This document shows, one piece after another, positions 1 through 64,000 of a stretch of DNA of 64,000 bases. The position numbers and the translations under genes were made by a program. Each line of letters starts with the position of its first letter. Within the stretch, counting starts at the first letter, position 1. Under the pieces are notes generated by a model, which did not search any database, had not been told where the DNA came from, and saw only the letters and a list, made by a program, of their open reading frames with translations. The stretch covers positions 4,099-68,098 of the forward strand of contig DEIO01000026.1 in the NCBI GenBank assembly GCA_002352545.1. Reading direction: 5' to 3'. The stretch is from Patescibacteria group bacterium UBA2772. Lineage in GTDB: Bacteria > Patescibacteriota > Minisyncoccia > Moranbacterales > DUUL01.

Positions 1-2
1 AA

Positions 3-224
3 AGATACCCCTTCTTATTTTCTGAAGTTAATCCCTTTTTTGGTCTGATTAAATTCTGGGCTAATACTGTACGTCAAAACAGGAATCCTATATCGGGGGA
101 ATCGTCTAATCTCTTTAGCCAACTATTCTACTGGACTACTGCCAACACCTCCCGTACACTCAAAATCATTCACGATATTAAGGTATCAGGAACTAGAGAA
201 TCTGTATGTACAAAGTATGCCTAA
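3..224 (+). CDS. 3' end of an unidentified CDS entering from the left edge
   Basis: Frame 3 is open from base 3 to TAA at 222-224 (..PFFGLIKFWANTVRQ..TLKIIHDIKVSGTRESVCTKYA*). A hairpin plus T-run follows. Family not recognised. Confidence 0.3.
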   Translation, partial: RYPFLFSEVNPFFGLIKFWANTVRQNRNPISGESSNLFSQLFYWTTANTSRTLKIIHDIKVSGTRESVCTKYA

Positions 225-256
225 AGTTTTCTCGTTGTTTTAATTCTATTTTTCAT

Positions 257-291
257 AAAGGCGGTATTAATTTAATACGTATCGCCTTTTT
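257..291 (+). terminator. intrinsic terminator-like hairpin
   Basis: AAAGGCG ... CGCCTTTTT with inner GTATTA/TAATAC pairing, just downstream of the partial CDS. Confidence 0.45.
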
Positions 292-312
292 CCTACTATT
301 TTATTTCTATCT

Positions 313-343
313 AAAAAATTAAAACAGCCTTTTGAGCTGTTTT
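313..343 (-). terminator. terminator-like hairpin downstream of tRNA-Val
   Basis: On the minus strand AAAACAGC-TCAAAAG-GCTGTTTT is followed by AATTTTTT, immediately 3' of the tRNA. Confidence 0.45.
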
Positions 344-353
344 AATGACATAG

Positions 354-427
354 TGGACAATGGGGGATTCGAACCTCCGACCTCATGCGTGTCGAGCATG
401 TGCTCTAACCAACTGAGCTAATTGTCC
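354..427 (-). tRNA. tRNA-Val (anticodon GAC)
   Basis: The reverse complement GGACAATTAGCTCAGTTGGTTAGAGCACATGCTCGACACGCATGAGGTCGGAGGTTCGAATCCCCCATTGTCCA folds as a cloverleaf with a 7-bp acceptor stem, a GTTCGAATC T-loop and a CATGC/GCATG anticodon stem. The loop is TCGACAC, which puts C rather than U at position 33. Confidence 0.75.
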
Positions 428-572
428 TTTTTACATTTATGGACTCTTACATCTTACTCATATTAAAAACTTTTTTCAAGTATCTACTTTCAAGATAGTT
501 CTTTTATATTTTACATTACGCCCCCAAGATGTTATCTTTAATGATAGATTTTGATAATTTTAAGATGCATAA

Positions 573-1103
573 ATGTTTTCTGAAAACCAAGCTTTCGTTA
601 TTTATACTTTATGTTTTGTAACTTTTATTCTTTTGATTTGGAATATATCACAACAATTCACACTTTCTACCTTTAAAAAAAACCAAAAAGTTCTTTTTAA
701 AGGCAATAAAGTTAAAAATCTAGAAGAAATTATATTAGAGAATCAACAAGCTTCGTCTTCTGCAGATAAGGACATTTCTGATCTATACCAAATCACAACT
801 AAGATACACGAATTGGCGCATTTGGGTCTGCATAAAATTGGAATGATCAGATTCAACCCATTTCGAGATATTGGTGGTGACCAAAGCTTCTCAATTGCTC
901 TTCTGGATGGTAAAAACAATGGTTTAATTCTTTCTTCAATATATTCTAGAGATGGCGTACGTGTATACACAAAATCGATTCAACAAGGAATTTCCGAGAA
1001 ACATCCTTTAACTGAAGAAGAAAAGAGAGCAATTGAAATTGCCTCTTTAACAAAATTTGCAGAAACAAAAAAAATAGGAAGTTTTTTAACTCCAAACAGT
1101 TGA
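573..1103 (+). CDS. DUF4446 family protein (N-terminal TM helix)
   Basis: The motif block GMIRFNPFRDIGGDQSFSIALLDGKNNGLILSSIYSRDGVRVYTK matches the pattern I recall for DUF4446. One N-terminal hydrophobic helix. Confidence 0.6.
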   Translation: MFSENQAFVIYTLCFVTFILLIWNISQQFTLSTFKKNQKVLFKGNKVKNLEEIILENQQASSSADKDISDLYQITTKIHELAHLGLHKIGMIRFNPFRDIGGDQSFSIALLDGKNNGLILSSIYSRDGVRVYTKSIQQGISEKHPLTEEEKRAIEIASLTKFAETKKIGSFLTPNS

Positions 1104-1189
1104 CTATTACCATATTTACTGCTATAAAAGAACATTGCACTAGATGTTGCGATTTTCATATTATAACAACATAACTAAACTCAAACTTA

Positions 1190-2983
1190 ATGCCTACAAC
1201 AACAAAAAATCAAAAAAAAGTTAAAATTCCTCTTCAAATAACTGTTGGAGATCTTGCAAAGCGACTTGAAATAAGTGCCACTGAAATTATCAAAAATTTG
1301 ATAAAAAATGGTGTTATGGCTTCTATCAATGAAACTATAGATTATGAAACAGCTGCACTAATCACAGAAGAACTTGGCTTCAAAACAGAAGTTGAAGATG
1401 TTGTGATCAATGATGAAATTCTTACAGTTGAAAAGCTGGGAGAGATTCTAAAATTGGAGAATGAGAATTCGGAAAAATTAACAGAAAGAGCTCCTATTGT
1501 TACGATTCTAGGACATGTTGATCATGGGAAAACCACTCTTTTAGACACATTAAGAAAAACACATGTAGCAGAAAAAGAATCTGGTGGAATAACTCAACAC
1601 ATAAGTGCGTATCAAGCAATCAAGAAGGATAAGCTTATCACTTTCATTGACACTCCTGGGCATGAAGCGTTTGCAGCAATGAGACAACGTGGTGCCGGAA
1701 TAGCTGATATTGCTATCTTAGTTGTTGCAGCCGATGATGGGGTTAAGCCTCAGACTAAAGAGGTTGCTAAATTTTTAACTGAAAATAAAATACCAACAAT
1801 TGTTGCTGTTAATAAAATTGATAAACCAGACGCAAATATAGGAAAAGTGAAGCAAGAATTAGCAGAAGTAGGTATTCTAGTTGAAGGTTATGGTGGAGAC
1901 ATTCCTCTTAATGAAATTTCAGCCAAAGAAAGCATCGGACTAGATGAACTACTGGAAACAATTCTTTTAGTCTCAGAAGTTCAATCTTTCAAAGCTAATG
2001 AAAATAGAGGTGCGCTAGGTGTTGTCTTAGAAGCTCATAAAGACCCTCAGAAAGGCGCGGTTGCAACGGTTCTTATTAAAACAGGGACTCTTAAGATCGG
2101 ACAAGATATCACAATTGGAGGAATCAATGGACGAGTAAGAAAAATTGAAGATTATTCAGGCAAATCAATTAAATCGGCTTCTCCTTCTATGCCAGTTACC
2201 CTAATTGGTCTACCAGACGTTCCAAATAGTAGTGACGTTTTACAAGTACAAGATAAACAACTTGATAGACGTAAAAAGAAATTACTAGCCAGACAAAGCT
2301 ATACCGTTGCTAGAGGTGCTGTAGCAAGTAATTCTCAAGATCTCATCAGAAATATTGATGCGGCTCTAATGAAAAAATTCTCAATTGTCATCAAAAGTGA
2401 CGTAAAAGGTACCTTGGAGGCTATAATACAAATACTTAAAACTATCCCTTCAAATGAAGTTACGTTGGACATACTATACGCTGGAGTTGGTCCAATTACA
2501 GAAACTGATGTCCAGTCTGCTCAAACAGGTAGTGCAGCAATTTATGGATTTAATGTTTCACCCACCTCAATTGCAAACAGGTTTGCTGAAGACAGTAAGG
2601 TCCCAATAAAGTCATACAATGTTATTTATGAACTCGTAGAAGATGTAAAGGAGCAAATGTCAGAACTTCTAGATCCAGAAATAAAAAGGGTTGACCTTGG
2701 AAGACTAAAGGTTTTAGCTGTTTTCAAAAATTTGAAAAAGGGAATGGTTGTTGGCGGAAAAGTTATGAACGGCAAATTAATAAAAGGTAATTTCCTAGAA
2801 ATCCTACGGAACAAAGAAATAGAGGGAACTGGAAATTTAATTCAGTTACAGCAGAATAAACAAGATGTTGCTGAAGTAAAGGAAGGTTTAGAATGTGGAA
2901 TTACATTTGAAGGAAAAGAGAGAATTTTTCCAGGAGATACGATTCTATGTTATAAAGAAGAACAAATTAAGAGAAAATTATAA
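1190..2983 (+). CDS. infB: translation initiation factor IF-2 (short N-terminus)
   Basis: GTPase motifs [20 protein letters not shown] and NKID, followed by IF-2 C-terminal domains. rbfA lies immediately downstream. Confidence 0.95.
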
Positions 2984-2989
2984 TAGCTT

Positions 2990-3331
2990 ATGTCAGAAAG
3001 AATAGAAAAAATCAACGATTTCATCAGGGACAAAGTCTCTGAAATAATTCAAAGGGAACTCTCCTTGAAAAAAAGTGTTTTTGTTTCGATTATCAAGGTC
3101 ACTACTACAATAGACCTTGAAAGTGCTAAAATAATGGTTAGTGTTTTTCCTGAAAAAGAAAGGGATTACGCTATGAAAACACTACAAAAAGAGATTTATC
3201 GAATTCAGGGAGCACTGAATAAAACACTACAAATTCGATGTATACCTAAAATCGAATTTACTTTAGACAAAACTCAAGAAAAGGTTGAAAAACTAGAATC
3301 CGTCTTTAAACAAATAAAAGAGGAGAGGTAA
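2990..3331 (+). CDS. rbfA: ribosome-binding factor A
   Basis: 113 aa, RbfA-like pattern (..VSIIKVTTTIDLESAKIMVSVF..IPKIEFTLDKT), in the conserved position after infB. Confidence 0.85.
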   Translation: MSERIEKINDFIRDKVSEIIQRELSLKKSVFVSIIKVTTTIDLESAKIMVSVFPEKERDYAMKTLQKEIYRIQGALNKTLQIRCIPKIEFTLDKTQEKVEKLESVFKQIKEER

Positions 3332-3340
3332 ACAAGAAAA

Positions 3341-4318
3341 GTGATGTCTTTCATTGAAGAGTTTAGAAAACTAGCAGCTATCCTAGAAAATGCACAAAAC
3401 ATTCTTCTTACGATACACCCAAGACCAGATGCTGATGCACTAGGTTCTGCTTTTGCTCTAAATAGTTATATAGAAAAAACCTTTCCTGCTAAAAAAGTTA
3501 CTATTTATACTGTAGACCAACCAGGAAAACAACTAGCACAACTTTTTAAAGAATATTCTGTTGTTAATAAATTTTCTTACCAAGATTTTGATTCTTTTAT
3601 TTTTTTAGATCGTGGATCTATTTTTTATGAACTTGGATTTAACAAATTTCTATTAAAACCACAGTTTCTGAATAAAATTGCCAACATAGACCATCACAAT
3701 AAAGGAGCTTTGATACCAGATGCTTTGAATATAGTAAACTCTAAATCCTCTGCTACTTGCGAAATAGTTTATGACTTTTTTAAACAAATTTCCTTTAAAC
3801 TAGACTTTAAAACTGCACAATTTCTCTTAAATGGGATATTTGCAGACACTGGCGGATTTAGACACAGCAACACCTCACCAAAAACATTAGAAACTGCGAG
3901 CGATTTAATGCGCAAAGGAGCTTCTATTACGAAGGTAAACCGAGTTTTATTTGCAAATAAATCATTGGATACATTGAAATTATGGGGAGTTGCATTAGAA
4001 AGAGCACAATTAAACAAAAATACTGGGATGGCAGTGTCTTTTATTACTAAAAAAGACTTGGAAAAATGTCATGCAACAATTCATGACTTAGGAGGAATTT
4101 CCGAAATGCTCAACACCATTTCTGGAAGCAAATTTTCCTTAGTTCTCTCGGAAAGACCAAATAATAAGGTTAAAGCCAGCTTACGTTCTGATGAACATAA
4201 AAAAATTGATGTTTCGGAAATAGCTAGAGAATTTAAGGGTGGTGGACATAAACTTTCTAGTGGATTTGAAATAGAAGGTAAATTAAAAAAACTTGCTGGC
4301 TCCTGGATAATTGAATAA
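3341..4318 (+). CDS. DHH/DHHA1 family phosphoesterase (NrnA-like oligoribonuclease/pAp phosphatase)
   Basis: HPRPDADALGS, IDHH and a C-terminal GGGH (DHHA1) motif. GTG start per the ORF track. Confidence 0.8.
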   Translation: MMSFIEEFRKLAAILENAQNILLTIHPRPDADALGSAFALNSYIEKTFPAKKVTIYTVDQPGKQLAQLFKEYSVVNKFSYQDFDSFIFLDRGSIFYELGFNKFLLKPQFLNKIANIDHHNKGALIPDALNIVNSKSSATCEIVYDFFKQISFKLDFKTAQFLLNGIFADTGGFRHSNTSPKTLETASDLMRKGASITKVNRVLFANKSLDTLKLWGVALERAQLNKNTGMAVSFITKKDLEKCHATIHDLGGISEMLNTISGSKFSLVLSERPNNKVKASLRSDEHKKIDVSEIAREFKGGGHKLSSGFEIEGKLKKLAGSWIIE

Positions 4319-4327
4319 AAAAATAAT

Positions 4328-5179
4328 ATGTCTAAAATTGGTACTCACGTTTCAATTGCAAAAGGAATAGAATTGGCTCCCGAAAGAGCAGCTATTTTAA
4401 ACTGTGAATTTTTCCAACTATTCTCAAAATCGCCAAGAGGTGGTAATGCTAAAGAAATAACACTCGAAGTAGCAAGGAAATTTATCCTGGCATGCAAAGA
4501 AAACGACTTTAAACCATGGAAATCAAACGTTATTCATTCAGCTTATTTTATTAACTTAGCAAGTAAAAATAACCGTATTTTCTATGGATCTATAAGTTCC
4601 TTAAAAAAAGAGTTGGAAATTGCAAATCTTTTACAAATTCCTTTTGTAGTTACTCATATCGGTAGTGCAAAAGACCTTGATGGTGACGAAAAAAGAGAAG
4701 ACTCTTATCTTAAGGTTGAAAAAGGATTAGAAAAGGTATTAGAGAACTATACCGGAAAAGCAAAGTTATTATTGGAGAATGCCGCTGACAGCGGAAATAT
4801 ACTAGGTAATTCAATTGAGGAAATTGCTCATTTTACAAACAAATTTGAAAATATCGGTTTTTGCATGGACACCTGTCATTCCTTTGTTGCCGGCTATGAT
4901 TTGCGTAAAAAAAACCAAGTCCAGGAATTTTTTAATGAAATAGATAAAAAAATAGGTCTCAAAAAATTAAAATTAATTCATTTAAACGATTCTTTAACAG
5001 AATTTAATTCCAAGGTTGACAGACATGATCACCTAGGAAAAGGTAAAATTGGAAAAGAGGGTATTAGCGCTGTTATCGAGACTGCAAAAAAGAAAAACAT
5101 TCCTATGGTTATTGAGACAAAACCAGACGGAGTTATTAAAGACATCGAATTTGCAAAGAGAATACGTGACTCTTTCTAG
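4328..5179 (+). CDS. nfo: deoxyribonuclease IV (endonuclease IV)
   Basis: Motifs HSAYFINLAS, VTHIGS, LLENAA, CMDTCH, IHLNDS and DRHDHLGKGKIG are typical of the Nfo TIM-barrel AP endonuclease. Confidence 0.9.
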   Translation: MSKIGTHVSIAKGIELAPERAAILNCEFFQLFSKSPRGGNAKEITLEVARKFILACKENDFKPWKSNVIHSAYFINLASKNNRIFYGSISSLKKELEIANLLQIPFVVTHIGSAKDLDGDEKREDSYLKVEKGLEKVLENYTGKAKLLLENAADSGNILGNSIEEIAHFTNKFENIGFCMDTCHSFVAGYDLRKKNQVQEFFNEIDKKIGLKKLKLIHLNDSLTEFNSKVDRHDHLGKGKIGKEGISAVIETAKKKNIPMVIETKPDGVIKDIEFAKRIRDSF

Positions 5180-5239
5180 CCTTCAGTATTGACCAAACGG
5201 GTCAATGTTGTTATTGTATTAGAGTAGTTTTTTACGACT

Positions 5240-5310
5240 GGTCCGATGGCCGAGTGGTTAGGCAAAGGTCTGCAAAACCTTCTACAGCGGTTCAATCCCG
5301 CTTCGGACCT
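5240..5310 (+). tRNA. tRNA-Cys (anticodon GCA)
   Basis: GGTCCGA acceptor pairs with TCGGACC. Anticodon arm is AAGGT-CTGCAAA-ACCTT, T-arm AGCGG-TTCAATC-CCGCT, with a 3-bp D-stem carrying a G13/A22 mismatch as in Cys tRNAs. Confidence 0.9.
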
Positions 5311-5333
5311 CAAAGATTTTACAAATCTAATTT

Positions 5334-5417
5334 GCCCGGGTGGTGGAATTGGTAGACACGAGGGACTTAAAATCCCTTGAACGCAAGTTCGTGCGGGTTC
5401 AAGTCCCGCCCCGGGCA
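5334..5417 (+). tRNA. tRNA-Leu (anticodon TAA)
   Basis: GCCCGGG/CCCGGGC acceptor, anticodon arm AGGGA-CTTAAAA-TCCCT, long variable arm, T-arm GCGGG-TTCAAGT-CCCGC. Confidence 0.9.
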
Positions 5418-5426
5418 CACTATTTT

Positions 5427-5453
5427 AAAAAACGAGATTTATCTCGTTTTTTT
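5427..5453. terminator. bidirectional intrinsic terminator
   Basis: AAAAAACGAGA-TTTA-TCTCGTTTTTTT, flanked by A-runs and T-runs on both sides. It sits between tRNA-Leu (+) and the end of the pgeF remnant (-). Confidence 0.7.
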
Positions 5454-5482
5454 ATTACATAAAATATATTTACCAAACTAGA

Positions 5483-6233
5483 CTACTTCAGATAAATTCC
5501 AACCGCATTTCTCCCTAGATCAGATTTTCTCCGAACTGAAAAAATTCATCTTCACCACAAACTGTACATTGTTTATTTATCTCAATATTCTCAGATAAAA
5601 TTCCTTCTTTTAATAAAATGGATTTATTCATGTTCCACAAATCTATATAAAAACCTTTTTTGCTTTTTGCTAAAGCTTGATAGTCTATTCCAAATTCATT
5701 CTCAAACATACTAAAAACGTCCTCTTTTACTTCAAAACAACAAGGTCCTATAGAAGGCCCTATTCCAACAATAATATCCAAAACATTACATCCAAACTCT
5801 TGTTTCATTCTTTTTACCGTCTTCTTGGCGATTCTACGAAGTGTACCTTGCCAGCCACCATAAACAACAGCAATTACCTTTTTTTTTATCAAAAAACATC
5901 ATTGGAACACAATCAGCAACCAAAATCACCAAACACAGTTCTTTAGCTTTCGTGACAACACCATCGGCAGAAAAAATGGCTGTTTCTCTTTCAAACACAC
6001 CTTTGCCTTCATCATTTTTTTCACACTAGCAATCTGCTCTTTATGGACTTGATCTAAAAAAATAAATTTATCCAAAGAAACCCCTATTTTCTCAGCCATT
6101 TTTTTCTATTTTCTAAAACAAACTCTTTTTTATCTCCTGTATGTAAAGCTTGATTTCCTAAGCTTTTAGTAGTAATAAAATGCCCCACCTCAAAATCAAA
6201 CTTGGAAAAATTTTTAAATCTTTTTATTGTCAT
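5483..6233 (-). pseudogene. pgeF: pgeF/YfiH (DUF152, polyphenol-oxidase-like peptidoglycan editing factor) disrupted by three frameshifts
   Basis: Hand translation of the minus strand gives four segments in different frames. Segment 1 is MTIKRFKNF..MAEKIGVSLDKFIFLDQVHKEQIASV. Segment 2 is EKNDEGKGVFERETAIFSADGVVTKAKELCLVILVADCVPMMFFDKKK. Segment 3 is the listed ORF 5515-5892 (KVIAVVYGGWQGT..GPCCFEV..CTVCGEDEFF). Segment 4 is SVRRKSDLGRNAVGIYLK* ending at 5483. Each frame change sits in a homopolymer run: plus-strand T7 at 6015-6021, T9 at 5879-5887 and A6 at 5539-5544. Confidence 0.7.
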
Positions 6234-6282
6234 CTAAATATTCTTAAATTATACAAGAAATATAGCATATATAATGATAAAC

Positions 6283-6312
6283 AAAAAAACCGAGTAAAAG
6301 CTCGGTTTTTTT
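6283..6312 (-). terminator. intrinsic terminator after the 3D-domain gene
   Basis: AAAAAAACCGAG-TAAAAG-CTCGGTTTTTTT, 17 nt beyond the stop codon of the minus-strand gene. Confidence 0.7.
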
Positions 6313-6328
6313 GTTTATCTGAATTTCC

Positions 6329-6937
6329 TTATTTTTCTATTTTAGCAGCAACAACTCTTTTACCCCAATGCAGTGCCTCACCTCTTGACTGAAACCACAT
6401 ATCAAAATGGTCTCCCTTGATCGCTCCCCCACGATCTTCACACACATATATTCCTCTGTCTTCAATCGAAATCTTAGTCCCGAATGGATATTGAGGTGGA
6501 CAAGCCATTGTACCTAAATGTACTTTAGTACCACTTGCTGTGGTAAATGGGTCGCCCCATGTTTGATCGAGAGTAGAAGAATATCCCGTTACTAGAATAT
6601 CTATTCCTTCGCTAGGTGGTGTATAAGCATCCAATCTTGGTTTATAATATGCCAATCTTTTTTCATTTTTTGTTAAAGCCTTTTTGTCTTGTGTCTTTTT
6701 ATCCTCTTCTTTTATTGTCTTAAAATTCAACAAATTATTCGATAGTTTCGACCTATCTTCTTGTCTTGTATTTACTGAAATTATCCCTGATTGTGTTATT
6801 TTTTTTATAACGTTACCTTTTTTTTTAATAATTTTATTGTCTATTGCTTCAACAGAAACTATTGCAGTTGAAAGGAACGCTGCTAAACACATTGCTGGGA
6901 ATAATAATTTTGCGAAACTTCGCATTAATTGTTTCAA
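6329..6937 (-). CDS. secreted 3D-domain protein (MltA/YuiC-like cell-wall-binding or lytic domain)
   Basis: N-terminal signal peptide (LLFPAMCLAAFLSTAIVSVEA). C-terminal block GDPFTTASGTKVHLGTMACPPQYPFGTKISIEDRGIYVCEDRGGAIKGDHFDMWF is typical of the 3D domain. Confidence 0.7.
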   Translation of the reverse strand: MKQLMRSFAKLLFPAMCLAAFLSTAIVSVEAIDNKIIKKKGNVIKKITQSGIISVNTRQEDRSKLSNNLLNFKTIKEEDKKTQDKKALTKNEKRLAYYKPRLDAYTPPSEGIDILVTGYSSTLDQTWGDPFTTASGTKVHLGTMACPPQYPFGTKISIEDRGIYVCEDRGGAIKGDHFDMWFQSRGEALHWGKRVVAAKIEK

Positions 6938-7075
6938 ACTTGTTATGCCTCTTATGAGGCCTATTTACAGACTATTATGACTAAACAATAGCTTTATAAA
7001 CAGATCTAATAACATACTTACCAAAACAAATCATTATTAGAAATTAACCCTTTAAATATTGAAGGTTAATAATCA

Positions 7076-7104
7076 ACTATAACATGTTTTGATGTTTTTG
7101 TCAA
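7076..7104 (-). promoter_or_regulatory. sigma-70-like promoter for the 3D-domain gene
   Basis: The minus strand reads TTGACA (7104-7099), a 17-nt spacer, then TATAGT (7081-7076), about 140 nt upstream of the ATG at 6937. Confidence 0.5.
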
Positions 7105-7121
7105 TATAACCAACCAGAAAC

Positions 7122-7154
7122 AAAAACATCACGTCCGAGGATGTGATGTTTTTT
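7122..7154 (-). terminator. strong bidirectional hairpin terminator
   Basis: AAAAACATCAC-GTCCGAGGAT-GTGATGTTTTT: an 11-bp stem with T-runs on both strands. It lies about 270 nt downstream of the CAP-domain gene stop. Confidence 0.65.
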
Positions 7155-7420
7155 CGATTACCCTAAATAGGGTTAGAGCAGAGAATTCCGCCCTTTATTG
7201 TGAACAAATTTGTGATTTGTTTTGATTCTAGGATCATTTCTAACCCCACTCTAACTATGCACTTTTAGTTATTATATCCTTATCTTGTCGTGCGATTAAC
7301 TAGACTGGCTTTAGAGACGATTCCTTTGGTTTATTCAGTTGTAAGGTACTTTTTTTGTTTTATTTAAATCTTGTTACTAAACAGTCTTTTATTACAATTA
7401 CTTGGCAACAAGTCACTTCT

Positions 7421-8479
7421 CTATACGATTTCTTCATCCTGGCATTCATCTAACAATCTTGCTTCTTCTTTCTCTAGAATCCAAACATTGGCAACCATCA
7501 CTAAACATATCAACACGAATCCTGCTAAAATTATATTATGAGAGATAATCATGCTTGTCTCCATACCATTCGATGCATTTTTAACTGAAGCAATAATTAC
7601 TTGTGAATCAATTTTCTCTTTTTTTTCATTTTCCAAATAATCTAAGTATTGATATTTAGGAATTTGATGAAAGATAGCCTTTTCTTCGCTAATTTTAACC
7701 TTTATAGTAACTTTGTTTTCTCTTAGATTTTCCTTGTCCAAACTTACCAAATTCATATATTTATTACCTGGTAATTGCTCTAATTCATGTTTTTCTTTTC
7801 CAATAATAACCATCGCTCCATTGACTTGCCCTGATGTTTTGACATAAATCAACATTTCATCACCGTCCTTCCCTTCCCAAGGACGTACAGACGCTTCTAT
7901 TATTTCAATATTATTACCGTTTAAAAAGTCTATTTCACTTCTGTCATCCTCACTATCCATTTCTGTCTGTTCTTTAATCATTCTTTCTTCTACGAAAGGT
8001 GTCGCGAAAAACTGAACAGCAATATTTGTCTCGGACTTCCCATCTTCAACAATCCCCTTAAGAACTGCTACTCCTATTTCTGTATATTTTTCAGATACAA
8101 TATTCTCTTTGTGCGTAGGACTCTTCATCCAAGCCTTGTGGACCGCATTAGCCGTTCTAAAATCCATGGCCAAATTTTCTCCTGCATACTTATATTGGTA
8201 ATCAACTTTGGCAATCCAATGCCAAGGATCAACTCCATCGGGTGAAGTATGCGCAAAATAATTATACCCTATCATATTTTCAGCTTTTAAAGTAGCTGCC
8301 TTATCAAGCGCTTTACTTCTTCTTAAGATACTTTTCCCTTGTTTCTGACGTTCAATATTAACATTTTCAACTATCTCATCACTTAAGTCACTCGCATTGG
8401 CATTAAGCGTAAAAAATACTCCAATTACAACAACCGGTATCAGTAAAAGTCTATTCAGTTGTATTTTGTATTTTTGCAT
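7421..8479 (-). CDS. CAP/SCP (PR-1-like, YkwD-type) domain protein with signal peptide and C-terminal TM anchor
   Basis: NIERQKQGKSILRRSKALDKAATLKAENM..YFAHTSPDGVDPWHWI..AGENLA..VHKAWMKSPTHKENI is the CAP-domain signature. Hydrophobic N-terminal and C-terminal segments. Confidence 0.75.
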   Translation of the reverse strand: MQKYKIQLNRLLLIPVVVIGVFFTLNANASDLSDEIVENVNIERQKQGKSILRRSKALDKAATLKAENMIGYNYFAHTSPDGVDPWHWIAKVDYQYKYAGENLAMDFRTANAVHKAWMKSPTHKENIVSEKYTEIGVAVLKGIVEDGKSETNIAVQFFATPFVEERMIKEQTEMDSEDDRSEIDFLNGNNIEIIEASVRPWEGKDGDEMLIYVKTSGQVNGAMVIIGKEKHELEQLPGNKYMNLVSLDKENLRENKVTIKVKISEEKAIFHQIPKYQYLDYLENEKKEKIDSQVIIASVKNASNGMETSMIISHNIILAGFVLICLVMVANVWILEKEEARLLDECQDEEIV

Positions 8480-8651
8480 TTTGTTTTGGTGTTTGATCAG
8501 TATATGTTCATCTACTATTCTTTTATCTCTTATCTCTTTGTCCTCTGGATTTTAAGATAACAAAAATGGGAGATCAACACCCTGATCACCCGTAATTAAC
8601 TCACAAATACAGTATACATCATTGAAAGCATTTTGTCAATCATACAATTTC

Positions 8652-9593
8652 CTAATTCAGTTGTTGCATTCTTTTATTAGCCTCTTTTATCATTGTTATT
8701 CTGTGTGGCTTAGGTAAAAACACTAAAGCTGTTTCACTATAACGAATATCAGCATCTTTCCAATATGTTTTTGGATTTTTTTTTATTTTCTTGATCATAA
8801 TCCTTCTAGAAAAATCATTTATCAAGTTAGCAATTCTTGTTTTTTCAAGCAAAAATTCGATACTTTCTTGCATCATCATAATAAAACCAACTCTCTCTAA
8901 ATTAATAACATCATTCTCAAAAACTTCTTCTTTTGTGTAGTTTGGTTTAATTCCTTGAATCCAAAATTCATTCATTTGTAAAAATCTCTTATAAATAGCA
9001 CCTCCTATAAGAAACATTGATGTTGAAACAAAATTAGCAGAAAACTCGTTATACTCTTCCAAAATAAGTCCATTTTCTGTTATATAGTGATTTAGACAAA
9101 AACGTTCCTTGACTTTATTACCATGCCTTCTTTTCGCAGTTAACTGCAAAACAATTGCTACTAAAAGCCTTCCTATCCAAATTCTTCCCTTCGCTAAAAC
9201 CAATAAGATATCCCAGTCACTATTTGACTTAGCATTTTTCATTGACAATGTTCCTGTAAGAAAAGCACCTCTGACAAAGGGTACTATTTCCAACATTTTA
9301 ACCCATTTTCTAAGCCTCCTTAATTTTGAAGTTGATATTTTATACGCAACAGAACGCTTCTTGACTAATTCTTCGTCTCCTTTCAAAAAGAACATGCCGT
9401 CCTTTTGGGAAATACTTTTTAAAAGCTTTTTATTCTTCAGCGCTGTTTGAACCTCTAAAAAAGAAAATCTTTCTCTTCCACTATTAACTTGAAAAAGGTT
9501 TCTCCACAATTCAAAAAGTGTTAGTGGATAATTCATAGCACCGAAGTATGCTAAAGTAAAAACTATATTTTCATCCAATGGATTGCTTTTCAT
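8652..9593 (-). CDS. hypothetical protein, possible nucleotidyltransferase fold
   Basis: 313-aa ORF. GTLSMKNAKSNSDWDILLV resembles the G[ST]..DxD NTase motif. No firm family. Confidence 0.35.
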   Translation of the reverse strand: MKSNPLDENIVFTLAYFGAMNYPLTLFELWRNLFQVNSGRERFSFLEVQTALKNKKLLKSISQKDGMFFLKGDEELVKKRSVAYKISTSKLRRLRKWVKMLEIVPFVRGAFLTGTLSMKNAKSNSDWDILLVLAKGRIWIGRLLVAIVLQLTAKRRHGNKVKERFCLNHYITENGLILEEYNEFSANFVSTSMFLIGGAIYKRFLQMNEFWIQGIKPNYTKEEVFENDVINLERVGFIMMMQESIEFLLEKTRIANLINDFSRRIMIKKIKKNPKTYWKDADIRYSETALVFLPKPHRITMIKEANKRMQQLN

Positions 9594-9598
9594 CTTTT

Positions 9599-12442
9599 TT
9601 AATTAATAAATTTCCCTGTCAAAGTTTTTGCTGTTTTTAGCTGGGTTGGTGTGCCCTCAAAAACGATTTCTCCTCCTGCTGAACCACCTTCTGGACCAAT
9701 TTCAATCACATAGTCACTTGCTTCTATCACATCTGTGTTGTGTTCAACCACTAAAACAGAGTTATTGGCATCAACAAGTCCCTGCAAAACTAATAATAAT
9801 TTTTGAACATCACTAAAATGTAATCCAATAGTTGGTTCATCTAATATATATAGGGTGTTGCCATTTGATTTTCTAGCTAATTCAGAGGCTAATTTAATCC
9901 GTTGCGCCTCCCCACCTGATAATTCTGTAGCACTCTGACCCAACTTAAGATATCCTAGTCCTACGCTTCTTAAGGCCCCTAACTTATCTGAAATAATTTT
10001 ATTTGAACTGAAAAAATGGTACGCGTAATCTACACTCATATCCAAAACATCAACAATGTTCGCTCCGTGATATTTAACTTCTAACATTTTGTTACTATAA
10101 CGCGTTCCATTACAATATTGGCAATCAGTGTATACATCATTTAGGAGATGCATTTCAATTTTCTTCACACCATCCCCCTGACAATATTCACATCTTCCAC
10201 CACGCATATTAAAAGAAAAATGACTAGCAGTAAAATTCTTTTTTTGTGCCAACTCAGTTTGCGCAAATAACTTCCGGATATGACTGAAGATTCCTGTATA
10301 AGTTGCGGCGTTAGAACGTGGAGATCTTCCAATAGAACCTTGATCTACAATAACAACTTTATTGATGTGTTCGACACCAATCAGTCTATCAAAGTCACCT
10401 GGATCTTCCAAACTATTATGAATTTCTTTTCTGATTGCTTTTGCCAAAATATCATTAATAAGCGAACTTTTACCTCCGCCTGAAACACCTACAATTGAAA
10501 CTAGGTTGAATAATGGAATATTAACATCACAATTTTTTAGATTATTTTGTCTTGCTCCTTTTATTGTCAGATTTTCTGAACTTTTTCTTTTTTTAGAAAC
10601 AACCTTCTTCTCACTACCTTTCTTGCCAAAAAGATGTCTTGCTGTTTTGGTATCAGCCTGTTTTAACTGCTGAATTGTTCCTTCAAAAACAACTTCTCCT
10701 CCGTCTTCTCCTGCTTTTGGTCCAATATCAATCAAATAATCTGCAGCTAAAATAATATCCTTATCATGTTCTACCACTACAACTGAGTTTCCACATTTTT
10801 GCAATTTGCGTAAAGTCTTTATAAGTTTCTGCGTATCCCTTGGATGAAGCCCTATTGACGGTTCATCTAGAACATATACTACGTCAGAAAGTCCACTATA
10901 AAGCTGGGTGGAAAGTCTAACTCTTTGAAATTCTCCTCCAGATAAAGTTTGGTTACTTCTGTTCAAATTTAAATATCCTAATCCGACATCTTCAAATGGT
11001 TCCAATCTAGCAATAATTTCATCAAAAATTTGTGAAATCATTTTAATCTGACATTTGTTTTCTACTTTCTCTATCTCATTTTTTCTTGCCTTTTTCAGAT
11101 TTTCAATAAGCACATCTATTTCACATGTAACATACTCATCAATTGTCTTATTCAAAACTTTAACATGCAAAAAATCTTGTTTAAGTCTTTTACCATTACA
11201 CTTATGACATTTCACTTTTGTTAAATATTTTTCGACTTTATTGCGAATAAAAGACGACTCTGCGTTAACATATCTATTCTCTAGCTCAGCAGCAACTCCT
11301 TCAAAAACAAATTCTTGCTTTTTAACATTCTTCCCTTGAATTGTAATCTTGTCCTCACCTGTTCCATAAAGGATTTTATCTATTTTTTCTTTTGGAATCT
11401 TACCAACTGGAACACTTAATTTGAATTTATACTTTTTAGCAAGTGCTTTTAAAACCAAACTATGAAAAGACTCTTTGTTAATCCTACCACCGCTCCTACT
11501 CCATGGCATAATTGCACCTTCATTAATCGAAATAGTTTTACTTGGGACCATCTTTTCCTCATCAGCCCTAAAAACCACTCCTAATCCGGTACAACATTCG
11601 CAAGCACCTTCTGGAGAATTGAAAGAAAAATTCTTTGGAGTTAAGTCAGATAAAGTCTTACCACAAGAAGAACATCTGAATTGATTGCTATATCTTAAAA
11701 CATATTCATTATCAACTGAAACCAGTGCTACCCCTTTTGACATTTTTGCAGCAGTTTGCAAAGAATCTATAATCCTTTCTCTATCAAAGCGATTTGGTAG
11801 CAACATTAGCCTATCAACAACAACTTGAACTTCTTCATCATTAGAAAAATCTGAAAAATCCTTTAATATAGCTTGTGAAACTGTAAGCATCTTTTGTCCA
11901 ACCCTAACCCTAGCAAATCCCTGCGAAGCAATTGCATTAACTTTTTCTTTTACAGTAGCTTGTTCACCATTCCACTTTGCTAACACAACAAGTCTTGTTC
12001 CTTTAGGCATTTTTCTAATTTTTGCAATCAAAGTTTCTTCATCTTGTTTTTGCATCTTACTTCCGCAACAAGAACAAACGGGAACTCCAACTTCTGCAAA
12101 CAATATTCTGAAAAAATCATATATATCAGTTATTGTGCCTACCGTCGAACGTGGATTATTTAGATCACTTTTTTGATCAATTGCAATTGCTGGTGACAGA
12201 TTCATGATACTTTTAGTTTTTGGTTTTTTCACTGACTGAAGAAAAAATCTCGCATGCGAAGAAAGATTTTCTACGTAACGACGATATCCTTCTGCATATA
12301 AAGTGTCGAAAGCTAAAGAACTTTTTCCACTACCAGAAACACCAGTAATTACAACTAGTTTGCCTTTAGGAATTTCAATATCTATTTTTTTTAGATTGTT
12401 CTGAGACGCCTCTTTGATAATTATTTTGTTGTGTTTCCCCAT
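9599..12442 (-). CDS. divergent UvrA-like ABC ATPase (second UvrA paralog)
   Basis: Two ABC modules ([41 protein letters not shown]; [33 protein letters not shown]) and Cys-rich zinc modules. Diverged from the canonical copy in the region equivalent to the UvrB-binding segment (VVLAKWNGEQATVKEKV versus [17 protein letters not shown]). Confidence 0.8.
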   Translation of the reverse strand: MGKHNKIIIKEASQNNLKKIDIEIPKGKLVVITGVSGSGKSSLAFDTLYAEGYRRYVENLSSHARFFLQSVKKPKTKSIMNLSPAIAIDQKSDLNNPRSTVGTITDIYDFFRILFAEVGVPVCSCCGSKMQKQDEETLIAKIRKMPKGTRLVVLAKWNGEQATVKEKVNAIASQGFARVRVGQKMLTVSQAILKDFSDFSNDEEVQVVVDRLMLLPNRFDRERIIDSLQTAAKMSKGVALVSVDNEYVLRYSNQFRCSSCGKTLSDLTPKNFSFNSPEGACECCTGLGVVFRADEEKMVPSKTISINEGAIMPWSRSGGRINKESFHSLVLKALAKKYKFKLSVPVGKIPKEKIDKILYGTGEDKITIQGKNVKKQEFVFEGVAAELENRYVNAESSFIRNKVEKYLTKVKCHKCNGKRLKQDFLHVKVLNKTIDEYVTCEIDVLIENLKKARKNEIEKVENKCQIKMISQIFDEIIARLEPFEDVGLGYLNLNRSNQTLSGGEFQRVRLSTQLYSGLSDVVYVLDEPSIGLHPRDTQKLIKTLRKLQKCGNSVVVVEHDKDIILAADYLIDIGPKAGEDGGEVVFEGTIQQLKQADTKTARHLFGKKGSEKKVVSKKRKSSENLTIKGARQNNLKNCDVNIPLFNLVSIVGVSGGGKSSLINDILAKAIRKEIHNSLEDPGDFDRLIGVEHINKVVIVDQGSIGRSPRSNAATYTGIFSHIRKLFAQTELAQKKNFTASHFSFNMRGGRCEYCQGDGVKKIEMHLLNDVYTDCQYCNGTRYSNKMLEVKYHGANIVDVLDMSVDYAYHFFSSNKIISDKLGALRSVGLGYLKLGQSATELSGGEAQRIKLASELARKSNGNTLYILDEPTIGLHFSDVQKLLLVLQGLVDANNSVLVVEHNTDVIEASDYVIEIGPEGGSAGGEIVFEGTPTQLKTAKTLTGKFIN

Positions 12443-12544
12443 TTGAAATTGTTACTTTTATCTAAAGATATAGTTTACTATAAAAAGAGCGCTAAGTAAA
12501 GAGTATAGCTGTCATAAAACACTAACTTTTTTCTAATTTCTGCT

Positions 12545-13789
12545 CTATTTATTTAATAAACTTTTAGCACGTAGTTTGCGATGATACCCTATTGCAAATC
12601 TATGAGCCTCATCCCTAACTTGTGCAATTGTTTTTTTTGTTATTCTTGGAACATTCCCATAAGAAAATAATTTTAGTCTTTTTCTAGTCGGTCCCTTGGC
12701 AACAGTAATAATTGGAATTAATAATTTCATTTCAGAAAAAACCTCTCTTGTGAGACGTAGATGAACACTACCCCCATCTATTATAACCAAATTTGGTAAT
12801 GTCCACTTATTAGAAAAACGTCTTTCCAAGATTTCTTTCATAGCAGCTAGATCGTTTTGTGTTGTATTTCTCTTTATTTTAAATTTTCTATATTCGCTTT
12901 TGTTAGCTTCAATTATGCCATTTTGATTATCGAAAACCACCATTGAACCAACCATTTGATTTTTACCCGTATTCGAAATGTCATAACCTTCTACTCTAAA
13001 TTTTATATTTGAATGTCGCTTTTGTTTATTTCTTTGCCCAACCATTGCCATATCTTGAATATGTTGCAAAGAAAAGACCTGATTTCTAAGAATTGCAGCT
13101 TCTTCAAATATCTCCCTTTTAGCTAATTGATTCATCTTTCTTTGGAGCTTCTTGATAAGCAATCTTTTTTTACCAGAAAAAATCATTTCGATTGCTTCGA
13201 TGTTTTTGTGATAATTCTCGGAAGATATTTTTCCCGCATATGGCCCTGGGCAAAGTCCGATTTGATAATCTAAACAGCCTTTCTCTGTTTTTTGTACATT
13301 ACTATGATAAGGAAATATTTTTCTTAAGATCTTAAGCGCATTTTCAACTGAATGTTTGGACACAAAAGGCCCGTACATTCTAGAAATATCCTTCACCAGA
13401 CCTTGTTCTAAATCTGTTTTTCTATAAATTAAAAACCTTGGAAATTCCTCTTTCGTCACGCCCACATAAACAAAAGATTTGTCGTCTTTTCCCAATACAT
13501 TGTATTTAGGTTGAAGATTATTTATAGTCTTTTGTTCTAAAAAATATGCTTCCAAAACAGACTCTGTCTTCTTAATCTTAATTTTTGCTATCTGCGAGAT
13601 AACAAACTCTATTGGTCTTTCATAATTTAACTTTTTTTGAAAATAAGATGACACCCTACTTTTTAGAGAGGTTGCTTTTCCGACATATAAAAGCTTTTCA
13701 ATCCCTTTTTCTTGACCATAAAAAAAATAAATACCTGGTTCATTAGGCAGTTTTGCTATTTTTTCAGTTATTTCCTTATTTAATTTCAC
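12545..13789 (-). CDS. uvrC: excinuclease ABC subunit C, compact form (414 aa)
   Basis: GIY-YIG block (GIYFFYG..LLYVGKATSLKSRVSSYF), UVR motif (FEEAAILRNQVFSLQHI), RNase-H-like endonuclease motifs (EGYDISN, LVIIDGG, RDEAHRFAI). The protein ends shortly after the last motif. Confidence 0.85.
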   Translation of the reverse strand: MKLNKEITEKIAKLPNEPGIYFFYGQEKGIEKLLYVGKATSLKSRVSSYFQKKLNYERPIEFVISQIAKIKIKKTESVLEAYFLEQKTINNLQPKYNVLGKDDKSFVYVGVTKEEFPRFLIYRKTDLEQGLVKDISRMYGPFVSKHSVENALKILRKIFPYHSNVQKTEKGCLDYQIGLCPGPYAGKISSENYHKNIEAIEMIFSGKKRLLIKKLQRKMNQLAKREIFEEAAILRNQVFSLQHIQDMAMVGQRNKQKRHSNIKFRVEGYDISNTGKNQMVGSMVVFDNQNGIIEANKSEYRKFKIKRNTTQNDLAAMKEILERRFSNKWTLPNLVIIDGGSVHLRLTREVFSEMKLLIPIITVAKGPTRKRLKLFSYGNVPRITKKTIAQVRDEAHRFAIGYHRKLRAKSLLNK

Positions 13790-14165
13790 GATATTTAGTT
13801 GACATTAAGTGGTGTTTTTTCTATATTGTAAACAAAAAGAAAACTTTTTTCAAAGGGAGATGCCATGCAAGAACAAACAAGAAAATTCAATTCTACTGTT
13901 TTGAAATCAACCAAAAAAATTGGTGGAATAACAATAAAAAAAATAATTTTAGATCTTGCTGACTTTTCTGAAACAACCAATCTCGGCAAATTGAACCTTA
14001 GAGACCCTTATTTATACCAAGGAGGGCATTTTGTTTCTAGCCTCTTTTGTGACATGCTTGTTGTGTCGGATAAATTTCAAGAACTACAAATTGCCGTGTG
14101 TAAGTTGCCTTATTTTGAAAAAATCGCTCATTAAATCTCAGATTCCAAGAATCAACGAGTAACCC

Positions 14166-17057
14166 TTAAACTTTGGGGTTGCTTCTTTGTTTTTCTAATT
14201 CAAAAGCCGCTTTTAGATAAAAACCTGTATAGCTTATATCTTCTAGATTTGCAACTTGTTCGGGCGTTCCGGCTGCCACAACTTTTCCGCCTCTATCACC
14301 GCCCTCTGGACCAAGGTCAATAATCCAATCTGCAGACCTAATCACATCCATATTATGTTCAATAACAACAATTGTGTTACCTGCATCAACAAGTCTATTA
14401 AGAACTTCTAATAATTTTTCAACATCTGCAAAATGGAGCCCAGTAGTTGGCTCGTCTAATATATAAAGCGTATTTCCAGTATTTCGCTTCGACAACTCAC
14501 TAGCTAATTTAATTCTTTGTGCTTCCCCACCAGACAGAGTTGTTGCACTCTGACCAATTCCAATATAGCCAAGTCCCACATCTTGCAATGTCTTAAATTT
14601 ATTGTATATTTCAGGGAAATTCTCAAAAAACTCTACGGCTTGATTCACTGTCATCTCCAAAACCTCCGAAATATTTTTATTTTTGTATTTAACTTCCAGT
14701 GTTTCCCTGTTATATCTTTTACCATTACAAACATCACAAGGGAGATAGATATCTGGCATAAACTGCATTTCTACTTTCAGTTGACCATCTCCTTTACAAT
14801 TCTCGCACCTTCCACCAATTACATTAAAAGAAAATCTTCCCATTTCGTAGCCCCTTTCTTTTGCACCAACTGTTTGTGCAAATAACTTTCTAATAAGAGT
14901 AAAGGCACCTGTATAAGTTGCTGGATTTGATCTTGGGGTTCTTCCTATAGGGCTTTGGTCAATCATAATTACCTTATTAACGTGATGGTATCCTGCAATT
15001 TCTTTTACATTACCAGGAACATGCATGCTTCTATGTAAACGATTAGACATCCATTTATACAAAATATCTTCCACTAATGTAGACTTCCCGCTACCAGAAA
15101 CACCTGTAACGCAGGTAAAAACTCTAGTTGGAATTTCTACATTTACACTTCTTAGGTTGTGTTCACTAGCTCCCCTGATAGCTAATATCTTTTTTGTTGT
15201 TGCTTTCCTTCTTTCTTTTGGTGTTGCAATAACTCTTGTCCCATTTAAAAAACTTGCTGTAACAGAATTCCTGTCTTTTAGCATTTTATTTACGGTCCCT
15301 GAAAAGGTAATCTTCCCTCCATGTATACCAGCTCCAGGTCCAATATCAACAATGTGGTCTGCTTTTCGAATAGTCTCTTCGTCGTGTTCAATTACAATTA
15401 CTGTGTTGCCGAGTTTTCTTAAACGAATAAGCATTTTTAAAAGTTTAGTGTTATCTCTAGCATGCAATCCAATTGATGGTTCGTCTAATATATATAGAAC
15501 TCCTACCAATCCGGAACCAATTTGTGAGGCAAGACGAATTCTTTGTGCCTCTCCTCCAGAAATTGTATTAGCTGTTCTGGCAAGTGTAAGGTATTCAAGA
15601 CCAACATTTGCCAAAAAACTGAGTCTATTAATAACTTCTTTTAAAATCCTACTAGCAATTAATTCTTCACGCTTTGTTAGTTTTACTGCTTCAAAAAAAG
15701 AAATTGCAGCTTTAACTGATAAATTTGATAATTCAGCGATATTCTTCCCTCCAACTGTAACCAAAAGAGCTTCTTTATTTAGTCTAGCCCCTTTACAAAC
15801 AGAACAAGGCTTATTACTCATGTATTTCTCAATTTCCTTTCTTACAGCATCAGACTGAGTTTTATAATAACGCTGAATGAGATGTCCCATAATCCCATTC
15901 CATTTAATATTATAGTGACCCGTATTAGACTTAAATTTGTACTTAATAGTAACCGTACTGTCAAATTCACTTCCAGGACCCTCTAATATTATTCTTCTAT
16001 CACTTGATGTAAGATCTTTAATACGAGTGTTTTGGGAAATTCCGAACTCTTTACAAACAGCATTAAATAAGACTCCGTAATAATTATTTTTTTTATAACT
16101 CCAAGGAATAAATCCCCCCTCTAAAATAGTTTTATTCTGATCCGGCATAACCAATCCTTGGTCAATTTCCTTCTTTAACCCTAATCCTTCACATTCACTA
16201 CAAGCACCAAATGGTGAGTTAAAAGAGAATAACCTTGGTTCAAGCGGCGGAAATTCAATATCATGGTCTGGGCAAGAAAGTCTTTGGTTGAAAACCTTAT
16301 CCTTGCCAAAAAGTCTGACCTTCACTAAACCTTCTGCAGAACGAAGTGATGATTCCACTCCCTCATATATTCTACTAATGTTATCTGCTATAACCTCAAT
16401 TTCATCAACAACAATATCAATAAAATGTTTTTTCTGTTTATCTAACTTTAAAGCCTTCCACTCTAAAAGATGAATTTTTTCATTATTTACAATTGCCTCA
16501 GAAAAACCTTGTTGAAAAAAATCTTTTAATAATGTGTTGTACTCACCTTTTCGCCCTCTTACAATAGGCGCCAAAAGCACTAACTTTGCTTTTTTATCTG
16601 ATTTATCTATATTAACAATCTCTGGTAAATCCATAATTCTCTCAACAATCTCATCAACCGACAACTTTGAAATTTCTTTTCCACATTCTCCACAATGTGG
16701 GAGCCCAATCTTTGCATACAACAAACGCAAATAATCATGGATTTCTGTCACAGTTCCCACTGTTGAACGAGGATTATGTGAAGCCGTTTTTTGATCAATG
16801 GATATTGCTGGTGAAAGACCTTCTATATAATCCACATTCGGTTTGTCCATTTGACCTAGAAATTGTCTAGCATAACTGGACAAACTTTCTAAATAACGCC
16901 TTTGCCCTTCAGCAAAAATTGTATCAAAAGCTAGTGTAGACTTTCCACTCCCAGAAAGTCCCGTAAAAACAATAAACTTATCTCTTGGAAGTTCTAAATT
17001 AACGTTTTTTAGGTTATGTTCTCGTGCACCTTTTATATAAATAGTATTTCTTTCCAT
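14166..17057 (-). CDS. uvrA: excinuclease ABC subunit A (canonical)
   Basis: [87 protein letters not shown]. Second module [34 protein letters not shown]. Confidence 0.95.
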
Positions 17058-17143
17058 TTCAAATTTTTGAATTTAGTCCGTGTATTTTAACATATTTTTA
17101 CTGTTTTTACAAGATTTCTATTCGGTGTTTTTTCTCTTATATA

Positions 17144-17173
17144 ACAAAAATCCGGTCGTTGCCGGATTTTTGT
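17144..17173. terminator. bidirectional intrinsic terminator
   Basis: ACAAAAATCCGG-TCGTTG-CCGGATTTTTGT between the uvrA start and the stop of the 17303-18010 gene. Confidence 0.65.
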
Positions 17174-17302
17174 TATATATAAGAACTTCATGTCCAAAAG
17201 AACTGTTTATTTTTGTTTTATGTTTTGTTTTGACCTTCCAGACATGAAACAATGGGCCTAATACAAATTCGCCAACCAACAATTTTTTCCATTGTCAACG
17301 AA

Positions 17303-18010
17303 TTAAATGTTTGAGACTCTTCTTGAATATTTTTCAAGATTATTCAATTGATTCTCTGAAAGAGTTTTAGCTTTCTCGATTGAATCTTTAATAAGATTCT
17401 TTGAAAAACTAATTTTTGTTCCAGGATTCACACTACCTGTGGACCCAACATTTTTACGAAGATAATCTTCGATATAAATTTTGTGTTCAACAGTTAAGCT
17501 TGAATCATTGTTTTTCTCCAAATAATTTCTCAATGCTTTACGAGCAAGAGTGGTTCTACTGTCACCGTTGGCAGCAGTCTCAATGAAAGCTTCATCGGAC
17601 TCCTCACTAACAGATTCTTGAGTAGTTTCAACTGGAGCAATTTTAACTTCTTCTGTCTTTACTTCTTCAACTACAGGCTCAGTAACTTCTTCTGTTTTTA
17701 CTTCTTCTGTATTCATTTCCTCTGTTTTTTCTTCTCCAATAATCGTTACTGGACTCTCTTCTTCTTCCATTGCTGCAATTTCCTCACCAATTTCCTCAAT
17801 CATTGCTTCCTCTTGAACCAATTCCTCGTCTGTTCTCTTTGAATAAGAGTAGATTCCAGCTGCAATAGCAACCACAATTAGCACAGACAAGATAATTCTA
17901 ATATTATCCTGAAGCCAATTTTTGGTTTTTCCTCCAACACCTAGATCTTCCTGAATTTCTGGGGTTTCGTTCATAATTTCACCTTCCTTTCTAGAATTAT
18001 TCAACCACAC
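17303..18010 (-). CDS. hypothetical single-pass membrane protein with acidic TEEVKTEEV repeats
   Basis: TM helix (IRIILSVLIVVAIAAGIYSY) followed by a Glu-rich repeat region. The likely true start is the internal MNETPEIQ. No family recognised. Confidence 0.5.
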   Translation of the reverse strand: MWLNNSRKEGEIMNETPEIQEDLGVGGKTKNWLQDNIRIILSVLIVVAIAAGIYSYSKRTDEELVQEEAMIEEIGEEIAAMEEEESPVTIIGEEKTEEMNTEEVKTEEVTEPVVEEVKTEEVKIAPVETTQESVSEESDEAFIETAANGDSRTTLARKALRNYLEKNNDSSLTVEHKIYIEDYLRKNVGSTGSVNPGTKISFSKNLIKDSIEKAKTLSENQLNNLEKYSRRVSNI

Positions 18011-18230
18011 AACAAATCTGAAACGTTCTATGGTTAAAAAATTAATTTTTAATGTTCTATAAATGCGCTTTGAAAAGCACTTATGCCCTTATTTTAACAA
18101 AAATTAAACCCCCGTCAAGTTGACTTTTGTTGGAAAAGTGTGACTTTACAAAGAAACCCAGTATAATTTTTTTGAATTTTCACTTTTAAATGCTATACTT
18201 ATGGAATAGCAAAAAAATCTTGAAACAAAA

Positions 18231-18848
18231 ATGTATACATTAAAAAACAAAGTACCTTCATCGGTACCAAAAAAAAGTGCAGCGCCTACTCACGTCCTAA
18301 AAAAGAGCATTCCTGAGAAAAGACAGGCAATTACCTCTCAAGAAAAAACAAAACAAAAAGCTACTGCAACTGTTTCTTTTAACAATAAAAAGAAAAAGGT
18401 ATTATTATCATGGCAATCGATTCAATTTGAAAGTGTTCCAAAGTCCAGTACTTGGTATGTTGTAGTTTTTGTTGTATTGGTCACTTTAGTAGCAGTAGGA
18501 TTATTTACTGACAATTTTCCATTAGCTATTCTAGCTATTCTAATCGGACTTATTCTTTATTTGTTTGAGAAGAAAGAATCTCAATACTTTAGATTTGGAG
18601 TAACTTCTGAGGGTGTTCTTGCTCAAGACAGTCTCTATAAGTTCTCTTCGTTGAAAGATTTTTGGATATTCTACGAACCTAATGGTAGAAAAATTCTTTC
18701 GCTTAAAAGCAAAAAATCTTTGATTCCATACATTCAAATTCCACTTGGTGACACTGATCCAAACACTTTAAGAGATATTTTAAAAGACTTCTTACCAGAG
18801 AAAGAACATGAGGAAGCTCTTGTTGACTCTTTGGAACAACTAATTTAA
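18231..18848 (+). CDS. hypothetical membrane protein (two TM helices, basic N-terminus)
   Basis: 205-aa ORF preceded by TTGAAT-16 nt-TGcTATACT (18172-18199) and followed by a hairpin at 18866-18906. No family recognised. Confidence 0.5.
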   Translation: MYTLKNKVPSSVPKKSAAPTHVLKKSIPEKRQAITSQEKTKQKATATVSFNNKKKKVLLSWQSIQFESVPKSSTWYVVVFVVLVTLVAVGLFTDNFPLAILAILIGLILYLFEKKESQYFRFGVTSEGVLAQDSLYKFSSLKDFWIFYEPNGRKILSLKSKKSLIPYIQIPLGDTDPNTLRDILKDFLPEKEHEEALVDSLEQLI

Positions 18849-18917
18849 AAGTTTCTTGATTTGACAAAAAGCACCATTTCGATATTTAATGAAATAGTGC
18901 TTTTTATTTAATCTCAA

Positions 18918-18991
18918 GTCCTTGTAGCTCAGTTGGATAGAGCATTGGTTTGCGGTACCAAAGGTCGTAGGTTCGAATCCTGCCAAGGACA
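18918..18991 (+). tRNA. tRNA-Arg (anticodon GCG)
   Basis: GTCCTTG/CAAGGAC acceptor, GCTC..GAGC D-stem, anticodon arm TTGGT-TTGCGGT-ACCAA, T-arm GTAGG-TTCGAAT-CCTGC. Confidence 0.85.
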
Positions 18992-19017
18992 CATCGTCTA
19001 TTTTTTAATACAAAAAA

Positions 19018-21141
19018 ATGGCAACTCTGTCTCTAAATACATCAATAGAAAAAATCCCTTTTATTTCTACCTCCTGGAGACAAAAGCTTAGTATCCTAAA
19101 CATTCTAACAGTTGAGGACCTTTTATATCATTTCCCTTCCAGGTATGATGACTTTTCTCAATTCAAAAAAATTGTAGATTTACTCATAGGAGAAACCGTA
19201 ACAATAAGAGGACAAATTACCGAAATAAAAACAAAAAGGGCTTGGCGTCGTAGAATGTCAATTACTGAAATATACGTAGCAGATGACACTGGAACGATCA
19301 AGGCTGTTTGGTTTAACTTCGTAGGGCCATTGAAATACGCAAAAAAAGATTCTTTTGTTCAGTTAAGTGGAAAAACTAGTATTTCAAAATCAAATGAGCT
19401 CCAGTTTCAACACCCTAATTTTGAAATAATTTCACAAAAAAAACTCTTGCTGGAAGAAGCTGTATCAACTAATTCCACGTCCACTGGATCAATCGTCTCC
19501 ATTTACCCAGAAACTAAGGGTTTAACGTCTTTTTGGCTCAGAAAGAATATCAAAAGAATACTTGATATATTAGAAGTAGAAGAATCTTTACCGAAAGAAT
19601 TACTAAAAGAACTTAAGTTTCCTTTGTTAGAAGACGCTCTTTGGAGTATTCATTTTCCAGAAAACTCAACTGAAAGTGCACTTGCAAAAAAACGATTTGC
19701 TTTCGAGAAAATGTTTTTATTTCAGCTAAAAGCCCTCTCGGTAAAAGCTAATTGGGATAAAAATAAGGCTCCTAAAGTTAAGTTTAAAAAGAAATTGATT
19801 AAAGATTTTGTAAAATCACTTCCCTTTGTTCTAACAGATGCTCAAAAAAAATCTGCTTGGCAAATCATACAAGACCTAGAAAAAACAACTCCTATGAATA
19901 GACTTTTAGAAGGAGATGTGGGAAGCGGAAAGACTGTAGTTGCAACACTTGCAATTCTCTCTGTAATATCAAACAAATTCCAAGCTGCACTACTTGCTCC
20001 AACAGAGGTGCTTGCGGTTCAGCATTATGAAGGAATCTCAAAACTACTACACAAACTAGGCTTCAAGGGGGCTCTTTTGACTGGATCACAGGGAAGAATT
20101 GGTCAAGAAAAAATATCCAAACTAAAATTAACAAAAAAAATAGCATTAGGTGAGGTTGCTTTTGTAATTGGAACACACGCTATTCTCCAAGACAACGTTA
20201 AGTTTAAAAAATTAGCACTACTCAATATTGACGAACAACATCGCTTTGGTGTAAAACAACGAGCAAAATTACAACAAGGTGCACTTGAGATAAAAGATGG
20301 TTTAAAAACCAAGATTCCACATCTTCTAACAATGACTGCTACCCCCATACCAAGAACTCTCTCATTGGCCCTCTTTGGCAATTTAGATTTATCTATTATC
20401 GATGAATATCCGAAAGGAAGAAAAAAAATCATCACAAAGGTTATTTCTTCAAACAACAGAGAGGCAGTCTATAGATTCATAAAACAAGAAATTGCTAAAA
20501 AAAGACAAGCTTTTTTCGTTTATCCCTTAGTAGAAGAGTCTTCTAAAATTTCGCAAGTGAAGGCGGCTAAGACTGAGTTAGAGAATTTAAAGAATGGACC
20601 CTTCGCAGATTATAATCTAGGTCTCTTGCATGGAAAGGTGAAACCAAAAGAAAAAGAACTTACTATGGAAAAATTTAAAGCCAAAGAGTTTGATATTCTT
20701 ATTGCAACTTCAGTTGTAGAAGTGGGTATAGACATACCAAATGCTTCTGTCATGGTTATTGAGGGAGCAGAGCGCTTTGGATTAGCTCAACTTCATCAAT
20801 TCAGAGGAAGAGTTGGTCGTGGAGCGCATCAATCTTATTGTTTCTTAATTACTTCGAATAACGCTCCTTCTTCAACAAAAAGACTTCACATCATGGAAAA
20901 GACTAACGACGGTTTTTTGATAGCACAAGAGGACATGAAACTAAGAGGGCCTGGCCAATTTATGGGAATCACTCAATCTGGAATCCCCGATATCACAATG
21001 GAATCACTTGCAGATACAAAAACAATACAATTAGCAAGAACAATGGCTCAGGAATTTTTAAAAAATGACCCTCTCTTGAAAAAATCTCCTTCTTTAAAAA
21101 AACGAGTAGACAATATAACAGCTTCTGTTCATCTAGAATAA
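19018..21141 (+). CDS. recG: ATP-dependent DNA helicase RecG
   Basis: N-terminal wedge/OB region and SF2 helicase motifs GDVGSGKT, DEQHRFG, TATPIPRT and QLHQFRGRVGRG. Confidence 0.9.
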   Translation: MATLSLNTSIEKIPFISTSWRQKLSILNILTVEDLLYHFPSRYDDFSQFKKIVDLLIGETVTIRGQITEIKTKRAWRRRMSITEIYVADDTGTIKAVWFNFVGPLKYAKKDSFVQLSGKTSISKSNELQFQHPNFEIISQKKLLLEEAVSTNSTSTGSIVSIYPETKGLTSFWLRKNIKRILDILEVEESLPKELLKELKFPLLEDALWSIHFPENSTESALAKKRFAFEKMFLFQLKALSVKANWDKNKAPKVKFKKKLIKDFVKSLPFVLTDAQKKSAWQIIQDLEKTTPMNRLLEGDVGSGKTVVATLAILSVISNKFQAALLAPTEVLAVQHYEGISKLLHKLGFKGALLTGSQGRIGQEKISKLKLTKKIALGEVAFVIGTHAILQDNVKFKKLALLNIDEQHRFGVKQRAKLQQGALEIKDGLKTKIPHLLTMTATPIPRTLSLALFGNLDLSIIDEYPKGRKKIITKVISSNNREAVYRFIKQEIAKKRQAFFVYPLVEESSKISQVKAAKTELENLKNGPFADYNLGLLHGKVKPKEKELTMEKFKAKEFDILIATSVVEVGIDIPNASVMVIEGAERFGLAQLHQFRGRVGRGAHQSYCFLITSNNAPSSTKRLHIMEKTNDGFLIAQEDMKLRGPGQFMGITQSGIPDITMESLADTKTIQLARTMAQEFLKNDPLLKKSPSLKKRVDNITASVHLE

Positions 21142-21151
21142 TCTATTATTT

Positions 21152-22318
21152 ATGAAAAAGAATAAAAAACTAATTATTGCTCTGGTAATTATCTTGTTCT
21201 TGGTGTTTTTTATCTTTAAAAACACTTTTTTCGATAAAATGCCTCTACTATCAACTACTATAGAAATAACTCCTGATTATCAAAAAAACCTTAGTGAGCT
21301 TGCCCTCACAATCCCACAAAGTAACATTTCCGAAACAGAAACTTTGAAACTACTTGAATCTCACTATCGAGATCTTCTGTTGGCACTTCCTTCTTACACT
21401 AGTTTAACAATATTTACACCCGAAAATAATTCTCTTTTTTTAGAACACTTTTTTAATACAATGAAGTTACCTAATAAAAGGCACTATATATATTCAAAAA
21501 ACATAGATTTTGAACTTTGGGCTCAAGATTATTTTGAACCAATTACCAAAGTCGATTCTTTGGTAAAAACAGACTTGTTGCTTTTACCTCTAGCAAAGAC
21601 AAAAAGCAAAAACTTTAGAAGAACCACTCAAAGAAATCTTTCCCTCTTACCATACAAAGAAACCTTAACAGCACCATTTTTCTTTGAAGGTGGCAATATC
21701 ACTGCAGCTAAAAAAGACTTTTTGAATTATATTTTTATTGATTTTGAAACTATTCAAAAAACACGTACTTTATACAATGAGCTTGGACAAAACATATCCA
21801 AATTAAAAGCGAAGTCTATTATTAAAAATTTCTTCCCTTCCTCCGATGTAATTTTCCTAGGAAATAAATCACGAAAAGAAAATTTTATACATCTAGACCA
21901 ATCCGTTCTTTTTTTAGACAACAATGTAGCAATTATTAATTTGATTGCTGATGAGCCCACGAGTAAAGCATCCATTCAACATCTACTTTACAAAAAACAA
22001 CTTGAAAAGTTAGGATTTACAGTTAAACAGTTGGTTATATCACAGAAAGATATTAAAACTTCAAAATCATATTTAAATGCAATCCCCTTTAAAGACAAGT
22101 TAACTGGCCAAAATAAAATAATTTTTCCTATATACACAGAGGGATTGAAGAGAATAGATAAAAAAGAGTCTCCTCTTTCTAGAGAAGACTTGCAAGGAAA
22201 TGCTCTAAAGGCCTTTGATTTATTCTTAAGCTTAGGTTATAAACCCTTTCCTGTTGTTGATCTTGCTAATACAAAGCAAGGGGGTAGCCTACATTGTATT
22301 ACAAACGTTTTAAATTAA
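21152..22318 (+). CDS. membrane-anchored agmatine deiminase / Porphyromonas-type peptidylarginine deiminase family protein
   Basis: N-terminal TM/signal anchor (LIIALVIILFLVFFIF). The C-terminal GGSLHCITNVL resembles the catalytic-Cys GGxxHCITQQ motif of the family, and ELWAQDYFEP resembles the W.RD.GP motif. Confidence 0.5.
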   Translation: MKKNKKLIIALVIILFLVFFIFKNTFFDKMPLLSTTIEITPDYQKNLSELALTIPQSNISETETLKLLESHYRDLLLALPSYTSLTIFTPENNSLFLEHFFNTMKLPNKRHYIYSKNIDFELWAQDYFEPITKVDSLVKTDLLLLPLAKTKSKNFRRTTQRNLSLLPYKETLTAPFFFEGGNITAAKKDFLNYIFIDFETIQKTRTLYNELGQNISKLKAKSIIKNFFPSSDVIFLGNKSRKENFIHLDQSVLFLDNNVAIINLIADEPTSKASIQHLLYKKQLEKLGFTVKQLVISQKDIKTSKSYLNAIPFKDKLTGQNKIIFPIYTEGLKRIDKKESPLSREDLQGNALKAFDLFLSLGYKPFPVVDLANTKQGGSLHCITNVLN

Positions 22319-22319
22319 T

Positions 22320-23462
22320 TTATTTTTTTATTTTTAGATATACACTCTCTAAAGTTTTTGATCTTTTTTTATTATCGTATTCTTTTGCTTTCCTTCTAGC
22401 AGCTTTACCAAATTTATTTGCTAAAACCGAATCTGAAAGCATTTTTGTAATTTTTTCTCCAAACACTCCTTTTTTTTGATCAACCATAATACCTGTTTCA
22501 CCGTCTTTGAGTTGATCAACGACTCCTGATGCCTTTACAGCAACAATTGGCAAACCAGAGGCCATTGCTTCGGCTATAGTCATACCTTGTGTTTCTGTAA
22601 GCGATGCATGTACAAAAATATCTGTTGTTGCATAAAAATTAGCAACTACACTTTGCTTTACTATCCCCGTGAAAATAAGTTGCTCTAAAATACCACTTTG
22701 TAGTGCTATTTGTTTTATTTCATTCATCAAACTACCTTCTCCCACAAAAAGAAATACTATTTTTTTGTCTTTTTTCAATAAAGGGAATATTTCACCAACT
22801 AAGAACATTATGTTTTTCTCATTTTCAATTCTGCCTAAAAACATAATCACCTTTTGATCAGCTTTTATTCCTAACTTTTTCCTTGTTCCTTCTCTGTCTC
22901 CTTCTTGAAATTTTTGCCAGTCAATGCCCGTTGGTAAAACCTTAATCCTAGCTTTTATCCCTCTTTCTCTCATATAGCTCTTTGTAGTTTCACTTGGAGA
23001 TATGCAAACGTCACAATTATTAGCAAATTTTCTAACTTTACTCCTTACAATATATTTTAATAGTTTTTGAGGAATAATCGGCGGAACATAGTGTGTAAAG
23101 TCTTCATATTTAGCATGATGCGTGAAAACAAGCGGTATATTTTCCTCTTTTGCTATTTTCATTGCATCAACTCCAATCGAAAAAGGATGTTGTGCGTGAA
23201 TAATATCAAACTCACCCTCTTTGATTTCTTCCCTTATTTTATGAAAATACGGTAAAGCAATAGGATATTTTATCTTATATCCAAACAAAAATGCTGGGTA
23301 TAGATGTATGTTTTTTACCTCATACTTATACCCGCGAAAATTTGGAGTAAAAATATGTATTTCATGTCCCAACTCCTCCAATCCAAGTCTGAAATTTTCA
23401 ACAGAAACAGTTGATCCGTACGTTATTGGAAAATATGAATTTGAAAAAAATGCTATTTTCAT
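22320..23462 (-). CDS. glycosyltransferase family 4
   Basis: GT-B/GT4 signature ..ASLTETQGMTIAEAMASGLPIVAV..G..G; 380 aa. Confidence 0.8.
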   Translation of the reverse strand: MKIAFFSNSYFPITYGSTVSVENFRLGLEELGHEIHIFTPNFRGYKYEVKNIHLYPAFLFGYKIKYPIALPYFHKIREEIKEGEFDIIHAQHPFSIGVDAMKIAKEENIPLVFTHHAKYEDFTHYVPPIIPQKLLKYIVRSKVRKFANNCDVCISPSETTKSYMRERGIKARIKVLPTGIDWQKFQEGDREGTRKKLGIKADQKVIMFLGRIENEKNIMFLVGEIFPLLKKDKKIVFLFVGEGSLMNEIKQIALQSGILEQLIFTGIVKQSVVANFYATTDIFVHASLTETQGMTIAEAMASGLPIVAVKASGVVDQLKDGETGIMVDQKKGVFGEKITKMLSDSVLANKFGKAARRKAKEYDNKKRSKTLESVYLKIKK

Positions 23463-24328
23463 TATTTTTCTAAATTACTTGAAATTTGCTCCACAAAGTT
23501 CAAAACCAAAGAATAATATTCTTTTCTTTCACTCTGCACAAAAACATGCTCTTTCCCTGTTAGTTTAATCCATTGCAGTTTTTTTATTTTAGAACTAACA
23601 CTGTTGTAGATTACCCAAGGGGAATACTTTGTAACCAAATAATCCTTATTGGTCTGTAAAATCAAAATTGGTGCTTTTACTTTTCTCAGAGAAAATGCAC
23701 ACTTTCTTATTACGTCCAAAACTTCCCTAACATTTATAGTTGGATAATATTGATAAGATGTTGTATTTAAAAACTCTAAATCTCTTTGAATACTTTTCGG
23801 ATAACTCTTTTTTATATACTTCTTGAAAAAAGGTAACCATAATAAACCAAGCCAAACTCCAAAATGGTTCTTGAGATGCACTGGTGTACCCAAAAGAGCA
23901 ACTCCGTCTACTTTTGCTTTTTGACTAACTAAAAGAGCTACATTGCCACCCAAAGAAACTCCTACTAAAACAACTTTTTTAATATACCTTTTCTTTTTAA
24001 CTAACTTAATTGCCAATTCAGCATCCTTAATCCAGTCGCTTCCCTTCACATTAAACAAATCATCTGGATGCGTTCCATGTCCAGAAAACATTGGGGCATA
24101 TGTTAAATAACCTTCTTTATTAATAAATTCCGCCAACGACCTCACTTGTCTTGGAAGAGCAGACCAACCATGTAATAAAATAACCACTGTATCTTTCTTA
24201 CCAGATAACAAAAAAGGCTTATCTTGCCAGGACTCGATATCTTTTTTAGTAAACTCAGATTGTATTTTTTTTTCTTTCTTTTTATCCTTCATATTTTTCT
24301 GTTCCAAAAACGTGTTTCCAGAAAACAC
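23462..24328 (-). CDS. alpha/beta hydrolase (esterase/lipase-like)
   Basis: HGWS oxyanion region, GVSLGG nucleophile elbow and a late His region (GKEHV). The N-terminus overlaps the upstream gene by 47 nt, so the true start may be internal. Confidence 0.7.
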   Translation of the reverse strand: MFSGNTFLEQKNMKDKKKEKKIQSEFTKKDIESWQDKPFLLSGKKDTVVILLHGWSALPRQVRSLAEFINKEGYLTYAPMFSGHGTHPDDLFNVKGSDWIKDAELAIKLVKKKRYIKKVVLVGVSLGGNVALLVSQKAKVDGVALLGTPVHLKNHFGVWLGLLWLPFFKKYIKKSYPKSIQRDLEFLNTTSYQYYPTINVREVLDVIRKCAFSLRKVKAPILILQTNKDYLVTKYSPWVIYNSVSSKIKKLQWIKLTGKEHVFVQSERKEYYSLVLNFVEQISSNLEK

Positions 24329-26048
24329 GTGGTTTTCGTGGTAATTTTTTTATCTTCTCGTTTTCTTCCTCAACTTCTTCTTGCTCCGTTAATTCAAAAT
24401 TTTCAATTTCAATCTTTTCTGTTACTTTATCCATTATCTTTTCTTCCTTTAATATGTCTTTTTTTTCCAATTCCCAGATAACCATTCTATTATAGAGTTT
24501 TTTAGAAACAATCTCAAACTCCTCTGCATGATCCTTCCTTATAGGATTCTTACCTTCTGTCCCACCATGCCTAACTGATACAAATGAACAACTTTCGTTG
24601 GTATCTGTAGAAAATTTTATTCTTTTAGTAGCTTGGCCTGGATAATACACATCTAAGATGTATTCATATGGGGAAAGATATTCTTTCTCTGAGGTATAAC
24701 ATATCTGTTTGTTGTTCTTCTCTGCAATAGCAGTCCATTTTGCTGCAGTCAGTTTCATTTGTTTTGTACCTATAAGATCGGTTTGTTTTAACTGAAGATC
24801 TCTTACATAAAAACCTTGATGTATTTTTTGCACCTCTAACGAATAATACCAATAACCAACGGCATATAAATTAAAAGAAATTAAAATACCAATTAAAACA
24901 ACAGTAACAGTCTTGGCTGTTTTTTTATGTTTAAATGATTCCAACCATTGTAAGACAAGAGCTAGAAATACGAATGGTAAAAAAGCGATTAGCAACCAGA
25001 ATCTTGGTTTTGAAATATCCATTGCCAATTTAGAGTACAGCACAACAAAAACAGAAAACCAACATATAATCATTAAAATAAAAGATTTTTTTGTTTTCCA
25101 TTTCTCCTTAGTCCAAGAAACTCGAAATCTCCAAATAGAAAAAAATATCATAAATAAAAAAGCTCCTATAAATTCATTGGCCTTAATATTTCCATAAGAA
25201 GTGAGCACCAATGAATAGTATTTAGCATGCAATCTCAATGATCTTTCAAGTTGTGTGCTTAAAGAAATTGGATCTGAACCCTTAGAGGAAAGTGCGTACA
25301 AAAATTGATGGCTATTATCAAAGTCCGTAAAAAATTCACTAATTAACATTGGTGAATAAAAAAATAATAATACACCTAACGCTAGAGCCCAAAATCTAAA
25401 CTTAATTTTTTTAGGCCAATTAAATAACCAAAAGATTCCAATAACTACTGGCAAAGATAAAAATGCTGTGAAATGCAGTTGACTTGCAATTGAATAAGCA
25501 GTAACTGTTAAAATAAGCCACTTACCAGCTTCTTTTGATCCTTTTCCAATAGCTGTCTTGTATCCACTAATAATTGTTAATAAAAACCAAAATGGAATTG
25601 AATTCGGGTTCCAAGCAAAACGGGCATATTGTGTTAATAAAAAAGAAGATGCAAATACTAATGTGACGCCTATACTTACTTTTTTTGAAAAAAAACTACG
25701 TAAGAAATAATAAAATAATGGGATTGTTAGAATCGAAAACAAAAGATCAGGAAAAGCCAATACATATGGCTCAACTGAGTTAAATATTTCAGCAGATATA
25801 AACTGGGAGTAATAAAAAACAGGACCCAATCTCAAAAAAGAACCGGCTGCCCTTGGTCCTAAAAGTGGCAATTCACCAATCCCCCCATCAAATGCTGCTT
25901 TAATTAATTGAGCATCCCTAGCTTGATCCATCCTAAAATATAAAGTATCTTCAATGTTCCATGCCCTAATTCCTAGAGAAATTAACATTGCTAAAATCAA
26001 TATACCAATGTACCAATTCTTTTTCCAATAAACTTGAATTTTTTTCAT
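24282..26048 (-). CDS. polytopic GT-C-type glycosyltransferase (ArnT/PMT family 39/83-like)
   Basis: About 12 predicted TM helices in the first ~400 aa, then a soluble C-terminal domain. The architecture is typical of lipid-linked sugar transferases. Assignment is by topology and pattern only. Confidence 0.45.
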   Translation of the reverse strand: MKKIQVYWKKNWYIGILILAMLISLGIRAWNIEDTLYFRMDQARDAQLIKAAFDGGIGELPLLGPRAAGSFLRLGPVFYYSQFISAEIFNSVEPYVLAFPDLLFSILTIPLFYYFLRSFFSKKVSIGVTLVFASSFLLTQYARFAWNPNSIPFWFLLTIISGYKTAIGKGSKEAGKWLILTVTAYSIASQLHFTAFLSLPVVIGIFWLFNWPKKIKFRFWALALGVLLFFYSPMLISEFFTDFDNSHQFLYALSSKGSDPISLSTQLERSLRLHAKYYSLVLTSYGNIKANEFIGAFLFMIFFSIWRFRVSWTKEKWKTKKSFILMIICWFSVFVVLYSKLAMDISKPRFWLLIAFLPFVFLALVLQWLESFKHKKTAKTVTVVLIGILISFNLYAVGYWYYSLEVQKIHQGFYVRDLQLKQTDLIGTKQMKLTAAKWTAIAEKNNKQICYTSEKEYLSPYEYILDVYYPGQATKRIKFSTDTNESCSFVSVRHGGTEGKNPIRKDHAEEFEIVSKKLYNRMVIWELEKKDILKEEKIMDKVTEKIEIENFELTEQEEVEEENEKIKKLPRKPRVFWKHVFGTEKYEG

Positions 26049-26078
26049 AGATTAACTATATACTAACTAAATCAGTTT

Positions 26079-27140
26079 CTATTTTTTAATAAATAAAGTT
26101 TGGGTTGGATAAGCAAATTCTATCCCTTCTTCCTCAAACTTTTCCATTATTTCAAAATTAATTTTCTCTTGAGCATCCATAAAATCATGATATCCTGGAG
26201 TCTGCATAGTAAAAACAGTTTCAAAGTCTAGACTTGATGAACCTAATTTTTTAAAATGAATTCTATTCAACTTTGCATTTTTTGTTTTTTTGATTATTTC
26301 ACCTACCATATCAGGAATCATTTTTAGTTTTTCCAGTGGTGTCTCGTATGTAACACCAAAAGCAAATGTTGTTCTTCTTTTTTCCATTCTACGAAAGTTT
26401 TCAACCGAACTGTCAGTAAGTTTTTTGTTAGAGATAACAATTTGCTGACCTTGTAATGTCCTCAGTCTTGTTGTTTTTATCCCTACCTTTTCAACAGTTC
26501 CTTTTTCAGTTGGACTAATCGCAATAAAATCACCGACTTTAAAGGGTTTGTCCATAAAAATAGAAAAAGATGCAAACATGTCTCCAAAAATATTTTGCAA
26601 GGCCAACGCAATAGCAATACCACCAATACCAAGACCAGCTATAAGCGATGTCACGTCTATTCCAAAGTTAGACAAAATTAACAAAATACCAACTACCCAA
26701 AGCGAAACTTTTGTAAGCTGCCCCACTAGTTTAACAATGGCTTCTCTGTCTTGATCAGAGTCCTCACCTGATCCCGTTAGAAGTTTTTTAATCCCATAAT
26801 CTATAACTCTTTGCAGGACTGTTATAGTTTGATAAACCACCGTTACTAAAAAGGCGGCAAAAATAATTTTTCTAATTAGACTATTTAGCTCCAAAAGTTG
26901 AGCTGCTGCATATAAAGCAACGAAAAAATAAAAAGGCGGCTTTACATGTTTTACTAAACTTATAAAAAAATCATCTATATCCGTTACAGTTTTTTCTGAT
27001 GCTTTTTTTAGCTTCGCAATAATAACAGACGAAAAGATTCTAAAAACAACTATAAGTCCTATAAAAGTAGCTAATGCTAAAAACCAGCTTTCCCCAGAAT
27101 TTCCTGCTAATTCATATTCTAAAATACTCATTATATCCAT
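26079..27140 (-). CDS. mechanosensitive ion channel (MscS family)
   Basis: TM helices followed by the MscS beta-domain motif PFKVGDFI..GTVEKVGIKTTRLRTLQGQQIVISNKKL. Confidence 0.85.
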   Translation of the reverse strand: MDIMSILEYELAGNSGESWFLALATFIGLIVVFRIFSSVIIAKLKKASEKTVTDIDDFFISLVKHVKPPFYFFVALYAAAQLLELNSLIRKIIFAAFLVTVVYQTITVLQRVIDYGIKKLLTGSGEDSDQDREAIVKLVGQLTKVSLWVVGILLILSNFGIDVTSLIAGLGIGGIAIALALQNIFGDMFASFSIFMDKPFKVGDFIAISPTEKGTVEKVGIKTTRLRTLQGQQIVISNKKLTDSSVENFRRMEKRRTTFAFGVTYETPLEKLKMIPDMVGEIIKKTKNAKLNRIHFKKLGSSSLDFETVFTMQTPGYHDFMDAQEKINFEIMEKFEEEGIEFAYPTQTLFIKK

Positions 27141-27211
27141 TTGTTTTACTAATTTAATAATTAATGTTTTTTCTTATTTTAGCACATTTTACACAGACAA
27201 AGTCTTTTTGT

Positions 27212-28426
27212 CTAGTTTGCAAACCTCATATGTGCTTTTTTGATAATATTATTGATAACATCCTCGTCTCCACAAGAATACCTATTGTCAGCAGAATAGG
27301 ATCTTTTTTTCGAACCATAACAACCACCATTCTCTTTAGGTAATACGGCCAACATTGGCATTAAAAAACCATGGCCTTTATCTGTAAAATTTTTGTATAG
27401 CTTTTCAAGCGTTTTAGCTCTTAAATCCTTGTCCATCTGGGCAAATGTACTCATATCATCATTTAATCTTCCGCTCCAGTCTAGGTGGATAAAAACATTC
27501 TTGGCCTTTGATGCATATTCCTCATGCCAAAGAAGTGCCCAACACCAATCACCCTCTTTTTTCCACCAACGCGAGAAACAAGGACCGTCCTCAAAACTTC
27601 CATCGCTTCCAAGCCCCACACCACCTTCAATATAATCAAATTGTTTAAGATAACTCTTTCTGGTTATATCATTTGTTTGAGCTCCAACTACAATCTCTAT
27701 TCCTCTTGATTCAGCATACACTCTCATTTCTTTTATAATTTTCCCTATTTCTGGATCAGAAATACTATCTTGGTAGAAAACTTGCCCAAACATGAAACTT
27801 TGAACTCCAATGTCAATAGCCTGTTCTGTAATGAATTTAATATATTTACGGTATTCAGTTCTCTCCATCGAAGGCCTGCAGGTATGTTCTCCCCAATAAT
27901 TCTTAGTCGCTTTGTTGCACATTTTAGAAAAATCAAACATTCTGTTTTCTTCCGGATAAAAATATTCCAACTTTGTATCTATAGCCTCTGCTATAAACAT
28001 TCCATATATCATATCTTGTTTGATAATAACTTCTTTATTCTTCCTAATATCAATAAAGTTGGGTGCTTCAAGCCAAGTCTCAATAGCTCTATGTAAATAT
28101 TGACACTCTGATCTATTAATCAATTTTAGAGATTTCTGAGTGTTTTCATCATGTCCGTTTAATAAACCGTCTGCTACACAGCCTTTTTTCTTCATAACCT
28201 CCATAGAAGGCGCTTTAATTGGAATATCAATTTTTATATCAATTTTTTCTTGGATAATCTCTTTTTTCTCTATTGGTTCTTTGGTTTCTTCTTCGACAAG
28301 CTCTTGTTGCTGCTTTGAGTCAACTTTTTGCTTAGCTTTTAGTGAATCAATTTCCACAACAAAAAATATGACAAATACAATTATCAACACTAAAGATACC
28401 CCTATTTTTATAATTTTACTAAACAT
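27212..28426 (-). CDS. hypothetical membrane-anchored, Cys/Trp-rich extracytoplasmic protein
   Basis: 404-aa ORF with an N-terminal TM helix. No family recognised; possibly a TIM-barrel-like hydrolase, which is speculative. Confidence 0.4.
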   Translation of the reverse strand: MFSKIIKIGVSLVLIIVFVIFFVVEIDSLKAKQKVDSKQQQELVEEETKEPIEKKEIIQEKIDIKIDIPIKAPSMEVMKKKGCVADGLLNGHDENTQKSLKLINRSECQYLHRAIETWLEAPNFIDIRKNKEVIIKQDMIYGMFIAEAIDTKLEYFYPEENRMFDFSKMCNKATKNYWGEHTCRPSMERTEYRKYIKFITEQAIDIGVQSFMFGQVFYQDSISDPEIGKIIKEMRVYAESRGIEIVVGAQTNDITRKSYLKQFDYIEGGVGLGSDGSFEDGPCFSRWWKKEGDWCWALLWHEEYASKAKNVFIHLDWSGRLNDDMSTFAQMDKDLRAKTLEKLYKNFTDKGHGFLMPMLAVLPKENGGCYGSKKRSYSADNRYSCGDEDVINNIIKKAHMRFAN

Positions 28427-28537
28427 ATTTTTAAAAGCTACTATATTGTCATGTTAATATAGTTAATGTTTTGTTGCAATCTTTTTTTGTTTCAAAAACT
28501 AAAAATAAAACTCCCTTAAGGAGTTCTTTTTGATTTG

Positions 28538-28609
28538 AGCAGGTGACGAGAATCGAACTCGCGACCTTCTCCTTGGCAAGGAGACGCTCTACCACTGAGC
28601 CACACCTGC
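28538..28609 (-). tRNA. tRNA-Gly (anticodon GCC)
   Basis: Reverse complement GCAGGTGTGGCTCAGTGGTAGAGCGTCTCCTTGCCAAGGAGAAGGTCGCGAGTTCGATTCTCGTCACCTGCT; anticodon loop TTGCCAA. Confidence 0.9.
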
Positions 28610-28625
28610 TTTTATAGTTTACATG

Positions 28626-28697
28626 TGCCGAGAGGCAGGATTGAACTGCCGACACAAGGATTTTCAGTCCTTTGCTCTACCACTGAGCTACCTCGGC
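28626..28697 (-). tRNA. tRNA-Phe (anticodon GAA)
   Basis: Reverse complement GCCGAGGTAGCTCAGTGGTAGAGCAAAGGACTGAAAATCCTTGTGTCGGCAGTTCAATCCTGCCTCTCGGCA; anticodon loop CTGAAAA. Confidence 0.9.
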
Positions 28698-28746
28698 TCC
28701 TTGCACACAAGAATACTTTAGCACCAAAAAAAGGAAAAATCAATAG

Positions 28747-29538
28747 CTAAAAAATTACCTTTTTTTCAAATACAGTTGGGCAAATACCAACCTTGCGCAA
28801 TAATTTTCCTAGCCCATCACATTCTTTGGAAAAATATATTTCATAAATTGAATCTTTTTCTGTTTTTGTAAGTTTTTTGATTCGCAAAGTTTTTTCAATC
28901 TGCTTTGAAACAGCAAGTGCTGGATTAATAAACTCGCAAGAAGCAAGTTCTTTTTTCATAACATCCAATAAGAATGGATAATGTGTACATCCCAAAACAA
29001 CTTGATCAACATCTTTCTTTTTAAAGCCTCTCAAATTCTCCTTCACAACAGCAATTGCCCTTTTCCCATCTAATTCACCCTCTTCTACTAATTCCACTAA
29101 ACCTGCGCCTATTTTCAGCTCCACCTTCACATCACTTGTAACTTTTTCTTTTGTTTTGTTAAAAAGCTTACTTTTAAGTGTTGTTTTAGTTGCTAATACT
29201 CCAATTTTGTGATTTTTTGTTTGTCTTGCCGCTACTAAAGTTGCTGGCTCTATCCCAATAAACGGTATCTTGTAATCCTTACGCAACTCTTCTATAAAAA
29301 CCGATGTGATTGAATTACATGCAATCACGATAAGTTTGCAGTTCTTTTTAAGCAAAAACTCTATCACTCTTTTAGTGATTTCTCTAAGTTCTTCTACTGA
29401 TTTTGTTCCATAAGGACAATGGAGATTGTCTGCAAAGTAAACAATTGATTCTTTAGGTAAACTACTTTTAATTTCCTTTAAAACTGAAAGTCCCCCAACA
29501 CCTGAATCCAAAACTCCAATTGGTCGATTATCACTCAT
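28747..29538 (-). CDS. murI: glutamate racemase
   Basis: DSGVGGLSVL, IACNS and GCTHYPFL motifs; 263 aa. Confidence 0.9.
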   Translation of the reverse strand: MSDNRPIGVLDSGVGGLSVLKEIKSSLPKESIVYFADNLHCPYGTKSVEELREITKRVIEFLLKKNCKLIVIACNSITSVFIEELRKDYKIPFIGIEPATLVAARQTKNHKIGVLATKTTLKSKLFNKTKEKVTSDVKVELKIGAGLVELVEEGELDGKRAIAVVKENLRGFKKKDVDQVVLGCTHYPFLLDVMKKELASCEFINPALAVSKQIEKTLRIKKLTKTEKDSIYEIYFSKECDGLGKLLRKVGICPTVFEKKVIF

Positions 29539-30060
29539 CTAACTAAAAATAATCTTCTTATATTCTAACTTCACTAATTCTTGCTTGATATCGTCATATT
29601 TTTTTCCACAAAGCATTCCACCAGCAATAAACTTATCTTGGGTAACTTCTACTAAACAAAACTCCGGCATTTGAAAGTTATCTTTTTCTTTCTCATTTTC
29701 AAATTCCACATCAATCACAATCAAACCAACTAGATCCTCTGTGAACACATCAAATTCAGCAACCAGTCCTTGATATGGATAACGATAACGTCTCTTAGCG
29801 ACTCTTTTTCCAGAAACCTTTTGTAAAGCCTCGAATTCTTCTTTATCTAAAACGATTGTTTGTTCAAGTTGTTTCGAAGAATCATTGTCTTTAATGGGTT
29901 TCTTCTTAGTCATTTCATAGTTATCACCATTTTTACGTAATCTTAGAACTGGATGATCACTAGCTTTTGGTAAATAAATATCAACAATTTCTTTATTTTC
30001 ACATTCTTTCAAATCTTTTGGCAGTTCTTTTGCTAAATAAGTTCTTTCTAATTCAATCAC
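29539..30060 (-). CDS. CYTH domain protein (triphosphate tunnel metalloenzyme)
   Basis: N-terminal ELERTYL (ExExK-like) motif; 173 aa with an alternating acidic/basic beta-strand pattern. Abuts murI with no gap. Confidence 0.6.
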   Translation of the reverse strand: MIELERTYLAKELPKDLKECENKEIVDIYLPKASDHPVLRLRKNGDNYEMTKKKPIKDNDSSKQLEQTIVLDKEEFEALQKVSGKRVAKRRYRYPYQGLVAEFDVFTEDLVGLIVIDVEFENEKEKDNFQMPEFCLVEVTQDKFIAGGMLCGKKYDDIKQELVKLEYKKIIFS

Positions 30061-30131
30061 GGTCTTGTTTTAAAAATTAGTCTAAAAGATTCCCTTTTAT
30101 ATCTACGCATTTTAATCAATCACTTTTTTTG

Positions 30132-30875
30132 TTAAATCTCAATTTTTGCAAACAGTTTCGCTCCAATCACAAACATAGCTATTGTAAGAAAGGTCAAAAC
30201 ACCAAGATCAAGATAAATACTAAAATTAGAAGCCCCGCTTAATGCTGTTCTTAGACCATCAATTCCATACGTTAGTGAGTTTATTTTTGTAATAAATTCA
30301 ATTGCCTTTGGCAAACCCTCTAGAGAGAAAAGTGATCCTGCTAAAAAGAATATGGGCATTACCAAAAAACTCATTATTAAGTGAAAACCCTGCATATCAT
30401 CAAGTTTACTAGCAATCGCGGTTCCAAAAGCTGCAAAAAAGAGTGCAATCAACAATGCAAAGACAAAAGCAAGAGGAAGTAGTGCCCAATTATCGGGCCT
30501 GAACCCCACAACCATTGAGAGTAACAATACAACAATTCCCTGAAAAACTGCAATGGTAGCTCCTCCTAGAGTTCTTCCAAATATAATGCTAAACCTTGAA
30601 ACTGGTGCAACTAATGTTTCTTTTAAAAATCCAAACTGTTTATCCCAAATCATATCAATACCAGAGAATATGGCTGAAAAAAGAATGCTCATGGAAATAA
30701 TCCCAGGTGCAAGAAACTGAATATAATCACCTCCTGCTGCTTTTTCATACATAGGACCAAAACCAAAAGCGACCAAAAATAAAATTGGTTGACCGAAGGA
30801 GCCAAAGACTCGTGATTTAGATCTAAAATACCTCTTAATTTGTCTTAGCCAAAGAATATAAATTGTACTTAACAT
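30132..30875 (-). CDS. ABC-2 type transporter permease
   Basis: Six-TM 247-aa protein directly downstream of an ABC ATPase, with ABC-2-like spacing. Confidence 0.75.
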   Translation of the reverse strand: MLSTIYILWLRQIKRYFRSKSRVFGSFGQPILFLVAFGFGPMYEKAAGGDYIQFLAPGIISMSILFSAIFSGIDMIWDKQFGFLKETLVAPVSRFSIIFGRTLGGATIAVFQGIVVLLLSMVVGFRPDNWALLPLAFVFALLIALFFAAFGTAIASKLDDMQGFHLIMSFLVMPIFFLAGSLFSLEGLPKAIEFITKINSLTYGIDGLRTALSGASNFSIYLDLGVLTFLTIAMFVIGAKLFAKIEI

Positions 30876-30879
30876 ATAG

Positions 30880-31665
30880 CTATTTTTTTACTCTTATTTT
30901 CATTGAATTATTTTTATCTGCGCCTTCTTCCCTTATTTTTCTTCCTGTTAATTTCAGAAACGCTTCTTCTAAAGACTTTGTATGATTTTCTTTTTTAATT
31001 TCATCTACTGTCCCTTTAGAAATAATCTTTCCCTTATCAATAATGGCCACATCATTTGCTATCTTCTCAACCTCATCAAGATAATGTGTTGTAAAAAAAA
31101 CTGTTATAGTTTTTTCCTTATTCATTTTTTTTATATATTCCCACATATAAGCCCTTGTTTGTGTATCTAGTCCAAGTGTTGGCTCATCTAAAAATAAAAT
31201 CTCTGGATTATGCAACAATCCTCTGGCTATTTCTAGTCTTCTTTTTATACCTCCTGAAAAATTCTTTATGAAATCATCTTTTCTATCCCATAAATCAACC
31301 ATTTTAAGTAATTCTTCTGTTTTTTCTTTTCTTATACTTTTTTCAACTTTATACAAAACTGCGTGAAAGTGCATGTTTTCAAGTGCAGTCAATTCAATGT
31401 CTATGCTTGGATCTTGAAATACAATCCCGAAAGATTTTCTCGCTTCATTTTTATCATTCGTTACATCATATCCATTAAGACTTATTTTTCCTTTAGTTGG
31501 ACTAAGAAGAGTTGTTAACATCTTGATTGTAGTACTTTTTCCTGCTCCATTTGGACCAAGAAAGGCAAATATCTTGCCTTTTTCTACATTTAAGTTGATA
31601 TTGTCAACTGCCACTAGGTTTCCAAATTTCTTTGTTAAACCTTCTATTTTTATAATTTTTTTCAC
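30880..31665 (-). CDS. ABC transporter ATP-binding protein
   Basis: Walker A GPNGAGKST, signature FSGGIKRRLEIA, Walker B ILFLDEPTLGLD. Confidence 0.9.
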   Translation of the reverse strand: MKKIIKIEGLTKKFGNLVAVDNINLNVEKGKIFAFLGPNGAGKSTTIKMLTTLLSPTKGKISLNGYDVTNDKNEARKSFGIVFQDPSIDIELTALENMHFHAVLYKVEKSIRKEKTEELLKMVDLWDRKDDFIKNFSGGIKRRLEIARGLLHNPEILFLDEPTLGLDTQTRAYMWEYIKKMNKEKTITVFFTTHYLDEVEKIANDVAIIDKGKIISKGTVDEIKKENHTKSLEEAFLKLTGRKIREEGADKNNSMKIRVKK

Positions 31666-31682
31666 TTTAAATAATTTTAAAA

Positions 31683-32090
31683 TTAAATATCCCTTCCAAC
31701 AACAGAATATCCCATAACTTCCACCACAAAGTTAACAAAGATATCAGGTGCATCAAACCAAAGCATTTCCTTTCCCCATCCTCCAAATTCTAATTTCACA
31801 TCGCTCTGTTTGGACCATTTTTCGAGTTCCTTTATTTCTACCTGGGGATTCTTAGTTAAAAAAGCAACGTGTGTTGCTAGTTTTTCCTCTATTTTAAGTG
31901 TTTTTTCCTCAACTTCAATTAATTGAATCTCAATTTTCTTAGAAACAAATTCAACTAAAGCCCATCTGACATCACCTTCTCTATAGGATAATTTCATCCC
32001 CATTTCTTCAAAAAATTCAATTGCTTTTTCTAAACTACCTGGTCTAATTTTTAGTGCAAAATGGTGTAATTCTAATTCTTCTAGCATCAA
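31683..32090 (-). CDS. VOC (glyoxalase/bleomycin-resistance-like) family protein
   Basis: 135 aa. LHHFALKI..AIEFFEE..G and HVAF pattern. Weak, by eye. Confidence 0.4.
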   Translation of the reverse strand: MMLEELELHHFALKIRPGSLEKAIEFFEEMGMKLSYREGDVRWALVEFVSKKIEIQLIEVEEKTLKIEEKLATHVAFLTKNPQVEIKELEKWSKQSDVKLEFGGWGKEMLWFDAPDIFVNFVVEVMGYSVVGRDI

Positions 32091-32134
32091 TTTTATATTA
32101 AATTTAACTCATATAGTTTTTTTAAAACTCATTT

Positions 32135-32938
32135 TTAAATTTCCTTTTTTTTGCAAACATAAAAAACTGGTGATTTCCCCGAGTTAAAACCTTTAGACAA
32201 AAAACATCTTTCTCTTACAACATCTTGTTTCGATATTTTCCCCATTTTTTCACAATATTCAATTTCTAATCCAGCCCCTTTTATTGCTTTTTCAATTTCC
32301 CATTTTCCAAGGATATGCACAAATCTTTTTTGTTTAAGTTTTTCCCCATTTTTATTCTTAGACAAGAAAATATCTCCAAAATCAACCTCTTTTACATCTA
32401 GTCTAAAAACTCGTGAAACATAATATTCAAAAAACTTCCAGGCCCAAAAAAAACTAGCTTTACTAAAATAATATCTTCTATGTACACATAGAATCAATCT
32501 TCCTCCTGGTTTTAAAACTCGTGCTATTTCCTTAAGTGCAAGAATTCTTTGACCTCTACCAGGGATACTTCCTAGTGCGTTATTAGCAAATATCACAAAA
32601 TCAAAATGATTATCTCCGAAATTAATATCCGTAGCTCTTCCAATTCTGTATCCTAAATTTAAATTAGTAGAAAGGCCAACTTTTCTAGCAATATCAATAA
32701 ATTCTGAGGTTTGATCAATTCCCACAACTTCGTTTCCTTTTTTACTCAAAAAAAGTGCTATTCTGCCTAAACCACAACCAATGTCCAATATTTTAGAGTC
32801 TGTAGAAAAATACTTATCAATCAAAATTTGTTCACTTTCCCAAAGTTCACCACTTATGAAGTCCTCAATCTCTTCCCTGTTTAACAGGGATCCTAGATTT
32901 TTAATACTATCCTTTTTTATTTGCTCTAAATGATTCAT
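32135..32938 (-). CDS. class I SAM-dependent methyltransferase
   Basis: Motif I ILDIGCGLGRIALFL, motif II D at VVGIDQ, post-I FDFVIFANN. Confidence 0.8.
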   Translation of the reverse strand: MNHLEQIKKDSIKNLGSLLNREEIEDFISGELWESEQILIDKYFSTDSKILDIGCGLGRIALFLSKKGNEVVGIDQTSEFIDIARKVGLSTNLNLGYRIGRATDINFGDNHFDFVIFANNALGSIPGRGQRILALKEIARVLKPGGRLILCVHRRYYFSKASFFWAWKFFEYYVSRVFRLDVKEVDFGDIFLSKNKNGEKLKQKRFVHILGKWEIEKAIKGAGLEIEYCEKMGKISKQDVVRERCFLSKGFNSGKSPVFYVCKKKEI

Positions 32939-33026
32939 TTTCCCAAAAATTGTTGAAAAAACTAATTAATACTAATATCTCATTATACCATATTAATATC
33001 ACATATTTTTCTCAATCAAATAATAG

Positions 33027-33113
33027 CGGAGAAAGAGGGATTCGAACCCTCGGAACCTGTAAAGGCTCAACACTTTTCGAGAGCGTCCCATTCAACCACT
33101 CTGGCATTTCTCC
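33027..33113 (-). tRNA. tRNA-Ser (anticodon CGA)
   Basis: Reverse complement GGAGAAATGCCAGAGTGGTTGAATGGGACGCTCTCGAAAAGTGTTGAGCCTTTACAGGTTCCGAGGGTTCGAATCCCTCTTTCTCCG; long variable arm; loop CTCGAAA. Confidence 0.88.
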
Positions 33114-33117
33114 TTTT

Positions 33118-34350
33118 TTATGCAAAATATTTCCTATCCTTTAACTCGTCGGGTAAATATTGCTGCTCTGAACTGTCTTCCTTAGGCGTATACTTATAAC
33201 CCTTTCCATATCCTAAGTTTTTCATAAGTCTGGTTGGCGCATTTCTAATATGCTTTGGCACATCTAAGTTTCCAAACCTTTCCACGTCCTTCTTAGCTTC
33301 CTTATAAGCATCATATGCTAAGATGCTTTTTTTTGTTTTAGCCAGATAAATAACACATTGGGAAAGATGAACATTGCACTCTGGAAATCCTATCTTCTTA
33401 CAAGCATCAAAAACTGCATTTGACAAAATAAGCGCATGATTATCGGCCAGTCCAACGTCTTCTGCAGCAAAACGAACTAATCTTCTTGCAATATAAACAG
33501 GATCTTCACCTCCTTCTAACATCCTAGCTAGCCAATAAACACTTGCGTGCGCATCTCCTCCTCTCATTGCCTTGTGTAGTGCTGAGATGATATTGTAATG
33601 CTCTTCTCCATTTTTATCATACAATATATGTGTTTTTTGCAAAATCTCCTTCACATCAACCTCTTCAATCTCTCTTTCTAGCTTGGAAACACTCTTTACA
33701 CAAGCTTCTAATGTGTTTAGCGCCATTCTTGCGTCGCCATTTGAAAAGTCTGCTATGGTAGCGATTGCTTCTCTTTTTATAAGAATTTCTCCAGATTCAG
33801 TTTCTAGTTTCTTTAGTGTTTTCTTTAAGATACCTACCATTTCGCTTTTCGTGAGTTTTTCTAAAACAAAAACTCTTGCCCTGGAAACAAGCGCTGAATT
33901 TACTTCAAAACTAGGGTTTTCAGTAGTAGCACCTATCAAAATAATTGTTCCATTCTCAATAAAAGGCAACAACACATCTTGTTGGGCTTTGTTCCATCTA
34001 TGAATTTCATCTATAAACAATATTGTTTTCTTGTCTTTTTCTTGAAAAAGTTCTTTTGCGTTTTCAACAATCTCTACTAGAGCTTTCTTTCCACTGGAAA
34101 CAGCACTCATTTGAATAAAGCTAGCGTTTGTTTTGTGTGCAATGATATGCGCCAACGTTGTTTTTCCACTTCCTGGTGGACCCCATAGAATCATTGAAGG
34201 AACTGCGTCTCCCATTATTGCCCTCCTTAAAAAGCTTTTTTTACCAATTATTTTTTCTTGACCAAAAAAATCCGAGAGTATTCTCGGTCTTAACCTATCA
34301 GCAAGAGGTTGCTTTTGTTTTTTTTTAATTATTTCTTTTCTCATTTTCAA
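33118..34350 (-). CDS. rarA: replication-associated recombination protein A (MgsA/RarA AAA+ ATPase)
   Basis: Walker [12 protein letters not shown], Walker B FIDEIHR, and the MgsA C-terminal block [24 protein letters not shown]. Confidence 0.9.
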
Positions 34351-34413
34351 CTATTCCCCTCCTCTATATTTTAACACTTTACAGTATAAAAGCCTTACTT
34401 TAGGAAAACTTTT

Positions 34414-34496
34414 AAGTTATCCACAGCTTTTTTTATTTTTTTCACATTTTCTTCACAAATACCTTGTTTAGGCTTTTATTGGCCTGTGGATAACTT
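34414..34496. promoter_or_regulatory. cluster of DnaA-box motifs (two perfect TTATCCACA in inverted orientation)
   Basis: TTATCCACA at 34417-34425 and its complement TGTGGATAA at 34485-34493, each inside a 13-nt inverted repeat AAGTTATCCACAG. TTTTTCACA at 34438-34446 fits TTWTNCACA, and TTCTTCACA at 34449-34457 has one mismatch. Confidence 0.6.
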
Positions 34497-34536
34497 GTGA
34501 GTCTTTTGGCTTTTTTGCCCTTTTACCTCTGATTTA

Positions 34537-35730
34537 TTACTTTTTCTTGCTACTTCTGAAATAAATCATATTAAAGGTTAAGGAAGCACCAGCTGCTAAA
34601 ATAAAAACCCATTTCAAAGGAACAAATATCACAAGAATTATAATAGAAATGTACATAAAAGTTCTACCTATAGCAATTGCCATTTCATGTAAAACTGTAA
34701 ATTCATCAACATAGTGACCTTGATCTGCTGCAATTTCATATGTCACAGCATCAAAAGGAATTCTTAGAAAAATTTTGGAAAATTTATGAAACATATCAGC
34801 TAAAAAGATATGAAAAAACGTTAAAATGAATATTTTTCCTACCCAGATCAAAGCATACAGTACTGTTCCTACCTTTAATAAAGACTTTTTTGGCTTTTTA
34901 TCAGCATATTTTCCCATAAAAAGCTGCATGATCATCGTTACTAATACCACGGCAGAGGAAATTGAACCAACCTTCATATAATCCCCTTCTAATATAATAT
35001 AGATGAAAATAGGCCAAATAATTACACCTGCAACACTTTCTGCACCATCAGCCATAAAAGCCAGTGTTGTACCAACATGACTCTTTTTAAACAATTTACC
35101 CCAAGTCTCACGATAACCCCATGAAAATTTTTCTTTAGTTCTAGGAATTGTGATGTATGGAATAAATGAACAAAGATAAATAACTATTCCTACAATGAAA
35201 AGTGAGTCGTATCCAAATTTTAAAATAATCCAACCAGCTAACATAGGCGCTATAACACCTATAAGACTAATTATTGATTGAATAAACCCAACTGTCTTTC
35301 CTTTATTTTTTTTACCTGAAAATTTTGCAAAATCAACATGATATGGCACCCAATAGAGAGTTCTCCTGATTGTTATGATTATAATCAAAAAAGGCACTAC
35401 TATATTAATAGTGTCTTCTTTTAGCATTCTTAGTCCAAAAAAGTAAAGAGCTCCACAGAGTGTACTTAACTGCAAAGAGTACTTAAAACCAAATTTATTC
35501 AAAAATCTTGTCCCTAGTGGTAAGAACATTAAATAAAGAACTTGGCTCGCTAAATAATACAAAATTACTAATGTAATATTTTTATCAAAAAGTTCAAATA
35601 GGAATATTGGCAGAAAAACACCAAAAAAACCACCTGCTATATTAATTATAACACTACTTGTTAATAATGAAACAAGACCATGAGAAAGCTTTTTATCAAA
35701 ATATCGAGCTTTCTTAAATGATAATTTCAT
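34537..35730 (-). CDS. MFS-type transporter (about 12 TM)
   Basis: 397-aa polytopic membrane protein with two 6-TM halves. Assignment is by topology only. Confidence 0.5.
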   Translation of the reverse strand: MKLSFKKARYFDKKLSHGLVSLLTSSVIINIAGGFFGVFLPIFLFELFDKNITLVILYYLASQVLYLMFLPLGTRFLNKFGFKYSLQLSTLCGALYFFGLRMLKEDTINIVVPFLIIIITIRRTLYWVPYHVDFAKFSGKKNKGKTVGFIQSIISLIGVIAPMLAGWIILKFGYDSLFIVGIVIYLCSFIPYITIPRTKEKFSWGYRETWGKLFKKSHVGTTLAFMADGAESVAGVIIWPIFIYIILEGDYMKVGSISSAVVLVTMIMQLFMGKYADKKPKKSLLKVGTVLYALIWVGKIFILTFFHIFLADMFHKFSKIFLRIPFDAVTYEIAADQGHYVDEFTVLHEMAIAIGRTFMYISIIILVIFVPLKWVFILAAGASLTFNMIYFRSSKKK

Positions 35731-35757
35731 CTACTTTATTTTTATTTTTACTTGATG

Positions 35758-35830
35758 TGGGACCAGGAGGATTTGAACCTCCGACCAATCGGTTATGAGC
35801 CGAGCGCTCTAACCCCTGAGCTATGGTCCC
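35758..35830 (-). tRNA. tRNA with CAT anticodon (elongator Met or lysidine-modified Ile2)
   Basis: Reverse complement GGGACCATAGCTCAGGGGTTAGAGCGCTCGGCTCATAACCGATTGGTCGGAGGTTCAAATCCTCCTGGTCCCA. The 1:72 pair is intact, so it is not an initiator. Confidence 0.85.
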
Positions 35831-36320
35831 TAAAATACTCACCCTGTTACTATAAACAAAATATTTCTTCTGGTCAATCCCTTTTATATTTCAATATCTC
35901 TAACTAAAAAATTCAAATATCCTTATATTCCGTAAAAATGCCTGCTTCAAATCTACCCAACAAGGTTTTTTTGCAAAAAAAGAAGTTCCTTACTAGTCTC
36001 ATAAGAATAAAAAGTTCTTAATATCACTCTTTCCTTCTTTATTAATTTGCCTTTATTAAAGATTTCTAACCATTTTTTATTTTTCTTAAAAAAATAAAAG
36101 TGAAAAACAAATAAAAATATTCCTAAAATCAAGTCTTTCTAGATTAAATTCTCTTACTCCTTATATTAAAATAGATGCTGATAAGAAAACACCCCCAGGT
36201 AAGGACAAACAACATCGGTTTAATAAACTATAAACTTTTCATATAAGTGGTTTCTTTTTCTAGTTTTTAAGCATGTAACCCATTTTTGGTAGAAAATCCC
36301 TTGCCTTATTTTAATAAGTG

Positions 36321-38417
36321 CTATTTAACCCAATGTTTTTCTTTTGTTTTTTTATCTTCTTCTTTTCTTGTTTCTCCTATTTTTTTCCTAGCTAACCTCC
36401 TTAAAACATTTAAATTTTTATCTTTTAACTTTTTAGCTAATCCTATAAGTTGCTGTTTTTCGTTTATCTTAGGATCTTTAATGACTTTCACAAGTAAAAC
36501 TTCTAAAATAGCACCTATTTGTGGACTAGGTTTTATTTTCAGTTCTTTAATAATATCATTTCCGTTTATTTTTAATTGTTTTACTGAAATAGGATCTTTT
36601 GACACCTTTTCAACCATATATTGAAAATGTCTTAATTTATAAGGAATGGCCTTTGGGACACCGCTACCCAATCTATCCCCAACCCTAACATCAATTAAAT
36701 CATTAATGTTATCAATTCCTACTTTTCCTATAACCCTCCTAACACCTGCTTCTCCAACCTCATCTACATTATAATAAAACATATGATTTTTAACCAAAAG
36801 CGTTGTTTTTTCAATTATCTGTCTTGGAAACTTCAATCTTCTAAGTATTTTGTTTGTTATTTTAGCACCAACATGTTCATGGTTATAAAAGGTTGATTTC
36901 TCACCAATTCCCTCCTTAACTGCTGGTTTTCCTATATCATGTAAAAATGCAGCTAATCTTACTTCTAGCTTCTTAGAGGGACATTTAGCCAGACTTGCTA
37001 CTAAATGCTTGTAAACAGTATTGTAAGGTCCATAGTAGTGATGATGATTTTGTTTAATACTTATTGTTTGAACAACTTCTGGCATTATATATTTCATTAA
37101 GCCTGTTTCAACTAAAAGTTCAATCCCTTCTTCAGGATGATTTGATAATATAATTTTTTCAAATTCATCTCGAATTCTTTCTAGTGAAACAAAGGACATA
37201 TTGTAAACTCTTTTTATAATAGCTTTTTTTGTTTCCTTTTCTATTTCAAAACCTAATACAACCGCAAATCTAACAGCTCTAAGCATTCTCAGTGCATCTT
37301 CTTGAAATCTTTCATCTGGATCACCAACAGCTCTAATTGTTTTATTTTCAAGATCTTTTTGTCCATCAAATAGGTCAATCACCTTATATCCCTCTTCTTT
37401 AGAAATTTCCTTGTTTTCTTTTTTACCAATATCCCCTAGTTTGATTGCCATGGCATTTATAGTAAAATCCCTCCTAGAAAGGTCTTCTTGGAGTGTTTTG
37501 GCAAATATAACACCATCTGGATGTCTTTTGTCTGAATACTTTGATTCTATTCTATATGTTGTTATTTCAATATTTTCCCCTTCTATAAGCTTTATTTGTG
37601 GAATTTTAAATAAATCACTTTGCTTATTGAAACAATTAATTGAATCATGCATAAGTTCACTGCCCTTTTTTGTGATTATTTCTTTAAATACACCTTCTTT
37701 GTTGAAATGATCCTTAAGCCAACCATTGTGTTGTGTTTTTGCTTCGTCTTCCAAAAGATTGATTCTTTCAATCGAAAGACTATCTATCAGATCAGCTTCT
37801 AGTAAAATTTGTGCTTCAAAACTTTTTCTTGAAACATCATAATTGTGATTGATAGCTTCTTTTAGGAATTTTATAGTCTTTTTTTCTAAATCAAGTGTTT
37901 GCATTTCAATCTCAAACACTTCTTGCCCTTTGATTATATGAGATTTTTTCCCTTTTATTGCCCTACCCGTATCATGAAAAGTTACTATTAATTCAATGAT
38001 CTTATCATTAATACATTTAAAGTCACTAGCTATAAAAACTGCATTTTTAACAACATTTTGTGAATGTAAAAGTCCATGTCTCTTACACTTTATCTTGCTA
38101 AGATATTTTTTCTTGGCAATTTCAATAAGTTCATCAATTTGCTCACTAGTTATTGAAACTTCCCTAGAAATAACCTTTAATTCAGAGAGATACTTATCTG
38201 GCACAATAACTGTTCCAAATTTATTCTCATATTTTCCGTCAGGAAAAACCCATAATACCTGTTTAGGGGTTGCTTTTGTTGTTATATCCCAATCATTGGG
38301 CTTTTTTTCTAATAAAGTATCCCTTACGCATCCGCCAACAACAAATGCATCAAAATTGTTTTTCTCCAACTTTGACAGTGCTAATTTAACACATTTGGGG
38401 ATTTTTAAATTTTTCAT
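36321..38417 (-). CDS. cca: CCA-adding enzyme / poly(A) polymerase family nucleotidyltransferase with C-terminal HD domain and a ~200-aa HD-like insertion in the head domain
   Basis: GGCVRDTLL..NDWDITT, FGTV, then (after the insert) IEITTYRIE..RHPDGVIF..LQEDLSRRDFTINAMA, ERFQEDALRMLRAVRF, and the C-terminal HD block LHDIGKP..HEHVG. Confidence 0.85.
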   Translation of the reverse strand: MKNLKIPKCVKLALSKLEKNNFDAFVVGGCVRDTLLEKKPNDWDITTKATPKQVLWVFPDGKYENKFGTVIVPDKYLSELKVISREVSITSEQIDELIEIAKKKYLSKIKCKRHGLLHSQNVVKNAVFIASDFKCINDKIIELIVTFHDTGRAIKGKKSHIIKGQEVFEIEMQTLDLEKKTIKFLKEAINHNYDVSRKSFEAQILLEADLIDSLSIERINLLEDEAKTQHNGWLKDHFNKEGVFKEIITKKGSELMHDSINCFNKQSDLFKIPQIKLIEGENIEITTYRIESKYSDKRHPDGVIFAKTLQEDLSRRDFTINAMAIKLGDIGKKENKEISKEEGYKVIDLFDGQKDLENKTIRAVGDPDERFQEDALRMLRAVRFAVVLGFEIEKETKKAIIKRVYNMSFVSLERIRDEFEKIILSNHPEEGIELLVETGLMKYIMPEVVQTISIKQNHHHYYGPYNTVYKHLVASLAKCPSKKLEVRLAAFLHDIGKPAVKEGIGEKSTFYNHEHVGAKITNKILRRLKFPRQIIEKTTLLVKNHMFYYNVDEVGEAGVRRVIGKVGIDNINDLIDVRVGDRLGSGVPKAIPYKLRHFQYMVEKVSKDPISVKQLKINGNDIIKELKIKPSPQIGAILEVLLVKVIKDPKINEKQQLIGLAKKLKDKNLNVLRRLARKKIGETRKEEDKKTKEKHWVK

Positions 38418-38432
38418 ATTTAAATATCAATG

Positions 38433-38504
38433 TGCCCTCGGTAAGAATCGAACTTACATCTAAGGCTTAGGAGTCCCTTATTCTATCCATTGAACTACGA
38501 GAGC
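38433..38504 (-). tRNA. tRNA-Arg (anticodon CCT)
   Basis: Reverse complement GCTCTCGTAGTTCAATGGATAGAATAAGGGACTCCTAAGCCTTAGATGTAAGTTCGATTCTTACCGAGGGCA; loop CTCCTAA. The anticodon stem has one 31:39 mismatch. Confidence 0.75.
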
Positions 38505-38510
38505 AAAAAA

Positions 38511-38577
38511 TGGCACTATGGGGACCCCCAAACCTCTCCCATGCCATGAAAGTACTTTACCAACTGAGCTATATCCC
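38511..38577 (-). other. aberrant tRNA-like sequence (5' two-thirds tRNA-like, GGC anticodon; no canonical T-arm or acceptor closure)
   Basis: Reverse complement GGGATATAGCTCAGTTGGTAAAGTACTTTCATGGCATGGGAGAGGTTTGGGGGTCCCCATAGTGCCA. It has a D-loop consensus AGCTCAGTTGGTA and an anticodon arm CTTTC-ATGGCAT-GGGAG, but there is no GTTCRANYC T-loop and no 3' strand complementary to GGGATAT. Confidence 0.3.
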
Positions 38578-38807
38578 TAAAAATATAGAGTTTTTTGAAT
38601 TTTGTACTTTTCTTCTAAAAATTCCTATCTTTCCCTTTTAATCATATATACAACAAAATAGATAAAAAATCAAATCTTTTCTCAAACATTTTTCAAAATT
38701 TATAAAAAACCTTATTTCTTTATTTATCTAAATATATTGCTCTTTTATTCTTTGTTTATAGTATTATTCTTTGTTTAATGAATTTATACTCTATTATTAA
38801 CCCTTCC

Positions 38808-39155
38808 ATGTTTCACGTGGAACAGTTAATACTTCTATTTACGTTGTTCCACATGGAACAACTTGTTTTATTTATCTTCCTCCCAATAATTTCTGGATTT
38901 TCTAAACTTAACATGTTCCACGTGAAACATGTTAAATTTGTTTTTATGTTGTTCCACGTGAAACAGTAAAGAATTAATTTTATGTTACTCCACGTTAAAC
39001 AATACATTTCATTAACAACTCCTTTTTCCTTTCGTTATTTACTTGCTCCATAAAGAACAAGTAAATAACTTCTTTTTTTTTGATGTTCCACATGGAACAG
39101 TTTAATCAACAAAAGAGTATTGCTTTGCTTAATGATATTATGTTCCACATGGAAC
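38808..39155. repeat. array of parS (ParB-binding centromere) palindromes
   Basis: 16-mers are TGTTTCACGTGGAACA 38808-38823, TGTTCCACATGGAACA 38844-38859, TGTTCCACGTGAAACA 38913-38928 and 38949-38964, and TGTTCCACATGGAACA 39083-39098 and 39140-39155. Degenerate copies lie at about 38983-39000 and 39043-39058. Three copies equal the classical consensus TGTTNCACGTGAAACA on one strand or the other. Confidence 0.8.
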
Positions 39156-39462
39156 ATAATATATTTGTAATCTTATATTCAATATTTTTATTGCTTATTA
39201 TTTTTTTTATAAAATGACTGTTGTTTTTTGTCAACTCTTTTAAACACCTTTTTTAAACCTTTTTATAGAATTTTTATTTATATTTTGATGTTTTGTTTTG
39301 TTTTATTGACAAAAAACTATATTTATGTCTTGACAAAACAAAGGCTATTGATAGTCTTAAAATAAGAAGTTCTTTCACATTGTTTTGTAAAAAATTTAAA
39401 ACGCTTACCAAAGCAACATTAACATATCTACGTTGGCTTAAAATCAACAAAAGGAGCTTGTT

Positions 39463-40347
39463 ATGACGAAAAAATTATTTTTTCTTTTAACCATGATTAT
39501 CGTCGGGTCTCTTTCCTTTGGAAACATGGCTCAAGCTAAATCTTTTAAAAAAATCATAACTGGTGCAACTTGGATGGCCGTTACGCCAAACTCTGATACT
39601 GGTTTGTGGGAATTTCGAAGAAATGGGGAGATGTTTAGTAATTTTGAATTTGATGTCAAATTCAAAATTGAAAATTCTCAACTCTTCTTAATGCGCAAAA
39701 AAGGGCCAAAAAGGGGAACTTACTTGAGATTTAATCTTCAAAAAAGGGGCGATCTTATTTATATATCATGGACCTCAGGTAAACCCTTTCTGTCGTTACA
39801 TCCTTGTCCAAACGGTTTTAAGGAACTGACGTTGGCCTCAAAAGAAGAAAATGGAAGAAAAAAGCTTTCTTTGGCCAAAAAATCCTTAAAAAAATCGTCT
39901 GATCCCTTTATTCAAAGAAAGGTTGCTCAACTTCTTTTTGACAATAATTATTTTAAAGACGCTCGGGATGTTTTCCTTAAATTGGGTGAAACAGAGAAAA
40001 TTGCTGCTTGTAATATTATGTATATAGCAACAACTAGAAAGATTCCTCGTGGGGTCAATATAGAATCTGCTGCTAAAACATTTTGGGCTGCCAATGCTGC
40101 CAATCACCCGTCACTTGAAGTTTTCTACTTAAGAGCTGAAGCAATCGCCTATGCCTGCGCTATTACTGGAAAGCACAAAAAAGCTCATGAGTATCAGGCG
40201 TCACTTTATCGTCAAGCAGAAAGATTTAAAATCCTAAAGGCAAGGGAGATGAAAAAAGCTGGGATTAATATCCCTAGAATTGTACAAACTATGCACCAAT
40301 ATGAAAAAGGGAATTGTCCAAAGAAGTTCGATATGAGTGGTATTTAA
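39463..40347 (+). CDS. hypothetical secreted protein (signal peptide)
   Basis: 294-aa ORF. Signal peptide LFFLLTMIIVGSLSFGNMAQA. A hairpin+T-run terminator lies at 40369-40408. No family recognised. Confidence 0.5.
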   Translation: MTKKLFFLLTMIIVGSLSFGNMAQAKSFKKIITGATWMAVTPNSDTGLWEFRRNGEMFSNFEFDVKFKIENSQLFLMRKKGPKRGTYLRFNLQKRGDLIYISWTSGKPFLSLHPCPNGFKELTLASKEENGRKKLSLAKKSLKKSSDPFIQRKVAQLLFDNNYFKDARDVFLKLGETEKIAACNIMYIATTRKIPRGVNIESAAKTFWAANAANHPSLEVFYLRAEAIAYACAITGKHKKAHEYQASLYRQAERFKILKAREMKKAGINIPRIVQTMHQYEKGNCPKKFDMSGI

Positions 40348-40368
40348 AACAATGTTTTGGTAAGTGTT

Positions 40369-40408
40369 GGGGTCTCTGTATTATTATTTACGGAGACTCT
40401 TTTCTTTT
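40369..40408 (+). terminator. intrinsic terminator
   Basis: GGGTCTC..loop..GAGACTC followed by TTTTCTTTTC, 22 nt after the stop of 39463-40347. Confidence 0.55.
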
Positions 40409-40409
40409 C

Positions 40410-40481
40410 TTGACATCTTTTCTTGACAAAAAATATATTTAGCAGTAGGTTTTTATTCTACTTTTCCACACTTTGTCCACA
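40410..40481 (+). promoter_or_regulatory. putative dnaA promoter with DnaA-box-like motifs
   Basis: TTGACA 40410-40415, 18-nt spacer, TATATT 40434-40439. TTTTCCACA at 40462-40470 fits TTWTNCACA, and TTGTCCACA at 40473-40481 has one mismatch. About 70 nt upstream of dnaA. Confidence 0.5.
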
Positions 40482-40550
40482 ATCTTTAAGCTTTTTAAAT
40501 TGATAAAAGGTTAAAACTACTCTACAATGAGAAAAGATATTAACTAAAGA

Positions 40551-41951
40551 ATGATTATTATGACCAACGAAGAGCTGTGGCAAGCTGTGTTGGGGGAGAT
40601 GGAGCTATCAATTTCTAAGGCTAGTTTTACTACATGGTTTAAAAATACCTCTATTTTTGGTATTTCAGAAAATCTAATTGTTATTTCCGTTCCTAATATA
40701 TTCGCAAAAGAATGGCTTGAAAAAAAATACAAAGAAAACTTATTAAAAGCCATCAGACAATATGATACAAAAATAACATCCCTCTCTTGTAAAATAGGCA
40801 ATTCAGAAAATAATATAGTTTCTTCAACTAATAAAGAATCCTCTTCTGACCAAAATATCAGAAGAACGATAGATATTAGAAAATCTTTTATAAATAAACC
40901 TATACAGAAAAGACCTAACTCTTATAGATCTAATTTAAACAAACGTTATTCTTTTGAAAGTTTTGTTGTAGGTAGTAATAATGAATTGGCTTATGCTGCT
41001 TGCCGTTCAATCGCCGAGTCTCCTGGTAAAAACTACAATCCTTTGTTTATTTATGGTGGTGTTGGTCTGGGAAAAACCCATTTACTTCAATCAACAGGAA
41101 ATTATGCTTTAGAAATAAATCCCGATATCAAAATTCGTTATGTGAGTATGGAACGCTTCACAAATGAATTGGTTGATGCTATTCAAAAATCTCGTGCTAA
41201 GGAGTTTAAAAACAACTATATTGACTTAGATATACTTATTTTAGATGATGTTCAGTTTTTAGCAGGAAAAGAAAAGACACAGGAAGAATTTTTTCATATA
41301 TTTGAATCTTTATATCACTTAGGTAAACAAATAATACTAAGTTCTGATAGAGCTCCTAAATCAATTCCTACGATAGAAGATCGTTTGAGATCTCGTTTTG
41401 AAGGAGGAATGATGGCTGATGTTAATAAGCCTGACCTTGAAACTAGAATAGCTATTATTAATAAGAAACTAACAGAAAAGAATTCTTCCTTACCAGAAAA
41501 TGTCGTAGAATATCTAGCTACCAATATTTATCATAATGTTAGAGAACTAGAAGGTGCTTTAAATAAAATTATTGTCACTTTTCAACTAAGAAATACCATC
41601 CCCACAATAGAAGATGTTACTGAATTAACTAGAGATGTTATTTCAGTTAACAGACAAAAAAATCTAACTACATCTAAGATAATAAAATCAGTTTCTGATT
41701 TTTATGATGTTAAACTAGAAGAGGTTATTGGTAAATCTAGACAGAAAAAAATTGTTAAACCTAGACAAATTAGTGTTTATTTTTTAAGACAAGAGTTAAA
41801 TCTATCTTTTCCTGAAATAGGGAAGGTATTAGGTGGTAGAGATCATTCAACGGCTATATATGCTTATGAAAAAATAACGAAGGAATTAGAAAATAATCTT
41901 TTATTAAAAGATCAACTTAAGTTTATTAAAGAGAAATTCATCGAATATTAG
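40551..41951 (+). CDS. dnaA: chromosomal replication initiator DnaA
   Basis: N-terminal WQAVLGEM..SFTTWF, AAA+ Walker A GGVGLGKTHLL, Walker B ILILDDVQF, and DNA-binding domain ..GGRDHSTAIYAYEKI. The start may be the MTNEELW Met three codons downstream. Confidence 0.95.
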   Translation: MIIMTNEELWQAVLGEMELSISKASFTTWFKNTSIFGISENLIVISVPNIFAKEWLEKKYKENLLKAIRQYDTKITSLSCKIGNSENNIVSSTNKESSSDQNIRRTIDIRKSFINKPIQKRPNSYRSNLNKRYSFESFVVGSNNELAYAACRSIAESPGKNYNPLFIYGGVGLGKTHLLQSTGNYALEINPDIKIRYVSMERFTNELVDAIQKSRAKEFKNNYIDLDILILDDVQFLAGKEKTQEEFFHIFESLYHLGKQIILSSDRAPKSIPTIEDRLRSRFEGGMMADVNKPDLETRIAIINKKLTEKNSSLPENVVEYLATNIYHNVRELEGALNKIIVTFQLRNTIPTIEDVTELTRDVISVNRQKNLTTSKIIKSVSDFYDVKLEEVIGKSRQKKIVKPRQISVYFLRQELNLSFPEIGKVLGGRDHSTAIYAYEKITKELENNLLLKDQLKFIKEKFIEY

Positions 41952-42228
41952 TCTGTGCATAAACTTGTTAATAACTTGTTTATTTCTTGTTATTTGCCTG
42001 TTAGGTTACTTAATAACATTCTGTTAATAATTATATTGAAAATTCAATAATTAGTTAAAAATTGAGTTTTCAACAAAATTACTAACATGATTTATACTTT
42101 TTATCTTGAATTTAATACACAGAAAAAAGTTATTGAATAAGGTATTAACTATGGTTTTCAACAGATCTTGTTACTTAATATATAATAATAGTAATTATAT
42201 AAAGAATAATATTAAATAATTATAAAAA

Positions 42229-43377
42229 ATGAAATTTACATGTAAAACGGTTAATCTAAGAGAGGGGATATCAAAGGTAGAAAGAATTGTTTCAAAACAA
42301 ACAACTTTGCCAATATTGGGAAATATTTTAATATCATCAGAAAAAGGTAGATTAGTATTAGCTGCAACTAATCTAGAAATTGCAATTAAGGTTTATATTG
42401 GAGCAAAAATTGAAAATGAAGGGAGTATAACTATACCAGCAAGAATAATTGGTGGTTTTCTAAACACAATTAAGGATGAAGTTGTTTCTGGTGAGCTAGA
42501 AGGATCGGAACTTAAAATTACAACTGAAAACCACAAGATAAAAATAAAAGGAATTGATGCAAAAGATTTTCCTATTATTCCAGATGTTCCTGATGAAGCA
42601 TTTTTTTCAATCAAATCAGAAAAATTAAACAAAGCAATTTCAGGTGTACTTGTTTCAGTTGCGCATAACGATACAAGACAAGAGCTTAATGGCGTTTTAA
42701 TGAAACTTAAGGATAAATCAATTACACTAGCTTCAACAGATAGTTTTAAATTGACAGAAATAGATATTAAGGGCATAGAAGTCGAAGATGAAGTTAGTTT
42801 TGAAAATTTTAGAGAAAAAAAATCATCAATTATAATTCCAGCTTTAGCACTTATGGAGGTACAAAGGGTTGCAAAGGATGAGGATATTAATATGGTAGTT
42901 GAACAAAATCAATTATTTATTAGCACTAGTGAAATTAAAATTGTTTCAAGATTAATAAATGGAAACTATCCTGAATACAAACAGGTTATTCCAAAAAAGT
43001 TTGATATTGAAGTTGAAATAGAAAAGGAAAAGTTAATTAACGCAGTAAAAATTGCTTCATTAGTTACAAATTCACAAAATGGGGAAGTTAATTTTCAAAG
43101 TACAAAAGAACTTGATGCACTTCTTATTACTGCTCAATCAATGGATTCTGGAGATAATCTATCTAAGATCCCAGCAAAAATAACAGGTGTTGAATTTGAT
43201 ATTTTTTTTAATTGTCGTTTTATACTTGAAGGATTATCGAGTGTTTTATTTGATTGCGAAAAGATTTTAATCAATCTAAATAAACAAAAATCACCTGTTA
43301 TGTTCAGGAAGATAAAAACAAAAGGTGAAATTGATGAATCTTTTTCTTATACTATTATGCCAATAGTTAAATCATAA
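42229..43377 (+). CDS. dnaN: DNA polymerase III beta sliding clamp
   Basis: 382 aa. N-terminus MKFTC..L..GISKVERIVSKQTTLPILGNILI, three-domain length, position after dnaA. Confidence 0.9.
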   Translation: MKFTCKTVNLREGISKVERIVSKQTTLPILGNILISSEKGRLVLAATNLEIAIKVYIGAKIENEGSITIPARIIGGFLNTIKDEVVSGELEGSELKITTENHKIKIKGIDAKDFPIIPDVPDEAFFSIKSEKLNKAISGVLVSVAHNDTRQELNGVLMKLKDKSITLASTDSFKLTEIDIKGIEVEDEVSFENFREKKSSIIIPALALMEVQRVAKDEDINMVVEQNQLFISTSEIKIVSRLINGNYPEYKQVIPKKFDIEVEIEKEKLINAVKIASLVTNSQNGEVNFQSTKELDALLITAQSMDSGDNLSKIPAKITGVEFDIFFNCRFILEGLSSVLFDCEKILINLNKQKSPVMFRKIKTKGEIDESFSYTIMPIVKS

Positions 43378-43384
43378 TTATTAG

Positions 43385-43672
43385 ATGAAAAGTTTTAATT
43401 CACTCTTAAAAAAAAGAGTTCAAAATACAAAAAAACTTTCTTTTGATATTCATATTATAAAACAAACAACAGATTTTGTTATTGAGGATATGTTTGGAGA
43501 AATTGGTAAAAAATATATAAAAGTTAAGGACTGGAAGGACGGTGTCCTTGTTTTAGCTGTTTCTAAGTCTGTTTGGAGAAATGAAATTTTTTTAGTAAAA
43601 AATAAACTAAGGTTTGAAATTAATAAAAAGATAAAACAAAATATTGTAAAATTTATAAAAATAAATAAATGA
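43385..43672 (+). CDS. DUF721 (DciA-like) protein
   Basis: 95 aa. The pattern DGVLVLAVSKSVWRNEIFLVKNKLRFEINKKI..IVKFIKI matches the DUF721 signature (L.v.v.ss.w..EL......l...ln......i.f). Position directly after dnaN. Confidence 0.55.
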   Translation: MKSFNSLLKKRVQNTKKLSFDIHIIKQTTDFVIEDMFGEIGKKYIKVKDWKDGVLVLAVSKSVWRNEIFLVKNKLRFEINKKIKQNIVKFIKINK

Positions 43673-45300
43673 AAATAATTAAAAAAATTGGTAAAATTAT
43701 AAATTTTTTAGAAAATGGTCCAATTACAGTAAAAACATTTTTAATCTCATTTTCTGCTGTAGTTGCAGTGAGATATATTATTGAAAATATTCTATTTGGT
43801 TTTCAAAATTATTCCTTTGCTTTTATTATTGGTTCCATGATACAGGGGACTTTTTTATTTTTTTTGATGGCAAGTATTACTATATTAACCTTTCTTGTAT
43901 TTTTTACTAAAGAGAGAATTTCTAAGTTAGCTAATATAATTCTTTGGGGGCAATGGTTGATTGTCTTACCTCCAATTATTGATAAAATAATTTTCAAATC
44001 AGAAAGTTTCTGGAGTTTCTATATTTTTGATAGTGTAGTTGGTTTATTTAAAAGATTTTTTACTTTTTTTGGAAACAATCCATCATTTGGAATAACTTAT
44101 GGTACAAGAATAGAGATTCTCTTAGCTATAATAGGGATAGGTTTTTATGTAGGTTTTAAAAAGAGAAGTTTTTCAAAGGGCTTATTGGCACTATTTTTTA
44201 CATATATTATATTATATACATTCGCAGTTTTCCCTAGTTTATTAACATTTATTATAAAAGGTTTTTCTGGTAGTGATATTTTTAAACTTCAAGGAGCTGA
44301 TGTTGCTGCCCAGTTTTTAACATCTCTTGAAATTTTTGATTTTGCCAAGAAACCAGCAAAAATAGCGCTTCATTTTAGAGCTTCGCTTTTTTATACAGTG
44401 GTTTTATTTGGAAATTTACTATTTTTACAGTTTATTTTAAACAAAAAAAGATTTTTAGCATTGTTAAAGAACGTAAGATATCCACAAATGTTCTTTAATT
44501 ATGGGCTTTTTTTTGTGGGACTTGCTATGGGTTGTTTTTATTTTAAAAGAAACATTTCCTTTGATGTCTTTGGTGTCTTGGTCGTTGTTAATTTGATAAT
44601 ATCAATTTTCTCTGCTTGGTTCTATTCTGTATTTGTTAATGATTTGATGGATATGGAAATTGACAAAATCACAAATAAGGAAAGACCTCTAATTAAAAAA
44701 ATATTTAACAAAGAGGAATATAGAGAATATGAGTTTGTTTTTATGGGGATGGCACTGCTAACAGCTATTGTTGTTGGGTCAAAGTTTTTCTTGATCATAA
44801 CAGTTTATCTTTTGATTACCTGGGTTTATTCATGTTATCCATTTAGACTTAAAAGGGTAATATTTGTTTCCAGTGTAGTTTCTGCTGGAGCATCTATCTT
44901 GTTTCTTTTTATGGGGTTCATTGTTTTATCAGACAACCAATCTCTTATAGGTTTTCCATGGAGAATAGGAATCTTTCTGTTAGTCGTTTACATAATACTC
45001 ATTCCAATTAAGGATCTAAAAGATATAGAAGGCGACAAGAAAAATCATATTTCTACAATTCCAATTTTATTAGGGGAAGATAATGCTAGATTTGTCTTTG
45101 GGATAGCACTTTTTATTAGTTATATTGGATCAGTTCTTGTTCTGAATGAGAAAAAACTGTGGTTTTCAGCAATAATTTTTGGCTCTATTAATTATTGGTT
45201 GCTAAATAACAAAAAAATAAAAATAAAGCATATAAACTGGTCTATTCTAGGGGCGGTTTTTATTTATGGAGTTTTACTTGTGGCTATTTCCTTTTTTTAA
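43669..45300 (+). CDS. UbiA-family prenyltransferase with ~300-aa N-terminal polytopic extension
   Basis: The C-terminal half carries both Asp-rich motifs (NDLMDMEIDKITNKERPL and DLKDIEGDKKNHISTIP). The N-terminal half has several extra TM helices. The start overlaps the DUF721 stop (ATGA). Confidence 0.65.
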   Translation: MKIIKKIGKIINFLENGPITVKTFLISFSAVVAVRYIIENILFGFQNYSFAFIIGSMIQGTFLFFLMASITILTFLVFFTKERISKLANIILWGQWLIVLPPIIDKIIFKSESFWSFYIFDSVVGLFKRFFTFFGNNPSFGITYGTRIEILLAIIGIGFYVGFKKRSFSKGLLALFFTYIILYTFAVFPSLLTFIIKGFSGSDIFKLQGADVAAQFLTSLEIFDFAKKPAKIALHFRASLFYTVVLFGNLLFLQFILNKKRFLALLKNVRYPQMFFNYGLFFVGLAMGCFYFKRNISFDVFGVLVVVNLIISIFSAWFYSVFVNDLMDMEIDKITNKERPLIKKIFNKEEYREYEFVFMGMALLTAIVVGSKFFLIITVYLLITWVYSCYPFRLKRVIFVSSVVSAGASILFLFMGFIVLSDNQSLIGFPWRIGIFLLVVYIILIPIKDLKDIEGDKKNHISTIPILLGEDNARFVFGIALFISYIGSVLVLNEKKLWFSAIIFGSINYWLLNNKKIKIKHINWSILGAVFIYGVLLVAISFF

Positions 45301-45411
45301 ATTTTGCATAAATAGAAAGTGTGTTATAATCAAAACAAGTTTGAGAAACATACTTAAATTATTTTGATGTAAGTGTTGTTTACATCAATCATCAAAAAAA
45401 AATAAAAATAA

Positions 45412-46599
45412 ATGAAAAATAACAATATTTTAGGATTATTAAACAGAAAAAAGGTTGTTTTTTTTGTTATCTTTGCTTTTGCATGGTTCCAGTTTTCTCT
45501 TGCAGATGAAAACACATTAAATCGTTTTGAGGATTCAGATGGCGATGATTTATCAAATCAAGAAGAACAAGCAATTGAAACAGATCCAAATAATGCAGAT
45601 ACAGATGGCGATGGCTGGTCTGATGGTGTTGAGTTTAAGAGTGGTTTTGACCCTTTAGTAAAAGACGGAGCAGAAAGTGAACCTGTATTAGGTGAAAGTG
45701 AAGAAGTGAAAACAAATAAAGAAGATGTCTTAGTGGAAGCTACTAATGAAGATGAAAACAAAGGTGAGAGTCCTACAAATACCAAAGAGTCTAATACTGA
45801 AGACGAAGACGCTGGTGAAGTTGATGAAGAGGCTAATGCAACAGTAATTCTTAAGGAAGAGACCAATAAAGTTAAACCAAAAGAGGTAGACTTTTTAAAA
45901 GAGGTTGCTGTTAATAAAGAAATCTTAGAAACAATTGCAGAATCTGGTGAAAATGAAAAATATTCATTAACAGAAGATGAAGTTAAAGATATTGTTGCTA
46001 CAACAATTCAAAAAGCTAATCTTGGTCAGGAATTAGAAATAATTCCTGAAGAAGAATTAAATATTCAAGAAGAAGTTACTGGAGATGATGAAGTGAGTCT
46101 TGAAGAGGAAAAAAAGAATGTTGAAGAATATTTTGTAAAGGTAGGATATATTATTTTTGAAGAAGCTCCTTTTCTTTTCAAAGATAGCGGTAATATGGTT
46201 GGCGTAGCCACAACCCTTATCACAGGAATGGGAAATGATATGGAGGATGGTGAATCTTCGAACATAACAGATATAAAAAGTAAGACAGGTGCTATATATG
46301 AAAAAGTGAAAGAACTAGAAGTCCCATATGTTCTGAAAGATATTCATAAAATAGGACTTTCTTTACAGAAATATATGCTTGGACAAGACGAAACACTTAC
46401 AACAGACAAAGACGATCCTGTTGCTCTAACATCAATGCTTGGGAAAATACAAGCTGTTATGTCAGAAGCAGATGTGTTAGGTGAGGATACATTAGGAATT
46501 TTAGATCAATTTGATATAGATGCCTTTGATATTTCAGATATAACAGGCTCTGTTGATATGCAGGAAATGATGGATACATCATCTATGTATGGTTTGTAA
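45412..46599 (+). CDS. secreted, highly acidic protein with thrombospondin-type-3-like Ca-binding repeats
   Basis: Signal/TM segment VVFFVIFAFAWFQFSLA, then DSDGDDLSNQEEQAIETDPNNADTDGDGWSDGVE, then a long E/D-rich linker. Confidence 0.55.
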   Translation: MKNNNILGLLNRKKVVFFVIFAFAWFQFSLADENTLNRFEDSDGDDLSNQEEQAIETDPNNADTDGDGWSDGVEFKSGFDPLVKDGAESEPVLGESEEVKTNKEDVLVEATNEDENKGESPTNTKESNTEDEDAGEVDEEANATVILKEETNKVKPKEVDFLKEVAVNKEILETIAESGENEKYSLTEDEVKDIVATTIQKANLGQELEIIPEEELNIQEEVTGDDEVSLEEEKKNVEEYFVKVGYIIFEEAPFLFKDSGNMVGVATTLITGMGNDMEDGESSNITDIKSKTGAIYEKVKELEVPYVLKDIHKIGLSLQKYMLGQDETLTTDKDDPVALTSMLGKIQAVMSEADVLGEDTLGILDQFDIDAFDISDITGSVDMQEMMDTSSMYGL

Positions 46600-46629
46600 A
46601 TCTACTTAAAATATTTATACAGATATAAA

Positions 46630-47541
46630 ATGTCAAAAATAAAAAAAATAGTAGCATCGATTGTAATAGCCTCGTTTCTTCTTACATCAGTCACACCAAC
46701 AATTGTACACGCTGAAATGTGGGGTACAAATATTGCATCAAGCATGATGAAACAGGTTTTAGAGCAAGTTTATCTTGTTTTAAGAAAAACAATTTTGCAA
46801 ACATTGAAAAGGGAAGCAAATGAAATGATAAAAAGCAGTATTGAAAAAGCTGTTTCTGGTTCTTCCGGTGAACCAATGGTGGTTTCTGATTACGAAGACT
46901 TTATATTTGGTGCGGCACAAGTTGCTGCTGAGGACACACTGGATGATTTCTTTTCTGTTTTACAAGAAGGAGTTTCTTCTGAAGAAAGAGATATGTTAAG
47001 AAATGTTGAACAAACAATAAGTAAACAACTAACACCAGCAATACCAGAAGTTACATTGCGTGAAGTAGTTGATTCTGATGATCCAATAAGTGATATTTTT
47101 AATCAAAGTAAAGGTGGTGGAATAGGAGCTTTAATGTCTTATCAATTTGGTGCTTACAATAATTCTACGAACGCTTATGTAAATGCAAAGCAAATAGTTC
47201 AGTCCAAGGCTAGGCAAGTTGCTGAAGCGCGGAAAACAGAGGTACTTGCTGGTAGTGGATTTAATACTGTAGTTGATGGGAATAAAGTTATTCCAGGAAA
47301 AGTTTCACAGGAAATTGTTTCTGCTGCTGAGCAAATGCCAATAGAGATGATTAATAATGCTAGTTCTTTAGAAGAAGTTATTGCTAGTTTTGTTGTTTCA
47401 TCAGTTACATCATTTGTAAAGAGTGGAATTAATGTTGTCACCAAGCCAATTAATAACGAAATGAGAAAAATTCGTAGGAATATTGGTAAGAATGGAGTGC
47501 AAGAACTTCAGGATAAACTTAAAAAAGGTCTCACAATCTAA
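46630..47541 (+). CDS. hypothetical secreted protein (T4SS-like cluster)
   Basis: Signal peptide IVASIVIASFLLTSVTPTIVHA; 303 aa; no family recognised. Confidence 0.5.
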   Translation: MSKIKKIVASIVIASFLLTSVTPTIVHAEMWGTNIASSMMKQVLEQVYLVLRKTILQTLKREANEMIKSSIEKAVSGSSGEPMVVSDYEDFIFGAAQVAAEDTLDDFFSVLQEGVSSEERDMLRNVEQTISKQLTPAIPEVTLREVVDSDDPISDIFNQSKGGGIGALMSYQFGAYNNSTNAYVNAKQIVQSKARQVAEARKTEVLAGSGFNTVVDGNKVIPGKVSQEIVSAAEQMPIEMINNASSLEEVIASFVVSSVTSFVKSGINVVTKPINNEMRKIRRNIGKNGVQELQDKLKKGLTI

Positions 47542-47552
47542 AAAGCAAAAAA

Positions 47553-49586
47553 ATGATACTTTTCAAAAACAAAAAAGTAGCGATAAAGGTATTTATACTC
47601 ATAGTGATAGGAGTTTTCTATTTTGGTTTACCAGCGCTTATTCCTACGACGTTTGCATCAAAAAATATAACTTCTGCTGAAGTGATGAATCAAGGAGCCG
47701 ACCAGAAACTTGATGGTTGGGGACCTGATATCGCTAATTGGATCATTATAAAAGCATTACAACTAATGCAATCTGTTTCTGGTTTTGTATTGGGATTAGG
47801 AATGTCATTAGTTGATCTTACGCTATCAGATAAGATGTACGAACAAGTTTTTTTTGCTGGAAGCAGTGTTGAAGCGATTAATACTGGTTGGGGATTAGTT
47901 CGAGATTTTGTTAATATGTTTTTTATACTTATATTAATATTTGTTGCAATTGCGACAATTCTAAGAGTAAATAAGTTTTCAGATAAAAAGTTTATTGTAT
48001 ATGTAGTTTCAGCAGCACTTTTTGTGAATTTTTCGAAACCAATAACGATGTTTATTATTGATATTTCGAATTTGGCCATGTCTTTTTTTATGAGCAATAT
48101 TAGAGAAGGAAATGCCAGTTACTCATCAGCTCTTTTGAATGCGCAGGGACTGGGAGAAATTTTTAAGAGCGACACGCAGAGTGCAGAAACTATGGGTATG
48201 TTGGTAGCGTGGATAGTTGAAATAGTATTTAAGTTTATTATGGGTGTAATGCTTTTATTACTAGGTTTTTCACTTATTGTAAGATTGATTGCACTTTGGG
48301 TATTGATAATTCTTTCCCCACTTGCATTTTTTGCAATGGCTCTTCCCGGAACTGCAATTGCAAGTATAAAAGGAACCTGGGTTAATAAATTAACTTATTG
48401 GTGTTTTTATGGGCCTGTAATGTTGTTTTTCTTCTGGTTAGCACTTGTTCTTGTAAGTGCGATTGGATTAAATGTTGCGTTTGGTGATGCGGAATTGCAA
48501 ATGGCAGGAATTAATAAAAACCATTTCATAATAGGCGCTTTGAAAATAATTATACCATATGCATCTTGTATATATATGTTATTTTATGGCTTTGATCTTT
48601 CTAAAAAGATGGCATCGCAGGCTGGACAAGGAGCTTCTTGGGGACTTGGCAAATCAACAGCAATGTTTGCTGGTGGTGCATTAGCAGCTAAATATGCAGG
48701 AAGAGGTATTGCAAAGGGTGCTAACATGGCAACGGGTGGAATTGCTCCAGTTGCAGTGTCTAATGTAAAGGAATCGTTTAAAAGGAATCGTCAGGCTGGC
48801 GCACTACAGAAAAAAGCTTTTGTACCAGGTGGTGCATTGGATAACAATGTTCATAAATCAAACCTTGTTAATGAAGCTACCAAGCAATGGGATCAGAAAG
48901 GTACACCTAGTGACAAAGAACTTTTGAATATCATGAATAAAAAACCTAGTCTTGTGGGGAAAACAATTGGAAATGCTGCGGGTGTAACAGGAACTAGAGC
49001 AGAGGCAGAGGCAAAAAGAAAAGCTGCCGCAATTAAATTAGCTGAAAAAGGTAAACTGGATAAAGATGGTTATGGAAAGGCTATGAGTTTGCTTTCAAAT
49101 GACAGTGGAAATTTAGAAAAGTTTGAAAAAGCTGCTAAAAAGAGAAATAGAAAAGAATTTATTGAGTATGGTATAGATAAGAACCTAGACAAAGGAGTGG
49201 AGGATGCTATTGTAAATGAAGAAACAAGGATGGGTACCACTATGTCGGCAGACGATAAAACAGCATTTAAAGCAAAAAGTAAAGAAAAAATAAGAAAAGA
49301 GGCTTATGAAAGTGAGTTAAAGAAAATGAACTTATCTGAGATTATGGAACAAAGTCCAGAATTTTTAGAACAAGGAGAAGTTAAAAACTATTTAAGAAAG
49401 AGTACTGGAGAGGGTGTTGAAAAAAGATTTAGCGTGAAGCAAATGAGAAAACAAGCAGCTGAAAACTTAGATGGTAAAAAACAGAAAATATTAGCTGATG
49501 AAAGATTCTTTGAAGAAAGTAAGCCAGATTTATCACCAGATTCTGCTGAAGATGAAAGAGATGCATTAAGAAATATGAATGGATAA
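47553..49586 (+). CDS. TrbL/VirB6-like polytopic membrane protein with charged C-terminal tail
   Basis: 6-7 TM helices with the block ..LIVRLIALWVLIILSPLAFFAMALPGT..W..KL..W.. typical of VirB6/TrbL-like proteins. K/E-rich ~270-aa C-terminal tail. Cluster context with VirB4. Confidence 0.55.
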   Translation: MILFKNKKVAIKVFILIVIGVFYFGLPALIPTTFASKNITSAEVMNQGADQKLDGWGPDIANWIIIKALQLMQSVSGFVLGLGMSLVDLTLSDKMYEQVFFAGSSVEAINTGWGLVRDFVNMFFILILIFVAIATILRVNKFSDKKFIVYVVSAALFVNFSKPITMFIIDISNLAMSFFMSNIREGNASYSSALLNAQGLGEIFKSDTQSAETMGMLVAWIVEIVFKFIMGVMLLLLGFSLIVRLIALWVLIILSPLAFFAMALPGTAIASIKGTWVNKLTYWCFYGPVMLFFFWLALVLVSAIGLNVAFGDAELQMAGINKNHFIIGALKIIIPYASCIYMLFYGFDLSKKMASQAGQGASWGLGKSTAMFAGGALAAKYAGRGIAKGANMATGGIAPVAVSNVKESFKRNRQAGALQKKAFVPGGALDNNVHKSNLVNEATKQWDQKGTPSDKELLNIMNKKPSLVGKTIGNAAGVTGTRAEAEAKRKAAAIKLAEKGKLDKDGYGKAMSLLSNDSGNLEKFEKAAKKRNRKEFIEYGIDKNLDKGVEDAIVNEETRMGTTMSADDKTAFKAKSKEKIRKEAYESELKKMNLSEIMEQSPEFLEQGEVKNYLRKSTGEGVEKRFSVKQMRKQAAENLDGKKQKILADERFFEESKPDLSPDSAEDERDALRNMNG

Positions 49587-49597
49587 AGCAAAACAAA

Positions 49598-50530
49598 ATG
49601 TGTGCAAATATAGAAAAAGAAAATATTTTATTAAGAAGACAAGCTTGTCCAATGAGCGCCAGCATTCACTGGAAACCAGAGGATGATACTGATAAAGATA
49701 TTCAGACATGGTTAGTTGTTTATAATAAATTACCATATCAAATAAGAGTCGGTTTAGTGGACGAGAAGACCGAAAAAGAAATAGTAAAAATAGCAAAAAA
49801 ATATAATTTATACAAAGTAGGAGAAGTAGGAGAAATTTCTAGAATAATTAGAGATTCATTTGTAATTGATGGTTTTAATGAGGCTGATGCCAAAGAGAGA
49901 ATTATCTCTAATCTAAGAGTGGAAGAAACTGCTATGATACGATTGTATGAAGAAATGATTGAATTAAGAAAGAAAATAGGGAATGTGCAAGATGGTGGCC
50001 TGGATGTTGTTATCGAAAAAATGCCTGTTATGGTAGCTATGGATAATTTCCCAGAGATTAGTAATCAACTTATAGGAGAGAAAAAAATAGTTTTAAGTGA
50101 AACAGAAAAATACGAAAAACCAAGCATTGAAAATTGGATTAATGATTATACTTCGCAAAAAGGAGCACAAGCTCATAATAATTTAGAGCGAAGTGATTAT
50201 ATTTTCAATTCAAAAAATGTAGAAAAGCTAACATTCGAAGAAAAGCAAAAATTAGCAATAATTTTGGAATCCTATGATGAAGAAGAAAAGCTATCAGTGG
50301 ATGTTAAAAGAAAAATATTTTTGTTTGATTCTATAGAAAACAACCAGAAAACTTTAAGAGAAGAGGCTTCTCCAGTAAAGAGCAATAGAAGAAAAAGTAT
50401 TTTAGGAGAATTTCCTTTAGTAGAAAGTGAAAATAAGGATAATAGCAGAAAAGAAGAAGGGATGAATGGTAAGAAAGATTTTACAACAAAAGATCAATCA
50501 AAACATATTATCAACCTAAAGGATATCTAA
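49598..50530 (+). CDS. hypothetical soluble protein (T4SS-like cluster)
   Basis: 310-aa ORF, no TM helices, no family recognised. The true start may be the internal MSASIHW. Confidence 0.45.
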   Translation: MCANIEKENILLRRQACPMSASIHWKPEDDTDKDIQTWLVVYNKLPYQIRVGLVDEKTEKEIVKIAKKYNLYKVGEVGEISRIIRDSFVIDGFNEADAKERIISNLRVEETAMIRLYEEMIELRKKIGNVQDGGLDVVIEKMPVMVAMDNFPEISNQLIGEKKIVLSETEKYEKPSIENWINDYTSQKGAQAHNNLERSDYIFNSKNVEKLTFEEKQKLAIILESYDEEEKLSVDVKRKIFLFDSIENNQKTLREEASPVKSNRRKSILGEFPLVESENKDNSRKEEGMNGKKDFTTKDQSKHIINLKDI

Positions 50531-50549
50531 GAAATAGAAAGAATGATAT

Positions 50550-50963
50550 ATGAATTTTAATGTTCCTCAGTATATTGAAGTTGAAGATAAAATTGCTTTT
50601 CAATTAACAATAAAGCAACTAGCCTGGCTTGCTCTCGCTGGCATAGCACTTTTCTTTTTGTGGCAAATAGGGATAGCAGCGCTTATAGTAATAGGAATCC
50701 CAGTGGTTTTATTGGCACTTGCATTTGCTTTTTATAAGCCAGCTGGAATGACATTTTTGCAATTTGTTAAAAATGGGATTTTTTATTTATTTAAACCAAA
50801 AATTCTTACTTGGCACAGAGAGGCAAAAAACCAAATAAAGAGAACGCCAAGAAAGTTAACAGATAGTAAAAGGAAGGCATCGATCAATAGATATGTAAAG
50901 GAGAAGACGCTGAAATCTTCTGGAAGTTTAGCTGATTTATTAGACAAAAATAGTAAGATTTGA
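50550..50963 (+). CDS. PrgI-family (VirB3-like) small membrane protein
   Basis: N-terminus MNFNVPQYIEVEDKIAFQLTIKQLAWLALAGIALFFLW followed by a second TM helix matches the PrgI-family pattern. Sits directly upstream of VirB4-like genes. Confidence 0.55.
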   Translation: MNFNVPQYIEVEDKIAFQLTIKQLAWLALAGIALFFLWQIGIAALIVIGIPVVLLALAFAFYKPAGMTFLQFVKNGIFYLFKPKILTWHREAKNQIKRTPRKLTDSKRKASINRYVKEKTLKSSGSLADLLDKNSKI

Positions 50964-51646
50964 TTATTAAACATAGTTTTATGGCAGGAATGGGTGTTTC
51001 TAGTATGCAAGAACAGCTTAATGTGTCTGAAATTAAAGACGGAGTAGTTGTTGTTAAGGATGGTTCATTAAGGGCTGTTTTGGCAGTTTCTTCAATTAAC
51101 TTTGATTTGAAATCTAGTACTGAACAAGAAGCTATTATTTTTGCATATCAAAGATTTTTAAACTCATTAGATTTTCCAATTCAAATTGTTATTTCAACAA
51201 GAAAGTTTGATATAAAACCATATTTAGAGATGTTGGAAAGAAAGAAAGATACAGAAAGAAACAATTTACTAAGAAATCAAATAGATGATTACGTGCACTT
51301 TATTACTGAATTGGTAAATGTTTCTAATATTATGTCTAAATTATTCTATATAACAATTCCTTTTTATGCAGTTGAAGCAAAAAGAACTGGTTTTATGGAT
51401 AAGGTTATGACAAAAATAAGACCAAGAAAGGTTGTTTATCAAGAAAGAGAAAAATTTGAAACATATAAGAATCAGTTATTTCAAAGAGTTGAGGAAGTAG
51501 AAGAGTCACTTTCTGGTAGTGGTGTGAGAGTGGCACCGTTGGATACACAAGAGTTAATAGAAATGTACTATAATTGTTATAATCCTTCTGAGTTTGAGCA
51601 CGTTGCAGTTCCAACGCTAGAGAATTTAAATCTTGAAAGAGGTTAA
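50960..51646 (+). CDS. hypothetical protein resembling a stand-alone VirB4/TraC N-terminal domain
   Basis: VSEIKDGVVVVKDGSLRAVLAVSSINFDLKSSTEQEAIIFAYQRFLNSLDFPIQIVI resembles the start of VirB4/TraC-type proteins. No P-loop. Overlaps the upstream stop by 4 nt. Confidence 0.4.
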   Translation: MIIKHSFMAGMGVSSMQEQLNVSEIKDGVVVVKDGSLRAVLAVSSINFDLKSSTEQEAIIFAYQRFLNSLDFPIQIVISTRKFDIKPYLEMLERKKDTERNNLLRNQIDDYVHFITELVNVSNIMSKLFYITIPFYAVEAKRTGFMDKVMTKIRPRKVVYQEREKFETYKNQLFQRVEEVEESLSGSGVRVAPLDTQELIEMYYNCYNPSEFEHVAVPTLENLNLERG

Positions 51647-51656
51647 ATAAAAAAAT

Positions 51657-53516
51657 ATGCCAGGTTTACTTAATTTTGGGAAAAACAAAAAAAGCAAAGA
51701 AATTAACAAGAAAAAAGCGGTGGATCCTGCAATAAATATGCAAGGAGAAGTTTCTGACGATTTATTACAAAAGGAAAAACTCTATCAAGAAGGTCTTGCT
51801 AGAGTTATTGATCTTATTTCACCATCAGCTTTTGGTGTCTCTAGCTCTAATCTACAAATTGGAGATACTTTTTGTAGAACCTTGTTTGTAGCAGCTTATC
51901 CAAGAGCTCTTGCTATGGGATGGATGAATCCAGTGATAGGAACCGATCTTCCTTTAGATATATCAATGTTTATCTATCCTGTTGATACGGGGACTATTTT
52001 GAAAAAGTTAAGAAAAAAAGTTACACAAATTCAGTCCGAGATGAACATTGAGGCTGAAAAGGGATTAACAAGAGATCCGATTTTGGAAATGGCGTATAAC
52101 AATGTAGAAGCTCTAAGGGATCAGTTGCAAGAAGGAGTAGAAAGATTTTTCAAGTTTGGCTTATATTTTAATATTTTTGGAGAGACCAAGGAAGTTTTGG
52201 ACAGAAATACTATTATGCTAGAATCTTTGCTAAATGCAAGATCTGTTTATACAAAAAGAACTATTTTTAGAATGAAAGAAGGTTTTGTTTCAACAATACC
52301 TCTTGGGGTTGATAAATTGATGAATGGTAACGCTTTAAATACATCACCTCTTTCAACAACATTCCCTTTTGTTTCAGCGGATGTAACCTCGAATCAAGGA
52401 ATCTTATATGGAATTAACAGACACAATAACTCCTTGATTTTATTTGATCGTTTTTCTATGGAAAATGCAAATATGGTTGTTTTTGCAAAATCTGGTGCAG
52501 GAAAGAGCTATACTGTTAAGTTGGAAATTTTACGTGCACTTATGTTGGGCTCTAGTGCTGTTATTATTGATCCAGAAGATGAATATAAATACCTTTCTGA
52601 AACAGTAGGTGGTTCTTATCTAAGAATTTCTTTAAACACTGATAATCATATCAACCCATTCGATTTATCTGTTGAGGAGGGCATGGAAGTAGAAGATATC
52701 GTCAGAAGTACGATCGCTTCTTTATTGGGGTTATTAAAATTAATGCTTGGAACGTTGACTCCTGAGGAAGAATCAATTTTAGAACAGGCAATTAGAGAAA
52801 CTTATGCAATTAGAGATATAACAGAAGATACGCCTTTAGATGACTTAAAAAGCAGAACAATGCCAATTTTGTCAGACCTATATGAAGTTCTTTCTAATAT
52901 GAAAGGTGTTGAAGACCTAACTATTAGACTTCAAAAATATACAGAAGGTATATTTTCGGGATTTTTGAACAATAGAACAAATATATCATTAGATAATCAG
53001 TTGGTAGTTTTCAATATTAGAGATTTAGAAGAAGAGCTTCGTCCAATGGCTATGTTTATGATTTTAAATTATATTTGGAAAGAAATTAGAATAAATATCA
53101 AAAAAAGGTTAATTGTTGTTGATGAGGCTTGGAGAATGATGGAACATGATGAAGCGGCAAGATTTTTATTTATGGTAGCGAAAAGAATAAGAAAGTATTA
53201 CGGAGGACTTACAACAATTACACAGGATATTTCAGACTTTATGTCGTCTAAATATGGAAAGCCTATTGTGTCAAATTCTTCTATTCAAATGTTGATGAAA
53301 CAATCTCAGTCAGCAATTGATGTTATTGCAGATACCTTTTATCTAACAGACAGGGAAAAATATCTATTAATGGATTGTGATGTGGGAGAGGGAATATTTT
53401 TCGCAGGGCTTAAAAGAGCGGCTATTCAAGTAATCGCTTCATATGACGAGGACAAAATAATAACAACTAATCCTGTTCAGAGAATTGAGATTGAAAAAGA
53501 AGAAAAAGACGATTAA
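51657..53516 (+). CDS. VirB4-family type IV secretion ATPase
   Basis: Walker A FAKSGAGKSYT (nt 52485-52511), Walker B RLIVVDEAW, downstream ITQDISDF. N-terminal block IGDTFCRTLFVAAYPRALAMGWMNPV is typical of Gram-positive VirB4/TraE-like ATPases. Confidence 0.8.
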   Translation: MPGLLNFGKNKKSKEINKKKAVDPAINMQGEVSDDLLQKEKLYQEGLARVIDLISPSAFGVSSSNLQIGDTFCRTLFVAAYPRALAMGWMNPVIGTDLPLDISMFIYPVDTGTILKKLRKKVTQIQSEMNIEAEKGLTRDPILEMAYNNVEALRDQLQEGVERFFKFGLYFNIFGETKEVLDRNTIMLESLLNARSVYTKRTIFRMKEGFVSTIPLGVDKLMNGNALNTSPLSTTFPFVSADVTSNQGILYGINRHNNSLILFDRFSMENANMVVFAKSGAGKSYTVKLEILRALMLGSSAVIIDPEDEYKYLSETVGGSYLRISLNTDNHINPFDLSVEEGMEVEDIVRSTIASLLGLLKLMLGTLTPEEESILEQAIRETYAIRDITEDTPLDDLKSRTMPILSDLYEVLSNMKGVEDLTIRLQKYTEGIFSGFLNNRTNISLDNQLVVFNIRDLEEELRPMAMFMILNYIWKEIRINIKKRLIVVDEAWRMMEHDEAARFLFMVAKRIRKYYGGLTTITQDISDFMSSKYGKPIVSNSSIQMLMKQSQSAIDVIADTFYLTDREKYLLMDCDVGEGIFFAGLKRAAIQVIASYDEDKIITTNPVQRIEIEKEEKDD

Positions 53517-53582
53517 AAAAGTTAGTTGATATAGTATCTTAATTTAGGGGTGTGATTAAGTTGAATTAAATAAATTAGTACT

Positions 53583-54356
53583 ATGAGAAATAAAAGGCTC
53601 AAGGGTGTGCCAAAAAACAGTAAGGATTATTATAAAAATTACTCAACGGCGAGAACTAAATCGCCAGAAGAACAAGAAGCTATTGAAAGAAAAAACGGTT
53701 TTGTTTTGGGGTCCGAAAGAGGTGAAAAATTAGCAAATCAATCAGAGGTTTCCCAAAAATGGAACGGTGGCAAAAATGAAAACCAGCAAAGTAGGCAGCC
53801 ATCAAATAAAACAACTAAAAATGATTCTTCAAAAACTGCGTCTGAAAGAGAAAAGTATAATAAACTACAACAAAGCAGAATCAAAGACCAAAGAACGGCA
53901 ATGAAGTCAACTAGTTCCAAGAGTGTTGTAACAACGAGCAGTAAAGGTGGATCCACAAGAAGAGGTAGAGGCAAAAGAAGAAAAAGAAAACCACAGATAA
54001 ATCAGGACATGGCATATGCAGCAGCTACTGCGTATAAAGAGATTAGTCCTTCTGAAGATGCAGCACATATAATAGCAATAGTTATTTCACTAGGTGCTGA
54101 TATAGGAACATTAGTTCCGGTTTTAAATTGGGTGGTGGCTCCTTTGGCAATAATGACATTATGGGTTGTTTACTTTCTTGGAGGACATTGGCAAAAAAGA
54201 ATTGGTAGAAAAGCAGTTGTTTCAGCGATGGGCTATTCTATAGAGATGATTCCAGTCGCATCAGCTCTTCCAGCTTTCACAATTACGGCTGTTATGAATT
54301 ATTCTATGGCGCTTATAGAGAAAAGACTTATAAAAATGCAAAATAACGAAGTATAA
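53583..54356 (+). CDS. hypothetical membrane protein with basic disordered N-terminus and C-terminal TM helices
   Basis: The N-terminal ~140 aa is K/R/S/N/Q-rich (..RRGRGKRRKRKPQ..), then 3 TM helices. No family recognised. Confidence 0.45.
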   Translation: MRNKRLKGVPKNSKDYYKNYSTARTKSPEEQEAIERKNGFVLGSERGEKLANQSEVSQKWNGGKNENQQSRQPSNKTTKNDSSKTASEREKYNKLQQSRIKDQRTAMKSTSSKSVVTTSSKGGSTRRGRGKRRKRKPQINQDMAYAAATAYKEISPSEDAAHIIAIVISLGADIGTLVPVLNWVVAPLAIMTLWVVYFLGGHWQKRIGRKAVVSAMGYSIEMIPVASALPAFTITAVMNYSMALIEKRLIKMQNNEV

Positions 54357-55030
54357 TGAAGAAAAAAGAGAAAGAAGATATACTATTTGGAATGATAGTT
54401 CTACTTAATTTTTTATTGGTAATACTATTAACAAATCTTTTTTTAAAAGATGTTAGAGCAGGTGGTATTTGGGAGTGGATGGTAATTTCTGCTTTGTTTT
54501 TATTTATATCGCCTTTTTTTATTGTTAAAAAAATATTCAATGAAAATACAGATGAATATTTTTTGAAATTTAATCCTGATTATAAGGAAATAATATACTC
54601 AATATTCATAGCTTCTTTTTTTGTTGCGGTGATGTGTCTTTTTGTGGTAAAATTAAACTGGTTAAATAGTTTAAGAATATCCTCGTGGGTATTAGCAGAA
54701 GATGTAAAATTGATGTTATTTGTTGATCTTTTGATTTTACCGGTAGTTGTTTTTTCTAAAGAATTTTTCTTTAGAGGATTTATATTAAAAAGACTATTGT
54801 CTTTAACAAATGTTTTTTCTGCTATTGTAATTCAAGCAATTTTATTTCTAATTTTTGAAATAGGCACCGGAGAAATGATTTCTTGGAAGAGTATGTTACT
54901 TATATTGTTTCCTAATATACTTTTAGGATTTTTAGCTTATAAAAACAAATCGATTGTTGTTTCAACAGTTTTTCATTGGGTGTATTTGTTAATTTTAGAT
55001 ATTTATTTCTACTACCAATTTGCGTCGTAG
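54356..55030 (+). CDS. CPBP family intramembrane glutamic endopeptidase (CAAX protease/Abi-like)
   Basis: Polytopic 224-aa protein with SKEFFFRGF (EExxxR-type motif 1) and a late FHWVYLL (His motif). Confidence 0.6.
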   Translation: MKKKEKEDILFGMIVLLNFLLVILLTNLFLKDVRAGGIWEWMVISALFLFISPFFIVKKIFNENTDEYFLKFNPDYKEIIYSIFIASFFVAVMCLFVVKLNWLNSLRISSWVLAEDVKLMLFVDLLILPVVVFSKEFFFRGFILKRLLSLTNVFSAIVIQAILFLIFEIGTGEMISWKSMLLILFPNILLGFLAYKNKSIVVSTVFHWVYLLILDIYFYYQFAS

Positions 55031-55051
55031 GAGCTTAAACAAAAATAAATT

Positions 55052-58030
55052 ATGAAAAAATACAAAAAAATAGCGATGTTTTGTATTGCAGCAATGTTTT
55101 TGCTGCTGTTCAGTGTAAATGATGTATCTGCTGAGCCTCAGTGCAAGATTGTAGCAAAAAAAGGTGTTACTATTGATCTAGAAAGAATGTCAGAATGTAT
55201 GGAAGATAGGTATGGATTTGACAAAGATGCTCTGCGAAGAGGTAATAAGAAAAAAATGGTTCCATTAGTGGACGTTTCTTTTAACAAAACAGATCCAAAA
55301 GAGGGTGAAAAAGTTACAGCACTTGCTTCTCCTAAGGGTTTTAAGAATAGTATGGAGGATCTTTTCTATACCTGGTACATAGTACACACAAACGATGATG
55401 GATCATATGCTAACACCATTGAAGCTGGGAAGCAAGAAGCAATGGGTATTATAGCTAGAGGAGAATTTGATGCTGGTCTTTTCGGGATTAACTATGGTAC
55501 AGTTCCTGTTGCAGCAAGAGATGAAGATGGTTATAATGCTGCGTATGGAGGCGACGATGGTGTCGGTGCCAAAAGAGGAAAAAAGGCTGGTGAATGGGAT
55601 GACGAAACGGATAATATTTTTGGTGACGAAAATGAGCCAAATCCAGCAGAAAATCTTATGTTTGATGAAAAAAAACAAATTGTTAAGACAGACTCAATTT
55701 CACGTTGTTATAGACATAATTTTGGAGCACAAACAGATGAAAGTAATCTAGGAAAGCCTGGAAGTGGAGGAGCTTCGAAAGATAAACGAGCTGGAAGAGA
55801 TATGATTATCGATTGCGAACATGAATTTGCTAGATGTTTTTCAGGTGGTGGAGTTGTAGGAACTATCGGTGATGGTGACTTTGGTGTTACAGAGGAGGCT
55901 TGTTGGGGAACTGATCCAACAAATGCAGATACTGATGGAGATGGAATTATTGATGAAGCTGATCTAGCAGGACTTAATCAAACTCAATTAACTTGGATTT
56001 ATCGTCCTGGTGATAGAGTTGGAGTTATTATTGAAGGAACTTCTATGATTCCAATTTCTGAAGGAGGAGAAGAAACAACTTTTTCGATTAATGGATATAG
56101 AATAACAGATCCAGTTACTGGAGCGATTGTTGAGGTTGGTTCTAGAGCAGCAGCTTCTGGGTATTGCGAACAGTTTTTACCAGATAGTATTGATATGGGA
56201 GATGCCTCAGCTGGAGGAGCTGGAGGAGCTGGAGGAGCTGGGGGAGCGGCTTTGTCTGGAGGATCTGGAGGAACAGGTGGAAGTGCTAGTACTAATATTG
56301 ATCTGGATGCTGATATGACAGCTTATAATGTTGGAATGGCTCAATATGATGCATGTGATGATAGTTTGGAGGAGATATATGAATCAGGAGATGTGTCTGA
56401 CGCTGATGGAGAATTAAATGCTTATTATAAAATCATGTGGGCTGCGCCAGGAATTTGCTCAGGACATGATGAGAGTATGAACTTTATTGGAGATGATGAC
56501 TGTGAGCCTGGTTTCACACATTCCTCTGACTGGGGTTTTCCTTATCAAGCAACAATTTCAATTAATGAAACAGGTGGAACAGCGCTAGACCCTGAACTTA
56601 GCGTAATTCCAGAAGCACCTCAATATGATGGTGTAGAGCCTAACTTTGATAATAAAAGATCTGATTTAATTACTGTAAATGCTAGTTTAAGCAACGAAGG
56701 TGTTAATGAGGACTTTCTGCATTATAAGTGGAGTATAGATCGTTGTAATGGAAATGATTTTACTGCTTGTAATAATCCTGTTAATAATTTAAAGTACGAA
56801 TCTTTTACAGAAGGAATGGGTGTTAGAGAGCTTAAATTTTTACCAACATCTGATATATTTAATGGTGTTGCTAGTGACAAAGTTTGGTTAAGAGCAACAG
56901 TTATTGTTAGCGAGCATGAGTCTTTAGCTGGAGGCCAACATACAGATATTGACGGACGTACCGTTGGAGCGGTTGAAAGGATCTATTTTCCAGTTACTAA
57001 AAATATTGTTGATATAACTTTAAGTGGTGTAGAGGTTAATGGAGGTGGTAACTGGGCTGTTGATCCTGCTATTGGTGTAGGAGGTCTTATCTGTGATGCA
57101 AATTTATACAAAGATATTTGTCCAGTATATCCTTATCAAGCAATTAAAGCGCAAGCAGCGATTGCAGCTGGGGTTGCAGGAACAACCTATAAATATTCTT
57201 GGCAAATAAATGATACAAAAGTTGAAGCACCAGAGGATTATACTAATATCTCAGGGATGCTTAGTGCAGACAATCAAACCAATGAAATTTATATTCCAAT
57301 TCAAGCTGTTGAAGACGAAATTATTTCTTTGCAACTTACTACAAAAATAACACTTCCGTCCGGTGAAATGAGTGAACATGTTTCACAGAGAATCCTTTCT
57401 GCTGCAAGTCCAAAGCCAGCCATTGAACTTGTTGCCGGTGCTACAGCGACACTTAGGTCTGATGGTACGCCTTCGGATTCTGTTTATGAAGCTCGTAATT
57501 TACAAACTGTTACATTTAGAGCTCTTCCAGTACCAAGATATTTGACTATAAATGATCCTACTACTCCGCAAGAAGAACATGAAGTTGATTTGATTTGGTA
57601 TCTAAATGATATTGAGGTAGATGCACAATTTATTGCTGAGAACAGATTATTGCTAAATACAGCAGTTGGAGTTGATACAATAACGTTTACTATTCCAGTT
57701 GATATGACTTTGGCAACAGGTATTGATTTGAAGGCTAGGCTGGTTAAAAACTTTACCTCTGGTGCTGCAACAGATTATGTTGATATGATGAAAAGTACCT
57801 GGAGAGTCAATGATATTCATACACTAGCTAGTGACACAGCTATTTCTGTCAGAGCTGAATTCGATATGTTATTAGCTTCAGATACAACACTGAAACAATA
57901 TATAGCTTCTTCCTTTAGTAATGCACCGCATTATCTAATTTTTACAATAAGGCTTGCGATTGCAATGGTACTTATTTGGAGCATTATGTTTGGATTTTCT
58001 TATGCAGTTAGACTAAACAGAGAATTATAA
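55052..58030 (+). CDS. large surface protein: signal peptide, TSP3-like Ca-binding repeat, Gly-rich tract, C-terminal TM anchor
   Basis: 992 aa. Signal peptide FCIAAMFLLLFSVNDVSA, DPTNADTDGDGIIDEADL, AGGAGGAGGAGGAALSGGSGGTGGS, and C-terminal hydrophobic LIFTIRLAIAMVLIWSIMFGF. Confidence 0.6.
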   Translation: MKKYKKIAMFCIAAMFLLLFSVNDVSAEPQCKIVAKKGVTIDLERMSECMEDRYGFDKDALRRGNKKKMVPLVDVSFNKTDPKEGEKVTALASPKGFKNSMEDLFYTWYIVHTNDDGSYANTIEAGKQEAMGIIARGEFDAGLFGINYGTVPVAARDEDGYNAAYGGDDGVGAKRGKKAGEWDDETDNIFGDENEPNPAENLMFDEKKQIVKTDSISRCYRHNFGAQTDESNLGKPGSGGASKDKRAGRDMIIDCEHEFARCFSGGGVVGTIGDGDFGVTEEACWGTDPTNADTDGDGIIDEADLAGLNQTQLTWIYRPGDRVGVIIEGTSMIPISEGGEETTFSINGYRITDPVTGAIVEVGSRAAASGYCEQFLPDSIDMGDASAGGAGGAGGAGGAALSGGSGGTGGSASTNIDLDADMTAYNVGMAQYDACDDSLEEIYESGDVSDADGELNAYYKIMWAAPGICSGHDESMNFIGDDDCEPGFTHSSDWGFPYQATISINETGGTALDPELSVIPEAPQYDGVEPNFDNKRSDLITVNASLSNEGVNEDFLHYKWSIDRCNGNDFTACNNPVNNLKYESFTEGMGVRELKFLPTSDIFNGVASDKVWLRATVIVSEHESLAGGQHTDIDGRTVGAVERIYFPVTKNIVDITLSGVEVNGGGNWAVDPAIGVGGLICDANLYKDICPVYPYQAIKAQAAIAAGVAGTTYKYSWQINDTKVEAPEDYTNISGMLSADNQTNEIYIPIQAVEDEIISLQLTTKITLPSGEMSEHVSQRILSAASPKPAIELVAGATATLRSDGTPSDSVYEARNLQTVTFRALPVPRYLTINDPTTPQEEHEVDLIWYLNDIEVDAQFIAENRLLLNTAVGVDTITFTIPVDMTLATGIDLKARLVKNFTSGAATDYVDMMKSTWRVNDIHTLASDTAISVRAEFDMLLASDTTLKQYIASSFSNAPHYLIFTIRLAIAMVLIWSIMFGFSYAVRLNREL
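56210..56245 (+). repeat. tandem 9-bp coding repeat (GCTGGAGGA x3 + GCTGGGGGA)
   Basis: Read directly: gctggagga gctggagga gctggagga gctggggga, encoding AGG repeats within the 992-aa protein. Confidence 0.85.
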
Positions 58031-58044
58031 CATAATATCAGTAT

Positions 58045-58458
58045 ATGCGATTAGACAAAAATAAAAGTATTCTATTCATTGGCCTAGTGTTTTTGTTTCA
58101 AACTACTAGTGTTTTTGCTGGGGGGTACACAACAAAAGAACTTATTCCAGGTGAAGCTGTTGGCTCGAATGATTTCATGACTTATTTGAATTCGTTTTAT
58201 AATTTTGGTATTGCTATATCAGCATTACTTGCGGTGTTTATGATTGGGTTCGGTGCTTTTAAATATGTAGCTCTTTCTGCTGGAAATGCCTCGACTATGA
58301 GTGATGCGAAAGAAACTGTTTATAGTGCTATCTTTGGATTGACATTGGCTTTAATCGCTTGGTTAATTTTATATGTTATTAATCCTGATTTGGTGAATAA
58401 CTCAATGACAACAATTCCTACAATTAAAGATTGTACTAATCCGGCTAACTGTAAGTAG
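58045..58458 (+). CDS. T4SS pilin-like (VirB2/TrbC-like) small protein
   Basis: 137 aa. Signal peptide (LFIGLVFLFQTTSVFAGG), then two hydrophobic helices (FGIAISALLAVFMIGFGAF; AIFGLTLALIAWLILYVINPDLV). Architecture and the ..NP.L ending are as I recall for CPR/Firmicute T4SS pilins. Confidence 0.5.
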   Translation: MRLDKNKSILFIGLVFLFQTTSVFAGGYTTKELIPGEAVGSNDFMTYLNSFYNFGIAISALLAVFMIGFGAFKYVALSAGNASTMSDAKETVYSAIFGLTLALIAWLILYVINPDLVNNSMTTIPTIKDCTNPANCK

Positions 58459-58481
58459 AAATTTACGGACAAATTAAATAA

Positions 58482-59651
58482 ATGGCAAAAAAAGTTTTTA
58501 TAGTTTTTGTAATATTGTTTCTAACAATGTTATTAGGTTTCGCGATACACAGTATTTCTTCTGAGGAAGAGAGTTTTATTATTGGAGAGAAGCCAACAGG
58601 CGCGGAAGTTGGAGAAGAGGATGATCCAGGAGGGTCGAATCAAACTGATCCCGGGGAGGAAGAATTTAATGAAGGGAAACTTACCAAAATTATTGATGGA
58701 GGAATGGGAGTTGTTCGGGGAGTTACCTTGAATTATTCAACGGAACAAGTTTTATATTATCAGAAAAGAAACTTTTTACTAGCTAATTTTAATGGTAAAA
58801 CAAAAAGTTCAGTTGGGGGATATCCTTTCATTAATGTTAAGGATATAAAATGGAATATCACTAAAGAAAAAGCTTTAGTGAAGGACAATCATAGATACTA
58901 TATCTATGATTTAAATAAAAATAAAGCAGAAGAATTAAGCAAAAAAATTGATTATGCTGTTTGGTTTAAATATATGCTTAAAGATAAAATTGCATATAAG
59001 TTTTATGATGTTGATACAGGGAAGAGAAAATTAGCAATAGCAGATTCTGATGGACAAAATGAGGAAGTTTTAGTAGAAGAGTTGCCTTTTAGAATGGTTG
59101 GAATTGAAATACCAGAAAACGGTAGTAAGGTATGTTATTTTAGAGAACCAGATGCTAATTTTAAAGCTAGATTGAATTGTGTAAACTTAAAGACAAAGCA
59201 AAAGGAAATTTTACACAGAGGTTCATTTGCAGCTGATTATAGGTGGGCAAAAAATGGAAATAGAATACTAACTTCTTATGTTAGTGAGCAGATTGGTAGT
59301 AAAATGGTGTTGGGCTCAATGAATGGAAAAGGCGGTGAATTTAGAAGCTTTAATTTCCCAACATCAGTAGACAAGTGTGTCTGGTCTAAGGATAACAGAA
59401 AGATCTATTGTGCTATGATGGTTTTTAAAGAAAAAAACATTATATTACCAAATGACTGGAGTCTAAGTAAATATCAATCAATGGATACTTTCTGGGAACT
59501 TGATGTTGAGACTGGTAAAAAAAGAAGACTCTTAGAAAGTGCCGAAATGACTTCAGTCGATGCAACGAATTTATTTTTAGATAGTAATGAAGGAAAATTA
59601 TTTTTTACAGACAAAAATTCTAAAAGTGTCTATGTTATATCTTTGAAATAG
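58482..59651 (+). CDS. membrane-anchored extracytoplasmic protein, probable TolB-like (PD40) beta-propeller
   Basis: N-terminal TM helix, acidic linker, then repeats resembling PD40 blades (YRWAKNGNRILTSYV, CVWSKDNRKIYCAM, LFFTDKNSKSVYVISL). Confidence 0.4.
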   Translation: MAKKVFIVFVILFLTMLLGFAIHSISSEEESFIIGEKPTGAEVGEEDDPGGSNQTDPGEEEFNEGKLTKIIDGGMGVVRGVTLNYSTEQVLYYQKRNFLLANFNGKTKSSVGGYPFINVKDIKWNITKEKALVKDNHRYYIYDLNKNKAEELSKKIDYAVWFKYMLKDKIAYKFYDVDTGKRKLAIADSDGQNEEVLVEELPFRMVGIEIPENGSKVCYFREPDANFKARLNCVNLKTKQKEILHRGSFAADYRWAKNGNRILTSYVSEQIGSKMVLGSMNGKGGEFRSFNFPTSVDKCVWSKDNRKIYCAMMVFKEKNIILPNDWSLSKYQSMDTFWELDVETGKKRRLLESAEMTSVDATNLFLDSNEGKLFFTDKNSKSVYVISLK

Positions 59652-60843
59652 TTATTTCTTTAGGGTAAAACAAAAGAATGCCTAGAAATAACCAAAAAAT
59701 AACAGATAAGTCATTTTTCCAAATTGTTGTATCAATAATACCGTGAATAAGAAGATAAAACAGCATAAAGAAGATAAGCGCTCCTAGGGGCGTTTTTTTA
59801 GTATTCCACTTAGAGACGAATAAGATGATAATTCCAAAAAGTGAGAATAAACCACCTTCTACTAGAAAAAGTAAGAAATTATTGTGAGGATGTGGAACGG
59901 CCCATTGAGGAAAGGGAGGATTATAGCGCTGTTTTGACAGGTATTTTTCTTGAAAGTTTCCTGGCCCAATTCCTGTAAGATAATCGTTAGCAATAATTTG
60001 TCTAGTGACCTCATATATTACAATACGGGAATCAGTTGAAGTAGGAGGTGACTTTTGTGTATATCCTAAGGAAGAGGTTATTTTTTGAGAAAACAACAAT
60101 GTTATTGAGATACAGAAGATGATTGCAAGTAAAAGCAACTGAAGATTATTATAGCGTATATTTCTAATTTCTTTTACAAAAAATACAAAAAGTAGAACTA
60201 TTAGAGTTAGAAATGCACCAGTTGATGAAGTGGCTATTGTGGAAAAGGTGTGGATAAGAAGTAAAAGTAATAAAAAGTACTTTAAAATAGGGCTTTTAAA
60301 GTACTTTTTACTGTTGATAAGATTAATAAGCAGAAGAATCGATAAAGAGAGTAGTATGGCAAGGTGATTAGGTGAATCTAGAAAAATTTCAACTCTCCCA
60401 TCAAAAGTTAGTTCTTTGGTAAAAAAATAAAAAATCCCGGTACTTGCGAGAAAAGTACTCATAGAAAGATAGGATAGAAGGATATTTTTTATGGTAAGTA
60501 GCGACTTGTTTACTAAAAAAGAAACAGTCCAAGAGAAAAAGATTGGTAAAAACAAAAAACTTTTCAGAATGCCTAAATTATCAAAGATGTTTATTTTAGT
60601 TGTATTGAAAAGAAAGGAAACAAAAAAGCCAATAAATATGAACAAAAAAGCTATCTTTGTAAGTAGGGATATATTAAGAAAGTTTTTTAAATATTTTTTT
60701 CTTATTATCCAGGTTAGATTAGTAAGTACAGACAATAAAAGCAATAGATCAAGAATATTTAAACTAGCATTTCTAAAAAGAGGCACTTTGATTAAGTGAA
60801 GAGGAATCAGGGCAATAGTAATGTAATTTATGAGCTTAATCAT
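59635..60843 (-). CDS. O-antigen ligase/polymerase-like (Wzy_C) membrane protein
   Basis: About 10 TM helices. Periplasmic-loop motif PHPHNNFLLFLVEGGLFSLFG resembles the Wzy_C HN..L....E.G..G signature. Confidence 0.65.
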   Translation of the reverse strand: MIKLINYITIALIPLHLIKVPLFRNASLNILDLLLLLSVLTNLTWIIRKKYLKNFLNISLLTKIAFLFIFIGFFVSFLFNTTKINIFDNLGILKSFLFLPIFFSWTVSFLVNKSLLTIKNILLSYLSMSTFLASTGIFYFFTKELTFDGRVEIFLDSPNHLAILLSLSILLLINLINSKKYFKSPILKYFLLLLLLIHTFSTIATSSTGAFLTLIVLLFVFFVKEIRNIRYNNLQLLLLAIIFCISITLLFSQKITSSLGYTQKSPPTSTDSRIVIYEVTRQIIANDYLTGIGPGNFQEKYLSKQRYNPPFPQWAVPHPHNNFLLFLVEGGLFSLFGIIILFVSKWNTKKTPLGALIFFMLFYLLIHGIIDTTIWKNDLSVIFWLFLGILLFYPKEITISKI

Positions 60844-62092
60844 CTGTTGAGAGTCCCATTATTAAAAAAAACAAAGGTAGTACCCGGATTGAAAAAAGAG
60901 GTGTTTCAAACAATGAATGTATTATAAAAATAAAAACTGAAGTAGCGACTGCTTGTTTTAAAAATGGAGAATTTTTTTGTGAAGAGCCTAACATAATTAA
61001 AAATAGCGAAAGTATTAAAAAGCTTGTTCCAAAGATACCTATTTCAGAGGCAAAGTCTAAAAATAAATTGTGTGCATAAATAGGATTTCTCTCATTTTCC
61101 ATTGGAAAATTATATTTTGTAAAACTACCTAAGCCAACGCCATATAAAGGTTTTTCTTCGATGGTTTTCATTGCTAGGGTCCACATTTCTATCCTTCCAG
61201 AGTTGGAGCCTTCTCCTATGTCAAAAGATGAAAATAATCTTGTTGTTAATGGGTTTGGAATAACTAAACACAAAAAAATAAAAAACATTAAAAAAAGCAA
61301 AATCCCAAAATATTTTTTTAAAAGTGGGGTTGGGTGAGAAATAAAAAAAATAAAGAACAAGGAACTAGAAAAAAGTGCTAAATAAGAGGCCCTAGAGAAG
61401 GAAAGTAGACTCATTAAAAAACAGAAAAGAAAACCCAAAAGATAATATTTTTTCCCAGTTTTAAACCATAGATATAAAAAGAAAGGTAATGTTAGATTAA
61501 TAAAGATAGCAAAAAGATGTGGGTCTGGAAATGGTCCAAAGGTTCTTAATATGGTTGCTCCATTTATATTTACCATCCAACTAGGGAAAGCTAAAACCAT
61601 AGTTGAAAAATTTTCGCCTAAAAAGAAAACAGCTGATTTAGATGCAAACGCTAGAGCTCTATCTAGTCCTATTATAAATTGTAAAGAAAAAATAAGAAAA
61701 GCGTAAACAGAGGTCATAAAAGCTGACAAAACAAGCATCTTTAGTAGTTTTGTTCGTAAAATAGGTTTTTGTGTAATTGCAAAAGATAAAAAATAAACAG
61801 GTAAAAAAGACAACAAGAATAGATTTTTTTTGAAAGCTACAAAAAAATCAACTGACCAAAATATTGAAATGAAACAAATAAATAAAAAGCACAACAAACT
61901 CCAAAAACTCAATTTTTTATCTAATAAGAGTTTTTTATTTGAAATTGCAGTAAAAAACCAAAGTATGAAGATTAAAGGAAAAACAACCCTTACTAAGGAT
62001 AAATCAATTGAAGACGTTGGGTTTAGTCCAAAACTAAAAGGCAAAAAAAGAATAGAAATTAAAAAAAGATTTTCCCATGAAAATATTTTCAT
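60836..62092 (-). CDS. O-antigen ligase/polymerase-like (Wzy_C) membrane protein
   Basis: Polytopic, with motif YAHNLFLDFASEIGIFG. Overlaps the downstream paralog by 8 nt. Confidence 0.65.
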   Translation of the reverse strand: MKIFSWENLFLISILFLPFSFGLNPTSSIDLSLVRVVFPLIFILWFFTAISNKKLLLDKKLSFWSLLCFLFICFISIFWSVDFFVAFKKNLFLLSFLPVYFLSFAITQKPILRTKLLKMLVLSAFMTSVYAFLIFSLQFIIGLDRALAFASKSAVFFLGENFSTMVLAFPSWMVNINGATILRTFGPFPDPHLFAIFINLTLPFFLYLWFKTGKKYYLLGFLFCFLMSLLSFSRASYLALFSSSLFFIFFISHPTPLLKKYFGILLFLMFFIFLCLVIPNPLTTRLFSSFDIGEGSNSGRIEMWTLAMKTIEEKPLYGVGLGSFTKYNFPMENERNPIYAHNLFLDFASEIGIFGTSFLILSLFLIMLGSSQKNSPFLKQAVATSVFIFIIHSLFETPLFSIRVLPLFFLIMGLSTDD

Positions 62093-62856
62093 AGAGCTAG
62101 TTTTTTTAACATTTTTAATAAAGAAGCTTGAAGTTTACCGTGGTGTTTTTTAAAGAAGTAGTCCTGTGCTTGATAAAAAGCAGCTTTTTGTTTTTTATTA
62201 TCAGACCAACATTTTCCATCAAAATGTACAATGGAACTATTTGGAAAAAATACGATGTCGTAACCAGCCTTTTTTGTAAGTAAGCAAAGGTCTTGATCTT
62301 CAAAGTACATAAAAAAGTTTTTATCAAAACCGCCTATTTTTTCGAAGATAGCTTTTCTTATAAGAAGAGCTGTTCCGGAAACCCAATCAACTAATATAGG
62401 ATTTTTTTTGTTCCATGGTTTTAGGATTGTATTTCTGAACAATATTCCATAGAGAGATGTTTTTTTCCCACAAGTAAAGGGCTGCGAGGCCCCTCTGGAC
62501 GATTGAATTATACGAGGTCCAACAATGCCAACTTGTGGATTTTCTGATAGAAACACTAGTAACCTTTCTATACAATTCTTTTTTATTAAGGTGTCTGGGT
62601 TTAAAAAAAGAATATTTTTACCTTTTGCATACCGAGCACCAAGATTATTAGCTACACCAAAACCAAGGTTTTTTTTAGTTTGAATTATTTGGGAAATAAA
62701 TGGAAAACTTTTTTCAAGAGTGATTTTTTTAGAATCATTATTTACCAAGATTGTTTCAAAAGAAGTACCTGAAGATAGGGTTTTTTCTATACAAAAAAGA
62801 CAATTATTAAGTAATTTTTCGCTTCGATAATTAACTATGATTATTGTCAGTTCCAT
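62089..62856 (-). CDS. glycosyltransferase family 2
   Basis: LTIIIVNYRS..VNNDS..FLNPD..FFMYFEDQDLC pattern (GT-A, DxD). Overlaps the downstream gene by 4 nt. Confidence 0.8.
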   Translation of the reverse strand: MELTIIIVNYRSEKLLNNCLFCIEKTLSSGTSFETILVNNDSKKITLEKSFPFISQIIQTKKNLGFGVANNLGARYAKGKNILFLNPDTLIKKNCIERLLVFLSENPQVGIVGPRIIQSSRGASQPFTCGKKTSLYGILFRNTILKPWNKKNPILVDWVSGTALLIRKAIFEKIGGFDKNFFMYFEDQDLCLLTKKAGYDIVFFPNSSIVHFDGKCWSDNKKQKAAFYQAQDYFFKKHHGKLQASLLKMLKKLAL

Positions 62857-63036
62857 TTTTAGTACGAAAAGGTCAAAAGATTAGTAATTAAGTATAATCG
62901 AAAAAACGAAAAGGTCAAAAAAAGGGATTATTATTTCATTTTTTCCATAAAAAGAAGGTTGTTTTTTTTAATCAAACGAGTTACACTATAAGTAATAATT
63001 AATTTAGTGATTATTGAGGCACATTGAGGGCAATTA

Positions 63037-63342
63037 TTGTGTTTCATGAGTCTGGATAAACAAAATATGTCACCAAGACCAAAATTGTGTCGAAAAGTTC
63101 ATTTTCGACCGAAGTCATCCCTGTTTAAGCCAGAAGGGGTTCTAGATAAAAACCTAAAAGAAGTGGTTCTTGAACGAGAAGAGGCTGAAACATTGAGACT
63201 AGTAGACGAAAAAGGAATGAGTCAAACAGAAGCCGCTGGAAAGATGGATACATCTCAAAGTACGCTACAAAGGATTCTTTCGCGCGCTAGAACAAAAGTT
63301 GCACATGCAATTGTTCGAGGAAAGGCTATTCGAATCGAATAG
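63037..63342 (+). CDS. DUF134 (UPF0251) putative DNA-binding protein
   Basis: PRPKLCRKVHFRPKSSLFKPEG.. followed by an HTH-like LRLVDEKGMSQTEAAGKMDTSQSTLQRILSRARTKVA. The true start is probably an internal Met. Confidence 0.65.
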   Translation: MCFMSLDKQNMSPRPKLCRKVHFRPKSSLFKPEGVLDKNLKEVVLEREEAETLRLVDEKGMSQTEAAGKMDTSQSTLQRILSRARTKVAHAIVRGKAIRIE

Positions 63343-63470
63343 AGCTTATTCTTTATATATTATATATATTGATATCGCTTAATTTATTGCGATGACAAAC
63401 ATAGATAGGCGGGATTTTGTATTGCTAAGTTTCGCTTATTTGTTTATAAAAAATCAAAACTATTTTAGAT

Positions 63471-64000
63471 ATGGAAAAAAGCTATTATATTACAACTACG
63501 CTACCCTATGTTAATGCAAGGCCTCATATTGGTTTTGCATTGGAAATTGTAAGTGCGGATGTTTTGAAGAGATCAAATCAACTCTTTGGCAAAGAAACCT
63601 TTTTTAATACTGGAACTGATGAACACGGACTTAAAGTATTAAGAAAAGCTGAAGAACTTGGTCTTAGTGCACAAGAACATTGTAATAAACAGGCTAAAAA
63701 CTTTAAAAATCTGAAGGAGCTTTTAAATGTAGACGTTGATAAATTTATTCGAACAACTGATGCTGAGCATGAAAAAGCTGCTCAAAAATTTTGGAACATA
63801 TGTAGTGAAAATGGATATATTTACAAGAAAAACTACAAAGTGAATTATTGCGTTGGCTGTGAGTTGGAAAAAACAGAATCAGAACTCGTAGATGGTAAAT
63901 GTCCTGAACATCCAAATGCCGAAATTGAGATAATTGAAGAAGAGAATTATTTTTTTAAGTTTTCTGAATTTGGTGAAAGATTGCTTGAAATGTACGATAA
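63471..64000 (+). CDS. metG: methionine--tRNA ligase, 5' portion (runs off the right edge)
   Basis: Hand translation from ATG 63471: MEKSYYITTTLPYVNARPHIGFALEIV..FFNTGTDEHGLKV..YCVGCELEKTESELVDGKCPEHP (HIGH-like region, TGTDEHG, zinc knuckle). No stop before 64000. Confidence 0.85.
   Translation, partial: MEKSYYITTTLPYVNARPHIGFALEIVSADVLKRSNQLFGKETFFNTGTDEHGLKVLRKAEELGLSAQEHCNKQAKNFKNLKELLNVDVDKFIRTTDAEHEKAAQKFWNICSENGYIYKKNYKVNYCVGCELEKTESELVDGKCPEHPNAEIEIIEEENYFFKFSEFGERLLEMYD

Follow-up and report, generated by a model that had tools for sequence, protein, structure and literature searches.

The stretch of DNA analysed here (64 kb, hereafter the window) belongs to a ~74-kb contig that is present in the JGI, ENA and Logan assemblies. 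The predicted genes from 22320 to 38417 are all encoded on the minus strand and those from 39463 to 59651 all on the plus strand. Between these two runs lies a non-coding region. To its left, the gene of a CCA-adding enzyme (36321-38417, minus strand) is found, and the border is formed by tRNA-Arg(CCT) (38432-38504) and a degenerate tRNA-Ala(GGC) (38510-38577), which are together the last minus-strand features. tRNAs are the only RNA families detected nearby. To its right, a 294-aa secreted protein (no family match), dnaA (40551-41951, plus strand; TIGR00362, E = 1.3e-150), dnaN, a DciA-family protein and a UbiA-like protein are encoded in this order, and a type IV secretion-like cluster is located after dnaA at 45-60 kb.

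The non-coding region contains an array of 16-bp palindromes that match parS, to which ParB binds and which serves as the centromere site in nearly all bacteria. The window was searched for TGTTNCACGTGAAACA on both strands with up to three mismatches, and 100 dinucleotide shuffles were used as chance control. At this threshold, 19 strand-matches were observed in the 64-kb window, compared with 2.05 on average and no more than 8 in any of the shuffles. Six strong sites (≤2 mismatches) are located within 348 bp of non-coding DNA (38809-39156), and the sole further site of this quality in the 64 kb is found at 11117, within uvrA.

Three of the strong sites match the consensus at 16/16 positions: parS-1 (TGTTTCACGTGGAACA, reverse complement TGTTCCACGTGAAACA; 38809-38824, a minus-strand match), parS-3 (TGTTCCACGTGAAACA, 38914-38929), whose palindrome is prolonged by its flanks by 6 bp per side, and parS-4 (TGTTCCACGTGAAACA, 38950-38965), 36 nt beyond parS-3. 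The other three read TGTTCCACATGGAACA, which has two mismatches to TGTTNCACGTGAAACA (14/16) and one to the perfect palindrome TGTTCCACGTGGAACA. These are parS-2 (38845-38860), a C5/G12 variant in which the central CG is changed to CA, parS-5 (39084-39099) and parS-6 (39141-39156), which forms the centre of a near-palindrome of 28 nt (39135-39162). Two weaker copies accompany them, a degenerate site (TACTCCACGTTAAACA, 13/16; 38986-39001) 36 nt beyond parS-4 and a decayed remnant (TGCTCCATAAAGAACA, 11/16; 39044-39059) that aligns with an intact site of the relative L001 in a three-genome alignment. The start-to-start spacings of the window sites are 36, 69, 36, 36, 98 and 57 nt; the array is a cluster and not a tandem repeat. 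A CRISPR array is not indicated either, given the 16-nt core, the uneven pitch, the absence of cas genes and the lack of an Rfam match. The independent Logan assembly of SRR1313734 reproduces positions 38700-39300 with 100% identity, which shows that the array is no assembly artefact.

An initial annotation of this DNA had described six strong parS copies in ~350 bp, three of them identical to the consensus and three matching at 14/16 positions, and two degenerate ones. The mismatch search recovered every one of these sites in exactly these classes, although each coordinate had been given one base too low. The last copy is indeed embedded in a near-palindrome, but this spans the 28 nt given above rather than 26 nt at 39135-39160. 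The strand map agrees with the placement of the array between the end of the minus-strand features at 38577 and the plus-strand run from 39463, and so does its distance of ~1.4 kb from dnaA, which starts 1395 bp past the last site. The proposed genomic search at ≤2 mismatches was run within the 64 kb and yielded the single outside site in uvrA.

The GC skew flips sign near the array, and the cumulative G-C curve reaches its minimum at 39560, with a plateau at 39021-40302. Together with the switch in gene strand and the nearby dnaA gene, this skew minimum places the array in the replication origin region. The dnaA-dnaN spacer (41952-42228) is ~80% AT, contains one DnaA box (41954) and is a candidate for the unwinding part of oriC. 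Alignment of the window with its relatives L001 and L002 reveals two conserved blocks that flank the array. The first, near-invariant, is TATACAACAAAAT...TAAAAAATCAA (38645-38680, minus strand), located ~70 nt upstream of the tRNA operon, whose promoter region it may represent; a promoter scan made no call at 38645-38680. The second (39296-39335, plus strand) includes two TTGACA hexamers and is a putative promoter region of the first plus-strand gene. With these blocks on either side, the array would lie between divergent, probably outward-firing promoters.

Conservation of the array in related genomes

A search with DnaA matched Patescibacteria (CPR) only, the closest matches being metagenome-assembled genomes (MAGs) of Candidatus Moranbacteria/Moraniibacteriota with 82% identity. 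The window itself comes from a Candidatus Moranbacteria MAG. parS sites were counted in 80 fetched dnaA loci, and a metagenome scan added the loci L104, L189, L167 and L194. The six closest relatives, L001-L006 (DnaA 59-82% identical), all carry an array upstream of dnaA, with 5, 4, 7, 4, 21 and 9 sites, respectively. In L104, 15 perfect sites are found within 984 bp in full synteny, and the arrays of L189 (8 sites) and L167 (7 sites) both adjoin the CCA-enzyme gene. The comparison among related genomes that the initial annotation had called for thus returned an array at the syntenic place in 9/9 array-bearing relatives found, with 4-21 copies that are mostly perfect TGTTTCACGTGAAACA. The gene order CCA enzyme, tRNA-Arg, tRNA-Ala, array, dnaA, dnaN is kept among L001-L006 and L104. 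The 21-kb loci of the relatives contain no site with ≤2 mismatches outside their arrays. The array of L005 extends over 1.95 kb within a 4.1-kb stretch that has no ORF of ≥100 aa, which is remarkable for a CPR genome.

The sites are conserved, and the DNA between them is not. The intergenic regions of the window, L001 and L002 are 64% identical, with the sites kept and the spacers poorly alignable. Spacers between sites are unrelated, with lengths of 40-198 nt in the relatives and 36-198 nt overall.

In the other 74 Patescibacteria loci (DnaA ≤55%), no site with ≤2 mismatches is found in ~10 kb around dnaA, except for a lone site with two mismatches in L050, ~8 kb from dnaA. An alternative repeated 12-nt palindrome was not detected in these 74 loci either. 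L194, from a different Patescibacterium, has two sites 2.6 kb upstream of dnaA.

Site type, variation and competing readings

Site statistics were compiled for 87 sites in 10 loci. Of the 16 positions, 12 show no or almost no variation, and 61/87 sites are perfect TGTTTCACGTGAAACA. Only positions 5 and 12, at which the classical consensus has N, and the central CpG vary. Since the changes are confined in this way and the spacers are unrelated, selection acts on the 16-mer itself; the pattern is the signature of selection on the 16-bp dyad by a protein with the specificity of ParB.

Noc-binding sites (NBS, TATTTCCCGGGAAATA), which are bound by a ParB paralogue, are related 16-bp palindromes. 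They are distributed around the chromosome, with the terminus avoided, and are not known to cluster at oriC. Positions 2 and 7 distinguish parS, with the consensus TGTTTCAC-GTGAAACA, from the Noc site (PMC7383237). Unlike NBS, the array sites carry parS-type bases at both discriminating positions in 86-87 of the 87 sites (G2 86/87, A7 87/87, T10 87/87, C15 87/87). The discriminating bases are of the parS type and not of the Noc type, and the sites of L003-L006 and L104 are exactly the published consensus, in the idealised form that structural studies of ParB employ.

The half-site TGTTTCAC is used by L003-L006 and L104, and TGTTCCAC by the sub-lineage that comprises the window, L001 and L002. 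This change at positions 5/12 is concerted over all sites of a genome, which suggests either co-evolution with ParB or turnover of the array by duplication. The site of L001 is TGTTCCACGTGGAACA, identical to parS2/3 of P. aeruginosa (PMC4368675), a species in which weaker CA-centred variants occur as well.

The canonical 16-mer, its parS-type bases, its concentration, within the 64 kb, at a single locus that coincides with the skew minimum, and the syntenic conservation in close relatives all point to the same interpretation: the array is very likely the chromosomal centromere, a predicted origin-proximal cluster of parS sites for ParB loading.

Part of the variation could also be read as decay. 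The central CpG is lost (CpA/TpG) in 3/6 strong sites of the window and in 4/4 sites of L002, two window copies have degenerated and the adjacent tRNA-Ala is a pseudogene as well. The CpG loss and the two decayed copies could reflect relaxed selection. Carried further, the array would be an orphan centromere whose former ParB sites are drifting in a sub-lineage where ParB has been or is being lost, and the 74 kb indeed show no ParB. This appears unlikely. The 12 positions besides the CpG and 5/12 are intact in 6/6 strong sites, whereas drift in DNA of 30% G+C would remove G/C positions quickly and unevenly, and the sister L001 retains five perfect palindromes. Moreover, ParB of P. aeruginosa still binds CA-centred sites and sites that have two mismatches, albeit with lower affinity (PMC4368675), so that the window variants are plausible as weaker sites.

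A location at the origin would also fit elements to which DnaA binds, or a different origin protein whose specificity is altered. Seven of nine positions of the half-site TGTTCCACA agree with the DnaA box TTATCCACA, few canonical DnaA boxes are present around dnaA, and the DNA-binding signature of the array clade's DnaA reads DHSTAIYAY instead of DHTTAIHAY. However, the ancestral TGTTTCACG fits the DnaA box at 5/9 positions only, and a DnaA box is an asymmetric 9-mer, unlike the 16-bp dyads of the array; with the pattern TTWTNCACA (≤1 mismatch), none of the array sites is matched. DnaA boxes are equally scarce in array-free Patescibacteria; in other Patescibacteria they are few and mostly located within the dnaA-dnaN spacer. 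Canonical boxes are also conserved in the array genomes themselves. In the window, two in tandem (TTTTCCACA, TTGTCCACA; 40462-40481, plus strand) are located ~80 nt upstream of dnaA, L001, L002 and L006 have boxes in the matching position, and a conserved four-box cluster is found at 34417-34493, 4.3 kb left of the array. Since the array genomes thus conserve TTTTCCACA, TTGTCCACA and TTATCCACA boxes both at 34417-34493 and ~80-100 nt upstream of dnaA, the DnaA of this clade evidently still uses the standard box, and we consider a role of the palindromes as DnaA sites very improbable.

Twelve of 57 sites lie inside longer perfect palindromes with flanks that differ from site to site (background 1.5%, P ~4e-11). 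The longest palindrome comprises 46 nt (L001, 8386-8431), and in the window 28 nt are reached at 39135-39162 and around 38914. Such extension could result from selection for extrudable DNA or from template-switch mutation of quasi-palindromes, with the 16-bp core as the seed. Along with the position between two conserved promoter-like blocks and a terminator-like score for two sites, it might suggest that the array serves another dimeric helix-turn-helix regulator of the divergent tRNA and plus-strand promoters or consists of hairpins (terminators or cruciforms) selected for their structure. We give little credence to either, since convergence of another protein on the exact 16-bp ParB consensus in more than 80 sites is very unlikely. 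In addition, 25/57 sites have no palindrome extension, the stems are AT-rich save for the parS core, and up to 21 sites over 2 kb (L005) would be superfluous for a regulator.

ParA and ParB searches and parS clusters in other genomes

Profile HMMs were built from 54 ParB and 60 ParA sequences and applied to 1.52 Mb of Patescibacteria DNA. They readily detect ParA and ParB in control loci; neither protein was found in the window, in the remainder of the 74-kb contig at both ends or in ~10 kb around dnaA in 90 Patescibacteria loci. Spo0J and Soj of B. subtilis, confirmed to be 100% identical to the database entry, were used as phmmer queries and gave no hit in the window or in the 80 dnaA loci, and a protein database search with Spo0J returned Bacillus proteins only. 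Ten unassigned ORFs of the window have no ParB domain according to Pfam, and RsmG and further parAB neighbour genes were not found in the CPR loci searched. Locus L123 was considered as a possible CPR donor of ParB and ruled out as alphaproteobacterial. No publication that connects ParB or parS with CPR bacteria was retrieved from the literature.

The absence of parA and parB from the window, which the initial annotation had stated, is borne out by both types of search; the attempt to locate them, which it had recommended, found neither gene in the 74-kb contig or the 1.52 Mb of Patescibacteria loci. Its overall claim combines a dense intergenic parS array at the origin with Par proteins from genes at another place, and as regards the array it is the reading that the data support best. 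Because no ParB was located, the second half is indirect: we infer a canonical cognate ParB encoded elsewhere in the genome, and its binding at these sites.

Metagenome contigs were scanned for two perfect parS sites 46-76 nt apart, and at least 120 contigs match. Tight parS clusters are therefore not rare, and the earlier view that such intergenic arrays are unusual was overstated, some of these clusters having 7-10 sites. Among the matches listed, ParA and/or ParB is encoded in the fetched stretch in 77/120 cases, and in 57/79 of those of at least 5 kb. The parAB genes are mostly directly beside the sites, and most clusters consist of 2-3 sites just upstream of parAB (likewise among the matches listed). 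Cluster sizes in this set are 2 sites (76 loci), 3 (27), 4 (4), 5 (5), 6 (4), 7 (2), 10 (1) and 15 (1), and 3/8 of the clusters with at least 6 sites are from the Moranbacteria clade. In L187, 10 sites are found in 530 bp, and L108 has 7 sites; both clusters are located upstream of parA-parB. The occurrence of perfect 16-mer clusters beside parA-parB in unrelated bacteria supports the link of the 16-mer to ParB.

Canonical parS arrays were also found on 49 IMG/VR contigs, almost always without ParB, and the parS-bearing viral contigs showed no relatedness to CPR. These dense ParB-free viral arrays and the type IV secretion-like cluster at 45-60 kb might hint that a plasmid, phage or conjugative element has integrated here and brought the array as its centromere. 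This is extremely improbable, because the array is located at the chromosomal skew minimum amid the CCA enzyme, tRNAs and dnaA-dnaN-dciA, its synteny is kept over relatives with 59-82% DnaA identity, and no integrase and no repeat border were found at the array.

The window also encodes a DUF4446 protein (573-1103). DUF4446 is matched by 19 neighbour ORFs of non-CPR control ParAB loci, where it is found beside parB, and its presence in the window is weak circumstantial support for the parS reading. As a pointer to a CPR parB it was rejected, since it adjoins infB in CPR.

Predicted function and comparison with known centromeres

Patescibacteria are tiny, mostly uncultured, episymbiotic cells, and to our knowledge the organisation and segregation of their chromosomes are essentially undescribed. 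Multi-copy, origin-proximal parS sites as such are textbook biology, and the general picture of ParABS function is unchanged by the array. Particular to the present case are the CPR host, the coupling to dnaA and not to parAB, the density of up to 21 sites in 2 kb and the restriction to one clade.

If the centromere interpretation holds, established ParABS biology would apply as follows. ParB dimers would recognise each 16-bp palindrome via their helix-turn-helix motif, bind CTP, close to a clamp and slide onto the flanking DNA, so that a nucleoprotein (partition) complex would build up on the newly replicated origin. This complex would then be moved by ParA and/or would load the SMC condensin. 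By analogy, ParB is thus expected to bind the sites described here and to have roles in segregation and SMC loading. Many close sites between divergent promoter-like blocks may raise the local loading rate, and with several sites, the centromere could tolerate the loss of individual ones.

A more specific scenario is tentative and, in our estimate, rather doubtful as a whole: in one Moranbacteria clade, the centromere may have moved away from parAB and been amplified in the non-coding DNA upstream of dnaA (21 sites in 2 kb, 4 kb free of genes, although the genomes are otherwise streamlined), with ParB loading atop the origin and an unusual evolution of the array (concerted change of TGTTTCAC to TGTTCCAC, palindromes of up to 46 bp). 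If true, initiation, SMC loading and segregation could be coupled through such origin-borne ParB loading in ultra-small cells, which possibly lack ParA, and the palindromes of up to 46 bp would imply selection for cruciform-prone DNA or strong template-switch mutation at ParB sites. The centromere interpretation further predicts that the clade retains a canonical ParB encoded far from the centromere. In Moranbacteria MAGs, the array could be used to mark the origin region at the sequence level, and the natural series of arrays (4-21 sites, CG or CA centres) offers a test of how site number and spacing relate to CTP-dependent ParB loading.

The array resembles the chromosomal parS sites of B. 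subtilis (Spo0J-parS) and C. crescentus (ParB-parS) in its identical 16-bp palindrome, its origin-proximal location and its multiple copies. In these model chromosomes, parS sites are spread over kilobases to hundreds of kilobases, some of them inside genes, whereas here the non-coding DNA that touches the dnaA upstream region is packed with 6-21 sites, roughly one every 50-100 bp, and parAB is not nearby. Further counterparts are the four parS sites nearest oriC in P. aeruginosa (PMC4368675) and the ten sites within 35 kb, nine of them intergenic, in C. glutamicum (PMC7083940), where several redundant sites are likewise clustered on one side of oriC. A single site of the cluster is enough in both species (PMC7083940, PMC4368675), which makes the extra copies there redundant. 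Differences are the density, which is 10-100x higher in the array, the reduced CPR host and the location directly upstream of dnaA, compared with 7-73 kb away in P. aeruginosa and C. glutamicum.

The parAB-upstream clusters of uncultured bacteria share with the array perfect sites, a pitch of 30-130 nt and the confinement to one intergenic region. They are directly linked to parAB, as if they were a part of the operon that serves autoregulation or loading, in contrast to the Moranbacteria array, which is coupled to dnaA and has no parAB within 10-50 kb.

The centromere sopC of the F plasmid consists of twelve 43-bp tandem repeats with a conserved unit next to sopAB. The resemblance to plasmid centromeres noted in the initial annotation is a loose one. 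A regular head-to-tail unit with a conserved spacer, as in sopC-like or iteron arrays, was not found in the array, nor was an adjacent parAB. Both the array and sopC, where one partition protein acts, comprise many short inverted repeats in a few hundred bp of non-coding DNA, but the array differs from sopC in its uneven spacing, its unrelated spacers, its chromosomal consensus site and its chromosomal locus.

Inverted repeats and tRNA remnant at the parS array

Many of the parS sites form the cores of longer perfect palindromes, the flanking arms of which are unlike from site to site. At least four additional base pairs beyond the parS core are found at 12 of 57 sites, against a background of 1.5%. 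Such extended palindromes are located at 39135-39162 and 38908-38935 of the window and, among the related loci with a parS array upstream of dnaA, at 8386-8431 in L001, 8434-8467 in L002 and 7625-7656 in L005. In L005, the array of 21 sites is part of a region of about 4.1 kb (5914-10003) that lacks any ORF of at least 100 aa, in a CPR genome. This region also harbors two tRNAs and nested inverted repeats (6907-7204 and 9514-9624).

To the left of the array in the window, a tRNA-Ala(GGC) pseudogene is found on the minus strand (38510-38577), as determined by comparison with the intact syntenic copies in five relatives (L001-L003, L005 and L006). Relative to these copies, its T-loop is shortened by a deletion of 5 nt, and mismatches are present in the acceptor and the D-stem. 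Neither ARAGORN nor Rfam yielded a call for this tRNA-Ala(GGC) locus.

DnaA boxes and the DnaA protein

Four DnaA-box-like 9-mers form a conserved cluster in the spacer between RarA and an MFS transporter, 4.3 kb to the left of the parS array (window 34417-34493; about 4080-4160 in L001). It comprises TTATCCACA, TTTTTCACA, TTCTTCACA and an inverted TTATCCACA. This cluster could serve to titrate DnaA or could belong to the origin.

The DnaA protein itself differs between the array-bearing clade and other Patescibacteria. In its C-terminal domain (window 41750-41900; L001-L006), the clade carries GGRDHSTAIYAY, with an MYA variant of this signature in L005 and L006, whereas other Patescibacteria carry GGRDHTTAIHAY. 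The changes are Thr to Ser and His to Tyr, at positions that touch the DnaA box in the structure of E. coli DnaA.

In the window, dnaA-dnaN-dciA is directly followed downstream by a type IV secretion-like cluster (45412-59651). Among its products are a VirB4-like ATPase (51657-53516) and a T4SS pilin-like protein (58045-58458), as well as large proteins of the membrane and secreted types. The synteny of this cluster is kept in two related array-bearing loci, L006 and L104.

parS arrays and parB neighborhoods outside the clade

Very dense canonical parS arrays are also found in uncultured non-CPR lineages, with 10 sites in 530 bp adjoining parAB in L187 (1693-2240), 6 sites in 170 bp in L131 (780-964) and 17 sites within the 9.7 kb surrounding parAB in L180. 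Furthermore, 49 'viral' IMG/VR contigs (L207-L255) contain at least two perfect chromosomal-type parS sites spaced 36-66 nt apart; L245 carries eight (6137-6460), one about every 38 nt. A canonical ParB is encoded in the fetched stretch of only one of the 49, and these elements may exploit the ParB of their host.

DUF4446 directly adjoins parB in many non-CPR metagenome loci. The domain was located in the window (573-1103) and in L083, L084, L096, L102, L110, L114, L115 and L162. In Patescibacteria, where 652 database hits show it to be widespread, its neighbor is infB and no ParB is encoded nearby.

Further genes and record titles

On L083, a related 1.13-Mb JGI contig, a reverse transcriptase (RVT_1) and a bAvd accessory gene adjoin infB (12793-14214); this locus looks like a diversity-generating retroelement. 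The minus strand of the window encodes two paralogues of UvrA, of 947 and 963 aa (9599-12442 and 14166-17057). They are separated by 1.7 kb, in which a UvrC-like gene is located (12545-13789).

A number of records (L003, L004, L009, L020, L025, L029 and many of L033-L079) are titled 'uncultured Bdellovibrionales' or 'Candidatus Saccharibacteria'. These titles are probably mislabels, since DnaA and synteny group the MAGs with Moranbacteria/Parcubacteria.

Follow-up and report, generated by a model that had tools for sequence, protein, structure and literature searches.

The cluster is located at positions 45412-59651 of the window, by which we mean the whole 64,000-nucleotide stretch of DNA that was analysed. 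It consists of twelve ORFs (g1 to g12), all confirmed on the plus strand. The gaps between successive genes are 30, 11, 11, 19, -4, 10, 66, -1, 21, 14, and 23 nt; thus, the widest gap is 66 nt and two pairs of genes overlap, as a preliminary description of this DNA had stated. No terminator-like break stands out within g1-g12. The upstream promoter is listed as a candidate only, since promoter-like sites across the region are no commoner than in shuffled sequence. The features are:

45303..45330, +, candidate operon promoter, TTTGCA-16 nt-TATAAT with an extended -10 TG (consensus scan, 111-nt UbiA-g1 gap)
45412..46599, +, g1, very acidic protein, secreted or anchored, carrying TSP3 Ca-binding repeats of the bacterial type, first in the cluster (Pfam TSP3_bac)
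46630..47541, +, g2, secreted protein, signal peptide present, mostly helical by prediction, immediately 5′ of the VirB6-like g3
47553..49586, +, g3, extended VirB6/TrbL-like polytopic membrane protein (transitive TrbL/VirB6 matches, TM prediction)
49598..50530, +, g4, soluble member of a conserved family that has no name (family position, AF2 model)
50550..50963, +, g5, PrgI/VirB3-like protein with two TM helices (Pfam PrgI, TM prediction)
50960..51646, +, g6, TrsD/TraD-family protein, detached VirB4 N-terminal domain (NCBIfam TrsD)
51657..53516, +, g7, VirB4 ATPase body, MPF-FATA (monoderm conjugation) type (NCBIfam, Pfam, PDB)
53583..54356, +, g8, membrane protein with a basic low-complexity N-terminal region and ~3 C-terminal TM helices (composition, TM prediction)
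54356..55030, +, g9, CPBP/Rce1-like protein with 7 TM helices (Pfam Rce1-like)
55052..58030, +, g10, 992-aa acidic surface protein with a C-terminal anchor (motif and TM prediction, orthologue alignment)
58045..58458, +, g11, VirB2-like T4SS pilin (Pfam T4SS_pilin PF18895, TM prediction)
58482..59651, +, g12, TolB/PD40-like beta-propeller, membrane-anchored by one N-terminal TM helix (family profile, TM prediction)

The cluster is origin-proximal. The genes dnaA-dnaN-dciA, ~2 kb upstream, coincide with a switch in GC skew, the cumulative curve of which reaches its minimum at 38-40 kb of the window. The start of g1 is 2,035 bp downstream of the end of dnaN, in agreement with the approximate distance given before. 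The GC content of the cluster resembles that of its surroundings, with no compositional anomaly.

Five genes, g3-g7, form a fixed T4SS core, and the VirB2-like pilin g11 is encoded downstream. The VirB4 ATPase (g7) scores 349 bits against NCBIfam conju_CD1110 (cutoff 325; model positions 179-728 of 752), and it matches the Pfam TraG P-loop (1.5e-31), AAA_10, and DUF87 models (110 bits, gathering score passed). Its family profile matches the VirB4 structure 4AG5 (E 3e-60) and TrwK (2e-7) in the PDB. An FtsK/HerA identity was ruled out by the above-cutoff conju_CD1110 score together with the 4AG5 match. The gene directly upstream, g6, begins with TTG and overlaps the stop of g5 by 4 nt. It had been counted among three proteins without a recognizable family, a claim that stands for g2 and g4 but not for g6, which matches NCBIfam TrsD (E 1.3e-9, model positions 11-200 of 201). 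Two models are divided between g6 and g7 in a complementary manner, conju_CD1110 (11-123 in g6, 179-728 in g7) and the VirB4 model TIGR00929 (7-177 in g6, 239-727 in g7). Judged by these models, VirB4 is split here into a TrsD-like N-terminal domain and an ATPase body.

The other recognizable core proteins were correctly named in the preliminary description. The PrgI/VirB3-like g5 passes the gathering score of Pfam PrgI (E 6e-10, 40 bits vs. a cutoff of 27) and also matches Pfam TcpE (8.5e-5). The pilin-like g11 matches PF18895 (E 9.6e-7, 29.2 bits vs. a cutoff of 26.6) and, weakly, the NCBIfam Mbov_0395 pilin-like family (4e-4). It is predicted to carry a signal peptide and a pair of hydrophobic helices. 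For g3, ~6-7 TM helices are predicted, followed by a hydrophilic C-terminal region of ~300 residues. No Pfam model matched g3 itself, and its TM region has no significant similarity to TrwI, the VirB6 of R388 (E 0.54). The protein was assigned to VirB6 by transitive TrbL matches, as Pfam TrbL/VirB6 is matched by 5/29 members of the g3 family (best 3.8e-8).

We compared the locus with the 80 closest VirB4 loci among GTDB species representatives, in which VirB4 identity ranges from 44 to 92%. The nearest relatives are Candidatus Moraniibacteriota MAGs (VirB4 89%). Nearly all of the loci are labelled Patescibacteria/CPR; the minority with other labels look like binning or labelling errors. The order g3-g4-g5-g6-g7 is kept in 38 loci, and dnaA is located less than 10 kb from the locus in 33/80. 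Taken singly, g3 is present in 47/80 loci, g5 in 64/80, and g6 in 70/80, the g6 family adjoining the VirB4 gene directly upstream. Pilin genes were found in 47/80 loci, in some as arrays.

The g4 family, which is likewise present in 47/80 loci, is found between VirB6 and PrgI in 38. It comprises 1,201 clusters at E ≤ 1e-3 (1.84 billion representatives searched). The protein has two folded domains (residues 1-245, AF2 pLDDT ~93) and a disordered tail that ends in a conserved SKHxxNLKDI motif. No match to the g4 sequence was found in Pfam, NCBIfam, or the PDB, and its confident AF2 model had no match in the PDB and BFVD using Foldseek (E > 0.2). The table of the 2025 survey by Quinonero-Coronel lists no gene at this position between VirB6 and PrgI (PMC12102498).

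None of the accessory proteins (g1, g2, g8, g9, g10, g12) matched a T4SS family. TSP3 repeats had been described in two secreted proteins, and this was confirmed in g1 (Pfam TSP3_bac, E 2.7e-8, 34 bits vs. a cutoff of 25) but not in g10, whose only TSP3-like motif (DPTNADTDGDGIIDEAD, near residue 290) goes unreported by Pfam at E ≤ 0.1. The g1 protein is highly acidic (97 D+E in 395 residues), with a predicted hydrophobic segment at the N-terminus and weak NCBIfam matches to MtsD/CglD repeats. We found only 13 close homologues of g2 among 5.8 billion proteins; it had no match in Pfam, NCBIfam, or the PDB, and its AF2 model was unusable (pLDDT 38). In g8, which matched no Pfam or NCBIfam family, the basic N-terminus noted earlier is evident (37 K+R vs. 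13 D+E in the first 140 residues). The g12 propeller was also recognized correctly, as its family profile matches TolB structures (E 5.7e-6), 4/18 family members match Pfam PD40, and g12 matches the NCBIfam TolB propeller at 0.0028.

The remaining accessory genes, g9 and g10, are paired, and with the TolB-like propeller they are a Moraniibacteriota-group module. The start of g9 overlaps the stop of g8 by 1 nt. Its proposed membership in the CPBP family is well founded (Pfam Rce1-like/CPBP, 3e-11, 43.9 bits vs. a cutoff of 22.4), and the best NCBIfam matches are myxosortase-type proteases, all below their cutoffs (MrtS, 2.7e-9; MrtA, 1e-8; Mrt_core, 1.4e-6). The proposed protease activity is another matter. 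The canonical motif histidines are not kept among the g9 orthologues, in which the only invariant residues of the motif region are E136, R140, Q160, and D215. The protein may therefore be non-catalytic, and a processing role for it is doubtful. The g10 protein has 15 Cys, a signal peptide, and at its C-terminus a conserved ASSxxNAPxYLIF motif, after which come a TM helix and a short tail; it matched no family in Pfam or the PDB. The motif and the anchor are kept in 10/10 aligned orthologues, and the exact motif pattern, looked for throughout the window and the loci, was found in 9 proteins, all of them g10 orthologues.

As previously described, no coupling protein, relaxase, or integrase is encoded in the 64-kb window, and the same holds for another 6.7 kb of the 73.8-kb contig. 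A search for att-like repeats flanking the cluster found none, the coding sequence of the shared TSP3 motif being the longest direct repeat. We also did not find VirB8-like, VirB1-like, or VirB5-like parts, the g2 model being too poor for comparison with a VirB5-like fold. The window had been said to contain no cell-wall hydrolase, which has to be amended: at 6329-6937, 39 kb from the cluster, the window encodes a secreted protein with a 3D domain that may be a wall-lytic enzyme.

Thus, the locus is, with high probability, a chromosomal origin-proximal T4SS of the Patescibacteria (CPR) in a Moraniibacteriota-like genome, and it would encode a contact-dependent, non-conjugative machine. The T4SS core and the missing T4CP, relaxase, and integrase agree with the earlier proposal of a dedicated non-conjugative envelope or host-interaction machine; that all twelve genes are parts of one machine is what we infer. 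In solved T4SS structures, VirB3 and the VirB4 N-terminal domain anchor VirB4 hexamers under a VirB6 platform that polymerises pilin. By analogy, g3, g5, g6, and g7 would form a cytoplasmic-membrane complex in which ATP hydrolysis by VirB4 would pull the Sec-inserted pilin g11 out of the membrane, and the extracted g11 would be built into a short pilus or conduit that crosses the thin envelope of the monoderm cell. Such a machine may act in contact-dependent interaction with a host, by attaching to its cells and/or by transferring protein or other material, rather than in conjugation. The g4 protein would be a cytoplasmic subunit or adaptor specific to this family or, in view of the conserved C-terminal motif on its disordered tail, possibly a substrate. 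In Gram-positive conjugation, the extracellular, adhesive, or scaffolding part is made from unrelated proteins (the adhesin PrgB, the hydrolase PrgK, and the VirB8-like PrgL), whereas here we propose the lineage-specific g1, g2, g8, g9, g10, and g12 for this part. It would include g1 (acidic, Ca-binding), g2 (secreted), g8 (a membrane protein with a basic tail), and g12 (a propeller anchored in the membrane), as well as the CPBP-like g9 paired with the C-terminally anchored giant g10.

The T4SS may instead comprise only about six genes (g3-g7 and g11), the other six being unrelated surface genes in a shared origin-proximal neighbourhood. This we regard as unlikely, though to be taken seriously. 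The accessory genes are found in few of the 80 loci: a g1 homologue heads the cluster in 16, g2 has profile matches in 13 (each between g1 and g3), g8 in 13 (directly 3′ of VirB4), and g10 in 12; g9 occurs in 10, every one also with g10, and g12 in 19, 3′ of the pilin where a pilin is present. Every locus with the full set belongs to the Moraniibacteriota-like group. The gene order dnaA-dnaN-dciA-UbiA-g1..g12-Wzy-Wzy-GT2 is collinear in loci L002, L003, L004, L006, L009-L011, and L020, with accessory proteins only 25-35% identical in some of these relatives. This confirms the core-chromosome location and the co-occurrence of the genes. Synteny by itself does not establish the accessory genes as parts of the machine: in this group UbiA, Wzy, and GT2 are just as well conserved in synteny, and none of these three has an obvious connection with secretion. 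However, g8-g10 fill the interval from VirB4 to the pilin, where the gaps are 66, -1, 21, and 14 nt, and the accessory genes all encode envelope proteins on one strand in a run with no standout internal break. In other lineages, in which the block lies on the opposite side of dnaA, g1, g2, and g12 still accompany the core (L035, L036, L059, L060, L062).

The machine could instead take up or exchange DNA, as H. pylori ComB and archaeal Ced do, importing host DNA or nucleotides into a cell unable to synthesise nucleotides. DNA import is known for T4SSs without a T4CP and relaxase, and the idea has been raised (PMC11665869). The strongly basic, disordered cytoplasmic region of g8 could bind nucleic acid, and in the ABY1 class T4SS loci adjoin comF, recG, and radA (PMC12102498). 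The weak matches of g7 to the DNA-import ATPase models CedB (2.5e-7) and CedD (7e-7), however, are far below its conjugative VirB4 match, and no competence genes adjoin the locus. Southlakia epibionticum can dispense with comEC but not with the T4SS, whose essential role in that species is therefore not uptake linked to ComEC. We consider DNA uptake improbable.

A working conjugation apparatus, with its coupling protein and relaxase encoded elsewhere in the genome, is very improbable. The VirB4 resembles conjugative Firmicutes ICE families most closely, T4CP genes are often distant from virB4, and VirD4-like T4CP homologues are common in Patescibacteria (5,713 in 2,918 genomes; PMC12102498; Table S3). 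Against this, Patescibacteria have 2,474 virB4 genes but only 109 relaxases (in 103 genomes), the T4CP of S. epibionticum is not essential while its T4SS genes are (PMC12102498), and the site beside dnaA/dnaN is fixed in the core chromosome across an order-level group. A decayed ICE would account for the missing coupling protein, relaxase, and integrase and for the ancestry of VirB4, TrsD, and PrgI in monoderm conjugative elements (PMC12102498), but it is largely refuted by 12/12 intact ORFs with full-length orthologues in at least 10 genomes despite identities as low as 25-35%, by the lack of att repeats and compositional anomaly, and by syntenic housekeeping flanks that carry no mobile-element genes in relatives.

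The contact-dependent, non-conjugative T4SS that we favour has published counterparts, and the component set is not, as first thought, unexplained by known families. Patescibacteria T4SSs have been described (Wang, 2023; Quinonero-Coronel, 2025; PMC10633639, PMC12102498) as descended from monoderm conjugation machinery, with pilins, without a relaxase, and near dnaA/dnaN. In the Saccharibacteria member S. epibionticum, the T4SS cluster SEML1_0006-0019, which has pilins and no recognizable coupling protein or relaxase, is essential for epibiotic growth (PMC10633639); the numbering of its locus tags from 0006 points to a position close to the beginning of the record. Reviews call the role of these systems unknown and speculate about a pilus or conduit (PMC12857230, PMC11665869). 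The phylum-wide survey covers the TrsD partner, PF18895 pilins, relaxase absence, and dnaA/dnaN proximity (PMC12102498). The cluster also contains some previously undescribed lineage-specific extra genes. Thus, a T4SS of this kind in Patescibacteria was known already, and what is added here is g4 at the VirB6-PrgI position and the g9-g10-propeller module.

The twelve-gene T4SS cluster (45412-59651, plus strand; genes g1 to g12 in order) belongs to a published class, the Patescibacteria T4SS, and is not new in kind. The preliminary description had implied such novelty, which has to be given up, as every testable defining feature of the published systems is found here. The additions that seem to be undescribed are modest: a lineage-specific module in the Moraniibacteriota and the family of g4, an unnamed soluble protein. 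The layout had been described correctly. All 12 plus-strand open reading frames (ORFs) are present, the cluster was correctly delimited, and the claimed tight packing with two overlaps is seen in the successive spacings of 30, 11, 11, 19, -4, 10, 66, -1, 21, 14, and 23 nt. The cluster is bordered by the following genes:

40551-41951, dnaA, upstream of the cluster
42229-43377, dnaN, upstream of the cluster, ending 2 kb before g1
43385-43672, DciA-family gene, upstream of the cluster
43669-45300, plus strand, UbiA-family gene, between dciA and the first T4SS gene
59635-62856, minus strand, two Wzy_C (O-antigen ligase-like) genes and a GT2 glycosyltransferase gene, converging on the cluster end

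At its N-terminus, the UbiA-family prenyltransferase is extended by a polytopic region of ~290 residues, and the gene keeps its position in all Moraniibacteriota-like loci. A 294-aa secreted protein without a family match is encoded directly 5′ of dnaA (39463-40347, plus strand). The minimum of the cumulative GC skew lies at 38-40 kb of the window and, together with the dnaA-dnaN-dciA genes, fits a replication origin beside dnaA. A scan for DnaA boxes found no enrichment (23 matches vs. 19 expected from shuffled sequence), and only two near-consensus boxes lie immediately 5′ of dnaA, at 40462-40481. Two perfect consensus sites in opposite orientation (34417-34425 and 34485-34493) lie between rarA and the MFS gene, at a distance of 6 kb from dnaA. 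With a GC content of 0.30-0.38 the cluster resembles the remaining window, and a promoter scan gave no excess over shuffled sequence.

Five assignments pass the Pfam gathering thresholds: PrgI (g5), TraG P-loop/AAA_10/DUF87 (g7), T4SS_pilin PF18895 (g11), Rce1-like CPBP (g9), and TSP3_bac (g1), the last in agreement with the earlier naming of g1 as a TSP3 protein. The ATPase g7, claimed to be a VirB4, is by its sequence a true VirB4, related to those of MPF-FATA systems (monoderm conjugation). It scores 349 bits on the NCBIfam model conju_CD1110, against a cutoff of 325, and its family profile matches the VirB4 crystal structure 4AG5 (E 3e-60) and R388 TrwK (E 2e-7) in the PDB. The conju_CD1110 model represents the VirB4 of a Firmicutes ICE. 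The gene directly upstream, g6, had been listed among the proteins with no recognisable family, which was incorrect: it matches NCBIfam TrsD/TraD (E 1.3e-9, 11-200 of 201 positions). Several NCBIfam VirB4 models are also matched by g6 over their N-terminal 120-180 positions, and g7 covers the remainder of those same models. Covering complementary parts of single models, g6 and g7 thus represent a split VirB4. Such a split is also known from TrsD/TrsE of pGO1, and TrsD is the commonest partner of VirB4 in Patescibacteria (PMC12102498). An hhalign comparison of the g6 and g7 families found no significant similarity (probability 0.07%), an outcome to be expected if the N-domain corresponding to g6 is missing from g7; the coverage of the NCBIfam models was taken as decisive.

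The g5 product is a PrgI match (Pfam, E 6e-10). The VirB6/TrbL-like g3 has no direct Pfam match itself, and TrbL/VirB6 is matched by 5 of the 29 members of its family (best 3.8e-8); it is predicted to have the polytopic topology expected of VirB6, with a hydrophilic C-terminal extension of ~300 residues. The VirB2-like pilin g11 reaches 29.2 bits on PF18895 (cutoff 26.6). This gene (58045-58458, plus strand) also has a weak, sub-cutoff match (E 4e-4) to the NCBIfam family Mbov_0395, the pilin-like protein for conjugal transfer found in Mycoplasma ICEs; the VirB4 family next to it, Mbov_0397, is matched by g6 and g7.

A coupling protein (T4CP, VirD4 type), relaxase, VirB11, integrase, and att-like flanking direct repeats had been reported absent, and this holds for the window and for 6.7 kb further of the 73.8-kb contig. 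The combination that marks a conjugative MPF-FATA T4SS or ICE, a T4CP and relaxase on a mobile element with an integrase or att sites, is not present on the parts of the contig read. That neither a relaxase nor a linked T4CP is encoded there speaks against conjugation. A decaying element is incompatible with ORFs that are all intact, and full-length in orthologous loci. Elsewhere the window contains housekeeping genes (infB, rbfA, nfo, two uvrA, uvrC, recG, murI, an ABC transporter, rarA, and the CCA enzyme) and several surface or glycosylation genes; the 6.7 kb past the glycosyltransferase encode an HTH protein, an aminoacyl-tRNA synthetase, CNNM, TatD, and GT4. As read from their translations, two full-length UvrA paralogues flank an apparent uvrC (9599-12442, 12545-13789, and 14166-17057, all minus strand). 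The claim that no cell-wall hydrolase is encoded agrees, for the cluster, with the Pfam and NCBIfam searches, and for the window it needs one qualification, a single candidate:

6329-6937, minus strand, secreted 3D-domain protein, possible lytic transglycosylase-like enzyme, 39 kb from the cluster

A CAP/SCP-domain protein with a C-terminal TM helix (7421-8479, minus strand) is likewise far from the T4SS. Among the 12 proteins of the cluster, we found no Pfam or NCBIfam match to a VirB1-type hydrolase or a VirB8-like scaffold, with g2 (secreted, helical) and g8 (a basic-tailed membrane protein) having no family and the model of g2 being poor.

A VirB4 scan of one genome per GTDB species yielded the 80 closest loci (L001-L080), which were searched with tblastn and then with family HMMs on all their ORFs. 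Nearly all are labelled Patescibacteria/CPR, and the minority with other labels look like binning errors. The nearest VirB4 loci are labelled Candidatus Moraniibacteriota (89% identity). The core block g3-g4-g5-g6-g7 is widespread, with g6 found in 70/80 loci and g5 in 64/80, and the arrangement of TrsD next to virB4 holds in 70/80. A pilin gene is located near VirB4 in 47/80 loci, sometimes in arrays of 5-7. Arrays of 4-7 pilin-domain genes beside VirB4 were observed in the distant loci L065, L066, and L070 (and L061), consistent with published pilin arrays; many of the pilin-family matches sit in proteins of 300-540 aa. The comparison of synteny and co-occurrence showed the whole block kept in order across Moraniibacteriota-like loci and the core in many more. 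Loci L001-L011 and L020 are collinear, in the order dnaA-dnaN-dciA-UbiA-g1...g12-Wzy-Wzy-GT2, and this collinearity persists though g1, g2, g9, g10, and g12 drop to 25-35% identity. In some other Paceibacteria lineages, g1, g2, and g12 also accompany the core, with the block on the opposite side of dnaA (L035, L036, L059, L060, L062). Overall, dnaA lies within 10 kb of VirB4 in 33/80 loci. The reading of the cluster as a non-conjugative, T4SS-derived machine is thus upheld by the absence of mobility genes from the parts of the contig read, the core-chromosomal synteny, and the confirmed VirB core.

The linkage pilin-g12-Wzy-Wzy recurs in distant Paceibacteria loci in differing arrangements (L031, L035, L036, L060, L025). 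Enzymes of the Wzy_C family include pilin O-oligosaccharyltransferases (PglL/PilO-type). By analogy, the products of the Wzy_C/GT2 genes might glycosylate the pilin or surface proteins.

The g4 protein is soluble, and its gene has a fixed place between those for VirB6 (g3) and PrgI (g5), an order (g3-g4-g5) found in 38/80 loci. Among 1.84 billion representatives the family comprises 1,201 clusters (50% identity) at E ≤ 1e-3 and 312 at E ≤ 1e-30. The family HMMs did not detect it in the 17 most distant loci (L064-L080), and its distribution looks specific to Paceibacteria-like lineages. Along with g2, g8, and g10, g4 has no match in Pfam, NCBIfam, or PDB sequences. Its AF2 model is a confident two-domain fold (pLDDT ~93 over residues 1-245), but Foldseek still returned no PDB or BFVD match at E < 0.2 and a profile search of the PDB found nothing; as in the earlier view, g4 belongs to no named family. 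The folded part is followed by a disordered C-terminal tail ending in a conserved SKHxxNLKDI motif. Longer homologues have disordered, K/E-rich N-termini of 200-450 residues with repeated VVNLK/VVSLKG motifs. A fusion of g4 to VirB6 in these proteins was ruled out, as the K/E-rich disordered N-termini contain no TM helices. The long homologues (P0055, P0061, P0062, P0070, P0071, P0076, P0077) end near 'LDLSSEI', whereas the g4 of the window ends 'IINLKDI'. The repeated short motif of the family resembles a linear binding or recognition motif. In Table S3 of the phylum survey (PMC12102498), the first genome has gene 531 entered as VirB6 and genes 533-535 as VirB3, TrsD, and VirB4, with gene 532 absent from the list; thus, as far as this entry goes, the g4 family was apparently unrecognised there as a T4SS component. 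We suggest that it may be a core subunit of the Paceibacteria-type T4SS that has escaped recognition. The protein could act as a cytoplasmic adaptor, partly filling the missing coupling-protein or VirB8 role. Alternatively, g4 could be a conserved translocated substrate, its C-terminal '(I/V)(I/V)NLK' tail serving as a recognition signal.

The accessory genes encode envelope proteins. The membrane-anchored propeller g12 had been called PD40/TolB-like, in line with a profile match to TolB structures (E 5.7e-6) and with PD40 in 4 of the 18 members of its family. A role for g12 as a Tol-Pal component was rejected, given a monoderm cell and the absence of TolA, TolQ, TolR, and Pal. The AF2 model of g2 reached a pLDDT of 38 only, too poor for a fold comparison with VirB5-like proteins, and a profile search of the PDB gave nothing. 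The 992-aa surface protein g10 has no PDB or Pfam family apart from chance Ig-like matches. The CPBP/Rce1-like g9 lies directly upstream of g10 and is restricted to loci with g10 (g9 in 10 and g10 in 12 of the 80).

The pairing of g9 with g10 resembles myxosortase systems, in which MrtX/MrtS/MrtJ/MrtA act with Cys-containing C-terminal signals (Haft, 2023, bioRxiv 10.1101/2023.06.07.544157). Such systems are characterised by the CPBP motifs EExxxR, FxxxH, and HxxxN/D, and by a tripartite C-terminal signal with an invariant Cys in the substrate. The likeness lies in the best NCBIfam matches of g9, which are myxosortase-type CPBP sorting proteases (Mrt families), and in the C-terminus of the adjacent g10, where a conserved ASSxxNAPxYLIF motif, absent from every other ORF in the window and loci, is followed by a TM helix and a short charged tail. 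The differences are that all Mrt scores of g9 are below cutoffs, the g10 C-terminus has no Cys, and the catalytic histidines of g9 are not conserved. In the catalytic-motif regions, the invariant residues among 10 g9 orthologues are limited to E136, R140, Q160, and D215; motif 1 keeps its second Glu and its Arg, but the first Glu and both His positions vary. A search of the PDB with the g9 profile, for alignment to Rce1, found no match, and these positions are therefore read from sequence alone rather than from a structural alignment. The sub-cutoff scores, the Cys-less motif, and the unconserved histidines indicate that g9 is not a myxosortase and maybe not a protease, and a myxosortase protease-substrate pair was rejected on the missing Cys, the histidines, and the first glutamate. 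Of the earlier description of g9 as a CPBP intramembrane protease, the family thus stands and the catalytic function is not borne out by the histidines and first Glu. In our view g9 is a partner of g10 with a CPBP fold, and it is doubtful that it acts as a protease.

Judging solely by position and conservation, the roles that an adhesin, a scaffold, and a hydrolase have in Gram-positive systems are plausibly taken over here by the accessory envelope proteins. The Moraniibacteriota machine may have acquired its own extracellular module, made up of the acidic, Ca-binding g1, g2, g12, and g10 with the degenerate CPBP-like g9, and this module may form a structure that spans the envelope or binds the host and has no counterpart among the T4SSs described. 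That both proposals hold jointly, g4 as a new core subunit or substrate and an extracellular module of the lineage's own, seems to us rather unlikely.

Beyond the observed parts list, gene order, and conservation, the working of the machine can be modelled on solved Gram-negative T4SSs, in which VirB3 and the N-domain of VirB4 anchor VirB4 and VirB6 is the pilin assembly platform. By analogy, g3, g5, g6, and g7 would form a membrane complex and g11 would be the polymerised pilin. The product would be a short pilus or conduit crossing the monoderm envelope and used at host contact. Reviews give the role as unknown and speculate that the system might form a pilus or conduit, deliver effectors, or take up nucleotides (PMC12857230, PMC11665869). 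In Southlakia epibionticum (Saccharibacteria), comEC is dispensable while the T4SS is essential (PMC12857230); this speaks against ComEC-linked uptake of DNA as the function that makes the T4SS essential. Few machines are known on which the epibiotic lifestyle of this very large, mostly uncultured group depends, and the Patescibacteria T4SS is one of them. The locus leaves the general picture of this T4SS unchanged. In one lineage, additional envelope proteins accompany the T4SS core as a stable set, and the linkage of the unnamed, widespread g4 to VirB6, VirB3, and VirB4 is as tight as that among these three. Together, g4 and the extra envelope proteins are concrete candidates for the missing adaptor, scaffold, and adhesin.

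The closest known system is the Patescibacteria T4SS. The essential cluster of S. epibionticum (SEML1_0006-0019) resembles Gram-positive conjugative systems, includes essential pilin genes, and has no recognisable coupling or relaxase proteins; a requirement of the T4SS for epibiotic growth on the host has been shown only for this species (Wang et al., 2023, PMC10633639). Its locus tags begin at 0006, which points to a location close to the beginning of the record. A survey of the phylum described a monophyletic Patescibacteria VirB4 clade related to MPF-FATA, in which TrsD, PrgI/VirB3, VirB6, and PF18895 pilins are encoded close to virB4; relaxases were nearly absent, T4CP homologues were mostly distant from virB4, and in Paceibacteria and Microgenomatia the T4SS was often close to dnaA/dnaN (Quinonero-Coronel et al., 2025, PMC12102498). 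The cluster shares with this class an MPF-FATA-type virB4 with TrsD directly upstream, PrgI/VirB3, a VirB6-like protein (indirectly, via its family), a PF18895 pilin, no relaxase or T4CP in the neighbourhood (window and 6.7 kb more of the contig), a chromosomal position beside dnaA/dnaN, and a Patescibacteria host genome. It differs in having a single pilin gene rather than an array, and in having no peptidase or lysozyme genes after virB4, as are found in S. epibionticum (PMC12102498). It further differs in the Moraniibacteriota-group set (g1, g2, g8, g9 with g10, and g12), which the main text of that survey does not mention, and in the g4 family, which is not among the T4SS components in one example of its Table S3 (PMC12102498).

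The monoderm conjugative MPF-FATA T4SSs (pGO1/pSK41 Trs, pIP501 Tra, pCF10 Prg, and the C. difficile CTn CD1110 family) share with the cluster the order VirB3-like, TrsD/TraD, VirB4, a VirB4 above the CD1110 cutoff, and the lack of an outer-membrane core of VirB7, VirB9, and VirB10. Unlike these systems, the cluster has no T4CP, no relaxase, and no recognisable VirB1-type hydrolase or VirB8-like protein, and it is not on a plasmid or ICE. It also has a VirB2-like pilin, which Gram-positive systems generally do not (PMC12102498, PMC12857230), though there are sequence-level hints that such pilins are perhaps not wholly absent from MPF-FATA relatives. Finally, H. pylori ComB, Bordetella Ptl, and Brucella VirB likewise have no dedicated T4CP or relaxase, are chromosomal, and serve one organismal function (PMC12102498). 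These systems, which have VirB7-10 and in most cases VirB11, belong to the diderm MPF-T type, whereas the sequence affinity of the cluster is monoderm.
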